Counted from the stretch's first letter, positions 1-64,000 are shown. The stretch is 64,000 bases of DNA from Deinococcales bacterium (GCA_013298595.1 JAAFIG010000006.1:66017-130016), one strand, 5' to 3'. The notes: generated from the sequence alone by a model not told the origin. Made by a program: numbers and translations.

Positions 1-620
1 TCTTTGGCAAATTCGAGGCGGAAAGGCTCGAGATCAACCACGATAATGGTGGTTGCACCAGCGGCTTTAGCGGCTTGTACCACTGTACAACCAATAGCAC
101 CACCACCAAAAATAGCAATGCTGGCACCCATACCAATACCTGAGCGTTGCACTGCCCAAACAGCCACTGATAATGGCTCGAGCAGTGCAGCCGCTTCTAA
201 ACTGACATGGTCTGGAATTTTAAAAACAAAATCTTCTGCCCATGCCACATACTCGGCAAAAGCACCATCTACGGGTGGGGTTGCCATAAAAACAATATTC
301 GGACAAAGATTGTAGCGTCCGCGTTTACAATGATAACAAGTGCGGCAACACACCCCAGGCTCGAGACTGACCCGATCACCAACTTGCAAATGCTTCACAC
401 TCGAGCCAACGGCTGCTACCACCCCAGCGGATTCGTGTCCAAGAATCATGGGTGCATTGACCACGTACTGCCCAATGTGCATATCGGTGTAATAATGCAC
501 ATCCGAACCACACACCCCAACTCGAGCAATTTTGACCAGCACTTCATGCGCGGCAGGTACAGGAATGGCTCTGCTCTCGAGCCGTACATCTCGAATACCA
601 TGCAGCACTGCGGTTTGCAT
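1..620 (-). CDS. Zn-dependent medium-chain dehydrogenase (sorbitol/L-iditol or threonine dehydrogenase-like). Only the 5' part is present; the 3' end lies left of the window.
   Basis: Absent from the ORF track because it runs off the window. My minus-strand translation from the ATG at 620-618 reads MQTAVLHGIRDVRLESRAIPVPAAHEVLVKIARVGVCGSDVHYY...ILGHESAGVV..., which are MDR/Zn-ADH signatures. The ATG overlaps the TGA of the upstream SDR gene (ATGA). An alternative start is at 626. Confidence 0.8.
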   Translation of the reverse strand, partial: MQTAVLHGIRDVRLESRAIPVPAAHEVLVKIARVGVCGSDVHYYTDMHIGQYVVNAPMILGHESAGVVAAVGSSVKHLQVGDRVSLEPGVCCRTCYHCKRGRYNLCPNIVFMATPPVDGAFAEYVAWAEDFVFKIPDHVSLEAAALLEPLSVAVWAVQRSGIGMGASIAIFGGGAIGCTVVQAAKAAGATTIIVVDLEPFRLEFAK

Positions 621-1375
621 CACCATGAGGTGTACCCACCATCCACGACGACATTAGAACCTGTCATAAAACTCGAGGCTGGACTTGCTAAGAATACGGC
701 TACGGCTGCCACTTCGGTTGGTTCGCCCAAACGACCCATTGGCGTGCTGCTCAGCCACGTGTCACGCCACTCGGGAGTCTCGAGTCCGAGTTTGGTCATG
801 GGTGTGCCAATATAACCCGGACTGATGCAATTAACTCGGATGCCACGACTTGCCCATTCGCCAGCCAAGGACTTAGTTAAATGAATCACGCCTGCTTTGG
901 CGGCGTTGTACGCCGATTGCGGTTGTGGACGATTAGAAATCATGCCTGACATTGAACCGATATTGATAATCGTACCAAAACCTTGTTTCAGCATGATCTG
1001 TGCCACCTCTCGGCAACCATAAAAAACCCCATCTAAATCTATACTCATCACCAACCGCCACTCATCGTCGGATACATCCTCAGATGGAGTATTGCGACAA
1101 ATTCCTGCGTTATTGACCAAGCAATCAATCCGCCCATGCTTAGCCGCCACCGCTTGCACCATGGCTCGCACACTACTCGAGGAAGTCACATCGGTTGCGA
1201 TAAAATCGCCCTGCAACTCGAGCGCAGATTCAGCCCCGACAATTGCGTCGGCTTCGGCAATGACCACAAATGCTCCAGATGCTTTCATAGCTCGAGCAAT
1301 CTCTAAGCCAATACCACGACCACCACCCGTAACAATAACGATTTGCGACTCGAGAGAATAATTTGGTTGGCTCAT
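620..1375 (-). CDS. Short-chain dehydrogenase/reductase (classical SDR)
   Basis: Contains the TGGGRGIG cofactor motif, NNAG and the YNAAK catalytic motif. I prefer the internal start MSQPNYS at 1375 because AAGGAG lies 4-5 nt upstream. The track ORF extends to 1408. Confidence 0.85.
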   Translation of the reverse strand: MSQPNYSLESQIVIVTGGGRGIGLEIARAMKASGAFVVIAEADAIVGAESALELQGDFIATDVTSSSSVRAMVQAVAAKHGRIDCLVNNAGICRNTPSEDVSDDEWRLVMSIDLDGVFYGCREVAQIMLKQGFGTIINIGSMSGMISNRPQPQSAYNAAKAGVIHLTKSLAGEWASRGIRVNCISPGYIGTPMTKLGLETPEWRDTWLSSTPMGRLGEPTEVAAVAVFLASPASSFMTGSNVVVDGGYTSW

Positions 1376-1494
1376 AAAGCTCCTTGTGGAAGGGCGAGAG
1401 GAAGGCAAGGAAAATTGAATGTCAATATCAGTGTTGAGTAGTCAATGATGCAGAGGTTTTTTGATTTCTTTTTTCTACAACATGTTTAGATTTC

Positions 1495-1520
1495 GTAGGG
1501 GCGAACCTTGTGTTCGCCCT
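1495..1520 (+). repeat. REP-like element: GTAG head plus hairpin (GTAGGGGCGAACcttgtGTTCGCCC)
   Basis: Read directly from the sequence. Same family as 35749-35773. Confidence 0.7.
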
Positions 1521-1587
1521 GTGTAGGACAACATGATCTGAATTTGTATTGAAAAGTGTTTTGTGAACCATTGATCGTGTAACTTGT

Positions 1588-1610
1588 GTAAAGCAAACCC
1601 TGTGTTTGCC
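1588..1610 (+). repeat. Degenerate REP-like hairpin (gtaaaGCAAACcctgtGTTTGCc)
   Basis: Same layout as 1495-1520, with substitutions in the head and stem. Confidence 0.45.
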
Positions 1611-1629
1611 TCTTAACCCAATACACGCA

Positions 1630-1656
1630 CCTCGCAGGCAGGGTCTCATGGCGAGG
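1630..1656. repeat. Hairpin CCTCGC-N15-GCGAGG
   Basis: A 6-bp stem related to the GCGAGG/CCTCGC family. No GTAG head. Confidence 0.35.
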
Positions 1657-1736
1657 ACTTCAAAACCATAAAAATGTTTTTATTTTGTGTCTATCTTAAA
1701 ACGTTTTGTATCACAAATTTTTATCTGCGTCTCGAA

Positions 1737-1759
1737 GGCGAGGCGTACCTCGCCGCTAC
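1737..1759 (-). repeat. REP-like element (minus-strand reading GTAGCGGCGAGGtacgCCTCGCC)
   Basis: Read directly from the sequence. Confidence 0.65.
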
Positions 1760-1766
1760 GGTTTAC

Positions 1767-2783
1767 TTATTGTGGAATGATCAAAGTTTTTTGTGATCCG
1801 TTTAGTCCAGGTTGATTTTTATACTCGAGAGCGACACCAACATCTTGAATTGGTAAACGATGGGTGATCAGTGGGGTTACTTGTACCAGTCCGCTCGAGA
1901 GCCAATTTAGGGCTGTGTGCAGTGTGCCATGCAAGGAGAAACTACCAAGGATGGTTAAGTCACGGCGGAATACTTCGTAAGGACTGATGCTAATTTTAGC
2001 TTCGTCTGGAGCAACTCCGTAATAGAGTATTTTGCCTCCTTGAATGGCGTATTGAGGCAATTCGGTTATCACAGCGGGAATACCTGTGGCTTCGGTGACC
2101 ACATCAAAACCATATGGCTCGAGATCAAATAATTGGGTTTTTAGGTTTGGGTGTGGCTCGAGAACTCGTTTGGCTCCAAGGGCAAGGGCAACAGCACGAC
2201 GTTCGGCGTTGGGTTCGATAATCGTAACTTCGCAGATTCCTGAAATAAGCAGGGCTTGCATTAGTAAAATACCAATCGGACCAGCGCCAAATAATAAGGC
2301 TTTGCTGCCAATCTCGGGTTGTAATCGTTTGATACCCCAAGCAATACAGCCCAGTGGTTCAGCAAAAGCGGCGGTCTCGAGATCGAGGTTGCCTATTGGG
2401 TAAACATTACTTTCTGGGGCAACCACGTACTCAGCAAAACCACCACCTCGGGTAACACCAAGGGCAGCGAAATTTTCGCAATGATGCTGCATACCCCTAC
2501 GGCAATGATGGCAGCTGCCACAAGAAATATTCGGGTCTAAAGCAACTCGGTCGCCTTCTTTGACAGCTTTGACACTCGAGCCAATTTGATCCACAATGCC
2601 CGCAATTTCATGCCCAGGAATGAGTGGAAAAACTGCACCAAAATGACCGCTATACAAATGTAAATCTGTACCGCAAACACCTGTAGCTGCTACCCGTACC
2701 CGAACTTCATTAGCACTGACATTTGGTGTGGGAATTTCTTGAATCTCGAGATGATTGGCTTTTGTAATAATTGCAGCTTGCAT
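1767..2783 (-). CDS. Zn-dependent medium-chain alcohol/polyol dehydrogenase
   Basis: Contains GVCGTDLH and GHEIAG motifs plus a GAGPIG Rossmann motif. The start MQAAIITK at 2783 overlaps the TAA of the upstream permease. The longer track ORF to 2894 would overlap the permease by 110 nt. Confidence 0.85.
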   Translation of the reverse strand: MQAAIITKANHLEIQEIPTPNVSANEVRVRVAATGVCGTDLHLYSGHFGAVFPLIPGHEIAGIVDQIGSSVKAVKEGDRVALDPNISCGSCHHCRRGMQHHCENFAALGVTRGGGFAEYVVAPESNVYPIGNLDLETAAFAEPLGCIAWGIKRLQPEIGSKALLFGAGPIGILLMQALLISGICEVTIIEPNAERRAVALALGAKRVLEPHPNLKTQLFDLEPYGFDVVTEATGIPAVITELPQYAIQGGKILYYGVAPDEAKISISPYEVFRRDLTILGSFSLHGTLHTALNWLSSGLVQVTPLITHRLPIQDVGVALEYKNQPGLNGSQKTLIIPQ

Positions 2784-3622
2784 TATTTCACCGCTCCCAT
2801 GGTTAAACCTTGTACCAATTGACGTTGTGCCGACCAACCGAATGCCATGACAGGTAAAATGACCAGTGTTGCAGCAGCGGATAATCCAGCCCAAAACAAG
2901 CCTTGTGTTGTCTTAAAACCACTGATATAGACTGAGAGCGGTGCACCATCAACATTGGTTAAGTTAAGCGCAAAAAAAGCTTCGTTCCAAGCAAAAATAA
3001 TACATAGCAGCGCAGTTGATGCAATTCCAGGAGCAGCTAAAGGCATAGCAATTCTGAGGAATTCATGTTGTAAACTGGCACCATCTACTCTGGCTGCCTC
3101 GAGAATTTCGATAGGGATTTCTGATAGGTAGGAGTGCATCATCCAAATCACCAACGGTAAATTCATGGTGGTGTACATCAGGGTTAATCCAAATATTGTA
3201 TCAAGTAATTGTAAATCCTTAAAAATCAGGTATAACGGTACAATCACACCAACAGGTGGCATCATTTTCGTCGAAATAACCCAAAGCAGTGTACTACGAC
3301 TGCGTGAATTGGGATAAAAAACCATTGAAAAAGCAGCTGGTAAACCCAACAAAAAAGATAATAGCGTTGAACCAATAGCAGCTATCAAAGAGTTTTTTAA
3401 CGCAGGTCCATACTTAGCAAAAGCCAATGAAAAATTGTCAAATATCGGCTGAAAAATAATTACAGGCGGCGTTGCAAAGGCTTGGTTTTCTGTTTTGAAA
3501 GCACTACTAATCATCCAAGCTATTGGGAAGAAAAATGTTAATGCAATGACCCAAGCAAGCAATGCCAGTGCAACGTTTTTAGCAGTACGCCAAGGGTAAG
3601 TCGGGGGTTTTGTAGCAATCAT
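2783..3622 (-). CDS. Carbohydrate ABC transporter permease (MalG/SmoG-like)
   Basis: Multi-TM protein containing the EAA-loop-like segment LEAARVDGAS. It has a 4-nt overlap with the upstream permease. Confidence 0.85.
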   Translation of the reverse strand: MIATKPPTYPWRTAKNVALALLAWVIALTFFFPIAWMISSAFKTENQAFATPPVIIFQPIFDNFSLAFAKYGPALKNSLIAAIGSTLLSFLLGLPAAFSMVFYPNSRSRSTLLWVISTKMMPPVGVIVPLYLIFKDLQLLDTIFGLTLMYTTMNLPLVIWMMHSYLSEIPIEILEAARVDGASLQHEFLRIAMPLAAPGIASTALLCIIFAWNEAFFALNLTNVDGAPLSVYISGFKTTQGLFWAGLSAAATLVILPVMAFGWSAQRQLVQGLTMGAVK

Positions 3623-4539
3623 GATTTGACCTCCAAAGTGGCATTGCGATTCACAAGACGTAAAAATAAAGCAGTCATGATATTAGCTATAACTACCGCA
3701 ATCACCCCAGCAGCTGATGCCATACCAATGCTGTATTCACCAAAAGCTTTTTGGAAAATAAAGAAAGGCAAATTGGTTGTAGCAAGTCCAGGTCCACCAC
3801 TGGTAGCAATATAAATTTCACCATAAATTTGTAAAATAAAAATAGCTTCGAGTAACACCACAACTTCAAAAGCTCGAGTCCAATGTGGCATAACAATAAA
3901 CCAGAATTCTTGTAATTGACTTGCACCATCTAACCGAGCTGCCTCGAGTTGATCTGTCGGTAAGGACTGCAAGCTGGTCAGCAAAATGAGTAATGCAAAT
4001 GGAGTCCATTCCCACGTAACCATCATAATAATTGAAACCATTGGGTACTGTGCTAACCAATCAATGGCTTCAAAACCAAGAGCTTGAGAAGCCATACCAA
4101 ACAAACCAAAAACAGGATTGAGCAAAGAGTTCTTCCAAATTAAAGCTGTTATCACAGGCATGATAAAAAAAGGTCCGATCAATAATGTTCTAGCAACACT
4201 ACGACCAAAAAATGGGCGATTGAATAAGAGTGCCAATGCCGCACCAAAAATGATGGTTAAAGCAATCACACTTAACACCAGCACCAAAGTATTAAGTAAA
4301 ACAGGTACAGAAAGCGGATCTGTAAATAGCGTTACATAATTCTCGAGTCCGATAAAAGGGCGTTTAAACGGATCAACTAAGCTATACCGAAATAAGCTGT
4401 AGTAAATCGTCATGATAAACGGCACTTGGGTGGTTAGAATCAAGAACCCTAAAGCAGGTGCAAGCAGCAGTAACGCAGGCAGTTTCGAGGTACGCCCAGC
4501 ATTTTTTTTCTTTTTTAATGAACGATGTTGCACAGTCAT
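3619..4539 (-). CDS. Carbohydrate ABC transporter permease (MalF/SmoF-like)
   Basis: Multi-TM protein with the segment LEAARLDGAS. I prefer the start MTVQHRS at 4539, which has GAGG about 6 nt upstream. The track ORF extends to 4608. Confidence 0.8.
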   Translation of the reverse strand: MTVQHRSLKKKKNAGRTSKLPALLLLAPALGFLILTTQVPFIMTIYYSLFRYSLVDPFKRPFIGLENYVTLFTDPLSVPVLLNTLVLVLSVIALTIIFGAALALLFNRPFFGRSVARTLLIGPFFIMPVITALIWKNSLLNPVFGLFGMASQALGFEAIDWLAQYPMVSIIMMVTWEWTPFALLILLTSLQSLPTDQLEAARLDGASQLQEFWFIVMPHWTRAFEVVVLLEAIFILQIYGEIYIATSGGPGLATTNLPFFIFQKAFGEYSIGMASAAGVIAVVIANIMTALFLRLVNRNATLEVKS

Positions 4540-4620
4540 AGATAACCTCTGATTTAAGCTGTTTTGCTTTTCATTTTTTGACCCATAAATTTTCTTAAAT
4601 AGCAACAATTTTTGATGATG

Positions 4621-4647
4621 TGAGCAGGTGGTGTTGCCACCTGCTCA
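4621..4647 (-). promoter_or_regulatory. Intercistronic hairpin between the SBP and first permease genes
   Basis: An 11-bp stem tgagcaggtgg / ccacctgctca with a 5-nt loop. It lies 37 nt after the SBP stop. Confidence 0.5.
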
Positions 4648-4683
4648 CGAAGCTCGAGTGGAGGAAACTCGAGTAGGAGGGTG

Positions 4684-6048
4684 TTACTTCTTGTAACCGC
4701 CTTCTTTAGCAACTTTTTCAGCGGCTGTTTGACCAAGTTTCAGAGCTTGGGAAACACTGTACTGACCAGCTAAGGCACCTGCCACATATTGTCCAACTTG
4801 TGTACCAAGGGCTTGAAATTCTGGAATACCCACAAATTGCACACCAACGTAAGGAACTGGATCTTTCGTGGCATCGGTTGGATCAGCACGATTGATTGAA
4901 TCTAGGGTGATACCAGCAAAATCACCAGCTGCTTTTTTGTACTCTGGGTTAGCATAGGTGCTGGCTCGAGTTCCTGGGGGTACGCTTGCCCATGTACCAT
5001 TGGTTTTGGCTACTAAAGCAATGTATTCTTTACTGGTTGCCCATGTAATAAACTTAAAGGCGGCATCACTGACTTTACTCGATTTTGGAATAGCTAACGA
5101 CCATGACCAGAGCCAGTTGCTACCTTTTGGAGTGCCAGGTCCTGTTGGGGCGTTGGCAAAACCAACGGTATCCACAATCTTTGATTGACGTGGGTCTTTG
5201 AGGAATCCTGCTGCCACTGTTGCATCAATCCACATACCACATTTGTTTTGGCTCATATAGGTTAGGTTTTCGGTAAAACCATTACCTGTTGCTCCAGGAG
5301 CACCATATTTCTTTTGTAAATTAACGTAGAACGTCAGGGCACTGTTCCAAGCTGGCGAGTTGATGGTAGCGTTCCAGTTTGTATCAAACCAGCGTCCACC
5401 AAAGGTATTAACCATTGTGCTAAACACTGCCATGTTCTCACCCCAACCAGGTAAGCCACGTAAGCAAATACCAAAGAAACCATTTTGGGGTTTATGTAGT
5501 TTAGCTGCAAAGGTTTGAATTTGTGTCCATGTTGGTTTTACAGGCATGGTCAGTTTAGCCGCAGCAAAAGCAGCTTTGTTATAAAAAGTCATACTTGACT
5601 CGGCATAGAAAGGTAAGGCGTACAGATTTTTGTTGTACGACAAGCCAAGGCGAACTGGTGTTAAAAGGTCGGCTAGGTCGTAACTGGCTTTGATGCTAGC
5701 ATTTCTATCAAACAGTGCATCCATTGAGTTTAACCAACCGTTTTTTGCCCAAATTGGCACTTCGTACGTACCAATGGTGGCAACATCATAACTCCCTGCA
5801 CCCGTGGCAATATCAGTGGTAACTTTTTGGCGTAATTCGTTTTCTGGTAGCACATTCCATTTTAAGTTAATACTAGGGTTAGCTGCTTCAAAGACATTGG
5901 TCAAACTTTCCATCGTTTTCATATCCGAGTTGTTGACCGTAGCGATGGTCACAGTGACTGGACTTTGGGCAAATGCTCCTGTGGCTAAGGCAGCAATCGC
6001 AGCACTCGAGACTAAACCTGCACTGATAATCCAAACTTTTGATTTCAT
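4684..6048 (-). CDS. Sugar/polyol ABC transporter substrate-binding protein (family 1 SBP)
   Basis: Has an N-terminal signal peptide and the ~450-aa size and composition typical of family 1 solute-binding proteins. It is the first gene of the transporter operon. Confidence 0.85.
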   Translation of the reverse strand: MKSKVWIISAGLVSSAAIAALATGAFAQSPVTVTIATVNNSDMKTMESLTNVFEAANPSINLKWNVLPENELRQKVTTDIATGAGSYDVATIGTYEVPIWAKNGWLNSMDALFDRNASIKASYDLADLLTPVRLGLSYNKNLYALPFYAESSMTFYNKAAFAAAKLTMPVKPTWTQIQTFAAKLHKPQNGFFGICLRGLPGWGENMAVFSTMVNTFGGRWFDTNWNATINSPAWNSALTFYVNLQKKYGAPGATGNGFTENLTYMSQNKCGMWIDATVAAGFLKDPRQSKIVDTVGFANAPTGPGTPKGSNWLWSWSLAIPKSSKVSDAAFKFITWATSKEYIALVAKTNGTWASVPPGTRASTYANPEYKKAAGDFAGITLDSINRADPTDATKDPVPYVGVQFVGIPEFQALGTQVGQYVAGALAGQYSVSQALKLGQTAAEKVAKEGGYKK

Positions 6049-6149
6049 ATGATCTCCTAAAACTACTTAAATCTGTATAGAACGAATGAAAACCGTAAAA
6101 TCAACAATTTCTTGTTTGTCACCCCCTTAAAAAAATTCAAAAATGCTTT

Positions 6150-6167
6150 AATGGACACGTGTCCATT
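6150..6167. promoter_or_regulatory. Candidate LacI-family operator O1: perfect 18-bp palindrome AATGGACACGTGTCCATT
   Basis: Read directly from the sequence. It lies in the divergent spacer between the SBP gene (ATG 6048, minus) and the LacI gene. Confidence 0.6.
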
Positions 6168-6244
6168 TGAATCGCAAACAAAAGACAAATTGATATCTTG
6201 CGTTTTTTATTCTCACCTACTTGGTAGAATAAAAAATTGTCTAA

Positions 6245-6260
6245 ATGGTCACGTGGTCAT
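6245..6260. promoter_or_regulatory. Candidate operator O2: imperfect palindrome ATGGTCACGTGGTCAT
   Basis: It shares the GGTCACGTG core with O3 and has two mismatched positions per half-site pair. Confidence 0.45.
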
Positions 6261-6307
6261 TACTCTACAAGATGGAGCTTACATTTGTAAAGCCCCAAAA
6301 AATGTTT

Positions 6308-6329
6308 ATACTGGTCACGTGACCAGTAT
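6308..6329. promoter_or_regulatory. Candidate operator O3: perfect 22-bp palindrome ATACTGGTCACGTGACCAGTAT overlapping the GTG start of the LacI gene
   Basis: Read directly from the sequence. The central CG is typical of LacI-family operators. It covers 6319-6321, the proposed start codon. Confidence 0.6.
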
Positions 6330-7344
6330 CCTCGATGTTGCTAAAAAAGCAGGGGTTTCACCCACCACTGCAAAACGCGCCGTCAATCAACCACACCTCT
6401 TAACTCAGGCTACCTTAGAACGCGTCCAAACCGCCATTCAAGCCCTCAATTACGAACCTGACCGCATGGCAGGCGCACTGCGGCGCGGACACAGCAAAAC
6501 CATTGGCTTAATGGTTGGTAACATCATCGAACCATTCTTTGCCCAACTCACCCGTACAATCGCTAAAGCTGTCCATGCCAAAGGTTACGCCCTCATTATT
6601 GCCGACAACGAATACGACTCGAGCCTTGAACTCGAGAATTTACGTATGTTCCACGGACAACGGGTCAGTGGTCTTATTTTGCGTTCCGCTTTCGGCACAG
6701 GCAACCTCGAGTATATGCAACGCTTACAAGAACAAGGCACATTTATTCTCGAGATAGACCATTTTTTAGCCAATAGTGGCTTTAGTCATATCATGCTTGA
6801 TAACCGTGCAGGTGTCGAAATGGGGCTGCGGTACTTACATAGTTTAGGACATCAAAAAATCGCACCTTTAACCTTATTTGATGCCACCAAGCTCCAAGAC
6901 GAACGCGCCAAAGCCTTCAATGAAATCATGCTAAGCCTTGGCTTAAAAATACCCAAAGCCTATCAACACAGCACCACCCCAACTGAAGAAGGCGCGTACC
7001 AACGCACCCTCGAGTTAATGCGATTACCTGACCCACCCACCGCGATTATTTCCATGACTGGTAACGAAGCTGCAGGCGCTTTTCGAGCCTTCAAAGAAAA
7101 AAATATTCGCATTCCAGAAGATGTTTCTTTTTTAACTTTCGATGATTACTCGTGGATGAGTTTAGTCGAACCACCCTTAGATGTGATCGTGCAACCAATT
7201 GAAGCAATGGGTTTACGAGCCGTAGAAATAACCATTAGTGCCATCGAACGCCGCCAACTAGATACCGTAGTACAAGAACGATTCCCCAGCCGTTTAATTC
7301 GCCGAGGCAGTTGTACCGCACCAAGAAAACACACTTTGAAATAA
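6319..7344 (+). CDS. LacI-family transcriptional regulator
   Basis: From the GTG at 6319 the N-terminus reads (M)TSILDVAKKAGVSPTTAKRAVNQ, the canonical LacI HTH, followed by a periplasmic-binding-like sugar domain. No in-frame ATG lies between 6151 and the HTH; the track ORF's upstream extension (6112-6318) precedes the HTH and covers the operator sites. Confidence 0.8.
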   Translation: MTSILDVAKKAGVSPTTAKRAVNQPHLLTQATLERVQTAIQALNYEPDRMAGALRRGHSKTIGLMVGNIIEPFFAQLTRTIAKAVHAKGYALIIADNEYDSSLELENLRMFHGQRVSGLILRSAFGTGNLEYMQRLQEQGTFILEIDHFLANSGFSHIMLDNRAGVEMGLRYLHSLGHQKIAPLTLFDATKLQDERAKAFNEIMLSLGLKIPKAYQHSTTPTEEGAYQRTLELMRLPDPPTAIISMTGNEAAGAFRAFKEKNIRIPEDVSFLTFDDYSWMSLVEPPLDVIVQPIEAMGLRAVEITISAIERRQLDTVVQERFPSRLIRRGSCTAPRKHTLK

Positions 7345-7390
7345 ATTCTCGAGTACACAAAAATATTAAGTGTGCACTCGAGAATTTTTC
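7343..7390. terminator. Hairpin terminator between the convergent LacI and BNR genes
   Basis: The arms aaattctcgagtacac / gtgtgcactcgagaattt give about 16 bp with 1 mismatch. Each arm contains CTCGAG. A T-run follows on the plus strand. Confidence 0.6.
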
Positions 7391-7492
7391 TGCTGTAACT
7401 GCACAGTTGTCTAAGATTTTGATTACTGATAGCGACATTTAATTCTCAAGCGACGACTGAGTCAGTAGGCAGTCGCTCGAGAACTTTGCTAC

Positions 7493-9724
7493 TTATGGTG
7501 TCAGTTGCCCGTAGACAAATCCAATACCACCAAAACCGATGTAGACCTTACCAAAAGTACTCGGGTCGCCTTCAATGGTTTGTACGTTATCCATAATGCC
7601 AATCGGGTAATCGGAAATATTTTTCCACGTTGTAGCATTATCGCTCGAGCGCCAAATGCCGTATTGCCCACCAACTTTGCCCGCGATAAAAATGGTTGGA
7701 TAACCGCCCACTGTTAAGGGTTTACCAAAACCGTATGCCGACACTCGAGTGACATTAGCAACATCTGTCCAAGTTGTGCCACCATCGGTGCTGCGTTTGA
7801 ATGGTGCATCTAAACCATCTAAACCACCTGAGGTAAAAAATAAATGCCCTGCTTGGTCAGGTACAGCTCGGAGTTTGGCATTAAACACACTAAACGGTGT
7901 GATCTCGCCCGTAAAAACCAGTGTCCAACTCGAGCCACCATCGGTGGTTTTGTACAACCCTTTGGCACTGTGATACAAGTAAAAAACACCTGCTGTAACA
8001 CGGTCTGCTGCCAGCACTTGTCTTCGCAGGTAGAACTGAAAATGCGAACCCGGTTCGTTGGCAGGTGCATCTGGCAGCGTAATCATTTGCCATGACTGAC
8101 CACGGTCTTTGGTGAAATACGCGGCTCGATTTAAGGATGGTTGCCAAATAATGTTTTTGGTATCGCCGCTATTCACGGCGATATTACCAAAGCCAAAATT
8201 AGCAGCTAGCGGTTTGATACCCTCGAGATTGCCATAAGCTGGGGCGGGAAATTTTGGAAACACCGTCCAAGTAAAACCACCATCGGTGGAGTACCCTGTT
8301 TGCAAACTTTGCCCATCGAGTTGACACCAATAATCACAACCGTAAGCTCGATGGTCAGATACCACAGCCACCAAAAATTTTGGATCTGAGGCAGCATAAT
8401 CTAAATCCCAAGCACTATTAAAACGCAGTGTGGGCAGTTTTTTCGTGGCGTATACATCTAAGTTTTCATGGGTAAAAATTCCAAAATCCCAACTGGCAGT
8501 GACAACAGCACCATTTGGCGGAGCAATCACATCGTTAGAAACCAGTTGTTCGATCCCTCGAGATTGAATTTGCCATCTGATAATGTTGCTCGAGTCGATA
8601 TCGGCATACCAAACACCAGCACCTTGGGCGTACCAGAGGCGACCAACATTTTGTGGATCAAAAATAATTTGAGCTGTCGAGAAATATCCTTCGCCACCCA
8701 TATTCGGAATCCAAGGCACATCCTCGGGGCTACCACTGACGGTGCGCTCGGTCAGTGTCCATGTTTGCCCAGCATCTACACTGCGGTACAAGCCACCACC
8801 ATCGTTGATTGCCAGCACTTGATTGGGTTGACGTGCATCGCTGATGACACTACTAAAATAATCGGCATTGACACCCATTTTTTCGTAGACACCCGCTTTA
8901 AAACGCCATGTGCCTTGATTGGTTGCCACGTATAAAACACCACCCGATAACGATGAACCATTAAATTGCAAAGCACTGCCAGCATCGCTCGAGATTCGAT
9001 TCCACGTCTGCCCAGCATCGGTGCTTTGGTACATCCCGTTTTTGTTACTACCAGCATAAATTGTTTGGCTTATACCAGCTTGGCTGCTCGAGGGGTCAAA
9101 GAGAATCGCTGTTACCCCTGGTCCTGTGCCATTATCGCGTTCGGGTTTACCTTTGATTAAACTGAGTTGCGTCCAACTCGAGCCAGCATTTTCACTGCGC
9201 CACAAACCTGTTTCAGGCGTGCCAAACAGCACGATATTGGCATTGGCTGGGTCGACCATCAGTTTTTGATTGATTTGTCGCCAATCGTCGTTGGCATTAA
9301 ATTTTTGTTCAGGTAAGGCGGTTCGTGTCCAAGTTGCCCCTTGGTTATTACTGCGAAAGACACGACCTCGAGTTGCCATATAGGCAATGTTCTCGTCGGT
9401 TGGAGCGCTTGCCACTGCCAAGACACCATTGGCATTTTCGCTGGTCACATCCTCGAGTGGCATACTCTGCGCGGTGAACGCTTGCACCCACGTGTTATTG
9501 ACCCAACGGTACAAACCATAGGTATCGGTGATGGCAAAACGCACACGCCCAGCAGGATGAAACGATAAGCCTGTGATAAAACCACCAGCCCCTGTTTTCA
9601 GAGGTTTCCAAATGTAGGCATTGTTTGGATTTGGATTTTCTGCAATTGGTTTTTGAGCCTCTGTGTTACAAGCCACCAGTGCTGCTAAACCCAAAACAAG
9701 GCTACTGACAAATCGAATATTCAT
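7493..9724 (-). CDS. BNR/Asp-box repeat, double beta-propeller glycoside-hydrolase-like lipoprotein (GH74-like)
   Basis: Has a lipobox (LVAC). About nine SxDxGxTW Asp-boxes are present (SNNQGATWT, STDAGQTWN, STDGGFTWT, TTDGGSSWT and others). The ~740-aa size fits two 7-bladed propellers. Confidence 0.8.
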   Translation of the reverse strand: MNIRFVSSLVLGLAALVACNTEAQKPIAENPNPNNAYIWKPLKTGAGGFITGLSFHPAGRVRFAITDTYGLYRWVNNTWVQAFTAQSMPLEDVTSENANGVLAVASAPTDENIAYMATRGRVFRSNNQGATWTRTALPEQKFNANDDWRQINQKLMVDPANANIVLFGTPETGLWRSENAGSSWTQLSLIKGKPERDNGTGPGVTAILFDPSSSQAGISQTIYAGSNKNGMYQSTDAGQTWNRISSDAGSALQFNGSSLSGGVLYVATNQGTWRFKAGVYEKMGVNADYFSSVISDARQPNQVLAINDGGGLYRSVDAGQTWTLTERTVSGSPEDVPWIPNMGGEGYFSTAQIIFDPQNVGRLWYAQGAGVWYADIDSSNIIRWQIQSRGIEQLVSNDVIAPPNGAVVTASWDFGIFTHENLDVYATKKLPTLRFNSAWDLDYAASDPKFLVAVVSDHRAYGCDYWCQLDGQSLQTGYSTDGGFTWTVFPKFPAPAYGNLEGIKPLAANFGFGNIAVNSGDTKNIIWQPSLNRAAYFTKDRGQSWQMITLPDAPANEPGSHFQFYLRRQVLAADRVTAGVFYLYHSAKGLYKTTDGGSSWTLVFTGEITPFSVFNAKLRAVPDQAGHLFFTSGGLDGLDAPFKRSTDGGTTWTDVANVTRVSAYGFGKPLTVGGYPTIFIAGKVGGQYGIWRSSDNATTWKNISDYPIGIMDNVQTIEGDPSTFGKVYIGFGGIGFVYGQLTP

Positions 9725-9844
9725 TAGGTTTTACCTCGAGTCTGACCTTAATTCTGACACCTCGAGCCAACCAAGAAACAATTCTCGAGCACAGATTGAT
9801 TGTCACTCGAGGTGGATTTAGACAACCCACCTCGAGTTTGTTGG

Positions 9845-12583
9845 TTATTGCAATTGCCCATAAAACGTTCCGCGTCCGTTGGTCATGACGTAAACTTTGC
9901 CGTAAACATTGACATCACCTTCGATGCTGGTGAATTTACCTGTCAACACATTATTGGCAGCCGTCGAGATACGAACCCAAGTTGTTGCATCATCGTCACT
10001 GCGCCAAATACCTTCGACACCATTGACCACACCCGCCAAAAAGATGGTTGGGTTGCTGCGGTTTGGTGCAGACTTACCATATGCCACACCAAGCGCACGA
10101 CCAACAGCACTAATCTTAGTGAAATCCTGCCCACCATTGACCGAACGCCACAATCCTTGTTCACCTCGAGTCAGCAGCAATTCTTGGGCTGTATTAGGTT
10201 TGCTGCGTAGTTGTTCGCCACCATGCCACGGCGCACCATCGGTAAAAGGATCAAACGACTTCCAAGTTAAACCACCGTCCGTACTGCGGTAGAGCTTGGT
10301 TTGATACCCAGCGATATTGCCATACACATAAAACGTTTTGGCATTGACTTTGTCTGCCACCAATGGTTCGCCATTCAGGTAGGTACTAACAAATGGACCA
10401 TTGTAGTAATACATCGGGCTAAAACTTTCGTTTGTACCCTCGATTAACCCTTTTTTCCAAGTGCGTCCACCATCGAGTGTGGCATAAACACCTTCGCCAG
10501 CTTGCGCCCAAACAATGTTATTTTTATCACCCAACCCAAGTGCAATGCGTCCAACTCGAGCATCTTGAGGAATACTTGGAAAGCGCTGCCAATCGATACC
10601 ACCATTGGTCGAAAATCCTGCAAAAGTTCGCTCTGGGTTGTACCAATAAATCTGGTCTTGCCCAACTGCAACTAAGTAATTGGGGTCACTCGAGAGAGCA
10701 TCTATGCTGGTGTAGGTAAATAATGGGATCTGATGAGCCGATTGGAAATCTGGCACAACATCAAGGTCGTTATAGACAAACCCAGCTAAATCTGAGATAC
10801 CACTGATGTACTTGCCATTGGCTAAACTTTTACCTGTGATGTCCACTGTTTCGGCAACGCCTTTGCTGTACGTTGTCCATTTGGCACTCGAGTGACCATT
10901 GGCATCGCGGGAACGCAAATTATTGGTGCGCCAAATACCAAAGCCACCTGTTGCCCATGCCCGATTTGGGTCGAATGGATCGAGGGCTGCGCCTTGTCCA
11001 AAACTTTGATCCTGATTGGTCACCCAACCTTCTTGGGCTTTGACATCACCATCATCGAAGTCTATGCGTGCCCATGTGCGTCCGCCATCTTCGCTCGAGA
11101 AACCTTTACGCCACTCATAAGAGGTAAACCAAGGCGTGACCAACAAATGATCCTGCCCAGCCACCGTAACGGCACTCATCCCATCAAAGTTCATGGCACG
11201 ATCAGGAGAAATATTTGTCCAGACACCAGCCTCGAGTCGGTAGACACCATTGGGTGTATTGCCATCCTCAACCCAATTATTGGCAGGGTTGGGTTTGAGG
11301 AAACTGGCATACAAAATACCTTTGCTACTAACACTGACATCACCCATTAAGTAACCAGGAATTTCTGCTCCAGCCACATTACGAGCCTCGAGTACTTTGC
11401 GCCATGTCGCACCAGCATCATCGGTTTGGTATACGCCTTCTTTGGCAATACCAACCCAAACTCGTTTTGAACCAGCCCCCGCCGTACCCGAAGTCGGATC
11501 GAATGCCACAAAACCCACGCCCTGCACAGCATCACCTTTAGGTAGAGTGGCAATCGCTGCCCAACTCGAGCCACCATCGGTCGAACGCCACAAACCCTGC
11601 CCTCGAGAACCAAAGTAAACAACCGCTGAACTGTTTGGGTCTACGGCTAAGCGTTCACCACTCGAGCGCCAATCGGCATTACCAAAAATAGCAATATCGG
11701 TTTTTAGTACACGCCAAGTTGTACCTCGATCGGTGGATTTGAGCAAAGCCGATTGTGTATCGGCATCCGATTTGCCATTGCCAGCCGCTGCATAAACAAT
11801 GTTGGCATCGGACGGATCTAGGGCAATGGATTCGGTATCAAAATACCCTGTTTGTGCTTTGGTAAAACCATCAGAAAGCGGTATCCAAAAACCCGTACTT
11901 TCGTTCCAACGAAAAGTACCACCGACATCGGTGCGGACATAGACCAAATTGCGTTCTTTAGGATGCACCACCACACCTGTCACCATGCCGCCACCACCAA
12001 CTTCGACGTTCTTCCAAACCGTTGCACCTGTGGGTGTTGGCGGCGGTGGGTCGGTATTTTCGGTCACTACACTAAAGGCAGGATCAAACCACCAAGGCGC
12101 AGTGGTTGCTGCCTCAAAATCTGCATTGAGCAAAATATTTTTACCGCTCGAGTCAAGCAATTTTGTGTCATCAATAAAAGTCGGTGTGCTGGCAGGACTC
12201 GAGTTGGTAATGTTAAAGGTAAATTTTGGATTCGCACCGATTGTAACTGCCACCGAGCAAGTCTTCCACTCACTCGAGGCAACACAAGGTACATTGGCTA
12301 AACTTTTACTCCAACTGCCTTCAAAAAACCGCAGTGTGACTTCGCCTGCGCCTTTCAAGCGAAAACTCGCGGTGTACTGAGCACCCGCCACAGCTGTCCC
12401 TTCCTGAGCGATGTTATCCCAACTACTCGGACCACTGGCTTTAACCAGTTTATTGCTACCCAATGCTTTAGGGTCGCTCGAGTTCACAACAGGATTTTGC
12501 ACAATAGGGCTTTGCACAGCCGTATTACAAGCTGCCAGCACTGCCAAACCTAGAACAAGACTGATTTGCTGAAATCGTTTCAT
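9845..12583 (-). CDS. BNR/Asp-box repeat glycoside-hydrolase-like lipoprotein with an N-terminal carbohydrate-binding-module-like domain
   Basis: The start MKRFQQISLVLGLAVLAACN (lipobox) is at 12583. An N-terminal ~170-aa beta-sandwich-like region is followed by Asp-boxes (STDRGTTWR, STDGGSSWA, SEDGGRTWA, STDGGLTWK). It is a paralogue of 7493-9724. Confidence 0.75.
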   Translation of the reverse strand: MKRFQQISLVLGLAVLAACNTAVQSPIVQNPVVNSSDPKALGSNKLVKASGPSSWDNIAQEGTAVAGAQYTASFRLKGAGEVTLRFFEGSWSKSLANVPCVASSEWKTCSVAVTIGANPKFTFNITNSSPASTPTFIDDTKLLDSSGKNILLNADFEAATTAPWWFDPAFSVVTENTDPPPPTPTGATVWKNVEVGGGGMVTGVVVHPKERNLVYVRTDVGGTFRWNESTGFWIPLSDGFTKAQTGYFDTESIALDPSDANIVYAAAGNGKSDADTQSALLKSTDRGTTWRVLKTDIAIFGNADWRSSGERLAVDPNSSAVVYFGSRGQGLWRSTDGGSSWAAIATLPKGDAVQGVGFVAFDPTSGTAGAGSKRVWVGIAKEGVYQTDDAGATWRKVLEARNVAGAEIPGYLMGDVSVSSKGILYASFLKPNPANNWVEDGNTPNGVYRLEAGVWTNISPDRAMNFDGMSAVTVAGQDHLLVTPWFTSYEWRKGFSSEDGGRTWARIDFDDGDVKAQEGWVTNQDQSFGQGAALDPFDPNRAWATGGFGIWRTNNLRSRDANGHSSAKWTTYSKGVAETVDITGKSLANGKYISGISDLAGFVYNDLDVVPDFQSAHQIPLFTYTSIDALSSDPNYLVAVGQDQIYWYNPERTFAGFSTNGGIDWQRFPSIPQDARVGRIALGLGDKNNIVWAQAGEGVYATLDGGRTWKKGLIEGTNESFSPMYYYNGPFVSTYLNGEPLVADKVNAKTFYVYGNIAGYQTKLYRSTDGGLTWKSFDPFTDGAPWHGGEQLRSKPNTAQELLLTRGEQGLWRSVNGGQDFTKISAVGRALGVAYGKSAPNRSNPTIFLAGVVNGVEGIWRSDDDATTWVRISTAANNVLTGKFTSIEGDVNVYGKVYVMTNGRGTFYGQLQ

Positions 12584-12800
12584 AAAACACAACCTCCAAG
12601 CAGAACTCGAGAAAGAACGATTGTTGCTGGTAACGGTACCGATGCCAGTACAACCCAAGCGAGGTACATAGTCCTCTCACTTCCGCCAAGTGGTTGTTAT
12701 TTGTCGCCAAGTGGTTTGCCAGCGCTGCCAATGGTCACTCGAGATAGTCTGATTCAGAGTTCAATGTATGCTTTGAACATATCGCAAAAAGGGTAAAATT

Positions 12801-14042
12801 GTGAACAAAAGGAATCATCAAATCCGACAAATTCTCCTCCTGTTCTGGGCATTTTTTCTGGGCAGCCTTTTGCTGATTTGGAATGCTCGAGCTTACGCCC
12901 CAATCAACCATGCCGAGACAACCTTAGCGCAATTGCGTTTTTTAAAAACCAAACTCGAGACTGGTACCGCCGAACAAATGCAGCAGATTTTTCCCGAAGG
13001 TTTTTTCTTTTCGTGGGTACTATACGGCTTGGGTAATGCTCAATTAGCGGCTCAACTCGAGGCGAATGATGCTGAAAAAAACTGGTTACTCGAGAATGCT
13101 GTAACCGCCTTAACCCAACTCGAGTCTGATGCTGGGAAAAACATTTTTCCCAAAGAACTCAAACCGCCTTATGGTGCGTTTTACAATGCGTGGTTATTGT
13201 ACTTACAAGCTCAGACCATCAAAGCTATGGGGAAGCAAACCAACGCAAAGCTACTCGAGAAATTTGCCATTGGTTGCGCTGCTTTTGCCGCTGCACTCGA
13301 GCAAAGCCAAACACCTTTTTTGCAATCTTACACGTATCAATCTTGGGCAGTGGATACCAGTATTGGTATTGGCGCACTGGGTATTCATGACCAAATTCTC
13401 GAGCCAAAATTCAAAGCAGTGATTGCTAATTGGATCAATAAAGCCAAGCAACGCCTTGAGCCAAACTTAGGCACGCTGGTACATCTCAGCGATTATCAAA
13501 CAGGTAAACCACTGGACGGAACTCGGGGGAGCAGCCTAGCGATGATGATTCTTGCTATTGCCAATGCAGACCCAGACTTTGCTGTCCAGCAATACACCGC
13601 ACTCCGTCAACATTTTTTTGCTACACCACTGGGTATTCCTGCCATTCTCGAGTACCCACATGGCAGCAGCGGCAAAGGTGACGTGGACTCAGGACCGATT
13701 GTTATGGGGTTCAGTGGACCCAGCATCATTGTTGGTATGGGCGCAGCCATTGCCATGAACGATTTATCAACTGCTCGAGCCTTAAATGGTTTTGTTGAAA
13801 CAGGTGGTTTGGCAGTGCAGATCTTTGGAAAACGCGCTTATCTGTTAGGCGCACTGCCCATCGGTGATGCTTTTCTGGTCTGGATTCGCACCTTAACACC
13901 GCAAACAAAACTCGAGTGGCAACCGATCCTGCCAACCTTCTGGGCATGGGGTTTACATCTTCTGACAATGCTATTACTTCTCCGAATTGCCCTTGCGGTT
14001 CGTGCTCGAGCCAAAGGTAAACCTGTTATGCTAAAACCATGA
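12801..14042 (+). CDS. Hypothetical membrane-anchored, largely alpha-helical protein
   Basis: 413-aa ORF with a GTG start and both N- and C-terminal hydrophobic anchors. It has a 4-nt ATGA overlap with the downstream PIG-L gene. I recognised no motif. Confidence 0.6.
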   Translation: MNKRNHQIRQILLLFWAFFLGSLLLIWNARAYAPINHAETTLAQLRFLKTKLETGTAEQMQQIFPEGFFFSWVLYGLGNAQLAAQLEANDAEKNWLLENAVTALTQLESDAGKNIFPKELKPPYGAFYNAWLLYLQAQTIKAMGKQTNAKLLEKFAIGCAAFAAALEQSQTPFLQSYTYQSWAVDTSIGIGALGIHDQILEPKFKAVIANWINKAKQRLEPNLGTLVHLSDYQTGKPLDGTRGSSLAMMILAIANADPDFAVQQYTALRQHFFATPLGIPAILEYPHGSSGKGDVDSGPIVMGFSGPSIIVGMGAAIAMNDLSTARALNGFVETGGLAVQIFGKRAYLLGALPIGDAFLVWIRTLTPQTKLEWQPILPTFWAWGLHLLTMLLLLRIALAVRARAKGKPVMLKP

Positions 14043-14731
14043 ACATCCTCGCCATTTTCGCACACCCAGACGATGAGATTTCCTGCCTAGGCACACTAGC
14101 CAAACATGCCGCTCGAGGCGACACAGTCAAACTGGTTTGGACAACCTATGGCGAACTCGCTTCACAATTTGGTGATGCACCCGCTAACGAAGTCCGAACC
14201 ACCCGAGAAGGGCATGGCAAATTTGTTGCCGAAACCATTGGTGCAAGTTACCAATTTTTTGATATGGGCGATTCCAAAATGCTTGGTTCTCGAGATGAAG
14301 CTTTGCAACTTGCAAGGTTATACGCTGAATTCAAACCCGATGCGATTATCACTTGGGATGATTTTAATCGTCACCCAGACCATCGCGCCACAGCCAAAAT
14401 TGTTTTTGATGCCTTAACATGGGTACGTATCCCAAAAATTCTCAATGAAAACCAAAGTATCATCCTCGAGCCACACCGTAAACCAATTACTTTTTACCAA
14501 TACGTCGCCGCTGCTGATACCCACCGCCCAATTGTCCATGTGGATATTAGCAACACGTTTGAAATCGCTCAGAAAATCCGCCAGTACTACGCAGAGTTTT
14601 ACAAATGGGAATGGAGCAACCAAGATTTCCAAGCCACTCGAGCTGCCTGGGGACAAAGTGCGGGAGTCAAATACGCTGAACGATTTAGCATTCAACGCAG
14701 CGTGCATCCGCCAGTCGAGTATTTGGTTTAA
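14039..14731 (+). CDS. PIG-L/LmbE-family N-acetylglucosaminyl deacetylase
   Basis: The N-terminal ILAIFAHPDDEISCLG and the later HPDH motif are typical of the PIG-L family. Confidence 0.85.
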   Translation: MNILAIFAHPDDEISCLGTLAKHAARGDTVKLVWTTYGELASQFGDAPANEVRTTREGHGKFVAETIGASYQFFDMGDSKMLGSRDEALQLARLYAEFKPDAIITWDDFNRHPDHRATAKIVFDALTWVRIPKILNENQSIILEPHRKPITFYQYVAAADTHRPIVHVDISNTFEIAQKIRQYYAEFYKWEWSNQDFQATRAAWGQSAGVKYAERFSIQRSVHPPVEYLV

Positions 14732-14761
14732 GATAAATGCCGCAAGACGAAGTCAAAAATC

Positions 14762-14784
14762 GTAGCAGCGAGGCGTGCCTCGCC
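14762..14784 (+). repeat. REP-like element GTAGCAGCGAGGcgtgCCTCGCC
   Basis: Lies between the convergent PIG-L and CoA-binding genes. Confidence 0.65.
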
Positions 14785-14806
14785 CTGCTAGAACCCAACA
14801 GCTATT

Positions 14807-15232
14807 TCACAACCGCAAATTATGATGATCTGCCATTAAGCACCGATCTTGTACAACTTCAATACCCGCCTCAAGAAGTTGAGCGGCAAATTCATCATTG
14901 CGAATACCAAGTTGTAACCAAACCAATTTTGGGCGTGGTTGCATGGCAAGAATATCCTCAAGATGCGCCTCAAGATTTTCTGAGCGGCGAAACATATCTA
15001 CGATGTCTATGGGTTGGTCTAATTCGCCCAGCGTTTCGCGGATTGGAGCATTAAACATGGTTTGCCCGAGCATCGAAGCATTGATTGGATAGATGGTGTA
15101 CCCTGCCTCGAGCATGTACTGTGCGACATAATGCGCGGGTTTCTCGGGGTTAGCGCTCACGCCAACCACAGCGATGTTTTTGGCAGTCTCGAGGACTTCG
15201 CGGATTTCGGATAAGCCTTTTCTTTCACGCAT
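14807..15232 (-). CDS. CoA-binding domain protein (YccU/YneT-like)
   Basis: 141 aa. NIAVVGVSANPEKPAHYV is characteristic of the small CoA-binding protein family. Confidence 0.75.
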   Translation of the reverse strand: MRERKGLSEIREVLETAKNIAVVGVSANPEKPAHYVAQYMLEAGYTIYPINASMLGQTMFNAPIRETLGELDQPIDIVDMFRRSENLEAHLEDILAMQPRPKLVWLQLGIRNDEFAAQLLEAGIEVVQDRCLMADHHNLRL

Positions 15233-15752
15233 TGGGAATCACCTTTTTCTTGCCTCGAGTACCAATAAAAACAGCTGCGACCAAAACCAGCAAAGCAGCA
15301 ATTCCCCAAAGTGGATTGATTTCTGAGGTTTGGCTACCACCAGAAGCCGTAAAATCAAGTTCTTGATTGACACTCGAGGTACTTGGCACTGTTCGTTGAT
15401 CTTCGGGTTCAAGTACAGTCAAATCTAAGGCACTCACCCAAACCCGCTTGGCTTGGAATAAACGCACTGTCACAACATGGGCATATGGTAACTCGAGTTT
15501 TAATTTTAAGACATAATCTGTACCATCTTTTTTCATGGCGTACTCGCCAACTGGTTTGCCACCACGTGTGATATTAAGCGTGACTGTTTGTAAATCTGTC
15601 AGACCAGGCGAGACTCGAAACACAAGGGATTGACCTTGTACCACAGTTAAACCGCGCTCGAGATTAGCGGCTGGTGTTACTTTTAAAAAAGCTTGATCTG
15701 CCAAAGCAAAACTCGAGACTAACAACCAACATATGATTAGTAATTTTTTCAT
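15225..15752 (-). CDS. Hypothetical secreted protein with a C-terminal membrane anchor
   Basis: Has a signal peptide (MKKLLIICWLLVSSFALA), a C-terminal TM segment and a basic tail. It lies 3 nt downstream of the dnaX stop. Confidence 0.55.
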   Translation of the reverse strand: MKKLLIICWLLVSSFALADQAFLKVTPAANLERGLTVVQGQSLVFRVSPGLTDLQTVTLNITRGGKPVGEYAMKKDGTDYVLKLKLELPYAHVVTVRLFQAKRVWVSALDLTVLEPEDQRTVPSTSSVNQELDFTASGGSQTSEINPLWGIAALLVLVAAVFIGTRGKKKVIPNA

Positions 15753-15754
15753 TG

Positions 15755-18049
15755 TTACTCCGCGTCATCTGTCGCAATGAATGGCGCAGCAATAACTGCT
15801 TCATCATTTTCAGGGCTAACAGCTTTTAATTCAAGTTTGCCAACTTCTCGTACTCGATGTGAAAATAGCTTAGCAACCACAGCATAATTCGGATGTCCTG
15901 CAAGGCTCGAGGTTTTTACTGATTTTGTGGTGATTGCGTCTAAGTCCCCAAAATCTATTTCAAGTGCAGCCAATGGTGCAGAAGTGGTGCCAGATTCAAG
16001 ATCAAAAACCTCGAGTGGTACGTCATCAGACATAATTGGTATATCTTCTGGGAAATCATCATAGATTGGTGGGGTACTTTCGAGCAGTGCGTCTGGCTCG
16101 AGCGCTGCGACCACTTCGGCAGCCGAGAATAAACTGCCGTTGATACCGTTTGTACCAAGTGCATCAAATGCTAAATTCGAGGCAACTCGAGCAGCAGGTG
16201 ATGCGGGTTGTAATTCGGATTCTTGGGTTATGACCACCACTGTTTTTTCTTGAGGAGCAGGCAAAATTTCTTGGGTTACAATTTTGCTTTCTGGGTTGAG
16301 CAGAAGCATTTCTGACTCGAGGTTTTCAACCTCTGGCAAAGCATTTTCGGGTACAACATTTTCTTGGACTGCTTCAACATTTCTCTCGAGCATTGGTGGT
16401 TGTAGTGTTTCAAGCACTGCTGGTACAACTCGAGCCGCCGCTTGTGGCGCAGTTAAATTAGGACTCGGAACGCCTCTCGAGTTTTTTTTAGAACCATCAG
16501 GCATAACCAGTTCTAAAGCAATATTTTCACCAATCACTTGCCGAGTTAAGATAGCTAATTCCTCGAGTTTTGCCGCGACCTGATCGGCATGCCACTTATT
16601 TTTTGGATTGCTGTACTCAATGACCAATGTGTCTGCACCAAGGCTACCTTTAGCTTCTTTAAGAATGGCTCGGAAACGCAAATCCGCTTTCAGAATCACA
16701 TCTGCCCAACCTTTACCGTTTAAACCAACCGCACCTTTTGGTTCTTCTGGAGGTGACGGTTGTGCTACTCGAGGTTGCACCACTGGTAGCGTTTCAAATG
16801 GTGGCGTATCTTCTTCAGCTTGCACAGGTGGTGGGATTGGTACTCGACGTGGTGAACGCGCCATAGGATCAAATTCAGGCACACTCGAGGTAGGACGTTG
16901 ACCACTGGCTCGTAAGGCTTCATCGGTCACATTTTTCAGCACTTTACGCACTTGCGTCTCAAGATTCGATACTCGAGATTCCAAGGCTGGTGATACCGCA
17001 CCACCTTCACGGCTTGCTTCTGGAGCCAGTAATGCTTTAGTAAATGCCATCTCGAGAGCAATTAAATCAGAAGCTCGAGCGAACCGACCATCTTCTTCAT
17101 CTAAGGCTTTAATCAGCTGCAACAAATGCGCTTCGCCAAAGGATTCTTTGAGTTCTTTAACTTGTGCTAATTGCGAATGCAGTTGATCGCGCAGCGCAAT
17201 TTTCACCCGCTCAGTAATGGTACGCGGCGCAAAACCATCACTGTAAAACGCCGTTAAACTCTGCATCACACGGTTGGTATCACCTCGAGCCAATGCCATT
17301 GCCAACGCATAAACCCGATCCTGAGGTGGTAAACCAAGCGCACCTTCAACCATCTCGAGGGTTAAATTTGGTTCGCCAGCTGCCAGTAAACGCTCAAGTA
17401 AACTCTCACCATCTCGCATCGCACCATCCGCCGCTCGAGCAATTAAATTTAGCGCTAACGCCGAGGCGTTAACACCCTCAGCCGCTGCTGTACGCCCGAG
17501 TTTACCCGCGATTTCTTCGGCAGATAAACGCCGAAAACGATAATGCTGACAACGGCTGAGAATGGTTGGAGGTAAACGCTCAGGTTCGGTTGTGGCAAGC
17601 ACAAACACCGCGTGGCTCGGTGGTTCTTCAAGGGTTTTAAGCAGTGCATTAAAAGCACTTTTACTCATCATGTGTGCTTCATCGAGAATATAAACTTTTT
17701 TATCACCCAGCATCGGTTGCAACGCAACTTTTTCTCGTAAATCACGAACATCATCCACGCTGTTATTACTGGCAGCATCAATCTCGAGCACATCTGGATG
17801 CCGACCTGCAATCACGCTTTTACAAGCATCACACGAACCACACGGCTTAACACCGGGGGTGCGGCAATTAACAGTCATGGCAATCAGACGGGCAGTGGTT
17901 GTTTTACCAACCCCACGCGGACCAGAAAACAAGTACGCATGACCAATACGCCCACGTTCCAAAGCAGGACGTAACACATCCTTGACATGTTCTTGCCCAA
18001 CAACTTCATCCCAATGAATCGGTCTCGAGCGTTGATAAATCGCGGTCAC
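15755..18049 (-). CDS. dnaX: DNA polymerase III subunit gamma/tau with a long acidic/Pro-rich C-terminal extension
   Basis: Contains Walker A (GPRGVGKTT), a Zn module (CRTPGVKPCGSCDAC), Walker B (YILDEAHM) and SRC. The start codon is GTG. Confidence 0.9.
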   Translation of the reverse strand: MTAIYQRSRPIHWDEVVGQEHVKDVLRPALERGRIGHAYLFSGPRGVGKTTTARLIAMTVNCRTPGVKPCGSCDACKSVIAGRHPDVLEIDAASNNSVDDVRDLREKVALQPMLGDKKVYILDEAHMMSKSAFNALLKTLEEPPSHAVFVLATTEPERLPPTILSRCQHYRFRRLSAEEIAGKLGRTAAAEGVNASALALNLIARAADGAMRDGESLLERLLAAGEPNLTLEMVEGALGLPPQDRVYALAMALARGDTNRVMQSLTAFYSDGFAPRTITERVKIALRDQLHSQLAQVKELKESFGEAHLLQLIKALDEEDGRFARASDLIALEMAFTKALLAPEASREGGAVSPALESRVSNLETQVRKVLKNVTDEALRASGQRPTSSVPEFDPMARSPRRVPIPPPVQAEEDTPPFETLPVVQPRVAQPSPPEEPKGAVGLNGKGWADVILKADLRFRAILKEAKGSLGADTLVIEYSNPKNKWHADQVAAKLEELAILTRQVIGENIALELVMPDGSKKNSRGVPSPNLTAPQAAARVVPAVLETLQPPMLERNVEAVQENVVPENALPEVENLESEMLLLNPESKIVTQEILPAPQEKTVVVITQESELQPASPAARVASNLAFDALGTNGINGSLFSAAEVVAALEPDALLESTPPIYDDFPEDIPIMSDDVPLEVFDLESGTTSAPLAALEIDFGDLDAITTKSVKTSSLAGHPNYAVVAKLFSHRVREVGKLELKAVSPENDEAVIAAPFIATDDAE
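16482..16489 (-). other. A8 tract (slippery A_AAA_AAC) inside dnaX
   Basis: The plus strand shows T8. In the coding sense this reads TCT AAA AAA AAC at codons 520-523. Both alternative frames reach a stop within about 8-11 codons. Confidence 0.4.
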
Positions 18050-18141
18050 GCCTCTATCCTAACCCCTCGAGATGAGGTAGTAAAAGCCATCTTGGAAATG
18101 CGTCAAGCACAGGGTTTTTACAGCCGTGTTAAAATAAAGCC

Positions 18142-18354
18142 GTGCGCTGGTTAGAAATTGTTCTCGAGATTTTCGTAGATTCGATGCAGCGACTACATCG
18201 TTTGCATGTCTGGGTGTTGTTTCCACTGTTTGGATTACTGATCGGTTCGTTACTCAGGGTATGGTTATTTAACCGCACTCAAAGCATGTTACTGGGTGCA
18301 GTCCTCGGATTCTGGCTAGGATTTCGGATCGCCAAATGGCACTTAAAACCTTGA
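18142..18354 (+). CDS. Small hypothetical membrane protein
   Basis: 70-aa ORF with two hydrophobic segments and no overlap with neighbours. There is no further support. Confidence 0.35.
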   Translation: MRWLEIVLEIFVDSMQRLHRLHVWVLFPLFGLLIGSLLRVWLFNRTQSMLLGAVLGFWLGFRIAKWHLKP

Positions 18355-18386
18355 CTCGAGAATCGCAATAGCTAAAAACACAGCAA

Positions 18387-18836
18387 TCAAGACCATCTTT
18401 GTAATTCAACAACATTACCCTCGGGGTCGGTCGCATAGACCAAAGTCACCTGTTGACCATCAGCTCGAGTCAGCGTAACAAGTTCACCAACTTGCCCACC
18501 ACCATGCTCGAGCACCAAAGCTAACGCTTGCTCAACACTATCCACTGCAAAAGCAATATGCCCAAAGCCATGCCGATGCACTTGTGTTTCGGGTTTCTCG
18601 AGGCTAGGTTCGTAAGAAAAAATCTCGAGAGTCGGCGCATTTTCGGCAAATCCGGGCAAGCGCAAGTGCATCCCGCGTTGCCGAGCACCTTGCAGGTTTG
18701 CCAGTTGATCAAACACCTCGCCGCTATAATCGCGTTCTGGTGGCACAGGCACACATTGGAAAACAGTTTGATAAAAATTAGCAAGCACACGCCAATCCTT
18801 AGCGATTAAATTTGTATGCACATAACGAGGATTCAT
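18387..18836 (-). CDS. VOC/glyoxalase-family protein
   Basis: 149 aa. The motifs HGFGHIAFAV and DPEGNVVEL are typical of the vicinal oxygen chelate fold. Confidence 0.75.
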   Translation of the reverse strand: MNPRYVHTNLIAKDWRVLANFYQTVFQCVPVPPERDYSGEVFDQLANLQGARQRGMHLRLPGFAENAPTLEIFSYEPSLEKPETQVHRHGFGHIAFAVDSVEQALALVLEHGGGQVGELVTLTRADGQQVTLVYATDPEGNVVELQRWS

Positions 18837-18881
18837 TAGCTCGAGTCTACCGTGAATAAGAGGAAAGTAAAAGAGAAAAGG

Positions 18882-20498
18882 TTATCTGACTTTGCCTTCC
18901 TCCTTTTTCCTGCCTCCTTCCTCTATCTTTGGCTCGACTACCACCGTTTTCTGATGCGAAAAATGCACTGCACCAGCTTTTGCGCCTTTGGGTCGCCAGA
19001 CGTGCTTAGCAAAAAGGTAATCCACTGCGACACTGGTACTGCCCCGAGCCTTAGAAAACCAAGCGGCAATACTGGCTGCCTCGAGAATATCGGAAAATGG
19101 AATTTCTTTATTCTGAGCACGCAGTATCACATGCGAACCGGGGTAGCCTTGAACGTGAAACCAGATATCGGCACTTTTGGCAATACGGTGGGTTAACAAT
19201 TCGTTTTCTTTGCTGTTACGCCCCACCAACACCTCGAGTCCGTTGCTGGTGCGGTAACGCATTCCCACGGGTGGTGGTGCTTCAGAATTGGGACTATGCA
19301 CCTCGAGCAATTCGCGTAAACGCGTTTCGGAGGCTGTGGCAACTTCCTCGAGTAAATCGTGAATCCGTTGTTGCTGCATGGCTCGAACTTCTTCGCGGAT
19401 CAAAAGTTTCTCGAGGACTTCTTCGCGGCGTTTCGCTCGGGCAAAAAGTTTATTGGCATTTTGGGCTGCGCTGAGTTCTGGCTCGAGTGGAATACGCACT
19501 GTGCCAGCACTGTATAAACTTGGTAATTCCGCGCTGCCTGCACCACTTGGCACATCGCGGCTGTATGCCAGCAGAGTTTCTGCCCATTCGCGCCACTCGA
19601 GCGCAGCCACAGCACTCTCCTCTGCCCGACGCAAATCCTCGAATTGTTTCTCGAGTAATTTCAAACGTTTCTCAAGCGGTTCACGTAACGATTTACGCAA
19701 CTCGGCTAAACGTTCTGCTCCACTTCTGGCTCGAGCTTGTTCGGATAGGGTTTCTTCGCTGGATAAACTCGGGTTACGAGCTAAATCCAAGAGTGCCAGT
19801 ACAGCATCGTTTTGAACTTCAGCACGATGCTCGAGTTCACGCATCAAAGTTGTACCAAGCCCATCGACAAACTTGCCCCAAGTTTGCACTGGTTTATCCT
19901 CGAGTGCCCCACGCAACTCGGCTGCGGAGAGATGGCGCGGATCAAGTTTTTCGTATGGTGGTGGCGGCATATACCAACCACCCGAACGCACCGTCCTAAA
20001 GCGATTACGCGCATTGGTGATTTCCCTGGCTGCCTGCACGATACGCCCAGAAAACAAATTGGCTTCGGCAGTCTCGAGCAACAATAAATTTGCATTACGT
20101 CCTGTTAATTCAAAAAGTAATCGGGCTGCATCTGAACCAACAAAACCTGTACCAACGCCAAACTCGAGCAACACCACCCGATCTAATTTGAGTTGTGCAA
20201 CACTCAGCAAATCGCCCTTCACTTTATTTTCCAACGAACGCTGAAACGCGTTACGCGCATCGCCTTCAAGTTTTGTGACACTGACATACAATGCTGGGCT
20301 AGGCGCACGGTACTCAAGCACCAAATTAAAGACTTGGCGTTTGGCATCCTCGAGTAGCAACGCGGCTGTGGTTTCGTTCGGAAATACCCAACCCAAGTTA
20401 CGCGCTGGTAAACGCAACCGTAATTCCTCGAGTTGTTTAGCAATGAATAAACCTTCCACAAGAAATAGCAGCATAACAAAAGGCTGTGGGAATATCAT
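18882..20498 (-). CDS. rqcH: NFACT-family ribosome quality control protein (FbpA/RqcH-like, with a DUF814 C-terminal part)
   Basis: Has an NFACT-N-like N-terminus, a central coiled coil and a C-terminal IWFHVQGYPGSHVIL motif (NFACT-R/DUF814). The exact start is uncertain. Confidence 0.8.
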   Translation of the reverse strand: MIFPQPFVMLLFLVEGLFIAKQLEELRLRLPARNLGWVFPNETTAALLLEDAKRQVFNLVLEYRAPSPALYVSVTKLEGDARNAFQRSLENKVKGDLLSVAQLKLDRVVLLEFGVGTGFVGSDAARLLFELTGRNANLLLLETAEANLFSGRIVQAAREITNARNRFRTVRSGGWYMPPPPYEKLDPRHLSAAELRGALEDKPVQTWGKFVDGLGTTLMRELEHRAEVQNDAVLALLDLARNPSLSSEETLSEQARARSGAERLAELRKSLREPLEKRLKLLEKQFEDLRRAEESAVAALEWREWAETLLAYSRDVPSGAGSAELPSLYSAGTVRIPLEPELSAAQNANKLFARAKRREEVLEKLLIREEVRAMQQQRIHDLLEEVATASETRLRELLEVHSPNSEAPPPVGMRYRTSNGLEVLVGRNSKENELLTHRIAKSADIWFHVQGYPGSHVILRAQNKEIPFSDILEAASIAAWFSKARGSTSVAVDYLFAKHVWRPKGAKAGAVHFSHQKTVVVEPKIEEGGRKKEEGKVR

Positions 20499-20638
20499 GC
20501 CAATCGGCTATTTGACCTAGCAACGTACCGCTTAAACCATAACAAATCAACGTTCCTCACTCGAGCTGAGCGTTAACTCCTCGTATGTGTCACTTTTGAT
20601 GGACGCGCCCCTCGAGACAAACTGATTCAATATGCGGC

Positions 20639-22204
20639 ATGATAACCACCATGAATCGCGGGTATTTCGCTCCAATCCTCAATCTCTCGAGTTACAAGCA
20701 TTTGTTGTACTTTATCTCGAGTTGGCTACTGGTTTTGTTGTACCCAATTGGCATTTTGCTAGTGACCATACTGGCAATACTGAGTTTTGGCTCGAGTATG
20801 GGTTTGATCCTACCAGCAAGTTGGTTAGTCTTACAAATTCTCAATCTCGAGAGAATCCGCGCCAATACTTTGCTTGAAACCAAAATTGTTTTCCCTGCCG
20901 TACCACAACAAAATCGGGCAGTTTGGTGGAAAGAACAATTGTTTAGTATCACCACCGCTCGAGGTTTTGCTTTTTTGCTTCTCAATACACTATTTTCAGG
21001 TGCAACCCTGATTGTACTAGGCGCAATGCTTTACGTCACGGGTTTGCTGTTATTCGCACCAATTGTAGCTGCATTACAACTTTTTGATACTTTTTCTTTT
21101 TGGCGCGACAGCATACTTTGGACGGGTTCGGAAGGTTTAAGATTCACTGCACTCAGCAGTATGATTGCCTTTATTGCTGGAATTCCAATGCTGAATTTGA
21201 CACTGCAATGCTCGGATTTTCTGGCTAACATTTGGCGCGTAGCAACCGAAAACGCATTATCGGACGATAAATCTTCACAGCGCATTGTGCAAGCCCTCGA
21301 GAAAGCCAGTAAAAGTGTGCTTGAAGACAACACTCAAACAACCATTCAAACCATTCTTGAACAAGGTCTAAACGCTTCACGTGCCACAGGTGCTGGTATT
21401 GGTACGCACCGCATCAATCTTGAATCAAGTGATCTCGAACAGCCAAAAAATCATGTATTACGTGTTCCACTCGAGTACAGCAATGAGTTACTAGCACTCT
21501 ATAAAAATGCGCCGCCGAATGCTCGAGATACAAATTTATGGAAAGCACTTGGAACCCATGCCAGTACTGCTTTGAAACTCGAGCAATTGCTGCATAAAGA
21601 ACGCACTCGAGGCAGCGAAGAAGAACGTGCCCGCATTGCCAGAGAATTACACGACAGCGTAGCACAAGCTTTGTACGGCATTGCGCTTGGCACTCGCAGC
21701 GCCCTCGAGCAACTCAACACAAATCCAGCAAATGCCAAAAAATCACTCGAATACGCCATAGACCTAGCTGATGGTGGCACAGCCGAAATGAAAACCTTGT
21801 TATTTGCTTTGCGTCCAGATGCACTCGAGGAAGGAGGGCTTGCGGCAGCTCTACAAAAACTCGGAGAAATGCTATTCGCACGGTACAAACTCGAGGCAAT
21901 TGTTTTAGCACCACTCGAGCCAGAAATTTCACTCGAGACTAAAGGAATGCTTTACCGTATTGCCCAAGAAGCCGTTCATAACACTGTTAAACATGCCAAA
22001 GCCAAACAAGTTCAAATTCGTCTTGAAACAGGAATCCTCGAGATCACTGATAACGGACGTGGGTTTGACACAACAATGACTCGATCAGGAGCACTTGGCA
22101 TTAAAAGTATGCGTGAACGCGCCAAGAGTATAGGTTCAACCCTTGAAATAACATCGGGTATTTCTGGCACACGAATTCTTATTATTTTCGGAGGCACAAA
22201 ATGA
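20639..22204 (+). CDS. Membrane sensor histidine kinase, NarL/DegS type (HisKA_3 plus HATPase)
   Basis: Has an N-terminal multi-TM region, an H-box (ELHDSVAQAL), an N-box (QEAVHNTVKHA) and a G-box (DNGRGF). Confidence 0.85.
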   Translation: MITTMNRGYFAPILNLSSYKHLLYFISSWLLVLLYPIGILLVTILAILSFGSSMGLILPASWLVLQILNLERIRANTLLETKIVFPAVPQQNRAVWWKEQLFSITTARGFAFLLLNTLFSGATLIVLGAMLYVTGLLLFAPIVAALQLFDTFSFWRDSILWTGSEGLRFTALSSMIAFIAGIPMLNLTLQCSDFLANIWRVATENALSDDKSSQRIVQALEKASKSVLEDNTQTTIQTILEQGLNASRATGAGIGTHRINLESSDLEQPKNHVLRVPLEYSNELLALYKNAPPNARDTNLWKALGTHASTALKLEQLLHKERTRGSEEERARIARELHDSVAQALYGIALGTRSALEQLNTNPANAKKSLEYAIDLADGGTAEMKTLLFALRPDALEEGGLAAALQKLGEMLFARYKLEAIVLAPLEPEISLETKGMLYRIAQEAVHNTVKHAKAKQVQIRLETGILEITDNGRGFDTTMTRSGALGIKSMRERAKSIGSTLEITSGISGTRILIIFGGTK

Positions 22205-23103
22205 ATGGACTTACTCGCGTTGTAATTAGTGTTTTATTCCTTGGAGCATGTGCTATTGCCATGCGTTTAACGCTAGTAAAAACAGAAGTACTAGAAGTTC
22301 AACCACAAAAACATTCCGCTACACTCGCTATAAAACAAGCTAAGGCAGTTCAATTACATATTGAAAGCGGACATTTCATGAGCCAACTCGGTATACAAGA
22401 CGGTCAAGATAGTTTGATAAGTGGCTTATATAACGCATCTCGAGCTGATCAACTCACTTTAACCAAAGACAATAAAAATGGCATGCTAAATGCGAATCTG
22501 ATATTTGGGAAGTTAGTTAATACCAGTTTTATGACAACTGCTCCAAACAAACCCAGCACTGGAAATATTAGCTTACCTAAAAATATACCGTTAAGCATCG
22601 AAGTCTTTGCTTCCGAATTACAAGAAACTTTTTTTCAGTTTGATTTCAAAAACTTGCAAATCCAGAAATTTAACTTTGATAGTCTAAACACAGCTTCACT
22701 AATCAGTTTGATTGCTCCAGCAGCAATCAAAAATGCCGAAATCAATGTTAAAAACAGTAAGGGTAAAACAAATGCTCTTATCACACCTCAAACACAAGGT
22801 AAATTCGTTTTCTTTAACGAAGCTGGTAATCTTGTTTTAGCACTAAGTAAAAATCCATCTATGAAAATACTCATTATCGGTAACGCTAACACAAAAACCG
22901 ATCTTCTCGAACGCATACAATTTATGGCTGGTTATTCACCATCAGACTTCCAATATATCAATCCGAAAGACCTGAATGTAACATTCTTTAAAAAACAAAA
23001 ATGGTTACTTTACAATGCAAAAGTAAAAAATCCAAAAGTCGATATCCTTGTTGATCTTGGAGAAACAGGCACACTGACTTTTTATTCAACAGAGGGGAAA
23101 TAA
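22201..23103 (+). CDS. Hypothetical AT-rich, Asn/Lys-rich single-pass membrane protein encoded between the kinase and the regulator
   Basis: ATGA overlap with the kinase stop; GGAGG lies 7 nt upstream. Its TAA stop abuts the regulator ATG. It has one N-terminal TM segment. Its composition is clearly lower in GC than both neighbours. Confidence 0.6.
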   Translation: MNGLTRVVISVLFLGACAIAMRLTLVKTEVLEVQPQKHSATLAIKQAKAVQLHIESGHFMSQLGIQDGQDSLISGLYNASRADQLTLTKDNKNGMLNANLIFGKLVNTSFMTTAPNKPSTGNISLPKNIPLSIEVFASELQETFFQFDFKNLQIQKFNFDSLNTASLISLIAPAAIKNAEINVKNSKGKTNALITPQTQGKFVFFNEAGNLVLALSKNPSMKILIIGNANTKTDLLERIQFMAGYSPSDFQYINPKDLNVTFFKKQKWLLYNAKVKNPKVDILVDLGETGTLTFYSTEGK

Positions 23104-23733
23104 ATGACTCGAGTTTTACTTGTAGACGACCACGCCGTTGTTCGCCAAGGCTTGCATTTGTACCTTGCTGCCGACCCAAATATCGAAATTGTTGGCGAAG
23201 CGGAAAATGGTTTAGAAGCTCTCGAGTTGGTTGTAAGTTTTACGCCAGATGTTGTGGTCATGGATTTACTGATGCCAGTACTGGATGGCATTAGTGCCAC
23301 CAGAGAAATCCGCGTCAAGCACCCAAACACCGAAGTGATAGCCCTGACCAGTTCGCTCGAGGAACACAAGGTCAATGGTGCCATTCAAGCTGGGGCTATT
23401 GGCTATTTACTTAAAGATGCCAAAGCAGCCGATATCCGTGAAGCGATTCATGCAGCCGCTCGAGGTGAAGTGCGGCTCTCCCCTGCTGCGAAAGAAAAAT
23501 TGCTCCGTGATTATCGAGCACCCGATATGCGTGAGCATTTAACCGCACGCGAAATTCTGACACTGCAATTACTGGCTCGAGGTCAAAGTAATGCGGCTAT
23601 GGCGGCTGAACTTGGAGTTAATGAAAGCACGGTTAAAACCCATGTCTCGAGGTTGCTTTCTAAACTGGGTTTGACCTCGAGAACCCAAGCTGCTTTGTTT
23701 GCTTTAAAACAAGGGCTTGCGAGTCTCGAGTAA
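23104..23733 (+). CDS. Response regulator, NarL/FixJ family (REC plus LuxR HTH)
   Basis: RVLLVDDH, the VVMDLLMP phospho-acceptor region and the C-terminal LTAREILTLQLLARGQSNAAMAAELGVNESTVKTHV GerE-type HTH. Confidence 0.9.
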   Translation: MTRVLLVDDHAVVRQGLHLYLAADPNIEIVGEAENGLEALELVVSFTPDVVVMDLLMPVLDGISATREIRVKHPNTEVIALTSSLEEHKVNGAIQAGAIGYLLKDAKAADIREAIHAAARGEVRLSPAAKEKLLRDYRAPDMREHLTAREILTLQLLARGQSNAAMAAELGVNESTVKTHVSRLLSKLGLTSRTQAALFALKQGLASLE

Positions 23734-23736
23734 AAA

Positions 23737-23760
23737 AGGCGTGACCGCTTGGTCACGCCT
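23737..23760. terminator. Hairpin terminator between the convergent response regulator and lipoprotein genes
   Basis: aggcgtgacc-gctt-ggtcacgcct forms a 10-bp stem. The A-run on the plus side gives a U-tract for the minus-strand transcript. Confidence 0.65.
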
Positions 23761-23782
23761 CTCGAGTTGCTTAGTGATTAAG

Positions 23783-26700
23783 TTATGGGAGCATGAACCA
23801 CGCTAAGTTAGCCAGTGCATTCCAACCGTTATTGGTGTAATTGGGTGTGCCGTTGAAGCCCCAAGTTGCTGTTCGGTTGTTGCTGTTATAAGCAACACTG
23901 TAATGATCTGAGCTAGTCATCAAAATGCTCGAGTCTCGTCCGATGCCAACCACACCACTTGGAATTATTGGCATGTAAGCAGCAGTGTAAGTTTGGTCTA
24001 CATCGGATATTTGGACTTTACCACCAGCGATGGTTAGTGGGAATGGTCCGACGATGGCTGGATGTGCGGCATTGACTACGGTGAATTCACGTATTTGTTG
24101 GAGTGTGGTGATGATCCAACTTGAACCCCAATCGATTGGTGAAGTTCCACCTTGTAAAGCCTCAAAGAAGACGCTGCCACCAAAACCAAGTCCTAACATT
24201 GGTTTGCCTGCTTTACCAATTTGACTGGCAACACCTGCTGCACCTTCCCAAACATAAGAACTGACATAGGTTTTAGGGTCAATAGCAACTAAGTCGTAAC
24301 CCATAACAGCAGTATCGGCATTGTTTGCGTTTAAGCCTGACAGTGGCAGTTTTGTGACTCGCATACCTTTGAGTTTAAGATTTGCTTGGTATACGTCGGC
24401 AGCACTGGCATCTGCACCGTGAATCAAAGCGACTTTATTCTTGCAATGACCAGCTGGAATATCAATTTGCATGATGGTTGCAAAGCGATTATTGGTTTCG
24501 TTGCTTTCGTCGTACCAGTTGCCAATATCCACTCGAGCTACGTATGAACGCACACCCTCGGTGTCTTCAGGAGTGGTAATTGGGTAGAACACATCGACAT
24601 TGATAGTGGCACTACCGCCAGCAGGGATTTCTGGGATACCAACACCATTACCACGGGAACCAGCACCAAGCAATTCGTCTCGAGCATCGACCAGTTGCAC
24701 CACACCAACATCGCTACGGGCAAGAGCAGGAGCATTACCAATGTTTTTTACAGTAACTGTTCCACTAACAAAAGTATTGTATGGTCGGCAAACACTGCCA
24801 AGGGCAAGGCGCACACCATCAACAATTAAATCTGGTTTGGGGGCTGGTGGAATAACCGTGTCACCCACTGGATTTGGTACGGTAGCAGCACCAGTAGCAA
24901 AGTTGGTATCGCCTGTGATTGCCACATCAGCAGCGCATTCCTCGAGGTTACGGGCAGCCACTCCTGCGGTTTCGCAGGTGGTTCTGGCAGTGGCTAACAC
25001 ACCTGGGTCAATAGGAGCAGCGGCACGTGGGAAGGTGCTGTCATCAAAGCCACCAAAGGATTCGCTACTATCGTAAACAAACAATGAATCGGCAAGGCTA
25101 GGAACACGCCAAGAGTTGGCATAAGCACCGTAGAATGTACTGGTGTTGAATGGTGTAACAGCACTGCCATCACGCAAGAAGATATCGTTGGTGGTGTTGC
25201 CATCCATGTTGCCAAGCAAGCCTTTCATCGTACCTGCTCGAGATACGGCTGGGAAAATTTGGGTGTTGATGTAGCTGCCACCTACGACCACTTCGATTTT
25301 GTCACCTGTTGGGAATCTCAGGGTGTATGTGGCACCTGATTGGGTGATGGTGTTGCCAGCGCCAAGGTCAAGTCCGCCACTTGGTACGTTGGTGCGAATA
25401 CCAGCGTCATCTATACGCAGTGGTGAAACACCAACTGGTGAAAGGTACAAACCGACTTTTTTGCCGTTCATACGGGTGGCAATGGCGGTATTGACGCTAA
25501 CACTGGTGCTTGTACCCCATGGGCGTTGACGAGCTTGGACACGGAGTTGACTGTCGCTCGAGTAACCAAGATCAAATTCGCCTACTGCTTGGAATTCCAC
25601 ACCACTTTGATCGAATGTAATCAGGTGCGGGTCGCCCCATGAGACACCGGGTAAAGTCGAAGTTGGTGGGGTTGGTGTGACTGGAATTACATCGGCAGGT
25701 TGTTGAATAGCAGCTGCACTTGTGACAAAGCCTGTATCACCTGTTTGAGTTTTATCTGTGGCACAACCATTAATATTCTTGGGTTGTACACCAGCAGCAG
25801 TGCATTCGGCTTGAGCAGCAGCAAAAGCGGCTGGGTCAGCAGGTGGTGTGGCACTTGGGAAGCTCGAGTTATCAAAACCACCAAAGGCTTCTGTGCCATC
25901 GTACACAAACAGTGAATCGGCAACACTCGGGATTTTCCATGAATTCGCGTACTCTTGAATTAAAGCAAGGGTAGTGAGGGGTGGGATTACACCACCATCG
26001 CGTTTAATAAATTCATTGGTTAAAGTACCATCGAAATTACCAAGTAAGCCTTTCATAGTGTTAGCTCGAGTCAGCACTGGGAAAACTCGGATGTTGAGGT
26101 AAGAGCCGTTCATTTCGACTTTCATGAAGTCGCCATCAGGGTACTCGAATTTATAAGTTGTACCAGTTTGGAAGATTTTGTAACCAGCGCCAAGGTCGAG
26201 TCCTGCGGCTGGCACAACAGTGCGAGTACCTGCATTACCAACGCGCAATGGGCTTTGACCAGCTGGTGGGTTTAAGTACAAACCAACTTTTTGACCATTC
26301 ATTTGTGTGGCAACGGCAGTGTTGACACTGACGTAACTGCTACCACCCCAAGGTTGATGACGTGCTTGCACTCGCAAACGATTATCGCTCGAGAAACCAA
26401 GGTCGTATTCGCCAACGGCTTGGAATTCATAACCAATTTGGTCGAAGGTAATCAGGTGTGGGTCGCCCCATGAAACACCGGGGTTAGCAGCAACAGCGGG
26501 TGGTGTAACCGTGGTGCTGATGTCTTTGCCTGCTTCATCGCCATTACGAATTGCCATTTTAGAACCAGGGGCAGCAGCACCAATGAAGGTTTCAGTGCCG
26601 TCGTTGTAGGCGTACACGCGGATTTTCACGGTTTTGTCAGCTGGTAATGTATTGGCAGGAACACTAAAAGCTCGAGCTGTACCAAGTAAATCAGCTGATT

Positions 26701-27484
26701 TCCAAAAAAAACCACTGCTACCTTCTGTCCAAGTTGCCACAATCACAAAACGATCTGGGTTGTTAGCACTGGTCCAGGTCACAGGTAGTGTGTTTGCCAC
26801 GTTCAGAGTTGCACCTGCGGCAGGTGCGGTCATGACTGGAGATTCAGGAACTTTATCATAACCATACGCAAGGCAGTCTCCGTCGGCAGTCAAAATTTCG
26901 ACGTTGGTACCCACAGCTAAAGCGGCAGGTAGATTACCTTGGTAAATGTTGCTCGAGCCAACAAATGGAATGGTTGTGCCAAGGACTTTGACTGTGGCTG
27001 TGGTCAGGTTTGCGATGCCTTTGGTCAAACGAATATTTTGAGATAACTTACCCATGTCTGTGCCTTCGACTTTGTGCCGTTCACAAACCACGGGACGGCT
27101 TGGCGCAGTTGGACTGAGAATGCCTTCACCAATGGCGGCAATAGCACTGACCGAGAAATTCCAGACTTTGGATTTATCCACGTTTTTGACAACAAATTGA
27201 ACGGGTCTAAAACCAACCAAAACTGTTTCTTGTAATCTTGCTCGAGAAGCAGGTGTAATCGGTGCGCTATTGACTTTGACACCATCTTGATAAACGTTAT
27301 AGCCAGTCACTCGAGTGTCATCTACGGCATCCCAAATGACAGTTACGTCTTTGTCGTCTGGTATTGCTCGAACATTTTGTGGGGCTGCCACAGGCAGAAC
27401 GGGTGGGGCTTGATTACAACTGGCGAGTAATGCCATAACGGTCAGACCAGCGGTGCGTAACATCCATTGTGTACCTTTTTTCAT
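23783..27484 (-). CDS. Large multidomain lipoprotein: FN3-like, Ig-like, two VWD-like domains, CARDB-like, and a C-terminal alpha/beta domain
   Basis: Has a lipobox (LLASC). The motif GVSWGDPHLITFDQ.G.EFQAVGE.DL occurs twice, followed each time by KGLLGN.DG...N.. and ANSW(K/R)(I/V)PS, matching VWD-domain landmarks. Confidence 0.8.
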   Translation of the reverse strand: MKKGTQWMLRTAGLTVMALLASCNQAPPVLPVAAPQNVRAIPDDKDVTVIWDAVDDTRVTGYNVYQDGVKVNSAPITPASRARLQETVLVGFRPVQFVVKNVDKSKVWNFSVSAIAAIGEGILSPTAPSRPVVCERHKVEGTDMGKLSQNIRLTKGIANLTTATVKVLGTTIPFVGSSNIYQGNLPAALAVGTNVEILTADGDCLAYGYDKVPESPVMTAPAAGATLNVANTLPVTWTSANNPDRFVIVATWTEGSSGFFWKSADLLGTARAFSVPANTLPADKTVKIRVYAYNDGTETFIGAAAPGSKMAIRNGDEAGKDISTTVTPPAVAANPGVSWGDPHLITFDQIGYEFQAVGEYDLGFSSDNRLRVQARHQPWGGSSYVSVNTAVATQMNGQKVGLYLNPPAGQSPLRVGNAGTRTVVPAAGLDLGAGYKIFQTGTTYKFEYPDGDFMKVEMNGSYLNIRVFPVLTRANTMKGLLGNFDGTLTNEFIKRDGGVIPPLTTLALIQEYANSWKIPSVADSLFVYDGTEAFGGFDNSSFPSATPPADPAAFAAAQAECTAAGVQPKNINGCATDKTQTGDTGFVTSAAAIQQPADVIPVTPTPPTSTLPGVSWGDPHLITFDQSGVEFQAVGEFDLGYSSDSQLRVQARQRPWGTSTSVSVNTAIATRMNGKKVGLYLSPVGVSPLRIDDAGIRTNVPSGGLDLGAGNTITQSGATYTLRFPTGDKIEVVVGGSYINTQIFPAVSRAGTMKGLLGNMDGNTTNDIFLRDGSAVTPFNTSTFYGAYANSWRVPSLADSLFVYDSSESFGGFDDSTFPRAAAPIDPGVLATARTTCETAGVAARNLEECAADVAITGDTNFATGAATVPNPVGDTVIPPAPKPDLIVDGVRLALGSVCRPYNTFVSGTVTVKNIGNAPALARSDVGVVQLVDARDELLGAGSRGNGVGIPEIPAGGSATINVDVFYPITTPEDTEGVRSYVARVDIGNWYDESNETNNRFATIMQIDIPAGHCKNKVALIHGADASAADVYQANLKLKGMRVTKLPLSGLNANNADTAVMGYDLVAIDPKTYVSSYVWEGAAGVASQIGKAGKPMLGLGFGGSVFFEALQGGTSPIDWGSSWIITTLQQIREFTVVNAAHPAIVGPFPLTIAGGKVQISDVDQTYTAAYMPIIPSGVVGIGRDSSILMTSSDHYSVAYNSNNRTATWGFNGTPNYTNNGWNALANLAWFMLP
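24806..26467 (-). repeat. Internal tandem duplication, 2 x about 831 nt (277 codons), encoding the two VWD-like modules
   Basis: The GDPH codons lie at 26456-26467 and 25625-25636, exactly 831 nt apart. Flanking DNA is visibly similar (for example ...ggaattc...atcaggtg.gggtcgcccca...). The unit borders are approximate. Confidence 0.7.
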
Positions 27485-27743
27485 ATGTGTTGCCTCCTTG
27501 AACTTGAACTATTTGGCTTACGAACTCGAGCTTAGACGGGGGGGCGTGAAAAGAGCGTCAAAACTTTTTTATGTCCACGTGCTTGAACCTCCTTAGAACT
27601 TGATGGCTATAAGGTAGTCCCACCCCCCTGAAAGCACCCTGAACAAAAGTAATTCGTTAAATACGAATTAAATAACTATGCGCTAAAAATTGGGGGCATA
27701 AAAAATCGGAAAACCAATTGGTTTTCCGATGCAATAAAAAGCA

Positions 27744-27769
27744 GGACAGACACAGGGGTCTGTCCCTAC
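27744..27769 (-). repeat. REP-like element (minus-strand reading GTAGGGACAGACccctgtGTCTGTCC)
   Basis: Lies just downstream of the amine oxidase stop. Confidence 0.6.
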
Positions 27770-27793
27770 AAGATTATTATGCTTTCCTAGATT

Positions 27794-29185
27794 TTACGCG
27801 TGTTCTCGAGGTTCAGGGTGTTGTTCTTCTTTAATTTTGCCTTTCTCAAGGCTTTTTTGCACTTCTTGCGCGGCTCGTTCACCTGCTTCGATTGCTCCTT
27901 CAACGTAACCGTAGTACCAAACTGCCGTTTCTGTACCTGCAAAATGAATTCTGCCGAGTGGTTGGCGTAATTCATCAAAGCCGTTGGTCATGACTCCTGG
28001 AGGTGCATAGCATTGATAACCGCCGCCAATGAAGGGTTCGGTCATCCAATCGTGATCAAAATAATCCCGTGGGTAGAGGGCTTCATCGCCGTAAATCATG
28101 GCAAGATTCTCGAGCACAGCTCGGCGGCGGGTTCCTGCTGGGCGGTCTGACCAGAACACGGCATCATCACCACCGATAAAGGCAACAAGGGCGGGGTGTT
28201 TATCATCAACACTCGAGGCATCCATGGCATGATCAAAAATCAGATCGTCAGGGTCTACGGCTTTTAAGGTTTGTGTACGCCAGAATGGTCGGTCATAAAT
28301 CGCAAAACATTTAATTACACTGCCCATCTCGAGTCGTTGCATCAGTTTCATGCGTCGGCGCGGCAGAACTGGGTCAAAATCAATACGTTGGGCTTGATTG
28401 GGTGGGATGGCTAGAATCACATGCTTAGCACTGACATTAAAACCTTCAGCAATGACTCGCACACCGATATCTGAGTGCTCAATTTCGTAAGCTTGGGTAT
28501 CCAAATGTACTCGAGTACCAAATTTATCGGCTAGACGCGTACAAATGGTTTGCATACCTTCGCGTAAACGCAGCGTATGATTCCCACCATCGAGGTCTAT
28601 TAAATCTTCAAAACCACCCGCACTTCGCACACTGTACAATAAAAACAGCATCGAAAAATCTTTGGGTTCGATGGTGTACTCGGTACGAATGAGTTGATCA
28701 AATAAATGCCGTAAATATTCCGACTCGAGATTCTGGCGTTTCCATTCTTCAACACTCATCACATCGAGTTCCGAGGCATTAGGTGTTTCGGCTGGGTGTT
28801 CGACATTGACTTGATCCACTAACCATGAGATTTTTGCGGTGTACCACGCCCATTCAGCTTGGGTTAATTGATCCATGCTCGAGAGTGGCTGGGCACTTAA
28901 ATCCATGCGCCCTGTTTCTTTTTGCGAGAAGGTGGTTAAACCCAATTCCTCGACTAAACGTGTAACTCGCCACATCTCCGGACCAAGCCATTGAGCGCCC
29001 ATATCAAAAGCTGTGCCATCAGGCAAAACTTTTGTTAACAATCGCCCACCAACTCTGGGAGCAGCCTCGAGAATGATGACATCTAAACCAGCTTCGATCA
29101 GCTTATGGGCTGCGACCAAACCTGATATTCCCGCACCGACAATCACCGCGTCTGTGGTGATTTCTTGCGATGGCATACGTTTCAC
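27794..29185 (-). CDS. FAD-dependent amine oxidase (flavin monoamine oxidase family)
   Basis: VIVGAGISGLVAAHKL...ILEAAPRVGGR dinucleotide-binding motif and a C-terminal FAGTET motif. Confidence 0.85.
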   Translation of the reverse strand: MKRMPSQEITTDAVIVGAGISGLVAAHKLIEAGLDVIILEAAPRVGGRLLTKVLPDGTAFDMGAQWLGPEMWRVTRLVEELGLTTFSQKETGRMDLSAQPLSSMDQLTQAEWAWYTAKISWLVDQVNVEHPAETPNASELDVMSVEEWKRQNLESEYLRHLFDQLIRTEYTIEPKDFSMLFLLYSVRSAGGFEDLIDLDGGNHTLRLREGMQTICTRLADKFGTRVHLDTQAYEIEHSDIGVRVIAEGFNVSAKHVILAIPPNQAQRIDFDPVLPRRRMKLMQRLEMGSVIKCFAIYDRPFWRTQTLKAVDPDDLIFDHAMDASSVDDKHPALVAFIGGDDAVFWSDRPAGTRRRAVLENLAMIYGDEALYPRDYFDHDWMTEPFIGGGYQCYAPPGVMTNGFDELRQPLGRIHFAGTETAVWYYGYVEGAIEAGERAAQEVQKSLEKGKIKEEQHPEPREHA

Positions 29186-29491
29186 ATCTCCTTAGAACTC
29201 GTTTGAGTTGCTCTATGATACGCGTTACTCTATAAAAACAGCAACCACCTCTGTAAATCCTACTCAAATTTTGATTTGACAACCATCATGCCTGATATGA
29301 ATTAAGTACTTCCTGTTTTTGTTTGACTGTTCTGTGGTCAAACAAAAACCGACGAAAGGGAGTAAGGATGATGTATCTCACACGAAATTCCAGAGTTTTG
29401 GGCTTTTGGCAGAACGGCGGAATGCAGTTGTGAGATACTTGGTATCAGGCAATTGTTGCATGGTTTGCTAAAATCTTTGTAGATAATAAGA

Positions 29492-30052
29492 TTACGTATT
29501 CAATACACCTTTGTAAATAGCTGCTAAAGGTTGCTGAAATTGGACACAAGGAATCTCGAGGGTATCATTTTCCTCGAGCACTTCATAACGCCAAGTATTG
29601 TCTGATAAACGCTTGTACACTTCGGCACGAACAGTGTCTTGTGCCAGTAAAACATAGGTTTGTAGCGTTGCAATCGTTCGGTAACGCAGTAATTTCTCGC
29701 CTCGGTCTACAGGTTCGGTACTATCTGATAAAACTTCGATGATACTGCATGGGTTTTGAAAAAACCGTCTTTCGGCTTTGTTTTCGTTGCAAGACACCAT
29801 CACATCGGGGTAGTAGTAAACATCGCCGATTTGCAATTTCACATCGGAAGTGACAACTTTGCATTCAGTATTTTCACTGCTCTCTAAGAGTTTGGCGGCT
29901 AAACGCAAGGCAATTTGTGCGTGTTGTACAGTTCCACCTGCCATCATAAAAATACTACCATCTACAAATTCATGGCGCTGCAAAGCAGTTTCCTCAAAAT
30001 GCAGGTACTCCTCAACACTTGCTTGCCGAATTTTATCTAAAGCACGTGGCAT
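29492..30052 (-). CDS. Uma2-family (DUF820) putative endonuclease
   Basis: 186 aa. EFVDG...PDV...EVLS spacing is typical of the Uma2/PD-(D/E)xK-like family. Confidence 0.7.
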   Translation of the reverse strand: MPRALDKIRQASVEEYLHFEETALQRHEFVDGSIFMMAGGTVQHAQIALRLAAKLLESSENTECKVVTSDVKLQIGDVYYYPDVMVSCNENKAERRFFQNPCSIIEVLSDSTEPVDRGEKLLRYRTIATLQTYVLLAQDTVRAEVYKRLSDNTWRYEVLEENDTLEIPCVQFQQPLAAIYKGVLNT

Positions 30053-30095
30053 GACTGGTATCGTACATCAATTCTTCTCGAGGCTCGAGATGGGG

Positions 30096-31169
30096 TTATT
30101 TTTGAACCATTAAAACCTTGAAACCACGTTCTCGAGTAATCAGTTCTGCGTTACCCAGTTGCATCATGGCAGCTTCATAAGGCAAGAAGTGATTTGCCAC
30201 TAACCAAATTTGGCTTCCTGCATGACTATGGCGTTTAGCAGCAGCAATAAACTCGAGGGCAACGTCGAGGCGAAGGTCACGTCCAACATGAAATGGTGGG
30301 TTCATGACAATCATATCAAAAGTGCTTTTGGCACCTAAGTTCGAGTCCACATCGGAGTGCAACACGGTGCCGCTCAGGTGATTAGCCGCCAAAGTATCGG
30401 TAGCACTTTGTACGCTAAGCACATCGTCCTCGAGCATGGTGACTATGGCACCTTCAAGGGCTAAGAACCCTGAAAGCACACCATACCCCGCACCAATGTC
30501 CAGAACTGTTTTGCCTGCGCCATTCGGTAAATGCTCGAGCAGCAAAGCACTGGCAGCATCGAGTTTACCCGAAGCAAATGTACCAGCGTGTGCCACAGCT
30601 TGTAATTGCTGTCCTCGAGCTTCGACCATAAATTTTTGTGGCTCGAGGGCTGCTGGTTTAGTCGTATTGGTTTTCTCGAGTTTGGCAACTCGAAAGCCTT
30701 TACCTCGAGCAATGATTTCGCCATCTCCAAAGAGTTTTATGGCTTCTTTGCAGTACCGATCAAAACCTTTGTCTTTGTCACCTGCTAAAAATGCAGTACC
30801 ACCATCTTTGGTGGTCTGAAAGGCTTGAAGAATAATCTGCTGCACTCTGGCATTGCCACGTTCACCATTGAGAATCGCCACAGTGATATCCGCATTTTCC
30901 AGCGTTCCAATGGTTAATTTGGTTTTTGCTAGGCAAGAAATTGCAGCTGCACTCGAGTCGGTGGCGCTCACACTTAAACCTTTGGCTTGTAATGCCAATG
31001 CGACCGCGCCACCTCTGGCACTTACATCTGCAACAGAACCTGTTAATTTCAAATCCTCGAGTGTTTCCAGTAGTAACACTTGTGCGTATTCGAGGTACGG
31101 ATAACCTGCAATACCTGCTTTGGTTAGTGCACCATTCTCAAGGGTTTTAGGTTCAAAATAAGTTGTCAT
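30096..31169 (-). CDS. Class I SAM-dependent methyltransferase with a two-lobed RsmC/RlmG-like architecture
   Basis: FASGKLDAASALLLEHLP...VLDIGAGYGVLS (SAM motif I) and MNPPFH (motif IV). The ATG overlaps the mutS TGA (ATGA). Confidence 0.75.
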   Translation of the reverse strand: MTTYFEPKTLENGALTKAGIAGYPYLEYAQVLLLETLEDLKLTGSVADVSARGGAVALALQAKGLSVSATDSSAAAISCLAKTKLTIGTLENADITVAILNGERGNARVQQIILQAFQTTKDGGTAFLAGDKDKGFDRYCKEAIKLFGDGEIIARGKGFRVAKLEKTNTTKPAALEPQKFMVEARGQQLQAVAHAGTFASGKLDAASALLLEHLPNGAGKTVLDIGAGYGVLSGFLALEGAIVTMLEDDVLSVQSATDTLAANHLSGTVLHSDVDSNLGAKSTFDMIVMNPPFHVGRDLRLDVALEFIAAAKRHSHAGSQIWLVANHFLPYEAAMMQLGNAELITRERGFKVLMVQK

Positions 31170-33691
31170 AATGTACTCCGTAATTGACTTTGTAATTGCT
31201 CAAGAATTTTCAGAGCATCCAACGGGGTTAAACGAGCAATATCCAACTCGAGAATCTGAGCACTGGTTTGCATGGCAATATCTTCGGATTGTTGTTCTAA
31301 GGCTTGTAAAATACTGTTAGCTCGAGTGGTCACAGCGGGTGGTAAACCAGCCAGTTGTGCCACATGCACACCATAACTTTTACTCGCAGCCCCAGGCATA
31401 ACTTGATGATAAAACCGCAATCCATTCTGGGCTTCTTCTTCGGCAGCCACATGTAAATTACTGATACCCGATAAGGTTGTCTCGAGCTTTGTTAATTCAA
31501 AGTAATGCGTGGCAAACAAAACAGCAGCCTTGGTTTGGGATAGAAATTCTATGGCTGCTTGGGCAATTGCCAGTCCGTCATAGGTACCTGTGCCGCGTCC
31601 AATTTCATCAAGAATCACAAGGCTGTTGGCAGTCACACCATGCAAAATATGGGCAAGTTCGCGCATTTCGACCATAAAAGTACTGGCACCACCTGCCAGA
31701 TCATCCGAAGCTCCAATACGAGTAAAAATACGATCAAAAATTCGCAGTTGTGCGCTTTGGGCAGGCACAAAAGAACCAATTTGTGCCAACAAAACAACCA
31801 ACGCCGTTTGGCGCAAAAACGTGCTTTTGCCACTCATATTCGGACCCGTAATGAGTTGGATTCGGCTCGAGTTAGACAGGGTAATATCATTAGGCACAAA
31901 ATTGTCTAAGGTTGTTTCAACCACAGCATGACGAGCTTGTACCACCCTGACTTCACCTGACTCGAGGATGGTTGGTAAAACATACCCTCGGTTAGCTGCA
32001 ATATCGGCAAGGTTTGCTAAGACATCCAAATCGGCAAGGGCACTGGAAAGCAGTTGTAAACGTTCAGTATGGTTCGTCAGTTGCGCTCGTAACTCGAGAA
32101 AAACGGTGTATTCTCTGGCTTGGGCGCGTTCTTCGGAATGCAGCACTTCACGTTCTTTTTCTCGTAAATCTTGGCGAGTAAAACGCATTCGGTCTTTCAG
32201 AGTAGCAACCGCTCGGTAATCATCTGGAACAAGGTGTTTATGGGCATTGGTGATCTCGAGGTAATAACCAAAAATATTATTAAAGCCAACTTTTAAGCTG
32301 TTAATACCAGTTCGCACCCGTTCTGAAGTCTCGAGATGAGCAATCCATGTTCTACCCTCAAGTGCTCTGGCACGGCATTCATCAAGTTCGGCATCGAAGC
32401 CATCGCGGATAAAACCGCCTTCGGTTAAACGCAGTGGCGGGGTTTCGATTAAGGCTGCTCGAATAATTTTGGCAGCGTTGGCAATCGGGTCTAAACGGGT
32501 TTGTAAATCGCGCAGCAACCTTGCATCCAAAGGTTCAAGTAAAACTTTTAATTCTGGTATTAACTCGAGGGTTCGTAACAAAGCATTAAAATCTCTGGCA
32601 TTAGCCCGTTGCATTGCCACTCTGGTAGCAAGTCGCTCGAGGTCATGAGCATGATGCAAAGCCGCCCGAATACTTTTACGACTTTCGGAATCACGGTGCA
32701 AAACACTGACCGCCTCGAGCCGTTCAGCAATCAAATGAGCATCTAATAATGGTGCTCTCAACCAAGCTTTTAAGCGCCGTCGCCCAGGAGCTGTGCGAGT
32801 ATCGTTTAATGCACCAAACAATGTGGCACTTTCAGGGGCTGTAGGCGATAACGGCGTAAAAACCTCGAGTGCTCGCAATGCCGCTTCATCTAAACGCATA
32901 TGCGCTCCAGGGTCGTACCGTTGCACCCGCCGCACTGCTGGCAAATTGGTATGCTCGAGGACTTTACTGGCATAAGCCAGCACTGCCCCACAAACCCGTT
33001 GCAAAGCCGTGGTCTCGAGCATTGTAGGCGCAGAACCAAATTGTACTGTCAAAGCAGCAATGGCATCGGACAAAGCAAAACTGGCACTTGAACGCATAAT
33101 TGGGAATCTGGCATTAAATTCCTGCATAAACGTAGCATTGTCCTCGAGTTCAGGAGCCAGTAAAACCTCGGCTGGTCGGTACCGCGATAATTCATCGTAT
33201 AATGCCCCTCGGCTTGAAACTTGGCAACAGCGAAATTCACCAGTACTCACATCGAGTAATGCCAGCGCGTACCCATCACCAGAAGCAACACTGGCAAGAA
33301 AATTTTCTTCACCCCGTAAAATATCCTCGAGCGCCACTGTGCCAGGAGTAATAATTTGTGTCACAGCCCGTTCGACCAAACCTTTGGCTGTACTTGGGTC
33401 TTCAACTTGTTCTGCCACTGCAATACGCTGCCCAAGTTTGAGTAAACGCTCGATATGGGTTTCGGCAGCTCTGACAGGAATACCTGCCATTGGCGTGGAA
33501 AAATCCTTAGATTGCTTATGGGTTAAAGTGATATTGAGTAACCTCGAGAGGCGTTCGGCATCCTCACCAAAAGCTTCAAAAAAATCACCCACCTGAAATA
33601 ACAACACATACTCTGCGTACTGATCACGCAACCGCACATACTGCTCGAGCAGTGGCGGCAAAATACCTGAACCTGTTCCCTTCAACGACAT
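31166..33691 (-). CDS. mutS: DNA mismatch repair protein MutS
   Basis: The N-terminal mismatch-binding domain contains GDFFE. Also present are Walker A (GPNMSGKST), DEIGRGT and STFMVEM. Confidence 0.95.
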   Translation of the reverse strand: MSLKGTGSGILPPLLEQYVRLRDQYAEYVLLFQVGDFFEAFGEDAERLSRLLNITLTHKQSKDFSTPMAGIPVRAAETHIERLLKLGQRIAVAEQVEDPSTAKGLVERAVTQIITPGTVALEDILRGEENFLASVASGDGYALALLDVSTGEFRCCQVSSRGALYDELSRYRPAEVLLAPELEDNATFMQEFNARFPIMRSSASFALSDAIAALTVQFGSAPTMLETTALQRVCGAVLAYASKVLEHTNLPAVRRVQRYDPGAHMRLDEAALRALEVFTPLSPTAPESATLFGALNDTRTAPGRRRLKAWLRAPLLDAHLIAERLEAVSVLHRDSESRKSIRAALHHAHDLERLATRVAMQRANARDFNALLRTLELIPELKVLLEPLDARLLRDLQTRLDPIANAAKIIRAALIETPPLRLTEGGFIRDGFDAELDECRARALEGRTWIAHLETSERVRTGINSLKVGFNNIFGYYLEITNAHKHLVPDDYRAVATLKDRMRFTRQDLREKEREVLHSEERAQAREYTVFLELRAQLTNHTERLQLLSSALADLDVLANLADIAANRGYVLPTILESGEVRVVQARHAVVETTLDNFVPNDITLSNSSRIQLITGPNMSGKSTFLRQTALVVLLAQIGSFVPAQSAQLRIFDRIFTRIGASDDLAGGASTFMVEMRELAHILHGVTANSLVILDEIGRGTGTYDGLAIAQAAIEFLSQTKAAVLFATHYFELTKLETTLSGISNLHVAAEEEAQNGLRFYHQVMPGAASKSYGVHVAQLAGLPPAVTTRANSILQALEQQSEDIAMQTSAQILELDIARLTPLDALKILEQLQSQLRSTL

Positions 33692-33724
33692 CAGGCGATT
33701 ATGACAGGTTTTCTTGAGGATAGG

Positions 33725-34603
33725 TTAGCTTGCCTGAGGTTTTTTTGCCATTGGTAACATATTGTTAATTAAACCAACACCACTAAAAATAATTGCACAC
33801 GCCAAAACTTTCTCGAGGGTAATACTTTCTCCCAGAAAAATTCGACTCCAAATCATGCCAAAAATTGGCACAATCAACGTGACCGTACTAGCTTGCACCG
33901 CGCCAACATCGAGAATTAAACGAAAATACAAAATATACGCCACCGCTGTACAGATCAATGCCAAAGCCACCACACAAAGCACCACTCGCAAATCTGGCAC
34001 AGCTCGAGGTAAATCGAAGGGCAATGCAAAAGCCAAAACCACACTCGAAGCAATTTGCGAACCCACCGCTGCTCCAAGCGGTGCACCTGCTAAAAACGTT
34101 TTAGCAAGATTGCTCGCTAAACCATAAAAAAATGTGGCTGTCAGCATTGCCAGAATACTTAACGTGGTTTGTAAACTTGGCTCGAGTGGCGACCAACCCA
34201 CCAGCACAGCCACACCTACAATACCAAGCAGTAAACCCAACCCTCGAGACAACGTAAACTGCCCTTTGAAAAACACCATACCAACTACCACACTCCACAT
34301 TGGCGTTGTCGCATTGAGAATTGCCGCCATCGAAGCAGTTAATTTTAATTGAGCAAAAGCAATCAAAGCAAAAGGCAAACCGCTATTTAACACACCAACA
34401 ATGCCATACCAACGCCAACGATGAACCTCGAGATTAGCTTTAGAAAACACAGCAAAAACCAGTAAAGCCAACCCAGCCAGCAAAACTCGAGTTTCGGCTG
34501 TCCAGATAGCGCCTAACACAGGCGCAATGATTCGATAAAAAATAAAACTTGCGCCCCAAATAGCCGATAACAACAACAAGCGCAACCAATCAGCTTGTTT
34601 CAT
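33725..34603 (-). CDS. EamA/DMT-family transporter
   Basis: About 10 TM segments arranged as a duplicated EamA pattern. Confidence 0.8.
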   Translation of the reverse strand: MKQADWLRLLLLSAIWGASFIFYRIIAPVLGAIWTAETRVLLAGLALLVFAVFSKANLEVHRWRWYGIVGVLNSGLPFALIAFAQLKLTASMAAILNATTPMWSVVVGMVFFKGQFTLSRGLGLLLGIVGVAVLVGWSPLEPSLQTTLSILAMLTATFFYGLASNLAKTFLAGAPLGAAVGSQIASSVVLAFALPFDLPRAVPDLRVVLCVVALALICTAVAYILYFRLILDVGAVQASTVTLIVPIFGMIWSRIFLGESITLEKVLACAIIFSGVGLINNMLPMAKKPQAS

Positions 34604-35112
34604 AAAAACAACCCACTTTGTACAGGTGAACGTTCATGCTCAAGCAACCAGCGTTTGCGCTCCAAACCACCCGCGTACCCTGTTAAATTGCCATTCGAGC
34701 CAATCACTCGATGACACGGCAAGACCAAACTAATCGGATTTAAACCATTGGTCATGCCAACCGCTCGTACCGCCGCAGGCTGACCAATAAACCGTGCTAA
34801 CTCGAGATAACTCCACGTTTGCCCAATTGGAATTTGTAACAAACCCTGCCAAACAGCTTGCTGAAATACTGTGCCACCCGTATCCGTGGGGATACCATGC
34901 AAAGCCTCGAGCTGCCCAGCGAAATAATCTGCCACCATTTGCGTCCACGGCAAAACCCGAGGTCGTAATGTAAACCCACCAAAGCGTTTCTCGAGCAATA
35001 ACTTAATCCGTGCTGAGTTATCCGCAAAATCCAGTAACACCACAGCTTTTTCGTGCGCGACAAGCTGCACCACACCCAATGGCGTCTCGAGCGAATCCGT
35101 CAGTAATTCCAT
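34600..35112 (-). CDS. ogt: Methylated-DNA--protein-cysteine methyltransferase
   Basis: The active-site motif PCHRV is preceded by the helix-turn-helix region ...SYLELARFIGQPAAVRAVG. Confidence 0.85.
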   Translation of the reverse strand: MELLTDSLETPLGVVQLVAHEKAVVLLDFADNSARIKLLLEKRFGGFTLRPRVLPWTQMVADYFAGQLEALHGIPTDTGGTVFQQAVWQGLLQIPIGQTWSYLELARFIGQPAAVRAVGMTNGLNPISLVLPCHRVIGSNGNLTGYAGGLERKRWLLEHERSPVQSGLFL

Positions 35113-35195
35113 AAACCCATTCTGACCTTTTTATACCACCAATACCATCCAGAACTTGTTAGGCAATTCGCACCGAGTTTGCTACACTAACCCCC

Positions 35196-35525
35196 ATGAA
35201 ACTAATCGTCGTGATCGTCCAAGACACCGACGCAAACGCCCTCATCAAAGCGTTAAGCAAAGAACGGCTCGAGGTCACCAAACTTGCCAGCACAGGCGGC
35301 TTCCTACGCGAAGGCAACACCACCCTCTTAATCGGCGTTGAAGAAGAACGCCTCGAGACTGTCAAAACCATTGTTAAAGAAACTTGCCGCTCGAGAAAAC
35401 GCCTTGTCATGCCCACCGCACCCGTCGCTGAGCAACCCGAACCACTGCTCTCCGAACCAGTCGAAGTACCCGTGGGAGGCGCTATTGCCTTTGTGGTCAA
35501 CATCGAAGAAACATTTAAAGTCTAA
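35196..35525 (+). CDS. PII-like YaaQ/DarA-family protein (putative cyclic-di-AMP receptor, DUF970)
   Basis: 109 aa. MKLIVVIVQDTDANALIKAL...VTKLASTGGFLREGNTTLLIGV matches my recollection of the YaaQ family pattern. Confidence 0.7.
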   Translation: MKLIVVIVQDTDANALIKALSKERLEVTKLASTGGFLREGNTTLLIGVEEERLETVKTIVKETCRSRKRLVMPTAPVAEQPEPLLSEPVEVPVGGAIAFVVNIEETFKV

Positions 35526-35748
35526 ACTCGAGCCAAAAACGCGGGCTTTCGCTCATATCTGGCTTCTTGACCCTAACAGCGGCATCTCACAGTCTTGGGG
35601 CGCTTGAACCTTTTTTGTTTGGAAAACGACAGGGCAAACCGAACAACCCTCTCCCGCACTTTTTGGCGACACAATAGATCGAGAAAAGCTCGTGGAAAAT
35701 AGATAAATACGTTTTGGCAAGGGAGGGGACAAGCCCCAACATTGGCAT

Positions 35749-35773
35749 GTAGGGGCGACCCTTGTGGTCGCCC
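35749..35773 (+). repeat. REP-like element GTAGGGGCGACCcttgtGGTCGCCC
   Basis: Lies in the 305-bp spacer between the YaaQ-like and EF-G-like genes. Confidence 0.7.
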
Positions 35774-35830
35774 TGCCCAAGTATTCTCGTGGAAAATGTA
35801 ACCGTAGAACGAGCCATGCTTTGCCCCAAA

Positions 35831-37873
35831 TTAGGCTCGAGCCGCTTCAATCTCGAGTTTTCTGGCAGCAATAATTTTTTCGGTGTTGCTATTTGGCACA
35901 TCTGCATAATGATCAAATTTGAGGCTGTACACGCCGCGTCCACCTGTTAAACTTTGCAAATCAGGACTGTAATTTTGCACTTCAACGAGGGGAACAAAAG
36001 CACTGATGGTGGTGACTGCACCATCAGGATCCATACCTTGAACTCGAGCACGACGGGTGTTTAAATCTCCAAGTATTTCGCCTGTGAATCGTTCTGGTAC
36101 CCGAACCTTTATCAGCATGATCGGCTCGAGTAAAACGGGTTTGGCTTTTTCCATAGCCGCACGAAATGCCAGAATCCCCGCTTGTTTGAATGCCATGTCC
36201 GAGGAGTCCACATCGTGGTACGTACCTTCGTAGACAACAGCTTTGATGTTCTGAACTAAAAACCCACCGAGTACGCCATGATGTCTGGCTTCTTCGACAC
36301 CTTTTTCAACACTGGGAATGTATTTGGTGGGAATGGTGCCACCCACCACTTCGGAAGTGAACATAAAATCTTCTAAACTTGGCTCGAGCCGCAACCAACA
36401 ATCGCCGTATTGCCCATGTCCACCACTTTGTTTTTTGTGTTTACCTTGAGCACTGGCAGTGCCACGCACGGTTTCACGATACGCAATTTTAGGTGTGCTT
36501 GCCAGCACATTGACTCCCATAATGCCAAGTTTTTCGACTGCCACCTCGAGATGGGTATGCCCCATGCCCTCGAGTACACTTTCGGCAGTTTCGGTATTGC
36601 GAACCAAATGCAGTGTGGGGTCTTCCTCGAGTAATTTACCAATGGCATTGCCGAGTTTGTCCTCGTCAGCTCGAGAAGCTGCATGAATGGCAATGCTGGT
36701 GATCGGTTCGGGTAACTCGAGTTGACCAAAATCAATTGGGTTATGAGGATCACAGATGGTATCACCTGTATGCAAATCAGGGATTTTGGTAATCGCCCCA
36801 ATCATACCTGCTTCGAGTGCAGGCACTTCTTTTAAATCTTTACCAACCAAAGTGTAAACATGAGCGGGCTTAAAATCCTTATCGGTGTGGGAATTATGCA
36901 CAGTGTCACCTGCGTGTAAAACCCCGCTCCAGACACGCACATAGGCAACCTTACCCACAAAAGGGTCGATTGCCACCCGCCACACGCGAGCTGATAACGA
37001 CGCAGACAGACTGCATTCACGCTCCGAGCCATCAGTACCAATCACAGGGCGGCGTTCTTCGGGGGCGCGTAAGCAACCACGCATCAGATCAAGCAGCGGT
37101 TCGATACCAACCACACCCGTACCAGACACAGGAATCACAGGAAAAATTTCGGCATGATGCACCGCATCTAAAAAAGCTTGTTGCAAAACAGCATCCTCGA
37201 TGGGTTCATCGGCTAAGTACAACTCGAGCAATGCCTCATTGGTTTCAACGATTGCCTCGAGCAACTTAGTGCGTTGCGCCCGAGCCGACTCTGCCAATGC
37301 TTCGGGAATAGAACTCACCTCGAGTTTATTGTTCTGGTAGACATACGCTTTATCGGATAGTAAATCGATCACCCCACGGAAATTGCTTTCCGTACCAATT
37401 GGAATAAAAACTGCCACAGCATGCGGTGAAAGCGTATCTTGCACACTGGCAAGCGCTCCAAAAAAACTGGCATGCTCACGATCTAATTTAGTAATTGCAA
37501 CCACTCGAGGTAAACCAAATTCCTCGGCAGTATTCCAAACACGTTCTGTACCAACTGCCACACCTGCTGTGGCATTGACCACCACCAAGGCACTATCAGC
37601 AGCCCGCAATGCCCCGCGAATCTCACCGACAAAATCGGCATACCCAGGGGTATCCAACAAATTAAAATGCGTATCCTGCCAAACCACATTCAGCACACTG
37701 GTGGCAATACTCATGCCACGGCGTTTCTCGGCTTCAGAAAAATCTGAGGCACTCGAGCCATCCTCGACCCGACCCAAACGATCCTTAGCACCACTTTTAT
37801 ACAGTAACGCCTCGACCAAACTTGTTTTCCCAGCCGCATTATGACCAACCACTGCCACATTTCTGACGCGCAT
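35831..37873 (-). CDS. Elongation factor G paralogue (translational GTPase)
   Basis: G1 (VGHNAAGKTS), G3 (DTPGYADF) and G4 (TKLD) motifs, followed by EF-G domains II-V. I prefer the ATG at 37873 because GAGGTGG lies just upstream. Confidence 0.85.
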   Translation of the reverse strand: MRVRNVAVVGHNAAGKTSLVEALLYKSGAKDRLGRVEDGSSASDFSEAEKRRGMSIATSVLNVVWQDTHFNLLDTPGYADFVGEIRGALRAADSALVVVNATAGVAVGTERVWNTAEEFGLPRVVAITKLDREHASFFGALASVQDTLSPHAVAVFIPIGTESNFRGVIDLLSDKAYVYQNNKLEVSSIPEALAESARAQRTKLLEAIVETNEALLELYLADEPIEDAVLQQAFLDAVHHAEIFPVIPVSGTGVVGIEPLLDLMRGCLRAPEERRPVIGTDGSERECSLSASLSARVWRVAIDPFVGKVAYVRVWSGVLHAGDTVHNSHTDKDFKPAHVYTLVGKDLKEVPALEAGMIGAITKIPDLHTGDTICDPHNPIDFGQLELPEPITSIAIHAASRADEDKLGNAIGKLLEEDPTLHLVRNTETAESVLEGMGHTHLEVAVEKLGIMGVNVLASTPKIAYRETVRGTASAQGKHKKQSGGHGQYGDCWLRLEPSLEDFMFTSEVVGGTIPTKYIPSVEKGVEEARHHGVLGGFLVQNIKAVVYEGTYHDVDSSDMAFKQAGILAFRAAMEKAKPVLLEPIMLIKVRVPERFTGEILGDLNTRRARVQGMDPDGAVTTISAFVPLVEVQNYSPDLQSLTGGRGVYSLKFDHYADVPNSNTEKIIAARKLEIEAARA

Positions 37874-38094
37874 AACCACCTCACTCGGTAATCAGGGCTT
37901 AGAAGCGAACAACGCCATCGGTACTATGGATGGTAAAAGTCTACACCTTCGAGCGAAGCGAGGTGATAAAAAGATAAAGAGAGTTCAGGGTAAAGACTTT
38001 TGCAGAAACTAGAAGAATTAAATCGTATTGAGCGAAGTAAACTGCAATCCCGAGATACCTTGACAATTTGATAGGCTATTTGTAAGGTTTTGCC

Positions 38095-38232
38095 ATGAAA
38101 TCTGAACCAAAATCCATACCTATGACACCAGTAAAAAAACCATTCCAAGGTATGAAACCTTTGGTTTTATCGCCACGTCCACAATTTACGGTCAATATTA
38201 CGGCTGCTATTCGTAAGTTACGTGACCAATGA
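38095..38232 (+). CDS. Unannotated 45-aa ORF, candidate antitoxin of the downstream PIN gene
   Basis: My translation: MKSEPKSIPMTPVKKPFQGMKPLVLSPRPQFTVNITAAIRKLRDQ*. Its TGA overlaps the PIN ATG (ATGA at 38229-38232). It is below the size cut-off of the track. Confidence 0.45.
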   Translation: MKSEPKSIPMTPVKKPFQGMKPLVLSPRPQFTVNITAAIRKLRDQ

Positions 38233-38747
38233 ATATTTCGCGGCATTACATCATTGACTCGAGTATTGCTTTATATGGTGCATTGCCAATTGAAATGTTT
38301 CCTGATCAAGAACAAAATAAGGTCAGAGCAGCCACCGCGTTTCTCAGTCGCGCTACTTTTCATGGTGCAGAATTACACGTTCCAGTCAGTTTCTTTTCAG
38401 AAATCATGAATTTGGTCTATCAAGAATTTATTCAAACCCAACAATTGAGTCTCGAGGAGGGTCAGTTGTTATTGGACATGATTTTTTCAACAACATGGGA
38501 ATTTCACTTTCCTGTTTTCCGCACTGTTTTTGATATTCAGCATCGTTTAGCATCACGCCCAACTGTTACCGATGCCGAGTTTTTATCGCTTGCAATGGAT
38601 TTAGGTTATCCAATACTGACAACCGACCCTGAACTATTGTTAGAAGTCCAAAAAAACATTCCTGAAATAGCAACCCAACTTATCACCGAGCATATTTGGG
38701 CAAGCAGCGGCGCACTCGAGGAATTTCCACCAACAGATGAAGGATGA
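38229..38747 (+). CDS. PIN-domain protein (VapC-like ribonuclease toxin)
   Basis: Has the first acidic residue in YIIDSS and a late acidic residue in ILTTDPEL. Its 172-aa size fits a PIN domain. Confidence 0.7.
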   Translation: MNISRHYIIDSSIALYGALPIEMFPDQEQNKVRAATAFLSRATFHGAELHVPVSFFSEIMNLVYQEFIQTQQLSLEEGQLLLDMIFSTTWEFHFPVFRTVFDIQHRLASRPTVTDAEFLSLAMDLGYPILTTDPELLLEVQKNIPEIATQLITEHIWASSGALEEFPPTDEG

Positions 38748-38748
38748 G

Positions 38749-39651
38749 CTAAAACTCGTAAACTTCGGGTTTGAAACCCAATTGATTGATATAGGCTGTG
38801 TATTCATCTGGCTCGAGTGGACGATTCTTCCCAGCCAGTGCCACAAAAAAGGCTTCCATGACGTTATTACCAAAGTTTCGTCCATTGATTTTTGGTGTGG
38901 TTGCAATCAAGCGTTTTAAGCCAGCCGCTTTGAACGCTGCCATATCCGATTCGGTAATGGTTTGGGTCAGCACTGTTTTACCTGTTAATTTCTCAGGCAT
39001 GTAACGTTTCACATAATGCGTATCGCCTGCGATTACTTCTGCCCAATCGTAATACTTGGTACGCCAATCTCGGATACTGGTTTCTTGTTTTTCGCCTGTT
39101 GGATAAAACCATTCAAACGGCAAATTCGTCACAATCGGCAAGACAATACTGGCAGTTCGCTCGAGTGCCGCTTCGGATTTAATTGGGATATCAAGACCAA
39201 TACCATACACAACATCGCCAAAAACCATATCTGCGCCAGCTCGAGCCAGTGCTTGCGCCATACCAAAACGATCCACGGCACTGACCATCAGTGTTTTACG
39301 ACCCCGCCATTGCACCACAGACTCGAGTTCAGTTACTGCAATTCGCTCGAGGGTATGTTTTAAACCACCACCATCTACAATCGGTGTGATTTTGGCGTTA
39401 CTGGCTAGTTTGATAATGTCCTTGAAGCTATATCGTTTATTACCAGCCACAATATGTAAATCGGTACCACCCAAACCAAAAGCTGCGACTTTGCCATCTA
39501 AATCGCGCAGCATTTGCGCTGCGCCGGCCATACTGCCATCAGTACCAATACGCTCGAGAATAAATTGTTGCCCTAGCACTTCGAGTTCGGCAGTGGCGTT
39601 GCGTTTGCTCGAGCCGAGTGAAACGCTAACAATTCGTTTAGGGGAAGTCAT
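38749..39651 (-). CDS. Conserved hypothetical protein (a family I recall being annotated as quinate 5-dehydrogenase-like)
   Basis: 300 aa. The N-terminal VSVSLGSSKRNATAELEVLGQQFILERIGTDG pattern supports the family. The functional assignment comes from memory only. Confidence 0.6.
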   Translation of the reverse strand: MTSPKRIVSVSLGSSKRNATAELEVLGQQFILERIGTDGSMAGAAQMLRDLDGKVAAFGLGGTDLHIVAGNKRYSFKDIIKLASNAKITPIVDGGGLKHTLERIAVTELESVVQWRGRKTLMVSAVDRFGMAQALARAGADMVFGDVVYGIGLDIPIKSEAALERTASIVLPIVTNLPFEWFYPTGEKQETSIRDWRTKYYDWAEVIAGDTHYVKRYMPEKLTGKTVLTQTITESDMAAFKAAGLKRLIATTPKINGRNFGNNVMEAFFVALAGKNRPLEPDEYTAYINQLGFKPEVYEF

Positions 39652-39763
39652 GGCAGCTGATTGTAACAGGAAAAAAAGGCAGAAAGCAGTTTTAACCAGA
39701 AAATACTAACCGATGAACGATACGATGTTTAGGAATTTAAGCGTTATTCACACAGGGAGGCAC

Positions 39764-42556
39764 ATGCTCATACAACAATTACTCAAAGAAGCTAAAAACC
39801 CCAACACCAGCCCAGAACGCCTTTCTCAGTTAGGACTACTCGAAATAGAAGTAGCTCGAGCAGTGGCAAAGAATATCAATACACCTTCTGAAACCCTAAA
39901 AACTCTTAGCTCGAGTAAAGATGATACGACCAGAAAATACGTGGCTGGCAATCCAAACACACCACTCGAGGTTTTTAGTAAGTTAGCAATGCAATTTCCC
40001 AAAGAAGTGCTGAATAACCCATTGCTACCAATTTTATTGATGTCCGATGCGAATTTTCTCGAGCAATTCCCAAGTGCCAGTTTGAAAAACATGCTTAAAC
40101 GACCCGAGATGCCCGTAGAATTTATTGAATGGGCAGCGCAAAACGCAGATTGGAAAGTTTGTGAAGGAATTTTACAGAATGAAAAGGCGACTTTGAGTGC
40201 TTTGCACAGTCTCGAGCAACGTTTTTCAGATCAGGTAACAAAAATTCAAACACATCTAGCATTTTCAAACTCAATAGTTGCACCAGTTTGGACAACCCAA
40301 GCACTGATAGAGGATGTCTTAGCAAAACGTGCGACTTATTCTCTGCCTGATGGAAGATTACGTCAAATTGGTTGGTTTTCTCGAGATGAAAACAGCAAAG
40401 CTATTTTACCTCTTTTAACCTATGCCAAGTGCGAAATTGCTAGTGATCCAAATACACCAATTGCTACATTACAAACTTTGGCTCGAGATATGTATGATGA
40501 TGTACAAATTTGTGTGGCAAGTAACCCTAATACACCAATTGAGGTTTTGCAAGAATTAACTTTAGCAAGTGATACGGTACGGTTGAGTTTAGCAAAAAAT
40601 CGTTCAGCACCTATTCAATTGTTACAAGTTCTAGCAAATGATTCCTCACCAGATGTTCGGCGTGCTGTCACGGAAAATCCGATTTCTCCAATCGAATTGC
40701 GAGCAAGTATTCTTGATGGTGTAGGTGTTAAAGACCATATTGAAAACTCGATTAAAACACTAATTGCTTTTGCCTTAAGTCCTTTTCTGCGTTCCAGATG
40801 GGTGGCAGCAGGTAATCCTAAAACACCAAGTGAGATTTTGCATTTATTAGCAACTGATACCAATTCTGATACGCGTAGGCTGGTTGCGAATAATAATGCT
40901 ACTGCTCCTGACACACTAAAGCTGTTGGTTGCACCAAGCGAAGATAATCATATTCGGACTTGTGCTGTTACAAATCCGAATATACCAATTGAAATTTTGC
41001 AACAAATGATTCGTGAACAAAGTTTTGCTTTAGACGTTGCTTACCATTCCGACATTCCAATTAGTATTTTGCAAGTATTAGCAACAAATACCGATGCTCG
41101 TGTTCGTACAAATGTGGCTAAGAACCCTAGTACCTCAGTAGAAACGCTTTGTTTCATGTATGAAAAAGAATCTGATTTAGGGGTAATTGGCACTATTGCA
41201 TTAAATCCAAATACGCCAATCGAAATACTCGAGAAAATCTTTGTCAATCATGTAAATCTTCATCCAGAACTCGCGCAAAATCCAAGTGCGTCAAGTGAAC
41301 TGCTTATCAAGTTGGCACAAGGCAAGGGTTTACATATTCGTAATCTGGTCAGCTTGCATCCTGCTACACCAGCTGAAGTTTTATTTCATATTGTCAGTAG
41401 AACAAATTCTATTGGTCGGGCATATATTGCACAAAATCCAAAGGCACCTATCCAATTGCTGTCTCAATTAGCTGAAGATGAATCTTATGGTGTTCGAGCA
41501 GCAGTGGCACAAAATCCTAACACAACCACCCAATCGCTATCGCAACTTGCAGAAGACGAACACGAAAAAGTACGACAATACGTTGCTAAAAACATGCTCA
41601 CTCCAATCTCTACTTTAGAAAAATTAGCAACTGATAGCATCGTAGAAATTCGTCAAGCAGTTGCTAAAAACCCTAGCACTCCAACTGCTTTATTAGCTAT
41701 TTTAGCCCAAGATGCCAAAGTTGAAGTCCGTTGGTATGTTGCAATTCATACCAATACAGCTATTGAAACACTGCAATTACTGGCTCGAGATAAAGTAGCG
41801 ATAAGTTCATGGATTGTAAAACACCCCAAAGCTCCTATTGAAGCCCTGATACAAGTTGACAGTTCCACTCGAGTACCACTCGAGACATTACAGCAATTAG
41901 CTTTGGAGAAAAGCAAGTGGATTCGGGCTGGTGTAGCTAAAAACGTTCACACTCCAATGGCATTATTGCAACAATTGCTAACGGATAAAGATGCTGATGT
42001 TCGACTCGAGATTGCCCTGAATCGCAATTCACCTTTAGAAATCCTGAGCACACTAGCAAAAGATACGAATTGGGAAATCCGTGTCGGTGTTGCTGGAAAC
42101 GAGAATGCCAGTTCAGACTTGCTCATGCTAATGGCATCAGACGAAAATCTAAAAGTTCGACTCGAAGTTGCAAAAAACACGCAAACGCCTTTTGTTGCAT
42201 TGCAAATACTCGCAATAGATAAGGATTCCAAAATTCAAGAAACAGCATTACAAAATTATGCGTTATCTCGAGAACAACGTTCGCAGTTACTCCACAACGC
42301 AAACTTGGATTTTGCAGTCGAACTCGAGAAATTGCTTGGTTCAATCAGTAAATCCGAGGAAGGGTTAGTGGCTTATTTGCATCCACAAGCACCAACTCCC
42401 ATATTGGCGAAAGCAGGACGACATGATGACCCACTGATTCGGGCAGCTGTTGCACTACACCCAAAAACACCAGAGAACACCTTGAAAGTGCTCTGCCAAG
42501 ACGGCGATGCTCGAGTTCGCGCCACTGCTCTGGCTCGAATGAAAGACACACCATGA
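39764..42556 (+). CDS. Leucine-rich-repeat-variant (LRV/HEAT-like) repeat protein with about 28-30 repeats
   Basis: Recurring ..VR..VA.NP.TP.E.L..LA.D.. units (NPNTPIEVLQEL, NPKTPSEILHLL, NPSTPTALLAIL and others). I prefer the ATG at 39764 because GGGAGG lies 4 nt upstream. Confidence 0.8.
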   Translation: MLIQQLLKEAKNPNTSPERLSQLGLLEIEVARAVAKNINTPSETLKTLSSSKDDTTRKYVAGNPNTPLEVFSKLAMQFPKEVLNNPLLPILLMSDANFLEQFPSASLKNMLKRPEMPVEFIEWAAQNADWKVCEGILQNEKATLSALHSLEQRFSDQVTKIQTHLAFSNSIVAPVWTTQALIEDVLAKRATYSLPDGRLRQIGWFSRDENSKAILPLLTYAKCEIASDPNTPIATLQTLARDMYDDVQICVASNPNTPIEVLQELTLASDTVRLSLAKNRSAPIQLLQVLANDSSPDVRRAVTENPISPIELRASILDGVGVKDHIENSIKTLIAFALSPFLRSRWVAAGNPKTPSEILHLLATDTNSDTRRLVANNNATAPDTLKLLVAPSEDNHIRTCAVTNPNIPIEILQQMIREQSFALDVAYHSDIPISILQVLATNTDARVRTNVAKNPSTSVETLCFMYEKESDLGVIGTIALNPNTPIEILEKIFVNHVNLHPELAQNPSASSELLIKLAQGKGLHIRNLVSLHPATPAEVLFHIVSRTNSIGRAYIAQNPKAPIQLLSQLAEDESYGVRAAVAQNPNTTTQSLSQLAEDEHEKVRQYVAKNMLTPISTLEKLATDSIVEIRQAVAKNPSTPTALLAILAQDAKVEVRWYVAIHTNTAIETLQLLARDKVAISSWIVKHPKAPIEALIQVDSSTRVPLETLQQLALEKSKWIRAGVAKNVHTPMALLQQLLTDKDADVRLEIALNRNSPLEILSTLAKDTNWEIRVGVAGNENASSDLLMLMASDENLKVRLEVAKNTQTPFVALQILAIDKDSKIQETALQNYALSREQRSQLLHNANLDFAVELEKLLGSISKSEEGLVAYLHPQAPTPILAKAGRHDDPLIRAAVALHPKTPENTLKVLCQDGDARVRATALARMKDTP

Positions 42557-43551
42557 CCCCATCAGAACTCAAATCCACTTTGGATCGTTTTGTGATGGCT
42601 TCTTTGCGTCATTCGATTATGATTTGGGGTGCACCTGGCATTGGCAAAAGCAGTATTGTTGCCCAAGTTGCTCAAACTCACAACCTCGAGTTTACGGATT
42701 TACGCCTCTCACAACTTGCGCCGACTGATTTGCGTGGGTTGCCTGTGCCTGAAAATGGAGTCTCGAGGTGGTTTCCGCCAATTTTTTTGCCTCGAGCAGG
42801 ACGTGGAATTCTTTTTTTGGATGAGTTGAACATGGCTCCTCCTGCTTTGCAAGGCGTTGCTCAACAACTGATTTTGGATCGTAAGGTCGGGGAGTACATC
42901 GTGCCTGAAGGCTGGTTTATCTGGGCGGCTGGCAATCGCAAAGAAGACCGTGCCAGTGTTTTTGATATGCCCGCGCCGTTGGCGAATCGTTTTGTGCATT
43001 TTGAAGTTGAACCTGATTTTGATGCGTTTAAGTTCTACGCTTTTGAACGCGGTATCCACGAGCAGATTCTTGGTTTTTTGTCGTTTCGCCCGACCCTTTT
43101 GCATCGCATGGATGATGACCGTCCCGCTTGGGCAAGTCCGCGTTCGTGGGAGATTGCCAGCAGTTTGCACAGCACAGGCTTGGAGATTGGTTCAGCCGTT
43201 GGCGCTCCTGCGGCTGCTGAGTTTTACGCTTTTCTCGAGGTTTACGCGGTACTGCCAAGCATCGAGCCGATTCTAGCGGGCAGCAGCACCGCCAATTTTC
43301 CGACTGAACCGAGCGCTCAGTTTGCGATTACCACCGCCCTTGCGACTCGAGCCAAAACCGCTAAAGAGGCTGTGGCAGCCTTTCGTTGGGTGGCAAGGGG
43401 AGCGCCGAGGGATTGGTTGGCGCTGATGGCGAATGATTTGCGGGTGCAAATGCAATCCAAAGGACAAGTTGGTGCATTCGCACAATTGCTGATGCAGGAC
43501 AAAGAATTACGTGAGGCGACTCAGGCGTTTCAGGCGCTTTTAAACCTATGA
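42553..43551 (+). CDS. MoxR-like AAA+ ATPase (AAA_5 type)
   Basis: Walker A (GAPGIGKS), Walker B (ILFLDELN) and sensor-1 (AAGN). ATGA overlap with the LRV gene stop. Confidence 0.85.
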   Translation: MTPSELKSTLDRFVMASLRHSIMIWGAPGIGKSSIVAQVAQTHNLEFTDLRLSQLAPTDLRGLPVPENGVSRWFPPIFLPRAGRGILFLDELNMAPPALQGVAQQLILDRKVGEYIVPEGWFIWAAGNRKEDRASVFDMPAPLANRFVHFEVEPDFDAFKFYAFERGIHEQILGFLSFRPTLLHRMDDDRPAWASPRSWEIASSLHSTGLEIGSAVGAPAAAEFYAFLEVYAVLPSIEPILAGSSTANFPTEPSAQFAITTALATRAKTAKEAVAAFRWVARGAPRDWLALMANDLRVQMQSKGQVGAFAQLLMQDKELREATQAFQALLNL

Positions 43552-44765
43552 ACCTCGAGCCAGATGATGCTAAACGCCTCAGTGCGAGTTTGTTTCGCCT
43601 GACCAGTGCTGCGCCGTTTTTTGCTGCTTTAGCACGGTACGCTCGGCTTGAGAGCAGTTTGGAAATTCCCACGGCTGCGACAGATGGTATCAGTATTTTT
43701 TGGAATCCAGATTTTCTGCGTTCACTTTCTAAACTCGAGCGTGATGCTGTTTTGCTGCATGAGGTACTGCATTGTGCTTTGTCGCACATCACCCGCCGAG
43801 GTATGCGCGAAGCTAGACTCTGGAACATTGCTTGCGATATTGTGGTCAATGGCATGATTGCTGCAGAAGGTAAGTTTACCTTGCCCAAAGGTCATATCCG
43901 ATTGCCTGATCTCGAGCATTTGGCAGTTGAAGAAGTTTATGCATTATTAGAAAAGCAAATACCGATACTTGAGTTGCCAATGCTAGATTTGCTCGAGATT
44001 GCTCCAAGCGATTGCCAAGGCGATAAGTCTGGTGATAGCAAGGGCGAAAAAGACCGTGATGAACAGGGCAACAATGACTCAGAAGGCAACCCAGATGGCA
44101 AAAGCAAAAAAGCCCCGATGGGTTTGACTCCAGCTCAAAAAACTCGTCTCGAGCAGCATTGGCACGACGCAATGCGTCGTGCCGAAATGACTTGCCGTAA
44201 CCAAGGGACAATGCCACTCGGGATGCAGCGTGAATTGGCTCGGCTGGGGCGTTCACAACTGAATTGGCAGGCTTTGCTGGCGAGGTTCTTGATTCGCACC
44301 CCAACGGATTTCTTGGGTTTTGATCGGCGTTTCCTGCACCAAAAATTGTATCTCGAGGCACTTGAAGGCGAAAGTGTCCAGACGTATGTTTGCATAGACA
44401 CAAGCGGTTCAATTAGCAATAAAGAAATGAATCTGCTGTTTACCGAAGTCCAAGCTGTACTACGGGCGTACCCGCAAGTCAAATGCGAATTATTTTTTGC
44501 TGATGCAGATTTATATGGCGGGTTTAAAATTCAAGCTCGAGATAAAATGCCAATGCCTCAAGGTGGTGGTGGTACCGATTTCAGACCTTTTTTTACTCAA
44601 CTCGAGCAGCAGCGTTTGCAGTTGGAAGCGGTTGCCATTTACTTAACCGATGGTTTTGGCTCATTTCCACAAAAAAAGCCGCGTTTGCCTGTGCTATGGG
44701 TGGTAGTACCTGGTGGTCTCGAGTCTAGTGCTTTTCCGTTTGGTACAGTCATTCGGATGGTATAA
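43548..44765 (+). CDS. HExxH metallopeptidase-like N-domain plus VWA domain protein (DUF2201-like)
   Basis: HEVLH at codons 71-75 (43758-43772). The MIDAS-like segment VCIDTSGSIS is present. An acidic low-complexity linker joins the domains. ATGA overlap with the AAA gene. Confidence 0.8.
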   Translation: MNLEPDDAKRLSASLFRLTSAAPFFAALARYARLESSLEIPTAATDGISIFWNPDFLRSLSKLERDAVLLHEVLHCALSHITRRGMREARLWNIACDIVVNGMIAAEGKFTLPKGHIRLPDLEHLAVEEVYALLEKQIPILELPMLDLLEIAPSDCQGDKSGDSKGEKDRDEQGNNDSEGNPDGKSKKAPMGLTPAQKTRLEQHWHDAMRRAEMTCRNQGTMPLGMQRELARLGRSQLNWQALLARFLIRTPTDFLGFDRRFLHQKLYLEALEGESVQTYVCIDTSGSISNKEMNLLFTEVQAVLRAYPQVKCELFFADADLYGGFKIQARDKMPMPQGGGGTDFRPFFTQLEQQRLQLEAVAIYLTDGFGSFPQKKPRLPVLWVVVPGGLESSAFPFGTVIRMV

Positions 44766-44769
44766 AAAA

Positions 44770-44792
44770 GACGAAAGCTAAATGCTTTCGTC
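44770..44792. terminator. Hairpin terminator between the convergent VWA and pilT genes
   Basis: gacgaaagc-taaat-gctttcgtc forms a 9-bp stem. It is flanked by A-runs on both sides. Confidence 0.55.
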
Positions 44793-44807
44793 CTTAAAAA
44801 TATCTTT

Positions 44808-45932
44808 TTATGCAATCCGAAAATTTTCTTTTTCAGTGTGTGCATTTGCAGCAGTCGAACCTCGAGTTAACATCAACTTGAACTCGTGTGGACTGGTGGC
44901 TGTGGACAGGGCTTCCTCGTAAGAAATCAGCCCACCATTGTATAAATCGACTAAATGCTGGTCAAAGGTTCGCATACCACGCATATTATCCTCGAGCATG
45001 GCATCTTTAATGAGTGGGGTTTTGGTTTCATCTTTGATGTAATCGCGGATCAGTGGGGTGTTAATCATCACCTCGAGCGCTAATACCCGCCCTGAGCCAT
45101 CTGCTCGAGGCAGTAAACGCTGTGACAGCACACCGACGAGGGATTCGGCAAAGAGAATACGAATTTGGTCGCGTTCGTGTGGTGGGAAGAAGTCAATGAT
45201 ACGGTTGACGGTACGGACAGCATCTTGGGTGTGTAAGGTGCTGAGCACCAAGTGACCTGTTTGAGCGGCAGTAATGGCAGCTTCGACGGTTTCTTTGTCA
45301 CGCATTTCGCCAATCATAATGACATCGGGGTCTTGACGCATGGCGTACTTGAGAGCGCTTTTGAAATCGGAGGTATCCGAACCAACTTCGCGTTGCACAA
45401 CTAGGCTGCGTTGGTTGCGATGCAGGTATTCGATTGGGTCTTCGATGGTGATGATGTTATGGGCGTAAGTACGGTTGATTTGGTCTATGAGGGCTGCCAT
45501 GGTGGTGCTTTTGCCTGAACCTGTTGGACCTGTGGTGAGAATAATACCGCGTTCTTTACCACAGAAATCTTCCATTAAATTTCCAGGTAAACCCAGTGAT
45601 TCAAAACTGGCAATCGCATCTGGAATAACACGCATAACCAAACCAATACTGCCGCGCTGACGGAAAATGTTGCAACGGAAACGTGCCACATTTGGTACAA
45701 GATACGCAAAATCGAGTTCGTGACGATACTCAAATTCTTCCCATTGCTCGGCTGTTAAGAGGGTACGTCCAATAATTTTGGTTTGATCTGGTTTTAGGGC
45801 TTCAGTGTGAAATGCAATCAATGTGCCATGCACCCGACCCATTGGTGGTGAACCGACTTGCAAATGCACGTCTGAAACGCCTCGTGCTACCATCGTCCGC
45901 AGCAAATCTACAATTGTTAAGGTTTGCGCCAT
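44808..45932 (-). CDS. pilT: Type IV pilus retraction ATPase PilT
   Basis: Walker A (GPTGSGKST), Asp box, Walker B (MIGEMRD), His box (TGHLVLSTLHT) and the AIRNLIRE-like segment LIRDYIKD. Confidence 0.9.
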   Translation of the reverse strand: MAQTLTIVDLLRTMVARGVSDVHLQVGSPPMGRVHGTLIAFHTEALKPDQTKIIGRTLLTAEQWEEFEYRHELDFAYLVPNVARFRCNIFRQRGSIGLVMRVIPDAIASFESLGLPGNLMEDFCGKERGIILTTGPTGSGKSTTMAALIDQINRTYAHNIITIEDPIEYLHRNQRSLVVQREVGSDTSDFKSALKYAMRQDPDVIMIGEMRDKETVEAAITAAQTGHLVLSTLHTQDAVRTVNRIIDFFPPHERDQIRILFAESLVGVLSQRLLPRADGSGRVLALEVMINTPLIRDYIKDETKTPLIKDAMLEDNMRGMRTFDQHLVDLYNGGLISYEEALSTATSPHEFKLMLTRGSTAANAHTEKENFRIA

Positions 45933-45976
45933 ATCCGTCTCCTTGCTTAGTACTTACACTGTACACCTAAAAATGC

Positions 45977-46801
45977 TTAGACTTCAGGTTTTAATAACAC
46001 ATTACCACCTGCACGTAAATCAAAACGAGTCAACGCATTGTTGGAAAACAAGGCGTACGCCCCCAAATTAGGGGCACTGATCGCTTCAAAAATAAATTCT
46101 CGACCACCTTCGTCACGCATTCGCACTTTTTTAATTGGGTTGCCATGTTGCCGATCCCAAGCTCGTAAAATCACATCATCCACACAGACCTGCATACCTG
46201 TCATTTCTCGAGATAAACCAATCACCAATCTTGCCACTCGAGCTTTGCGTTTTTTCATCTCAAGTAAACCCATGCTAGAAAGTCGGACTAAGGTTTTTTG
46301 CACTGCCTCAAGTGGTTGGCTGGTGGCTTGCGAGAGCGTCACTACAGTGCGTTCGCCATCTATCAGTTGCACAATGGCAAATTCATCTGCTGACATGGTT
46401 AGGGCGCTGACTCGTTGAATATCAAGGATTCTTGGCGCATCGAGTTCCTCGGGTAAAGGAATTTGTTTTTCGATAGTACTTGTACCGTCGTCTAAACTAC
46501 GAATCACTTCGAGCATCAGGTTGTCAAAGGCTTGATCTATGGTTTTTTTCGCTGGCATTTTTGAGGGTTGAAATTCAAAATTGCCGCGTTCATCTTTGAG
46601 CATGGCTCGCAGTGCATCAGCATCCAATGTTGTCCCAAAGGAAACATGGGTTATTCGCCCAGTTTCAAAGAAAACCCGTCCTTCTCGTTCCGAAGGGTGA
46701 TAAATTTGCAAGCACCCTTTCGATTGATTCTGCGAAAGTAACTGCAATAAATCCAGTAAATTAAAAACACCTAATGAGCCGCGCACATTGTAATTGTACA
46801 A
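45977..46801 (-). CDS. DUF4388-domain protein
   Basis: The N-terminal GSLGVFNLLDLLQLLSQNQSKGCLQI is the DUF4388 hallmark as I recall it. The track start is TTG; a GTG at 46786 is an alternative. Confidence 0.65.
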   Translation of the reverse strand: MYNYNVRGSLGVFNLLDLLQLLSQNQSKGCLQIYHPSEREGRVFFETGRITHVSFGTTLDADALRAMLKDERGNFEFQPSKMPAKKTIDQAFDNLMLEVIRSLDDGTSTIEKQIPLPEELDAPRILDIQRVSALTMSADEFAIVQLIDGERTVVTLSQATSQPLEAVQKTLVRLSSMGLLEMKKRKARVARLVIGLSREMTGMQVCVDDVILRAWDRQHGNPIKKVRMRDEGGREFIFEAISAPNLGAYALFSNNALTRFDLRAGGNVLLKPEV

Positions 46802-46810
46802 CCAAGATTG

Positions 46811-47896
46811 TCAAACGGGCGTAAATAACACACCTTGCTCGAGTAACACGAGGATTTTCTTGTCCAAATTGGCTATTGCACGGGTTTTTGGGTTCTCGAG
46901 GGCAGGGTGAGGGGCGGCTAAGGCATACACTTCGATACTAAATTGCCGATGGGTCATTGTGTGCGAAACATTGCCGAGATACACAGTTTTTTGATTTTTA
47001 GCCGTTTTAACCAAAACGGCTAATGCCGCTTCTGGGGTGGTGGTGATTGACTCGAGCGGCACACCGTACAAACCACCAAGTAACCCTTTTTTGGGTCGCT
47101 CGAGAAGTAAAACCCGTCCTTGCCAATGCCAAATCAGGGCAACAGCATCTATGGCAGTTATGGTAGCTCGAGGTTTCGGAGCAGGGACATGACTTGTTGT
47201 GCCTGATAAGTTGGCTTGACAGTGCATGGCAACTGGGCACTCAAGGCAACGTGGTTTTTTGCTACAAATAGTTGCGCCAAGTTCAATCAGGGCTTCGTTC
47301 CAAGCCCCTGCACGGTTATGCTCGAGGTAAGTTGTGGCTGTTGCCCATAACCAATCTTCATTTGGCTTTGCATTGTTCTCAAGCCGTGACAAAACCCGTC
47401 GGATATTGCCATCCACAGTCGCCACTGCCTCGTTACGGGTCAGACTGGCAATAGCTGCGGCTGTGTAACGCCCAACCCCTGGTAAGGCAAGCCATGCGTC
47501 AGCAGAATTGGGAATTCCTTGTGTTGCCATTTGCCCAGCTGCTTGGTGTAAATTCCGCGCTCGAGCGTAATAGCCAGCACCTTCCCAAAGCTTTAGCACC
47601 ACCTCCAAAGGTGCAGCCGCTAAATCCTGCATTGTTGGAAAAGCCTCAAGAAAAGTTTGAAAATACACAGATGCCCGAGATACCTGCGTTTGTTGCAATA
47701 AAATCTCGGATAACCAAACCACATACGCATCTCGAGTACCTGCTAAAGAACCACGCCACGGTAAAATTCGGGCATTATTGTCGTACCACTCGAGTAAACG
47801 CTGATGCAAAGCAGCCATTCGATGTTTTGATGAATCAGGATTGTCAAAAAAATCAGTCAGTATCGTTTTGCCTTCATCCTTCATCCTGTCATCCAT
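46811..47896 (-). CDS. mutY: A/G-specific adenine DNA glycosylase MutY
   Basis: HhH-GPD region (LPGVGRYTAAAI), a 4Fe-4S cluster loop (C..KKPRCLECP....C) and a C-terminal NUDIX-like domain. The start is ambiguous (47902, 47896 or 47884). Confidence 0.85.
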   Translation of the reverse strand: MDDRMKDEGKTILTDFFDNPDSSKHRMAALHQRLLEWYDNNARILPWRGSLAGTRDAYVVWLSEILLQQTQVSRASVYFQTFLEAFPTMQDLAAAPLEVVLKLWEGAGYYARARNLHQAAGQMATQGIPNSADAWLALPGVGRYTAAAIASLTRNEAVATVDGNIRRVLSRLENNAKPNEDWLWATATTYLEHNRAGAWNEALIELGATICSKKPRCLECPVAMHCQANLSGTTSHVPAPKPRATITAIDAVALIWHWQGRVLLLERPKKGLLGGLYGVPLESITTTPEAALAVLVKTAKNQKTVYLGNVSHTMTHRQFSIEVYALAAPHPALENPKTRAIANLDKKILVLLEQGVLFTPV

Positions 47897-47898
47897 TC

Positions 47899-48789
47899 TC
47901 AAAACACCACTGTTTTATTCTGATAGACCAACACCCGATCCTCGAGATGCGCCTTGACTGCTCGTGCCAGCACGGCTCGTTCAATATCACGCCCGACTCG
48001 AGTTAAAGCTTTGACATCATCTCGGTGTGTGACCCTCGCCACATCTTGTTCGATGATCGGACCGCCATCAAGTTCGGCTGTTACGTAATGAGCGGTTGCG
48101 CCAATAATTTTCACACCGCGCTGAAACGCACTTTTATACGGATTTGCCCCAATAAAAGCAGGTAAGAAACTATGGTGAATGTTAATCACAGGTACTGCTA
48201 ATTGCTCGAGAAAATCGGCTGATAAAATCTGCATATACCGAGCTAAAACCACAAAATCGGCTTGACCACGTAGCAACTCGAGAATTTGGCTTTCTGAAAC
48301 GCGTTTATCCTCACCTTTTTGCGAAGCCACAAGATGATACGGAATATCAAAAGCTTTGACATCTACCTCGAGATCGGTGTGGTTACTAATGACCATGGGG
48401 ATGTCACAATCAAATTCGCCTCGACGCACCCGCCACAGTAAATCCATCAAACAATGATCGTATTTACTACATAAAATTGCCATGCGTTTAGGTTCGTTGG
48501 CATAAGACAAACTCCACTCCATTGTAAAAGGCGTTGCCACAACCTCCTGAAAGGCTTTCTCAAATTGCGCCCTAGGCACATCTAAACCCTCGAGTGAGAA
48601 TTCTTGACGCATAAAAAAACGTCCACCTTCAGGGTCGGTACTATGCTGATCTGAAGACATGATATTGGCATTATGATTAAATAAAAATTGCGATACTGCC
48701 GCAACAATCCCGCGTTTGTCAGGGCAACTAATCAGCAACCGTGCAGTGTTTGGGCGACTCGGAATTTTAGGTAAAGGAAGGTCAGACAT
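47899..48789 (-). CDS. purU: Formyltetrahydrofolate deformylase
   Basis: N-terminal ACT domain ([19 protein letters not shown]) and a formyltransferase core ([21 protein letters not shown]). I prefer the start MSDLPL at 48789. The track ORF extends to 48831. Confidence 0.85.
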
Positions 48790-48854
48790 CGGCGCACATT
48801 GTAACGGACAAAAAGCAAAGGGCAAAGCCATAGATGCTTTGCCTCAGAATAAGC

Positions 48855-48877
48855 GTAGCGGCGGGGCTTGCCTCGCC
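48855..48877 (+). repeat. REP-like element GTAGCGGCGGGGcttgCCTCGCC (one stem mismatch)
   Basis: Lies in the divergent spacer between purU and cobS. Confidence 0.6.
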
Positions 48878-48914
48878 TTCTCGCATAGAAGCCCAAAGCT
48901 GTTAGCATGCACGT

Positions 48915-49634
48915 ATGAACTCGAGGCTTTCGGTATTGCGTGGTTTGCATTTGGCTCATACTTTTTTGACAACATTACCGTTTCCTCATGTCGGTGAAGT
49001 TCGGGATGGGGAGTTTCGGTATGCCAGTGGTTTTTACCCAGCAGTGGGTTGGACACTTGGTATTTTATTGTGTTTAACGCATTGGTTGGTCTCGGGTTTG
49101 CCCAGCACAGTTGGCGCAGCGTTATTATTGGCTGTTTGGCTTGGTTTAACGGGAATGCTGCATTTTGATGGTTTAGTGGATTGTGGTGATGCGTTACTGG
49201 CAGCTAAGCCCCCCGAGAAACGACTCGAGATTCTTTCGGATGTTCATATGGGTGCGTTTGGTTTAGCAGTTGGTGCCGTGCATATTTTACTGAAATGGAG
49301 CGCAATCTCGAGTTTAACCGTGTGGTTACCGTTGCTACTGGCACCAGTGTTAGCTCGAGCGGCACTTCTAATTCCGATGAATGTTTTTCCGAGTGCTCGA
49401 GCCGAAAGCTTAGGGGCAAAATCTCGAGAAGGCAATTGGAGTGTTGGTTTTCTGATTGCCTTACCCGCTGTTTTGCTTGCCCCACAACTCGCCTTAGTTG
49501 CAGTACTGACCGCGCTTGGCGTAGCTTGGTTTGCCTCGAGCCGCTTAAACGGTGGTATTAGCGGTGATGTGTACGGTGCAATTGTAGAAATTTGTGAGGT
49601 CGCAATTATTATTGCTGCTTTAACTCGGGGTTAA
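48915..49634 (+). CDS. cobS: Adenosylcobinamide-GDP ribazoletransferase (cobalamin synthase)
   Basis: Polytopic membrane protein with the FLTTLPFP N-terminal motif and the HFDGLVDCGDAL motif typical of CobS. Confidence 0.8.
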   Translation: MNSRLSVLRGLHLAHTFLTTLPFPHVGEVRDGEFRYASGFYPAVGWTLGILLCLTHWLVSGLPSTVGAALLLAVWLGLTGMLHFDGLVDCGDALLAAKPPEKRLEILSDVHMGAFGLAVGAVHILLKWSAISSLTVWLPLLLAPVLARAALLIPMNVFPSARAESLGAKSREGNWSVGFLIALPAVLLAPQLALVAVLTALGVAWFASSRLNGGISGDVYGAIVEICEVAIIIAALTRG

Positions 49635-49635
49635 A

Positions 49636-49917
49636 TCAATTGGTTCGGGTACTCGAACCACTAATCCGAACACCTTTTTGTTCAATCACACCAAATTCGG
49701 CTTCGTAACGCTGAATATTCTCGGCGAGTGCTTGCAAAACAGCTTTGGCATGTTGCGGGCTGGTCATCAGCCTCGAGACGACCAAAGCAGGTTGGCTTGG
49801 TACTGTGAAAACAAAATCTAAAATAAATTCGTGTGGTGTGTGCGAAATCAAGGCAAAATTGGTGTATTTACCCTGGGCAATTTCTGGGGTGATCTCGAGG
49901 TGCAAATCTTCATTCAT
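49636..49917 (-). CDS. DUF3467-family small protein
   Basis: 93 aa. The YTNFALISHTPHEFILDF pattern matches my recollection of DUF3467. Confidence 0.55.
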   Translation of the reverse strand: MNEDLHLEITPEIAQGKYTNFALISHTPHEFILDFVFTVPSQPALVVSRLMTSPQHAKAVLQALAENIQRYEAEFGVIEQKGVRISGSSTRTN

Positions 49918-50029
49918 GTATATAGTCTACTCGAGGCAAAGTTGAGTTCCAAATAATGCTTTGGGTTGATGCTCAAATGTCAATACTTTATACCGATGCA
50001 AGACATCCTTAAACTGCTAAACTATTTTT

Positions 50030-50638
50030 ATGGCAACAATTCACGTTCCAACAACCACTCGTCAGGCTTTTGCTGGTTGGTTACTCGGCGTTTTTGGTTG
50101 GAAAGCCATTCTCGAGCCACCAAAAGACAAAAAATACGTTTTAGTTGGCTATGCCCATACCAGCAACTTAGATTTCTTTCCAGCCATCGCTTGGATTTGG
50201 GCAACAGGTTTACGCGCCAGTTGGGTTGGTAAAGCCCAATTATTTAAAGGCTTAATGAAACCAATCATGACTTGGTTAGGTGGTATTCCTGTAGACCGCG
50301 ACAAAAGCCGTAACTTTGTACAAAAAGTCGCAGATTTATTTGCTGCTCGAGACGAATTATTCTTAATTATTGCCGCCGAAGGAACCCGCTCGAGAGCTGA
50401 GTACTGGAAAACAGGTTTTTATTACATTGCCTTAGAAGCCAAAGTACCACTAGCACTGGCTTATATAGACTGGAAACGCAGAGAAGTTGGCATTGGAGCG
50501 TATTTTACACCCACTGGTAATTTAGAAGCCGATTTTGCAGCCATTAAAGGTTTTTTTGAACCCGTTGTTGGACGCGACCCCAATAAACAAAGCCCAATTC
50601 GGTTAAAGCCAAAAGACAGCATCGAAGAGGGGAAGTAA
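50030..50638 (+). CDS. Lysophospholipid (1-acyl-sn-glycerol-3-phosphate) acyltransferase-family protein
   Basis: HX4D motif (HTSNLD) and AAEGTRS motif III. Confidence 0.75.
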   Translation: MATIHVPTTTRQAFAGWLLGVFGWKAILEPPKDKKYVLVGYAHTSNLDFFPAIAWIWATGLRASWVGKAQLFKGLMKPIMTWLGGIPVDRDKSRNFVQKVADLFAARDELFLIIAAEGTRSRAEYWKTGFYYIALEAKVPLALAYIDWKRREVGIGAYFTPTGNLEADFAAIKGFFEPVVGRDPNKQSPIRLKPKDSIEEGK

Positions 50639-50776
50639 ACAAGGCAAGCCTGTCTTGCCCAACAACACTTACCTGACAGGCATAGTCACCCAACCCTACC
50701 ATTTTGCCTTCATCTTACCTCCTTTGCCTTTTGCTCCCTTAATTTCCCTCATGACCGACGGTTATACTTCGCGCCA

Positions 50777-51535
50777 ATGCTCCCGAGTGCTTTAGCTGCT
50801 GCGATTTTATTTAGTGTTTCCGACCCGTCAAGTGATGCTTTAGGGGATGGTGCTTATACATTACCTGCCGCTAAACGTGATGCTTCACAATTGGATATCC
50901 GCACCTTTAGTGCTTTGGACAACAACGGCAAACTCGAGTTTCAATTTTCAATGGGTCGGGTACAAAACCTAGATAAAGCCCCAAATGGTTTCTCAAATGC
51001 TGTCATTGATGTTTTTATTGGCACAGGACGTGGAGGCAACACCGATTTAGGCAATAGTGGTTTTGTCACTCGAGCTAACAGCGGTTGGTATTACTGGATT
51101 CGGGCTACACCGTGGGGAGTGACTCTAAAACGTGATAAAAATGCTGATCTGGTCAATTTACCAAGCTCGAGAACCGCTAAAGCCAACGCCGATGCTGCCA
51201 ATATTTTTATTCAAACTGATATTCCTGTTGGGGCATACACCTATTACGCAATGTCGAGTTTGTACGATAGTTTAACACCAACAGGCATTGCCCAACCACA
51301 AGCCGAGCCTTCGCCACTTAAACTATTATCACCACTCGAGAATGCACCCAGTGCTTTAGATATTGTCTTCGAGAATCGGCAAATTCTGCTTTGGTCTAAT
51401 CGTGAAGTGCCACCACTCAACGAACCACAACTTGGTACAAACCCGTTGTTATTCACAGGTATTGTTGGTGCGGCACTGGTGTTAATCACCACCATTTGGG
51501 GATTATTTAATTTTTCAAAACGCGATACGTTTTAA
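50777..51535 (+). CDS. Glucodextranase C-terminal-like (Glucodextran_C) domain protein with a C-terminal TM anchor
   Basis: The DPSSDALGDGAYTLP...LDIRTF pattern resembles that domain. The C-terminus is hydrophobic. No upstream in-frame start exists, so the signal peptide is weak or absent. Confidence 0.5.
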   Translation: MLPSALAAAILFSVSDPSSDALGDGAYTLPAAKRDASQLDIRTFSALDNNGKLEFQFSMGRVQNLDKAPNGFSNAVIDVFIGTGRGGNTDLGNSGFVTRANSGWYYWIRATPWGVTLKRDKNADLVNLPSSRTAKANADAANIFIQTDIPVGAYTYYAMSSLYDSLTPTGIAQPQAEPSPLKLLSPLENAPSALDIVFENRQILLWSNREVPPLNEPQLGTNPLLFTGIVGAALVLITTIWGLFNFSKRDTF

Positions 51536-51578
51536 AAACCCGAATGATTGGGCAACATCAGGTCTGCTTTGCTGATAC

Positions 51579-52535
51579 TTATTTTGTTAAAGTCTGTAAA
51601 TTCTCGAGAATCCGAGGAGCAGCTGGTTGAGCAGCTGGCACAAATTGCAAACCTGTTAATTGCTCGTAAGCGGCAATATAACGCGCTGCTACTTGGGCAA
51701 CAAATTCGGCTGGCATGATGGGTGGTGTGCCATCGCCGTTATAACCTTGTTCGGCAAACCATAAACGCAAAAATTCCTTATCAAAACTGGTTGGAGACGA
51801 CGGGTTTGCTTGATATGAATCCAGCGTCCAATAACGGCTCGAGTCTGGTGTATGAACCTCATCTATCAGCACTAACTCACCATCAATTGTGCCAAATTCG
51901 TACTTGGTATCCACCAGCACCAAACCAGCTTTTTGGGCAACAGCTTGTCCTCGAGCAAACAATGCTAAAGCTGCTTGTTCAACTTGCGCCCACAATGCAG
52001 CACCAACTAAACCCTGTTCGAGAATTTCGGTTTTGGTGATCGCATGGTCATGACCACCTGCTTCGGCTTTAGTGGTTGGTGTAATAATTGCTTGTGGCAA
52101 ACGATCATTTTTTTGTAAACCATCAGGTAAAACCACACCATACGCATCTCGAGTACCACTTTGATACATCGTCCACAAACTGGTTTTGGTCACACCTGTA
52201 ATAAACCCACGCACCACCACTTCAACAGGTAAAGGCTTAGCCTCCTTAGCAATGGTCACATTGGCATCAGGCACGGATAAAACATGATTAGGCACGATGT
52301 CTGTTGTTTGTGCAAACCACCAAGCTGACAATTGATTAAGCACCTGCCCCTTAAACGGAATCACACCTAGCACCACATCAAAAGCACTGACCCGATCTGT
52401 GGTCACAAGCAACCTCGAGCGATTAGGTAATGCCACCATTTCACGTACCTTGCCACTGGTTTGTGCACCAAAAGTTGTTAAATCAAGACTCGAGAGAGCC
52501 GTTGGAATGGCGTTGAGAAGGTCGGTATGCGTCAT
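51579..52535 (-). CDS. purC: Phosphoribosylaminoimidazole-succinocarboxamide (SAICAR) synthase, long form
   Basis: LLVTTDRVSAFD and LVLVDTKYEFG motifs. Confidence 0.85.
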   Translation of the reverse strand: MTHTDLLNAIPTALSSLDLTTFGAQTSGKVREMVALPNRSRLLVTTDRVSAFDVVLGVIPFKGQVLNQLSAWWFAQTTDIVPNHVLSVPDANVTIAKEAKPLPVEVVVRGFITGVTKTSLWTMYQSGTRDAYGVVLPDGLQKNDRLPQAIITPTTKAEAGGHDHAITKTEILEQGLVGAALWAQVEQAALALFARGQAVAQKAGLVLVDTKYEFGTIDGELVLIDEVHTPDSSRYWTLDSYQANPSSPTSFDKEFLRLWFAEQGYNGDGTPPIMPAEFVAQVAARYIAAYEQLTGLQFVPAAQPAAPRILENLQTLTK

Positions 52536-52604
52536 CGGGCACAGGTTAGCAGAAAAGCAAGGGGAGTTTTAGCTTTTGGGCAAGGCTAGCCTGTATTGAG
52601 TCGT

Positions 52605-52632
52605 GCAGGGCGAGGCATGCCTCGCACCCTAC
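52605..52632 (-). repeat. REP-like element (minus-strand reading GTAGGGTGCGAGGCATGCCTCGCcctgc)
   Basis: Contains the perfect 16-bp palindrome GCGAGGCATGCCTCGC. The TAG of its GTAG head is the fdhD stop codon (52629-52631). Confidence 0.65.
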
Positions 52633-53459
52633 GGCTTTTCGTTCGCCGTTATTCTCTCAGCACTCGAGTAAACATTCATTCGTTGTCCTCGTAAAAAACC
52701 GACCAAAGTAAGTCCAAATTTCTGGGCAACTTCGACAGCTAAACTCGAGGGCGCAGAGACACTGGCAAGGATTGGTATTTGAGCTGCGATGGCTTTTTGG
52801 GCAATTTCAAAACCTGCTCTACCCGAGACAACCAACACCGTTTGCTCGAGGGGTTGAGCGTTGAGTAATGCCCAGCCGATTAACTTATCCACAGCATTGT
52901 GTCGTCCGATGTCTTCGCGTAATGCAAGTAATACACCTTGGCTCGAGAAGAGAGCAGCTGCATGGTTTCCGCCCGTAAAGTCAAATAATACTTGTTCTGC
53001 ACGAAGTTTTTCGGGTAAATCATAAAGGGTTTGCGGGCTGATTTGCAGCGGATTCTCGAGGGGGCTACATCGCATATCTAGTGCTTCGAGGCTGGCTTTT
53101 CCACAAACACCACAAGCGCTTGTGGATAACGAAGTTCGGATAAAATTCGAGATTTCGACTTGGACATTGGCTTGTAATTTGATATTCACAATATTGAATC
53201 GTTGCTCGAGTTTATTGGTCACACAATACGAAATTTTTTGGATTTGCTCAGCATTGTCAATAATACCTTCGGCAAAGCACCAACCCGCTGCAAGTTCAAA
53301 ATCATGTCCAGGGGTTCGCATTGTGGTGGTTAAAGTATGGCGTTGTCTTGCAACCTCGAGCCGAAGCTCGAGGGGTTCTTCGAGCACCACAGCATCTGTT
53401 CGCATGGTTTTGTTTGTACCATCGAAAATGGTGATTCGCGTTTTACGACTGCCTTTCAT
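52629..53459 (-). CDS. fdhD: Formate dehydrogenase accessory sulfurtransferase FdhD
   Basis: STSACGVCG catalytic cysteine loop and GRHNAVDK motif. 4-nt overlap with the upstream ydeP-like gene. Confidence 0.85.
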   Translation of the reverse strand: MKGSRKTRITIFDGTNKTMRTDAVVLEEPLELRLEVARQRHTLTTTMRTPGHDFELAAGWCFAEGIIDNAEQIQKISYCVTNKLEQRFNIVNIKLQANVQVEISNFIRTSLSTSACGVCGKASLEALDMRCSPLENPLQISPQTLYDLPEKLRAEQVLFDFTGGNHAAALFSSQGVLLALREDIGRHNAVDKLIGWALLNAQPLEQTVLVVSGRAGFEIAQKAIAAQIPILASVSAPSSLAVEVAQKFGLTLVGFLRGQRMNVYSSAERITANEKP

Positions 53460-55684
53460 ATTTTTTCGATTCGCACCAAAGCATTGTAATCGGGAATATG
53501 GCTTTCACTCGAGCGCTTAGTTTTATCAAGTAATGGATTTCCTTCGGGAAAATGCACTTGCAGATTTTGTGGTTTGACATTGGCTATGCAGACTCGAGCC
53601 AGCATCTCTCCAACGTTTGAAACCAGTCGAACTGCATCGCCGTGTTGTAAACCAAGCTGAGTAGCATCTGCCATATTGACGAGTACAGCATCACGGGTTG
53701 CTCCATTGATACTGTCTTTTTGTTCGTGAATCATACTGTTAAATTGCTTACCACGCCGTGTGGACAAGCGAAAATACCCATTTGGCACAGCGCTACTACT
53801 GGGGTTGACAATACTGAACTTACCTCTCGAGTCAGGTGTTTTAAAAATGCCACCCGCGCATAAATGCCGTCCAGCAATTTGGAATTGATCGCCTTGTTTC
53901 TCGAGGTGTTGAATACCATCATACATTGGTATGATAGTGGCAATTTCGGTGCGAATTGCAGCGGTACTGGGGAATGTTAACTGCTGGGTTAATTCTGGGC
54001 GAACTCGGCGAGCTAGATCCATAAAAACATCCAGCTCAGCTCGAGCTTCTGGGATGCGATGCCCTGTTATTTCTGGACTGAAAATCACACGGCGTTCAGT
54101 GCTGGTTTCAGTCACACCACCAGCAATTTCGTAACGCGTACAAGCAGGTAAGACAATCACATTTTCGCCATCCACAAGCATTTGACTGGATAACACCAAA
54201 TCCATATGCACTCGCAATGGCACTTGCTCGAGTGCATTAGCAACAAATTCAGGATCGGGTAGCACCTCGAGGAAATTTCCACCAACAGCAAACAGAACAT
54301 CCAGTTCTTTTTGAGCGGCTGCATCGATCATTTCAGGTACAGTTAAACCTATTTCTCGAGACAAGCTAAACCCGTATTTTTGCTCGAGGGCCACGTAATT
54401 TTCTTCGGTTGGGGCTGCGCCGCTAGGTAGCATTGTGCTGTATGCACCCATTTCTGCGCCAGCCTGCACACCACTATGTCCACGAATTGGCATCAGACCA
54501 CAGTGGTCTCGTCCGACCCAACCTCGAGCTAAGCCCAAATTCACAATGGCTCGGACTGTATCTTCACCACAAAAATGCTGGGTAACTCCCATACTCCAGA
54601 CCAGCACCCCTGTTTTCGCGTTGCCAAGTTGTCGCGCTAAAGCCTGCATTTCGGCAGTACTCGAGCCGCTTTGCACCTCGAGTTCGGCATAACTAAGTTG
54701 CTCGAGATGGGTTTTAACAGTTTCAAAATTATTGGTATGAGCCGCAATAAATTCTTTATCCTCGAGATTTAATTCAAGCAAATGTTTGAGCACACCAGAC
54801 AGGAAAGCCGCATCGCCACCTGTATTAACAAGGTAAAAATTATCCGTGATTTTTGTGCCAAACAATGCGCTTTCGGGTGCACTTGGCACCCAATACCGTT
54901 CCATGCCAGGTTCGCGGTAGGCATTGACACAAATTACTTTTGTCCCAGCCACTTTTGCATGATGTAAGTATTTGGTGGCAACAGGTTGGTTAGTAGCAAC
55001 GTTACTGCCAATAAACACCACCACATCCGAACCAATCCAATCGGTGTAAGAACAGGTTGTGGCTGCCACACCCAACGTCTCTTTCAGTGCCACAGTACTC
55101 GGGCTATGACAAAGCCGCGCTGCATTATCAATACTGTTTGTGCCCATTGCCCGAACCGCTTTTTGCACTGCGTAATACCCTTCGTTGGTCATCCCTCGAG
55201 AGGTTAAGAAAAAACCCATGCGCTGTGCCGAACTACTCTGCACCTCAATGGCAATACTGTTAAGAGCATCATCCCAAGAAATTCTCGAGAAACCTTTTTC
55301 ACCACGTTTGCGACGCATCGGAAAAGGTAATCTGCCAAGGTCGCGTAACTCGGCACTCGAGAGTGCTTGTAATGCACCAACATCCTCGAGCCATGCTGGT
55401 TCAAGGGCTGGCATGGTGTTTAAACGCAACAAACGCAATCGGATGTTACATAAATGCACACCATCTAAAGTCCAATCTTTTAAACCACTGGTACCAAGGG
55501 CGCAACCATCACAGACACCTTCGGATAGCACTTTCCAAGCGTAACTTAAATTATCTCGAGATTCCCAAGCTGCTCGAAAGACCTCAAAGTAATTATTAGG
55601 GCGTTGTTGCCCAATACCAAATGGCACAGGACTCGCCCAGCGCTCTGGTTTCCATGTTAACGGATTAAATTCAGAGAGTTTCAT
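53456..55684 (-). CDS. FdhF/YdeP-family molybdopterin oxidoreductase
   Basis: The N-terminal KVLSEGVCDGCALG region and the ~740-aa MopB architecture. Adjacent to fdhD. Confidence 0.85.
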   Translation of the reverse strand: MKLSEFNPLTWKPERWASPVPFGIGQQRPNNYFEVFRAAWESRDNLSYAWKVLSEGVCDGCALGTSGLKDWTLDGVHLCNIRLRLLRLNTMPALEPAWLEDVGALQALSSAELRDLGRLPFPMRRKRGEKGFSRISWDDALNSIAIEVQSSSAQRMGFFLTSRGMTNEGYYAVQKAVRAMGTNSIDNAARLCHSPSTVALKETLGVAATTCSYTDWIGSDVVVFIGSNVATNQPVATKYLHHAKVAGTKVICVNAYREPGMERYWVPSAPESALFGTKITDNFYLVNTGGDAAFLSGVLKHLLELNLEDKEFIAAHTNNFETVKTHLEQLSYAELEVQSGSSTAEMQALARQLGNAKTGVLVWSMGVTQHFCGEDTVRAIVNLGLARGWVGRDHCGLMPIRGHSGVQAGAEMGAYSTMLPSGAAPTEENYVALEQKYGFSLSREIGLTVPEMIDAAAQKELDVLFAVGGNFLEVLPDPEFVANALEQVPLRVHMDLVLSSQMLVDGENVIVLPACTRYEIAGGVTETSTERRVIFSPEITGHRIPEARAELDVFMDLARRVRPELTQQLTFPSTAAIRTEIATIIPMYDGIQHLEKQGDQFQIAGRHLCAGGIFKTPDSRGKFSIVNPSSSAVPNGYFRLSTRRGKQFNSMIHEQKDSINGATRDAVLVNMADATQLGLQHGDAVRLVSNVGEMLARVCIANVKPQNLQVHFPEGNPLLDKTKRSSESHIPDYNALVRIEKI

Positions 55685-57459
55685 ACAACCTCGGGTTGCA
55701 GATGTTGCTCGAGAAACGCAGCAATTTTTGGGTACGCATCCAAGCGATTATGCAGCTTCGCTAAACCATGCCCTTCGTCGGCATACACCAAGAATTCCAC
55801 TGGCACACCTTTGGCAATTAACGCATCACGCATTTGCTCAGCTTCAAATAACGGCACTCGAGGATCGTTAGCACCATGCACAATAAAAAGTGGTGCTCGC
55901 AATTTATTCAAATGCGTGATTGGGCTGATACTGGTCAAAAACTCGCGGTCATGCTCGAGGCTGCCATACTCCGATTCACGCAATGACCGACGATACGCAC
56001 TGGTACGCTCGAGGAAAGTTACAAAATTGCTAATACCCACAATATCCACACCTGCTGCGAATAATTCTGGGTATGTGGTCAGGCAACTCAGCACCATAAA
56101 CCCACCATAACTACCACCATAGACCGCGATTCGTTTGGCATCAGCGCTACCTTCAGCAACCAACCACTGCACCGCAGCGCGAATATCTGCCACGCTATCC
56201 ATACGTTTACGCACATCATCTAAAGCCATAAAGGTTTTGCCGTACCCTGTACTACCACGCACATTTGGGTATAACACCGCCATGCCTCGAGAAACCCAGT
56301 ACTGAGCTAATGCCATAAAATCTGGACGGCTTTGCGATTCGGGACCACCATGAATACTGATAACCACTGGAACTTTGCCAGTTACATTTTTGGGTTGATA
56401 ATACCAACCTGAAATCTCGAGACCATCAAAACTCTGCCATTTAACAAGTTTGGGTTCAACCAACGAAGCCTGTGGTACAAGCCCTAAATCAGCCTGAGTC
56501 CAAGCAGTTAATGTACCATCTGTGGTTAGTATAAAAACGTTATACGCAGCCCTCGAGCCATTGGCAATCACCAAAAAAGTATTTGCCACTAAACTTGGCA
56601 ACACTTGTGCAACACCAACAGGTACACCCTGCACCACTTGCACTTCACCTGTGATCTGATGCTTTAACTCGAGCACACTCAAACCCGCTTGATTGCTGCT
56701 AACACACAAGTAATCCCCACTAAAAGCAAAACTTTCTTCATCCCAAGCTCGATCAGATTGAAACTCGAGTACTCCTGACTCGAGATCAATCCGAGCCAAG
56801 TTTGAGAATTCACGCTCGAGGTTACTGGAACACCAAACACAACTTCCATTGTTATGGAATTTTGCACCACTAAAAAAAGCTTTGCCTACGTGGGCTGTTA
56901 AAAGTTTAGTTTCACCAGACTCGAGGTTGACCAAGAGCAAATTATTATCATCATTACCATTGGCTTGGGCTACCAGTAAAAACTGTTCATGCCAATCTTG
57001 CACATAACAATACCCAGCCAAATCCGAGACTTTACGAATTTCTCGAGAAGCCAAATCCATGACATAAACATGAAAATCTGTATTGTTTTCTCGAGTGGCA
57101 GTAAACGCAATTTGCGTAGCGGCTGCATTCCAACAACCCCACACATGTTTCACTTCTGGGTTATTGGTTAAAGCTACAACTTCTTGCCCATCATCAGAAG
57201 AAAGAAAAAATTGTGTTTGTTCATTGCCACCCTCATCCATACCAAAAATGTATCGATTTCCAACAGGTGCGTACTGCACAAACATCACACGATTTGGGTA
57301 GAAGGTACGTTGGGCAGCCCAACCTCGAGCCGCATCAGACGTAAAGACTTGATATGTGCCAGTAGGGTTGTACAAAAATGCCATCCGCTGCCCATCGGCA
57401 CGCAATGAACCATCAATGACCCCACGAATATTTAAGTAATGCAAAAAATCCATACGCAT
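55681..57459 (-). CDS. S9-family prolyl oligopeptidase / dipeptidyl aminopeptidase with an N-terminal beta-propeller
   Basis: Catalytic GGSYGG nucleophile elbow and a late ...ADEGHG... segment carrying the catalytic His. Confidence 0.85.
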   Translation of the reverse strand: MRMDFLHYLNIRGVIDGSLRADGQRMAFLYNPTGTYQVFTSDAARGWAAQRTFYPNRVMFVQYAPVGNRYIFGMDEGGNEQTQFFLSSDDGQEVVALTNNPEVKHVWGCWNAAATQIAFTATRENNTDFHVYVMDLASREIRKVSDLAGYCYVQDWHEQFLLVAQANGNDDNNLLLVNLESGETKLLTAHVGKAFFSGAKFHNNGSCVWCSSNLEREFSNLARIDLESGVLEFQSDRAWDEESFAFSGDYLCVSSNQAGLSVLELKHQITGEVQVVQGVPVGVAQVLPSLVANTFLVIANGSRAAYNVFILTTDGTLTAWTQADLGLVPQASLVEPKLVKWQSFDGLEISGWYYQPKNVTGKVPVVISIHGGPESQSRPDFMALAQYWVSRGMAVLYPNVRGSTGYGKTFMALDDVRKRMDSVADIRAAVQWLVAEGSADAKRIAVYGGSYGGFMVLSCLTTYPELFAAGVDIVGISNFVTFLERTSAYRRSLRESEYGSLEHDREFLTSISPITHLNKLRAPLFIVHGANDPRVPLFEAEQMRDALIAKGVPVEFLVYADEGHGLAKLHNRLDAYPKIAAFLEQHLQPEVV

Positions 57460-57515
57460 AGTCTACCTGTTTACCAATACTCGAGCGATTACTCGTACAG
57501 AACAACCTTGATTCT

Positions 57516-57538
57516 TTGTGACGCTTCTTGTGACGCTT
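57516..57538 (+). promoter_or_regulatory. Tandem direct repeat TTGTGACGCTT-C-TTGTGACGCTT upstream of the secreted-protein cluster
   Basis: Two identical 11-mers with a 12-bp period. A TAAAGT -10-like hexamer lies 6 nt downstream (57545-57550), and the first ATG is at 57576. Confidence 0.45.
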
Positions 57539-57575
57539 GGTCTTTAAAGTGAAACTCGAGGTTCAAAGGAGATTT

Positions 57576-57995
57576 ATGAAACACTGGTGGATCGGAATAC
57601 TTGTTGGCATTACCTTGATTGGTTGTGGGAACACCACACCGCCTAGCCCAGTCGGAACTTGGACTGACTCTGCTGTGAACGGGAATGGCATTTGTGTAAG
57701 TGGAAATCAGGCTCTGTTTCAGTTTATTTTTATCATTGCTGAACCTAGTAGTTCAGGGGCAATCTCGGCAACCCTCAGAGTAAAACAGCAAGGTAATCAA
57801 GACACTGTGCTGGCTCTTTCTGGAACATTTAATGGTTCGAGCATGAGCATAACAGACCCGAATAATTCATTTTTACCTGTTGTCAATGGTTCATTTGATT
57901 TTTCGCAAAAACGCTTTACAGGTACGCTCAGTGGAAAGTGCTACAGCAGTAGCAATACAATTGGAACATTTAACTTCACAGCTATTAAGCAATAA
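57576..57995 (+). CDS. Small hypothetical lipoprotein
   Basis: The start MKHWWIGILVGITLIGCGN (lipobox LIGC) has AAGGAG 5 nt upstream. The track ORF starts earlier, at 57537. Confidence 0.6.
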   Translation: MKHWWIGILVGITLIGCGNTTPPSPVGTWTDSAVNGNGICVSGNQALFQFIFIIAEPSSSGAISATLRVKQQGNQDTVLALSGTFNGSSMSITDPNNSFLPVVNGSFDFSQKRFTGTLSGKCYSSSNTIGTFNFTAIKQ

Positions 57996-58006
57996 AGGAG
58001 GCACTT

Positions 58007-58633
58007 ATGAAAATAGCTCGAGTTATTCTTAGCATTGGTGTGGTTTCGGTACTCGGTTTTGCCTTAGCACAAGCAGTTAAGCAAGTCAGTGTTTCGCTGG
58101 CTGGGAAATCCCTAAAATTAGACAGTGTTATTGTCAAAGGCAAAACGTATGTTTCGCTCGAGCAGCTCAAAAAAGCCCTACCCAACCCTGTTGGTGGTGC
58201 TAACCAAGCGGCTGGAACAACTGGTTGTATCAATCAAATGCTGTTTAATGGCGCGTGGCGTTTTCGGGTTCAAAAAGTCTTTTTTAGTGTGGAAGAAAAA
58301 ACTTGGTTTATTACTGTGGAGCTTCGCAATGCCATGAACCAATCAGCAATGGCTTTTAACAATGGCTCGGAAGGGTTAGGCGGCGATATTACGCTTTCAA
58401 TGGCTTCAGGTAATACTTTGAATATTGCCAATGTCAACGAAACCCAAGATAAAATTCTTTTAAAAAACCTCGCTCCTGGAGCCGGCGTGGTGACAAATTT
58501 CGAGTTTAGTGCCGACTCAGATGCTGATAAACCCACCAAGTTCTTATGGGCAATGTCGGCAGCCAATAATTCTTCTAAAGCACCTTTATCTAAAGAACCG
58601 GCTTTTCGGGTTGATTTAACGTGTGCAAAGTAA
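58007..58633 (+). CDS. Secreted hypothetical protein, paralogue A
   Basis: Has a signal peptide. AAGGAGG lies 5 nt upstream. About 50 percent identical by eye to the next ORF. Confidence 0.65.
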   Translation: MKIARVILSIGVVSVLGFALAQAVKQVSVSLAGKSLKLDSVIVKGKTYVSLEQLKKALPNPVGGANQAAGTTGCINQMLFNGAWRFRVQKVFFSVEEKTWFITVELRNAMNQSAMAFNNGSEGLGGDITLSMASGNTLNIANVNETQDKILLKNLAPGAGVVTNFEFSADSDADKPTKFLWAMSAANNSSKAPLSKEPAFRVDLTCAK

Positions 58634-58660
58634 TTTGATTTTTTCGAGTAAAGTACTTTT

Positions 58661-59311
58661 ATGAAACTTTCTCGAGTATTTTTGGGTCTTGGTTGTGCAA
58701 CCCTTCTTGGTTTGGCTGTAGCACAAACTGTTAAACTTGTATCGATTAACATTGCTGGCAAGGACGTAAAGCTCGAGAGTGTCGTGGTGCAAGGTAAAAC
58801 TTTTGTTTCGCTCGAGCAATTAAAAAAAGCTTTTCCTGTGGTCTCTAAACCCCAGACCGTTCCAGGTGGCACAAATCAGGTTGCGGCAACGCAGGGTTGT
58901 ATTAAAGAGTTTTTGTTTAATGGCGCTTGGCGTTTTCGGGTTTTAGCCATTGCTTACGACCCTGCTAAACAAGGCTGGTTGACCACCGTAGAATTGCGGA
59001 ACGGCATGAAAAAAATTGCTCAGGTTCGTGGTTCAGGTGCCGATAATGCCGCTAGGGATATTTCTTTAGCTTTGGCTTCTGGCAATGTGCTCGAGTTATC
59101 AGTTGGGCAATCCTCGAATGTGCAAGAAAAATTGTTGTACAAGCAATTGGCTCCTGGGGCTGCAACGGTGGTGGATATGATTTTTTATGCCGATTCTGAC
59201 GCGGATAAACCACGTAAGTTTTTGTGGGTGATGTCCGCAAAGAATAATGTGGATAATGCGCCGCTGATTAAAGACCCTGCTTTTCGTATTGATTTAACTT
59301 GTATTAAGTAG
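58661..59311 (+). CDS. Secreted hypothetical protein, paralogue B
   Basis: Has a signal peptide. Shared blocks with paralogue A: FVSLEQLKKA, GCI..LFNGAWRFRV, VELRN, ADSDADKP.KFLW.MSA, PAFR.DLTC.K. Confidence 0.65.
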   Translation: MKLSRVFLGLGCATLLGLAVAQTVKLVSINIAGKDVKLESVVVQGKTFVSLEQLKKAFPVVSKPQTVPGGTNQVAATQGCIKEFLFNGAWRFRVLAIAYDPAKQGWLTTVELRNGMKKIAQVRGSGADNAARDISLALASGNVLELSVGQSSNVQEKLLYKQLAPGAATVVDMIFYADSDADKPRKFLWVMSAKNNVDNAPLIKDPAFRIDLTCIK

Positions 59312-59385
59312 GATTTTTTGCTGTATCAAAAGCCAACAGTAGCATCCATCAAGCATTTTTTGGCTCGAGGCTTTAGACTATTGGC

Positions 59386-61815
59386 ATGATTGCCCAAGGT
59401 TTGCTCGAAGTGCATTTATTTGGTGTTCCAGCACTTCGCCTTGATGGGCAGGTTTTATTGCTGCCAACCAAGCGGGCTTGGGGTTTAGTGGCGTTCTTAG
59501 CGCTCGAAGGGGCAACTTCTCGAGATAATTTAGCCAAATTGTTGTGGGATGAAGCTTTTTTCGAGAATCCTCGTAAGAATTTACGACAAGAATTATATCG
59601 GTTAATGCAAACGCCTTTAGCTCAGTTTCTTGAGATAGCCAATGATCTTGTGAGATTACAGTGCAGTTCGGATGCGGCTCAAGCTCGAGCTGATGAAACA
59701 TATTTGATTTCGGGTGTTTTTTTAGAAAGGTTTGATGTGCCTCAAGCGCCTGATTTTCAGAGTTGGTTGCAAATGCAGCGCGAAACTTTTTCGCGTTCAC
59801 GTATCAGCCGCTTGGAAACTCGAGCTAAACATGTAACTGGTTTAGTTGCTTTAGATGCGTGGCTCGAGGTGCTTAAAGCCGATAATTTGCATGAAACAGC
59901 GGTGCAAGCAGCCTTACAACTCGAGGCGGAACATCTTGGTAAGACAGCCGCTTTAGAACGTTACCGAGGCTTTAAGACACTTTTACAAGCCGAACTTGGT
60001 CTTGAACCTCTGCCCGAAACACGGGCTTTAGCCCACCAATTGGGTTTGGAAGCAAAAGCAGTTGTTCAACCTAAAACCGATGTGCGAATGCAGCGTTTAC
60101 TCGAGGCTGCTGGTTTATTCAATCAACCTTTTGAAGCCCAAATGCTGCTTGATGTGACTGGTTTAACTGATTTTGAAATTCTGGAGGTACTCGAGATAGC
60201 CGCCACAAAGGGTTTTTTGCGTCGTTCAGGGACTCAGTACACTATCTTAGAAAAAAATAATACTTTAAGCACTGAACGCAAACGGATTCTCGAGCGGCGC
60301 ATTGCTAAACGTTTATTGGCACTTGGCGCAATGCCTGAAATTGTGGCAGCTCATCTCGAGCAAGCTGGCGAGCATTTAGAAGCCACAGGCAAATACCTCG
60401 AAGCAGCAGAATTGGCTAATCGTCAGGATCGCATGACCGAAGCGATGCAGTTTTACAACAAAGTTATTCAATTAAGCCAAACCCCCGAGCAACGATTTGA
60501 GGTTCTGCAATCCAGAGTGATTTTGGCACGGCGTTTAGATAATCGAATATGGCGCGAAACAATTCGGGATTTAGAACGTGAAGCTCGAAACCGAACAGCC
60601 GAGCATCGAGTAATTGCTGATTTACAACGCGCTTTGTGGCATTTGACCAATGCTGAATACGATAAAGCCCTCGAGTTTGTCTCGGCTCATCTCGAGCGAA
60701 CTGGTCAACAAGGGGCAATGGCAGCTTATTTACAAGGCACAATACTGGTTAAAACAGGACAATTAGCAAGTGCTGAAAAATTCTTACAACGAGCCTTAGA
60801 AAATAAGAGTGCACTCGAGGATATACAAAACGCCGAAGTGCATAATGTGTTGTGTGTTTTGGCTGTACAACGAGCAGATTTCCATAATGCCAAAATCCAT
60901 AATCAGGCTTCCTTAAAAGGCTTTGCTCGCAGTGGACACAATTCGGGTTTAACTCGAGCACTTTCCACAGCTGGTGCACTCGAGATGTTAACGGGTCAAC
61001 ATCGTGCAGCTGAACGCATGTTTAAACGTTCACTCGAGACTGCCCAGAAAATTGGCGATTATGCCAGTCAAATTGCCACATTACTGAATTTAAGTAAAAC
61101 CTGTTTTGAAACTTCCCGATTTGATGCCAGCCACGAGTGTCTCGAGCAAGGATTAGCACTCCTCGAGATACATTCAGACCCCAATATCATGGGTTCATAT
61201 TTGGTCAATATGGCTGCTATAGAAAGAATTCAATTGCATTTAGATAGCGCTTGGCAACGAGTGACGACAGCACTTGAACTTGCTAAAACGCAAAATGCCA
61301 TGCCAAAAGTAGCCAGTCGTAGTTTGGTTTTGGTCAGCATGGCAATTGAACGAAACCGTTTCGAGCGTGCACAGCAGTACCTCGAGCTGGCTGCAGAGCA
61401 CATCACACCAGAAATACAATCTGAGTTAATTTTACAAAAAGCACATTTGGCACTTTTACGGCAACAACCTTGGCAAACAATTGATTTACTTACAGACCAA
61501 ACATTGCAAAACGATGACCTCGAGTTTCAGTCAGCCCTGATGGCATTTGCTTATCTTGCTCTCGAGCAACCAAGCGCTGCTAAAACCATACTCAATTTAA
61601 CTGCCTCGAGTGTTTATGCACCATATGTGCAAGCCGCACAGATTCAAACCCATGCTACGCTTGGCACTTTACAACCCGAGCATTTTGTACTTGTACCAAG
61701 CAAAAATACCTTACCGTTTACGCGTTATGCTCTCAATCTTGCATTTGCAAAACACAGTTCAGAGCAGCAAAAGTACACAAAAGAATTGCAGTGGCTCGAG
61801 AAAAAACTCAAGTGA
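59386..61815 (+). CDS. SARP-type regulator: OmpR-like winged helix plus BTAD domain plus long TPR-like region. No P-loop seen.
   Basis: The N-terminal LEVHLFGVPALRLDGQVLLLPTKRAWGLVAFLALEG...LAKLLWD (SARP wHTH) is followed by ...AALERYRGFKTLLQAELGLEPLPETRAL (BTAD). I found no GxxxxGK[ST] motif by eye. Confidence 0.75.
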   Translation: MIAQGLLEVHLFGVPALRLDGQVLLLPTKRAWGLVAFLALEGATSRDNLAKLLWDEAFFENPRKNLRQELYRLMQTPLAQFLEIANDLVRLQCSSDAAQARADETYLISGVFLERFDVPQAPDFQSWLQMQRETFSRSRISRLETRAKHVTGLVALDAWLEVLKADNLHETAVQAALQLEAEHLGKTAALERYRGFKTLLQAELGLEPLPETRALAHQLGLEAKAVVQPKTDVRMQRLLEAAGLFNQPFEAQMLLDVTGLTDFEILEVLEIAATKGFLRRSGTQYTILEKNNTLSTERKRILERRIAKRLLALGAMPEIVAAHLEQAGEHLEATGKYLEAAELANRQDRMTEAMQFYNKVIQLSQTPEQRFEVLQSRVILARRLDNRIWRETIRDLEREARNRTAEHRVIADLQRALWHLTNAEYDKALEFVSAHLERTGQQGAMAAYLQGTILVKTGQLASAEKFLQRALENKSALEDIQNAEVHNVLCVLAVQRADFHNAKIHNQASLKGFARSGHNSGLTRALSTAGALEMLTGQHRAAERMFKRSLETAQKIGDYASQIATLLNLSKTCFETSRFDASHECLEQGLALLEIHSDPNIMGSYLVNMAAIERIQLHLDSAWQRVTTALELAKTQNAMPKVASRSLVLVSMAIERNRFERAQQYLELAAEHITPEIQSELILQKAHLALLRQQPWQTIDLLTDQTLQNDDLEFQSALMAFAYLALEQPSAAKTILNLTASSVYAPYVQAAQIQTHATLGTLQPEHFVLVPSKNTLPFTRYALNLAFAKHSSEQQKYTKELQWLEKKLK

Positions 61816-61827
61816 AGCTCGGGCGTA

Positions 61828-62706
61828 TTACAGTGCTATTTTTTTTGGTAATTCTTCACGTAATCCTGGGAGCATGATAGTTTCGACGTACTCGCGGTCT
61901 TGTACTCGAGGAGCAAGAAACGCCAGATTGGTCAGCCATTCGGCAATGGTGAACAAATGGCGTTGCTGCCCAAATTCTTTTGGTAATGGTTGCACAGTCC
62001 CGTAGCCACGCAAAAAAGCCTCTCGAGGTTCAGATTCGAGATAGCCTAAGGCTGTGACAATATCAAATGTGATTGGTCCAAAACCACAACGGTCAAAGTC
62101 TATGATTGCTACTTTTTCATTGTGCCAAATCATATTGCCCGCATGTAAATCCGCATGAATAAGACTCCATGTTGTTACACCATCCATAAAAGCTGTTTGC
62201 GCTTTTCGCATGGCTTGCTCGAGCAATGGCATGTCAGGTTCTAGCCATTCAATACCACGCAAAATATTCAGTGTGTCCTCGAGATATGCAATGTTGTAAT
62301 GAAGCCGTTCAAAACCAATGGGTGCCTTAAAATCTTGGGCAATGACATGGAGTTTTGCCAGTAATGCACCCACCATTTCAGCTTGGGTTTCGTTGATTTC
62401 CTCGAGTACCGTGCCTTCGATCCATGTCAGTAAAGAAAAACGCTTGGATGCTTGCTCGAGAATAAAATTACCACTGGCTAAAGCAACAGGTTTTTGCACC
62501 TCGAGTCCGTGTTGTTGTAAGTGATGCAGCCAAAGCATCTCGGATTCAAGGGCTGCTAGGCTATAGGAAGCTGTTTGATGTTGTCTTAGAATATATTTTT
62601 CACCTGCAGCTGTGCTAATCACATGGTTAATATTTTGAGTATCACCGAGGAGTTCAGTGGTGACAGGCTGTATGGCAAATTGCTCGAGCACAGATGCTAA
62701 ATTCAT
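61828..62706 (-). CDS. Aminoglycoside phosphotransferase-fold kinase (APH / homoserine kinase type II-like)
   Basis: HADLHAGNMIW catalytic loop and IDFDRCGFG metal-binding motif. Confidence 0.75.
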   Translation of the reverse strand: MNLASVLEQFAIQPVTTELLGDTQNINHVISTAAGEKYILRQHQTASYSLAALESEMLWLHHLQQHGLEVQKPVALASGNFILEQASKRFSLLTWIEGTVLEEINETQAEMVGALLAKLHVIAQDFKAPIGFERLHYNIAYLEDTLNILRGIEWLEPDMPLLEQAMRKAQTAFMDGVTTWSLIHADLHAGNMIWHNEKVAIIDFDRCGFGPITFDIVTALGYLESEPREAFLRGYGTVQPLPKEFGQQRHLFTIAEWLTNLAFLAPRVQDREYVETIMLPGLREELPKKIAL

Positions 62707-63233
62707 ATGTATTTGTTATAGCTGTTGCAGAAACACCTCGGCAATAGGCGGATTGACATAGCTTCTGATCACAAGTACATCGAGGTAGCTCGAGTGTGTT
62801 CTTTTTGTAGTAATAACAAAATTGCATCGGAATCTAAGCTGCTTTGGTGTTACGTCAGCAGAGACTCGAGTTAAAAGTTTTTATGCTGCATAATGACTTG
62901 TTAGAGACAGTCTTTACACTTGCCTTAGGTTAATCATTCGTCTGAGGCGCTATTCTCTTGCATTACTACGTCTATAGCGAAATGATTATTTGTAAGCTAC
63001 TTAACTTGACGCTGCCCCCAGATGTGGTATGCTACCAATATCAAAGCACGAGATATTGACACTTGATGGTCAAAACCGACATCAAACTGGCGTATTTCAA
63101 GGGAGTGCGACATGAACGAACCAACAGTCGAACAGCCACGCCTCCCCAACATCAACTAAACCCTCACCCCAAGCTTCTCGAAAACTTCGAGACGCTACAA
63201 TTTTGACCCCAATCCACTCGGAGGCAACAAATC

Positions 63234-64000
63234 ATGACTGCATTGCTCGAACCCACCCCACCTGTTTATCACTTCGACGATCACGCTCAAAGCATCGCCA
63301 AACGCCAATATATGCAACCCTCTGATGGCGATGTTTTCGGCATGTTCCGTCGTATTGCCAATTGGGTCTCGAGTGCCGAACCAACCTCTGAATTAAAAGC
63401 CAAATGGGGCGAAACCTTCTACGATCTCATGGCAAGTAAACGCTTTTGCCCAGGTGGGCGCGTACTAGCAGGCGCAGGCACGCAGCACGGCAATGTACTC
63501 AATTGTTTTGTTCAAGGCGCAACCGAATACGACCCTGCCAGCTTTGAAGGTGTCATGGAAGTCGCCAAGAAACTTGCCTTGGTCACCAAAGTTGGCGGTG
63601 GCAACGGCGTTAATTTAGATGTCTACGCCCCAAGAGCCACCACCAGCCGCTCCGACAATGGTGTACGCGGTTGGGCATACATGAGCGCTACCCACCCCGA
63701 TGTCGAAGATTTTATCAAAGGCTTAATGCGCCCACCAACCATGCCAGACGGCGAAAAACAACCCACCAGCATCCGCAACTGGTCAAAAGTGGTTTACGGC
63801 GTGATCTCCCCTGCCTTATCTAGCTTAGCAAGGCAATACGGAGTCAACTTAGTCAGTAGCCTGCCCGATAATGTCAATACCATTCACGACGATATGGGTG
63901 GCATTCTCGAAGCAGCCAAACAAGTCTGTGCCACTGCCAAAGCTGGACTCGAGCCACGCATAGACCTTTCAGGCTTACGCGAAGAAGGCGCACCCATTAA
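63234..64000 (+). CDS. nrdJ: Class II (adenosylcobalamin-dependent) ribonucleotide reductase. Only the 5' part is present; it continues right of the window.
   Basis: Absent from the ORF track (no stop in the window). My translation: MTALLEPTPPVYHFDDHAQSIAKRQYMQPSDGDVFGMFRRIANWV...FCPGGRVLAGAGT...LNCFV...VGGGNGVNLD...IDLSGLREEGAPI. GGAGG lies 9 nt upstream. Confidence 0.8.
   Translation, partial: MTALLEPTPPVYHFDDHAQSIAKRQYMQPSDGDVFGMFRRIANWVSSAEPTSELKAKWGETFYDLMASKRFCPGGRVLAGAGTQHGNVLNCFVQGATEYDPASFEGVMEVAKKLALVTKVGGGNGVNLDVYAPRATTSRSDNGVRGWAYMSATHPDVEDFIKGLMRPPTMPDGEKQPTSIRNWSKVVYGVISPALSSLARQYGVNLVSSLPDNVNTIHDDMGGILEAAKQVCATAKAGLEPRIDLSGLREEGAPI

Follow-up and report, generated by a model that had tools for sequence, protein, structure and literature searches.

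A HIP-Like Excess of the Hexamer CTCGAG in a Deep Lineage of Deinococcota

Introduction

HIP1 (GCGATCGC) and the alternate HIPs (GGCGCC, GCsGC, rCCGGy, GGGATCCC, and TCGATCGA) form the HIP-type class of words in cyanobacteria (Elhai, 2015; Xu et al., 2018). These highly iterated palindromes occur at 0.3–2.7 sites/kb and have been described only in cyanobacteria. The alternate HIPs are sporadic, and each co-occurs with a cognate methyltransferase; one is present in every HIP genome examined. A published ratchet model of HIP accumulation predicts that a new site close to an existing one gains no bias. HIP1 was recently linked to a methylation-dependent boost of natural transformation and has been proposed as an uptake signal. 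The origin and role of such palindromes is a problem some 30 years old, so far studied in one phylum.

Two other systems are relevant for comparison. The uptake sequences of Pasteurellaceae (USS) and Neisseriaceae (DUS) are asymmetric, 9–12 nt long, and present at about 1/kb, and biased uptake of DNA carrying them has been shown experimentally. They occur in all reading frames, approximately double the peptides they encode, are lacking in genes without homologues, and require no selection to accumulate. In Escherichia coli, the Dcm/Vsr system raises the frequency of the methyltransferase site CCWGG by sequence-specific short-patch mismatch correction. It demonstrates that repair can bias oligonucleotide frequencies, with an effect well under 2-fold and depletion of the T:G-derived neighbor.

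Here we describe a stretch of 64,000 bp (the window) from a Deinococcales bacterium in which the palindrome CTCGAG is extremely abundant. A first-pass annotation of the window, made from the sequence alone, had noticed this abundance and knew of no description for the lineage; no earlier report of a CTCGAG excess was found in the literature.

Results

The window contains 411 copies of CTCGAG by exact count (6.4/kb, mean spacing 156 bp), and the estimate by eye had been about 410. Counts per 4 kb range from 14 to 37, indicating that the sites are spread along the entire window. The expected number is 13 from base composition and 6.6, 30, and 139 from first-, second-, and third-order Markov models; dinucleotide-preserving shuffles gave 6.42 ± 2.79 copies (maximum 13). 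A fourth-order model expects 351, a figure that is circular because its sub-words are dominated by CTCGAG itself. Shuffles preserving both amino-acid sequence and codon usage (300 in total) contained 30.6 ± 5.1 genic copies (maximum 46), compared to 377 observed. Markov and codon-preserving controls had been proposed in the first-pass annotation. Features of the window are listed in Table 1.

Table 1. Features of the window and their CTCGAG content
Feature	Position	Strand	Description
CTCGAG dispersed copies	1..64000	.	411 total (377 genic, 34 intergenic)
Solute-binding protein gene	4684..6048	-	2 sites, 1.5/kb; belongs to low-density ABC transporter operon
Hairpin between convergent genes	7343..7387	.	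17-nt arms, 94% complementary, CTCGAG in each
Intergenic spacer	9725..9844	.	120 bp, 5 sites; densest CTCGAG cluster in window
Hairpin	9805..9837	.	14-nt arms, 93% complementary, CTCGAG in each
Histidine kinase gene	20639..22204	+	16 sites, 10.2/kb (10 CTC-GAG, 3 xCT-CGA-Gxx, 3 xxC-TCG-AGx)
Atypical gene	22201..23103	+	GC 35%, no family match; 1 site, 1.1/kb
Closest CTCGAG pair	30077..30089	.	CTCGAGGCTCGAG; 7 bp start to start
NPPF (NPPY-type) methyltransferase	30096..31169	-	Only one in window; translationally coupled to mutS
mutS	31166..33691	-	18 sites; used for codon alignment across taxa, test of site conservation, and tree

Genic copies are read as CTC-GAG (209), xCT-CGA-Gxx (97), and xxC-TCG-AGx (71), while the codon-preserving shuffles predict 18.8, 9.1, and 2.7, respectively; all three frames are 11–27x above this expectation. 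Density is 6.5/kb in coding and 5.6/kb in intergenic DNA. With every frame and the spacers enriched, as had been claimed on first reading, the excess points to action at the DNA level. The eight histidine kinase peptides cited in support of that claim were all found in the frames given for them. Outside Leu-Glu pairs, CTC accounts for 8% of Leu codons and GAG for 19% of Glu codons, which bears out the earlier impression by eye that both are minor codons.

Occupancy of the available positions is near saturation. The share of opportunities spelled as CTCGAG is 68% for Leu-Glu, 66% for [SPTA]-R-[VADEG], and 39% for X-S-[SR]. Over-representation of the encodable peptides relative to expectation is 2.56x for Leu-Glu, 1.71x for Ser-Ser, and 1.43x for [SPTA]R[VADEG]. 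The approximately 2.6x excess of Leu-Glu indicates that CTCGAG has reshaped proteins, and it distorts amino-acid and dipeptide statistics.

The excess is specific to the exact hexamer, which is typical of a type II enzyme. The most frequent one-mismatch neighbor has only 26 copies versus 411, and variants by position number 95 (outer) and 49 and 48 (inner). TCGA occurs 599 times, and 411 of these are inside CTCGAG; the 188 outside compare with about 246 expected. The remaining palindromes with a TCGA core are nearly missing (ATCGAT 6, GTCGAC 1, TTCGAA 0). No conserved sequence flanks the sites, which have a slight purine/pyrimidine preference only. All other palindromes are strongly avoided in the window (GGCC, 2 versus about 190 expected; CCGG, 11 versus 100–180), and 27% of hexamer palindromes are absent from it. 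The general avoidance of restriction-type palindromes, to which the first-pass annotation had drawn attention, is therefore extreme in the same genome, whereas CTCGAG, a classical type II site (XhoI, PaeR7I, TliI), is the commonest hexamer in the window.

Transition products are the commonest one-mismatch neighbors. Among Leu-Glu codon pairs they are the only ones enriched (CTTGAG 7.2x, CTCGAA 2.2x, CTTGAA 1.8x), and the other pairs are drained to 0–0.5x expectation, even those three mismatches away from CTCGAG. CTCGAG acts as a sink that leaks only via C→T/G→A transitions, which is a new finding. C→T decay is about equal at its two cytosines (43 versus 40), which argues against a single m5C hotspot in the motif.

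A further new finding is interference between CTCGAG sites over a range of about 50 bp. Occupancy of opportunities rises with distance to the next site: 4% are filled below 12 bp, 37% between 12 and 20 bp, about 50% between 20 and 50 bp, and 71–74% above 50 bp. The short-range interference was replicated in four relatives. Sites are more evenly spaced than chance would give, and distances below 50 bp and above 300 bp are under-represented; close pairs like the one in Table 1 are otherwise strongly depleted. No helical or longer periodicity of CTCGAG was detected in the window, where only the codon period was seen.

In a codon alignment of MutS, CTCGAG sites replace aligned codons with no indels, in agreement with the first-pass view of the sites as substitutions rather than inserted linkers. 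In this one gene, 11 of 18 sites are kept between relatives in one comparison (3.6 expected) and 12 of 18 in another (1.4 expected), and retention is 3–8x that of ordinary hexamers. High occupancy at conserved Leu-Glu positions can explain much of this retention, so it does not prove active restoration. Site sets are mostly private to each lineage and created by amino-acid replacements.

The window belongs to a deep Deinococcota lineage in which all sampled members except the basal one have the trait (4.7–7.1 sites/kb, GC 46–65%). A separate occurrence of the excess is seen in a Deinococcaceae subclade (7–8.6/kb), and Marinithermus hydrothermalis, which is cultured and has a closed genome, has a weaker excess (2.8/kb). 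The first-pass annotation had allowed for a peculiarity of this window; these relatives show that the trait extends beyond it, and its genome-wide status was judged from the even spread within the window together with the relatives' DNA. The trait was seen in independent assemblies from NCBI, ENA, JGI, and Logan as well as in the closed genome of the cultured strain. Close relatives lack the trait, as do L285, L288, D. peraridilitoris, and Thermus, whose GC is similar; the trait is independent of GC content. The distribution is patchy and switch-like, as expected of a portable determinant. Viral contigs with phage structural genes have the same frame-independent excess at host-like density. 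Some viral matches are tandem arrays containing CTCGAG.

A search of approximately 250 kb of trait-bearing DNA (the window and about 190 kb of relatives) yielded no DNA methyltransferase, restriction enzyme, or gene of the Vsr type; as this covers just a few percent of any one genome, the result is weak evidence of absence. The first-pass annotation had pointed to these enzyme types, and its proposed search was carried out to this extent. Enzymes that methylate CTCGAG specifically are known in nature, some of the m6A and others of the m5C type. The NPPF methyltransferase encoded in the window was rejected as a candidate because it is an orthologue of RsmC, the Thermus 16S rRNA m2G1207 methyltransferase, and hence an rRNA enzyme. 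Methylation of TCGA by the TaqI family was also rejected as the cause; Thermus caldilimi, which has a TaqI orthologue, has only 0.94/kb CTCGAG (18/0/0 by frame versus 24.6/0/0.3 expected), and the Leu-Glu fingerprint was not found in any TaqI orthologue.

Both hairpins reported in the first-pass annotation exist with CTCGAG in both arms, and the one between convergent genes is probably a bidirectional terminator incorporating two sites. The atypical gene downstream of the histidine kinase gene may have been acquired recently, too late for CTCGAG to have built up in it. Per-gene CTCGAG density correlates with gene GC (rho 0.37, p 0.012). PilT is encoded within the window.

Discussion

CTCGAG resembles the HIPs in being a short palindromic word whose enrichment is tens-fold or higher in all three frames and in non-coding DNA. 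The HIP class calls for an excess of at least about 15-fold over expectation; here the ratios are 411 versus 6.4 or 13 overall and 377 versus 31 in genes. Further likenesses are retention between related genomes above control words (in MutS, one gene, and partly explained by occupancy), a sporadic and switch-like lineage distribution, and non-random spacing. As with CGATCG in HIP1, the core (TCGA) is not enriched alone, and it is at the outer positions that one-mismatch variants depart most, a pattern also reported for HIP1. The differences are in phylum, word, length (6 bp versus mostly 8 bp), a GC content of the word of only 67%, and density, which at 4.7–8.6/kb in Deinococcota is 2–20x that of HIPs. 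Interference was measured at about 50 bp for CTCGAG, whereas saturation at about 1 kb was proposed for HIPs, and the effect on proteins has been quantified for CTCGAG. HIP genomes have a cognate methyltransferase, whereas none was found for CTCGAG in the 250 kb. Because density and phylum are outside the HIP range, CTCGAG is classed as a HIP-like variant and not as HIP1 itself; the comparison with HIP1 drawn at first reading, with CTCGAG the shorter and denser word, was apt. The Dcm/Vsr precedent has the opposite signature. The CTCGAG excess is 30–110-fold, its transition neighbors are enriched (1.8–7.2x within Leu-Glu pairs) instead of depleted, and a vsr gene was not seen in the same DNA.

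We tentatively attribute the excess to HIP-type molecular drive on the exact hexamer, likely by a methyltransferase with biased short-patch repair or gene conversion, and give this reading a probability of about 0.45. A lineage-specific DNA transaction recognizing exactly CTCGAG would turn near-cognate hexamers into it and restore mutated copies. The likeliest agent would be a DNA methyltransferase of the cell that is specific to CTCGAG. Its mark would tilt short-patch mismatch repair or gene conversion when, in these recombination-proficient bacteria, genome copies exchange with each other or with DNA arriving from kin. Such a bias would hit any DNA in the cell (all frames, spacers, and phage DNA) and would override codon preference and weakly constrained amino acids. 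Local saturation would follow if an existing site suppresses a new one within about 50 bp. Sites would be lost mainly through C→T/G→A transitions, and gain or loss of the determinant among lineages would switch the trait on or off. The measured interference matches the prediction of the ratchet model and therefore counts for HIP-type drive. No such enzyme was found in the 250 kb, so the mechanism is inferred, and with it a methyltransferase, a bias in repair or conversion, and a role for several genome copies. Against this reading stand the enriched transition neighbors, the equal decay at both cytosines, and the missing excess in Thermus with its TCGA methyltransferase. Mismatch repair in Deinococcota, which relies on MutS and an endonuclease-type MutL and has no MutH, is likewise not known to respond to methylation.

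A DNA-uptake or kin-recognition signal is a possible but rather doubtful alternative. A type IV pilus/competence step, or a step after uptake, would prefer CTCGAG (perhaps methylated), and the motif would accumulate by molecular drive as USS and DUS do. Several hallmarks of uptake sequences recur here: encodable peptides are approximately doubled, sites fall in every frame and are spaced more evenly than by chance, and inverted pairs form hairpins at gene ends. Atypical genes may also be poor in sites, as the one with GC 35% is. PilT in the window, the link of HIP1 to natural transformation, and the natural transformability of Deinococcus and Thermus also favor it. However, CTCGAG is a palindrome of 6 bp at 6.4/kb with no extended flanking consensus, and uptake in Thermus and Deinococcus is reported to be sequence-independent. 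Interference at about 50 bp is far shorter than the kilobase-scale fragments taken up or the tracts recombined, and an uptake signal should therefore have saturated at far fewer sites per kb. The host-like density in viral contigs also speaks against uptake, although prophages could gain CTCGAG in the chromosome. Selection on sites, singly or collectively, as a dense array for nucleoid organization, strand marking in replication and repair, or genome-wide epigenetic control is unlikely. Retention in MutS and regular spacing would agree with it, but occupancy of about 70% at conserved Leu-Glu positions can explain the retention, and no helical or longer periodicity was found. The benefit per site would also have to exceed the cost of amino-acid changes at thousands of positions, and the trait is fully on or off among relatives of similar biology and occurs in phage DNA. 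The forces listed in the first-pass annotation (methylation-linked repair, an uptake or binding signal, and structural selection) are thus narrowed by these data.

The remaining two explanations are refuted and have almost no probability left. One traces the excess to codon usage, preferred dipeptides, or base composition. In its favor, CTC-GAG is the frame of half the sites, and codon usage alone brings high-GC Deinococcota with a preference for CTC and GAG to about 1/kb (the Thermus control). The shuffles (31 ± 5 versus 377), the minor status of both codons outside the motif, the equal enrichment of off-frame and intergenic copies, and a trait present at GC 46–65% yet absent at intermediate GC rule out all three biases; the first-pass annotation had likewise set codon bias aside. 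CTCGAG is also a common cloning linker site, and the viral tandem arrays contain it, as might be expected if the sites were footprints of mobile mini-elements, inserted linkers, or assembly or cloning artefacts. The MutS alignment without indels, the absent flanking consensus, and the independent assemblies with a closed genome exclude this origin.

CTCGAG represents a second, independent system of iterated palindromes, with a different word in a different phylum. The interference and the sink-and-leak spectrum are quantitative constraints on any mechanism. A comparative search for the determinant is feasible, because the trait differs between close relatives, spans GC 46–65%, and occurs in a cultured organism whose genome is closed. 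A stronger version of HIP-type drive, which we consider speculative and somewhat improbable, is that a portable exact-hexamer conversion/repair module has invaded at least three Deinococcota lineages independently. Each would have been rewritten to one CTCGAG per 120–210 bp, with thousands of codons and amino acids changed, and the exclusion at about 50 bp would reflect a previously unknown sequence-directed short-patch process. If true, this would be the first tractable non-cyanobacterial model of HIP origin, with M. hydrothermalis as the cultured carrier. CTCGAG is also a strong k-mer signature for binning and phage-host linking, and XhoI would cut unmodified DNA of this kind into fragments of about 150 bp.

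CTCGAG Abundance

Highly iterated palindromes (HIP1 and the alternate HIPs) have been described in cyanobacteria only, at densities of 0.3–2.7/kb. CTCGAG works like a HIP, a form newly found in Deinococcota, and it differs from HIP1 proper in motif, taxon, and density. No account of hyper-abundant CTCGAG, or of any HIP-like element from Deinococcota, turned up in full-text literature searches.

The window (46.1% GC) contains exactly 411 copies of CTCGAG, in agreement with the approximately 410 estimated by eye in the first-pass annotation. This is far above expectation from composition (13) and from first-order (6.6), second-order (30), and third-order (139) Markov models, as well as dinucleotide-preserving shuffles (6.42 ± 2.79, maximum 13). 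The fourth-order value (351) is uninformative through circularity, since nearly all copies of CTCGA, TCGAG, and TCGA come from the motif; 411 of the 599 TCGA tetramers are inside CTCGAG. CTCGAG is the top hexamer by a wide margin, and ranks 2 to 10 are mostly hexamers that overlap it, while each of its one-mismatch neighbors has at most 26 copies. Sequence beside the sites has a slight purine/pyrimidine preference and nothing more, indicating that the true unit is the hexamer. Sites cover all parts of the window (14–37 per 4 kb).

Genes in our model (49 genes, 90% of the window) carry 377 copies (6.5/kb), and 34 copies are intergenic (5.6/kb), a slight overstatement of the truly non-coding sites because two uncalled regions look coding. 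The genic copies are read as CTC-GAG (209), xCT-CGA-Gxx (97), and xxC-TCG-AGx (71). When synonymous codons were permuted with protein sequences and global codon usage held fixed, these frames were expected to hold 18.8, 9.1, and 2.7 copies, respectively (total 30.6 ± 5.1, maximum 46). Away from Leu-Glu pairs, CTC encodes 8% of Leu and GAG encodes 19% of Glu. Codon, dipeptide, or composition bias as the cause is ruled out by the codon-preserving and dinucleotide shuffles and by background codon usage. The earlier claims of an excess beyond codon bias in all frames and of high density in non-coding DNA therefore stand, and the eight histidine kinase peptides and two hairpins offered as examples were all correct. 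Several long AT-rich spacers have no CTCGAG.

Other palindromes are avoided in the window genome to an extreme degree. GGCC has two copies (approximately 190 expected), CCGG 11 (100–180), CTAG 60 (246), and GATC 126 (206–246), and GAGCTC, TTCGAA, and GTCGAC have 0–1 copies each. Seventeen of the 64 palindromic hexamers (27%) are absent, compared with 1.3% of non-palindromes, and median observed/expected ratios are 0.22 for palindromes and 0.82 for other hexamers. Most of these zeros are common to the closest relatives (L001, L003, and L002) but not to L201, L202, and L005.

Effects on Encoded Proteins

CTCGAG reshapes proteins and is near saturation. Window proteins contain 306 Leu-Glu dipeptides compared with 120 expected from composition, while Leu-Asp, Leu-Gln, and Ile-Glu match expectation; Ser-Ser is at 1.71x and [SPTA]-R-[VADEG] at 1.43x expectation. 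Where the motif could be spelled synonymously, CTCGAG is used at 68% of Leu-Glu positions, at 66% for [SPTA]-R-[VADEG], and at 39% for X-S-[SR]. In a MutS codon alignment, CTCGAG stands in place of aligned codons with no indels, and sites often face QG, TQ, AA, TS, GE, SE, or EE in motif-free relatives. The alignment rules out inserted sequences or linkers as the origin of the sites and confirms the initial reading of them as substitutions.

Gain and loss were evaluated by setting Leu-Glu codon pairs against background codon usage. CTCGAG is used at approximately 110x expectation. Pairs one or more transversions away are all drained to 0–0.5x, including CTGGAA (2 observed, 14.5 expected), TTGGAA (7, 23.6), and TTAGAA (17, 32.5). 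The enriched alternatives are transition products only (CTTGAG 7.2x, CTCGAA 2.2x, and CTTGAA 1.8x). This pattern indicates inflow to CTCGAG even from three mismatches and exit by C→T/G→A. Decay is approximately equal at the two cytosines (43 and 40 events), which counts against a single 5-methylcytosine hotspot.

Site Spacing

A new observation is site INTERFERENCE: nearest-neighbor distances depart from exponential (Kolmogorov-Smirnov p = 4e-5). Relative to the mean of 2000 simulations in which 634 synonymous opportunities were filled randomly, close sites are rare: 1 vs. 7.3 at 6–12 bp, 7 vs. 14.4 at 12–20 bp, 16 vs. 24.9 at 20–30 bp, and 33 vs. 43.2 at 30–50 bp. Distances of 75–200 bp are commoner than simulated, and those >300 bp are rarer. 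Occupancy of opportunities rises with distance to the nearest other site, from 4% (<12 bp) to 37% (12–20 bp), approximately 50% (20–50 bp), and 71–74% (>50 bp), and four pooled relatives reproduce this curve (11, 34, 47, 61, and 71% with growing distance). The coefficient of variation of gaps between sites is 0.91, and the window has no helical or longer periodicity of sites, the codon period alone being present.

Distribution among Lineages

The window belongs to Deinococcota, as judged from DnaX, MutS, and an RsmC orthologue. Its MutS shares 65–87% identity with those of a radiation of relatives and 55–59% with those of all named genera (Marinithermus, Deinococcus, Meiothermus, and Truepera). 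In a neighbor-joining MutS tree, the window clade forms a third major branch of the phylum.

The trait (frame-independent CTCGAG hyper-abundance) extends beyond the window: it is strong in five window-clade relatives and in L201 and L287, and moderate in Marinithermus hydrothermalis. Off-frame copies in the five strong window-clade relatives are 8–30x the codon shuffle. In M. hydrothermalis, copies by frame are 49/10/5 compared with 20.2/1.5/1.1 expected; this strain is cultured with a closed genome and is a possible experimental model. Assembly GCA_965189925 is among the carriers. The trait is absent at all 75 MutS loci examined from other phyla. The complete lack of sites in L288 suggests CTCGAG avoidance in a lineage adjoining hyper-abundance. 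When metagenomes were scanned with the N-terminus of MutS, distant MutS genes dominated the matches and only L201 and L202 were gained, and the MutS Leu-Glu ratio alone failed as a trait predictor for one MutS entry (P0149). L283 also has 86 GCGCGC and 52 CGCGCG (approximately 26 expected from composition), which may reflect alternating-GC tracts or another word in excess.

CTCGAG in relatives of the window and in viral contigs
Group	Locus	Size and GC	CTCGAG	Trait
Window clade	L001 and L003	GC 49%	5.9/kb	Strong
Window clade	L002	GC 52.5%	7.1/kb	Strong
Window clade	L282	5.09 Mb contig of ERZ26165376, GC 61%	4.65/kb	Strong
Window clade	L283 (JGI 3300045256 Ga0484956_0000013)	22.6 kb, GC 65%	6.4/kb (144 copies)	Strong
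Window clade, basal member	L285	GC 55%	0.12/kb	None
Deinococcaceae subclade	L201	GC 58%	8.6/kb	Strong
Deinococcaceae subclade	L287	GC 52%	7.2/kb	Strong
Basal relative of L201/L287	L288 (Logan SRR31327528_217)	11.3 kb, GC 54%	Zero (~2–3 expected)	None
Deinococcus	D. peraridilitoris (CP003382) and D. radiomollis-like MAGs			None
Marinithermus	L286, M. hydrothermalis DSM 14884		2.84/kb, top hexamer	Moderate
Meiothermus	A Meiothermus		Excess in frame 0 only	Weak or none
Thermus	T. caldilimi, despite encoding a TaqI-type TCGA methyltransferase			None
CTCGAG-rich viral loci	L139, L175, L181, L191, L198, L133, L121, and others (L081-L200)			

Two MutS comparisons within the window clade, at 75% and 64% nucleotide identity, show 11 and 12 of the 18 sites retained, well above the 3.6 and 1.4 expected, respectively. 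Occupancy of approximately 70% at conserved Leu-Glu explains part of this retention, so retention alone is no proof of selection. The window and L201 have five MutS sites in common, all on universally conserved Leu-Glu dipeptides, and 19 of the 27 sites in L201 are unique to it. Site sets are largely private. Taken with the MutS tree, this points to three or more origins of the trait, or else to many losses.

Viral contigs were scanned for three CTCGAG within approximately 80 bp, an arrangement with 10 instances in the window and none in shuffled sequence. Approximately 20 contigs (GC 58–70%) were recovered, with CTCGAG ranking first or nearly first among hexamers (4–7/kb), off-frame copies at 5–20x the codon shuffle, and Leu-Glu at approximately 2x expectation. 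Some carry portal, tail, or tape-measure genes. No nucleotide match to deposited phages was found and attempted host assignment recovered no host; their GC agrees with that of high-GC carriers. Some viral loci have tandem arrays with CTCGAG in the repeat unit, which inflate counts and are a separate phenomenon from the dispersed sites.

Possible Mechanism

A molecular drive by a portable, sequence-specific enzyme system is suggested by the exact-hexamer specificity, the action on any resident DNA, the GC independence, and the switch-like distribution of the trait. Of the published mechanisms, Elhai's ratchet comes closest: methylation of a newly arisen methyltransferase site misleads mismatch repair, fixing the mutation. 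The ratchet offers no gain for a new site near an existing one, and this prediction fits the interference between CTCGAG sites. However, interference extends approximately 50 bp for CTCGAG and approximately 1 kb in the ratchet, suggesting a short-patch process. The main rival is an uptake-sequence drive, which reproduces the doubling of peptides encoded by the motif and would explain a scarcity of sites in novel genes; HIP1 has lately been linked to methylation-dependent transformation. Yet a 6-bp palindrome at 6/kb with 50-bp interference fits kilobase-scale uptake poorly.

With regard to the determinant of an enzyme-driven process, CTCGAG-specific methyltransferases known elsewhere are of m6A (M.TliI) and m5C (Halorubrum) types. 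Searches of the window and approximately 190 kb of carriers' DNA turned up neither a DNA methyltransferase nor a restriction enzyme or Vsr gene, and an NPPY-type and C5-type methyltransferase motif screen of all CTCGAG-rich DNA gave no genuine candidate. Two viral SPPY open reading frames had no Pfam match and were rejected. The window's only NPPF methyltransferase, an MTS-domain protein encoded beside mutS, is an RsmC orthologue (PDB 2ZUL/3DMF, E = 2e-49) and is rejected as a CTCGAG DNA methyltransferase. The neighboring Uma2 nuclease is an unlikely determinant because L285, which lacks the trait, also has a Uma2 gene near mutS. A search for M.TaqI homologues recovered nothing beyond close orthologues of the TCGA type, none of them bearing the Leu-Glu fingerprint, and the Thermus control had no CTCGAG excess. 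In L002, a SAM methyltransferase likewise follows mutS.

Other Features

No Rfam RNA families were found in the window. Two further features are a three-gene operon and a perfect palindrome that may be an operator or terminator.

Coordinates of features in the window and in compared loci
Location	Strand	Feature
316-619 and 62707-64000		Uncalled in gene model; four sites each; coding-like (unannotated or truncated gene)
1409-1766, 29186-29491, and 37880-38228		Long AT-rich spacers without CTCGAG
7343-7387 and 9805-9837		Hairpins
27705-27730		Perfect 26-bp palindrome ATCGGAAAACCAATTGGTTTTCCGAT in a 309-bp intergenic region holding a single CTCGAG
29492-33691	-	Cluster of mutS, rsmC-like 16S rRNA methyltransferase (4-bp mutS overlap), and Uma2-family PD-(D/E)xK nuclease
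39713-44765	+	Operon of 947-aa LRV/HEAT-repeat protein, AAA_5 (MoxR-like) ATPase, and DUF2201 metallopeptidase/VWA-like protein
CP002630:1494777-1517317		L286
L199:8-118 (also L118, L130, L194, and L197)		Viral tandem arrays, period ~12–20 bp
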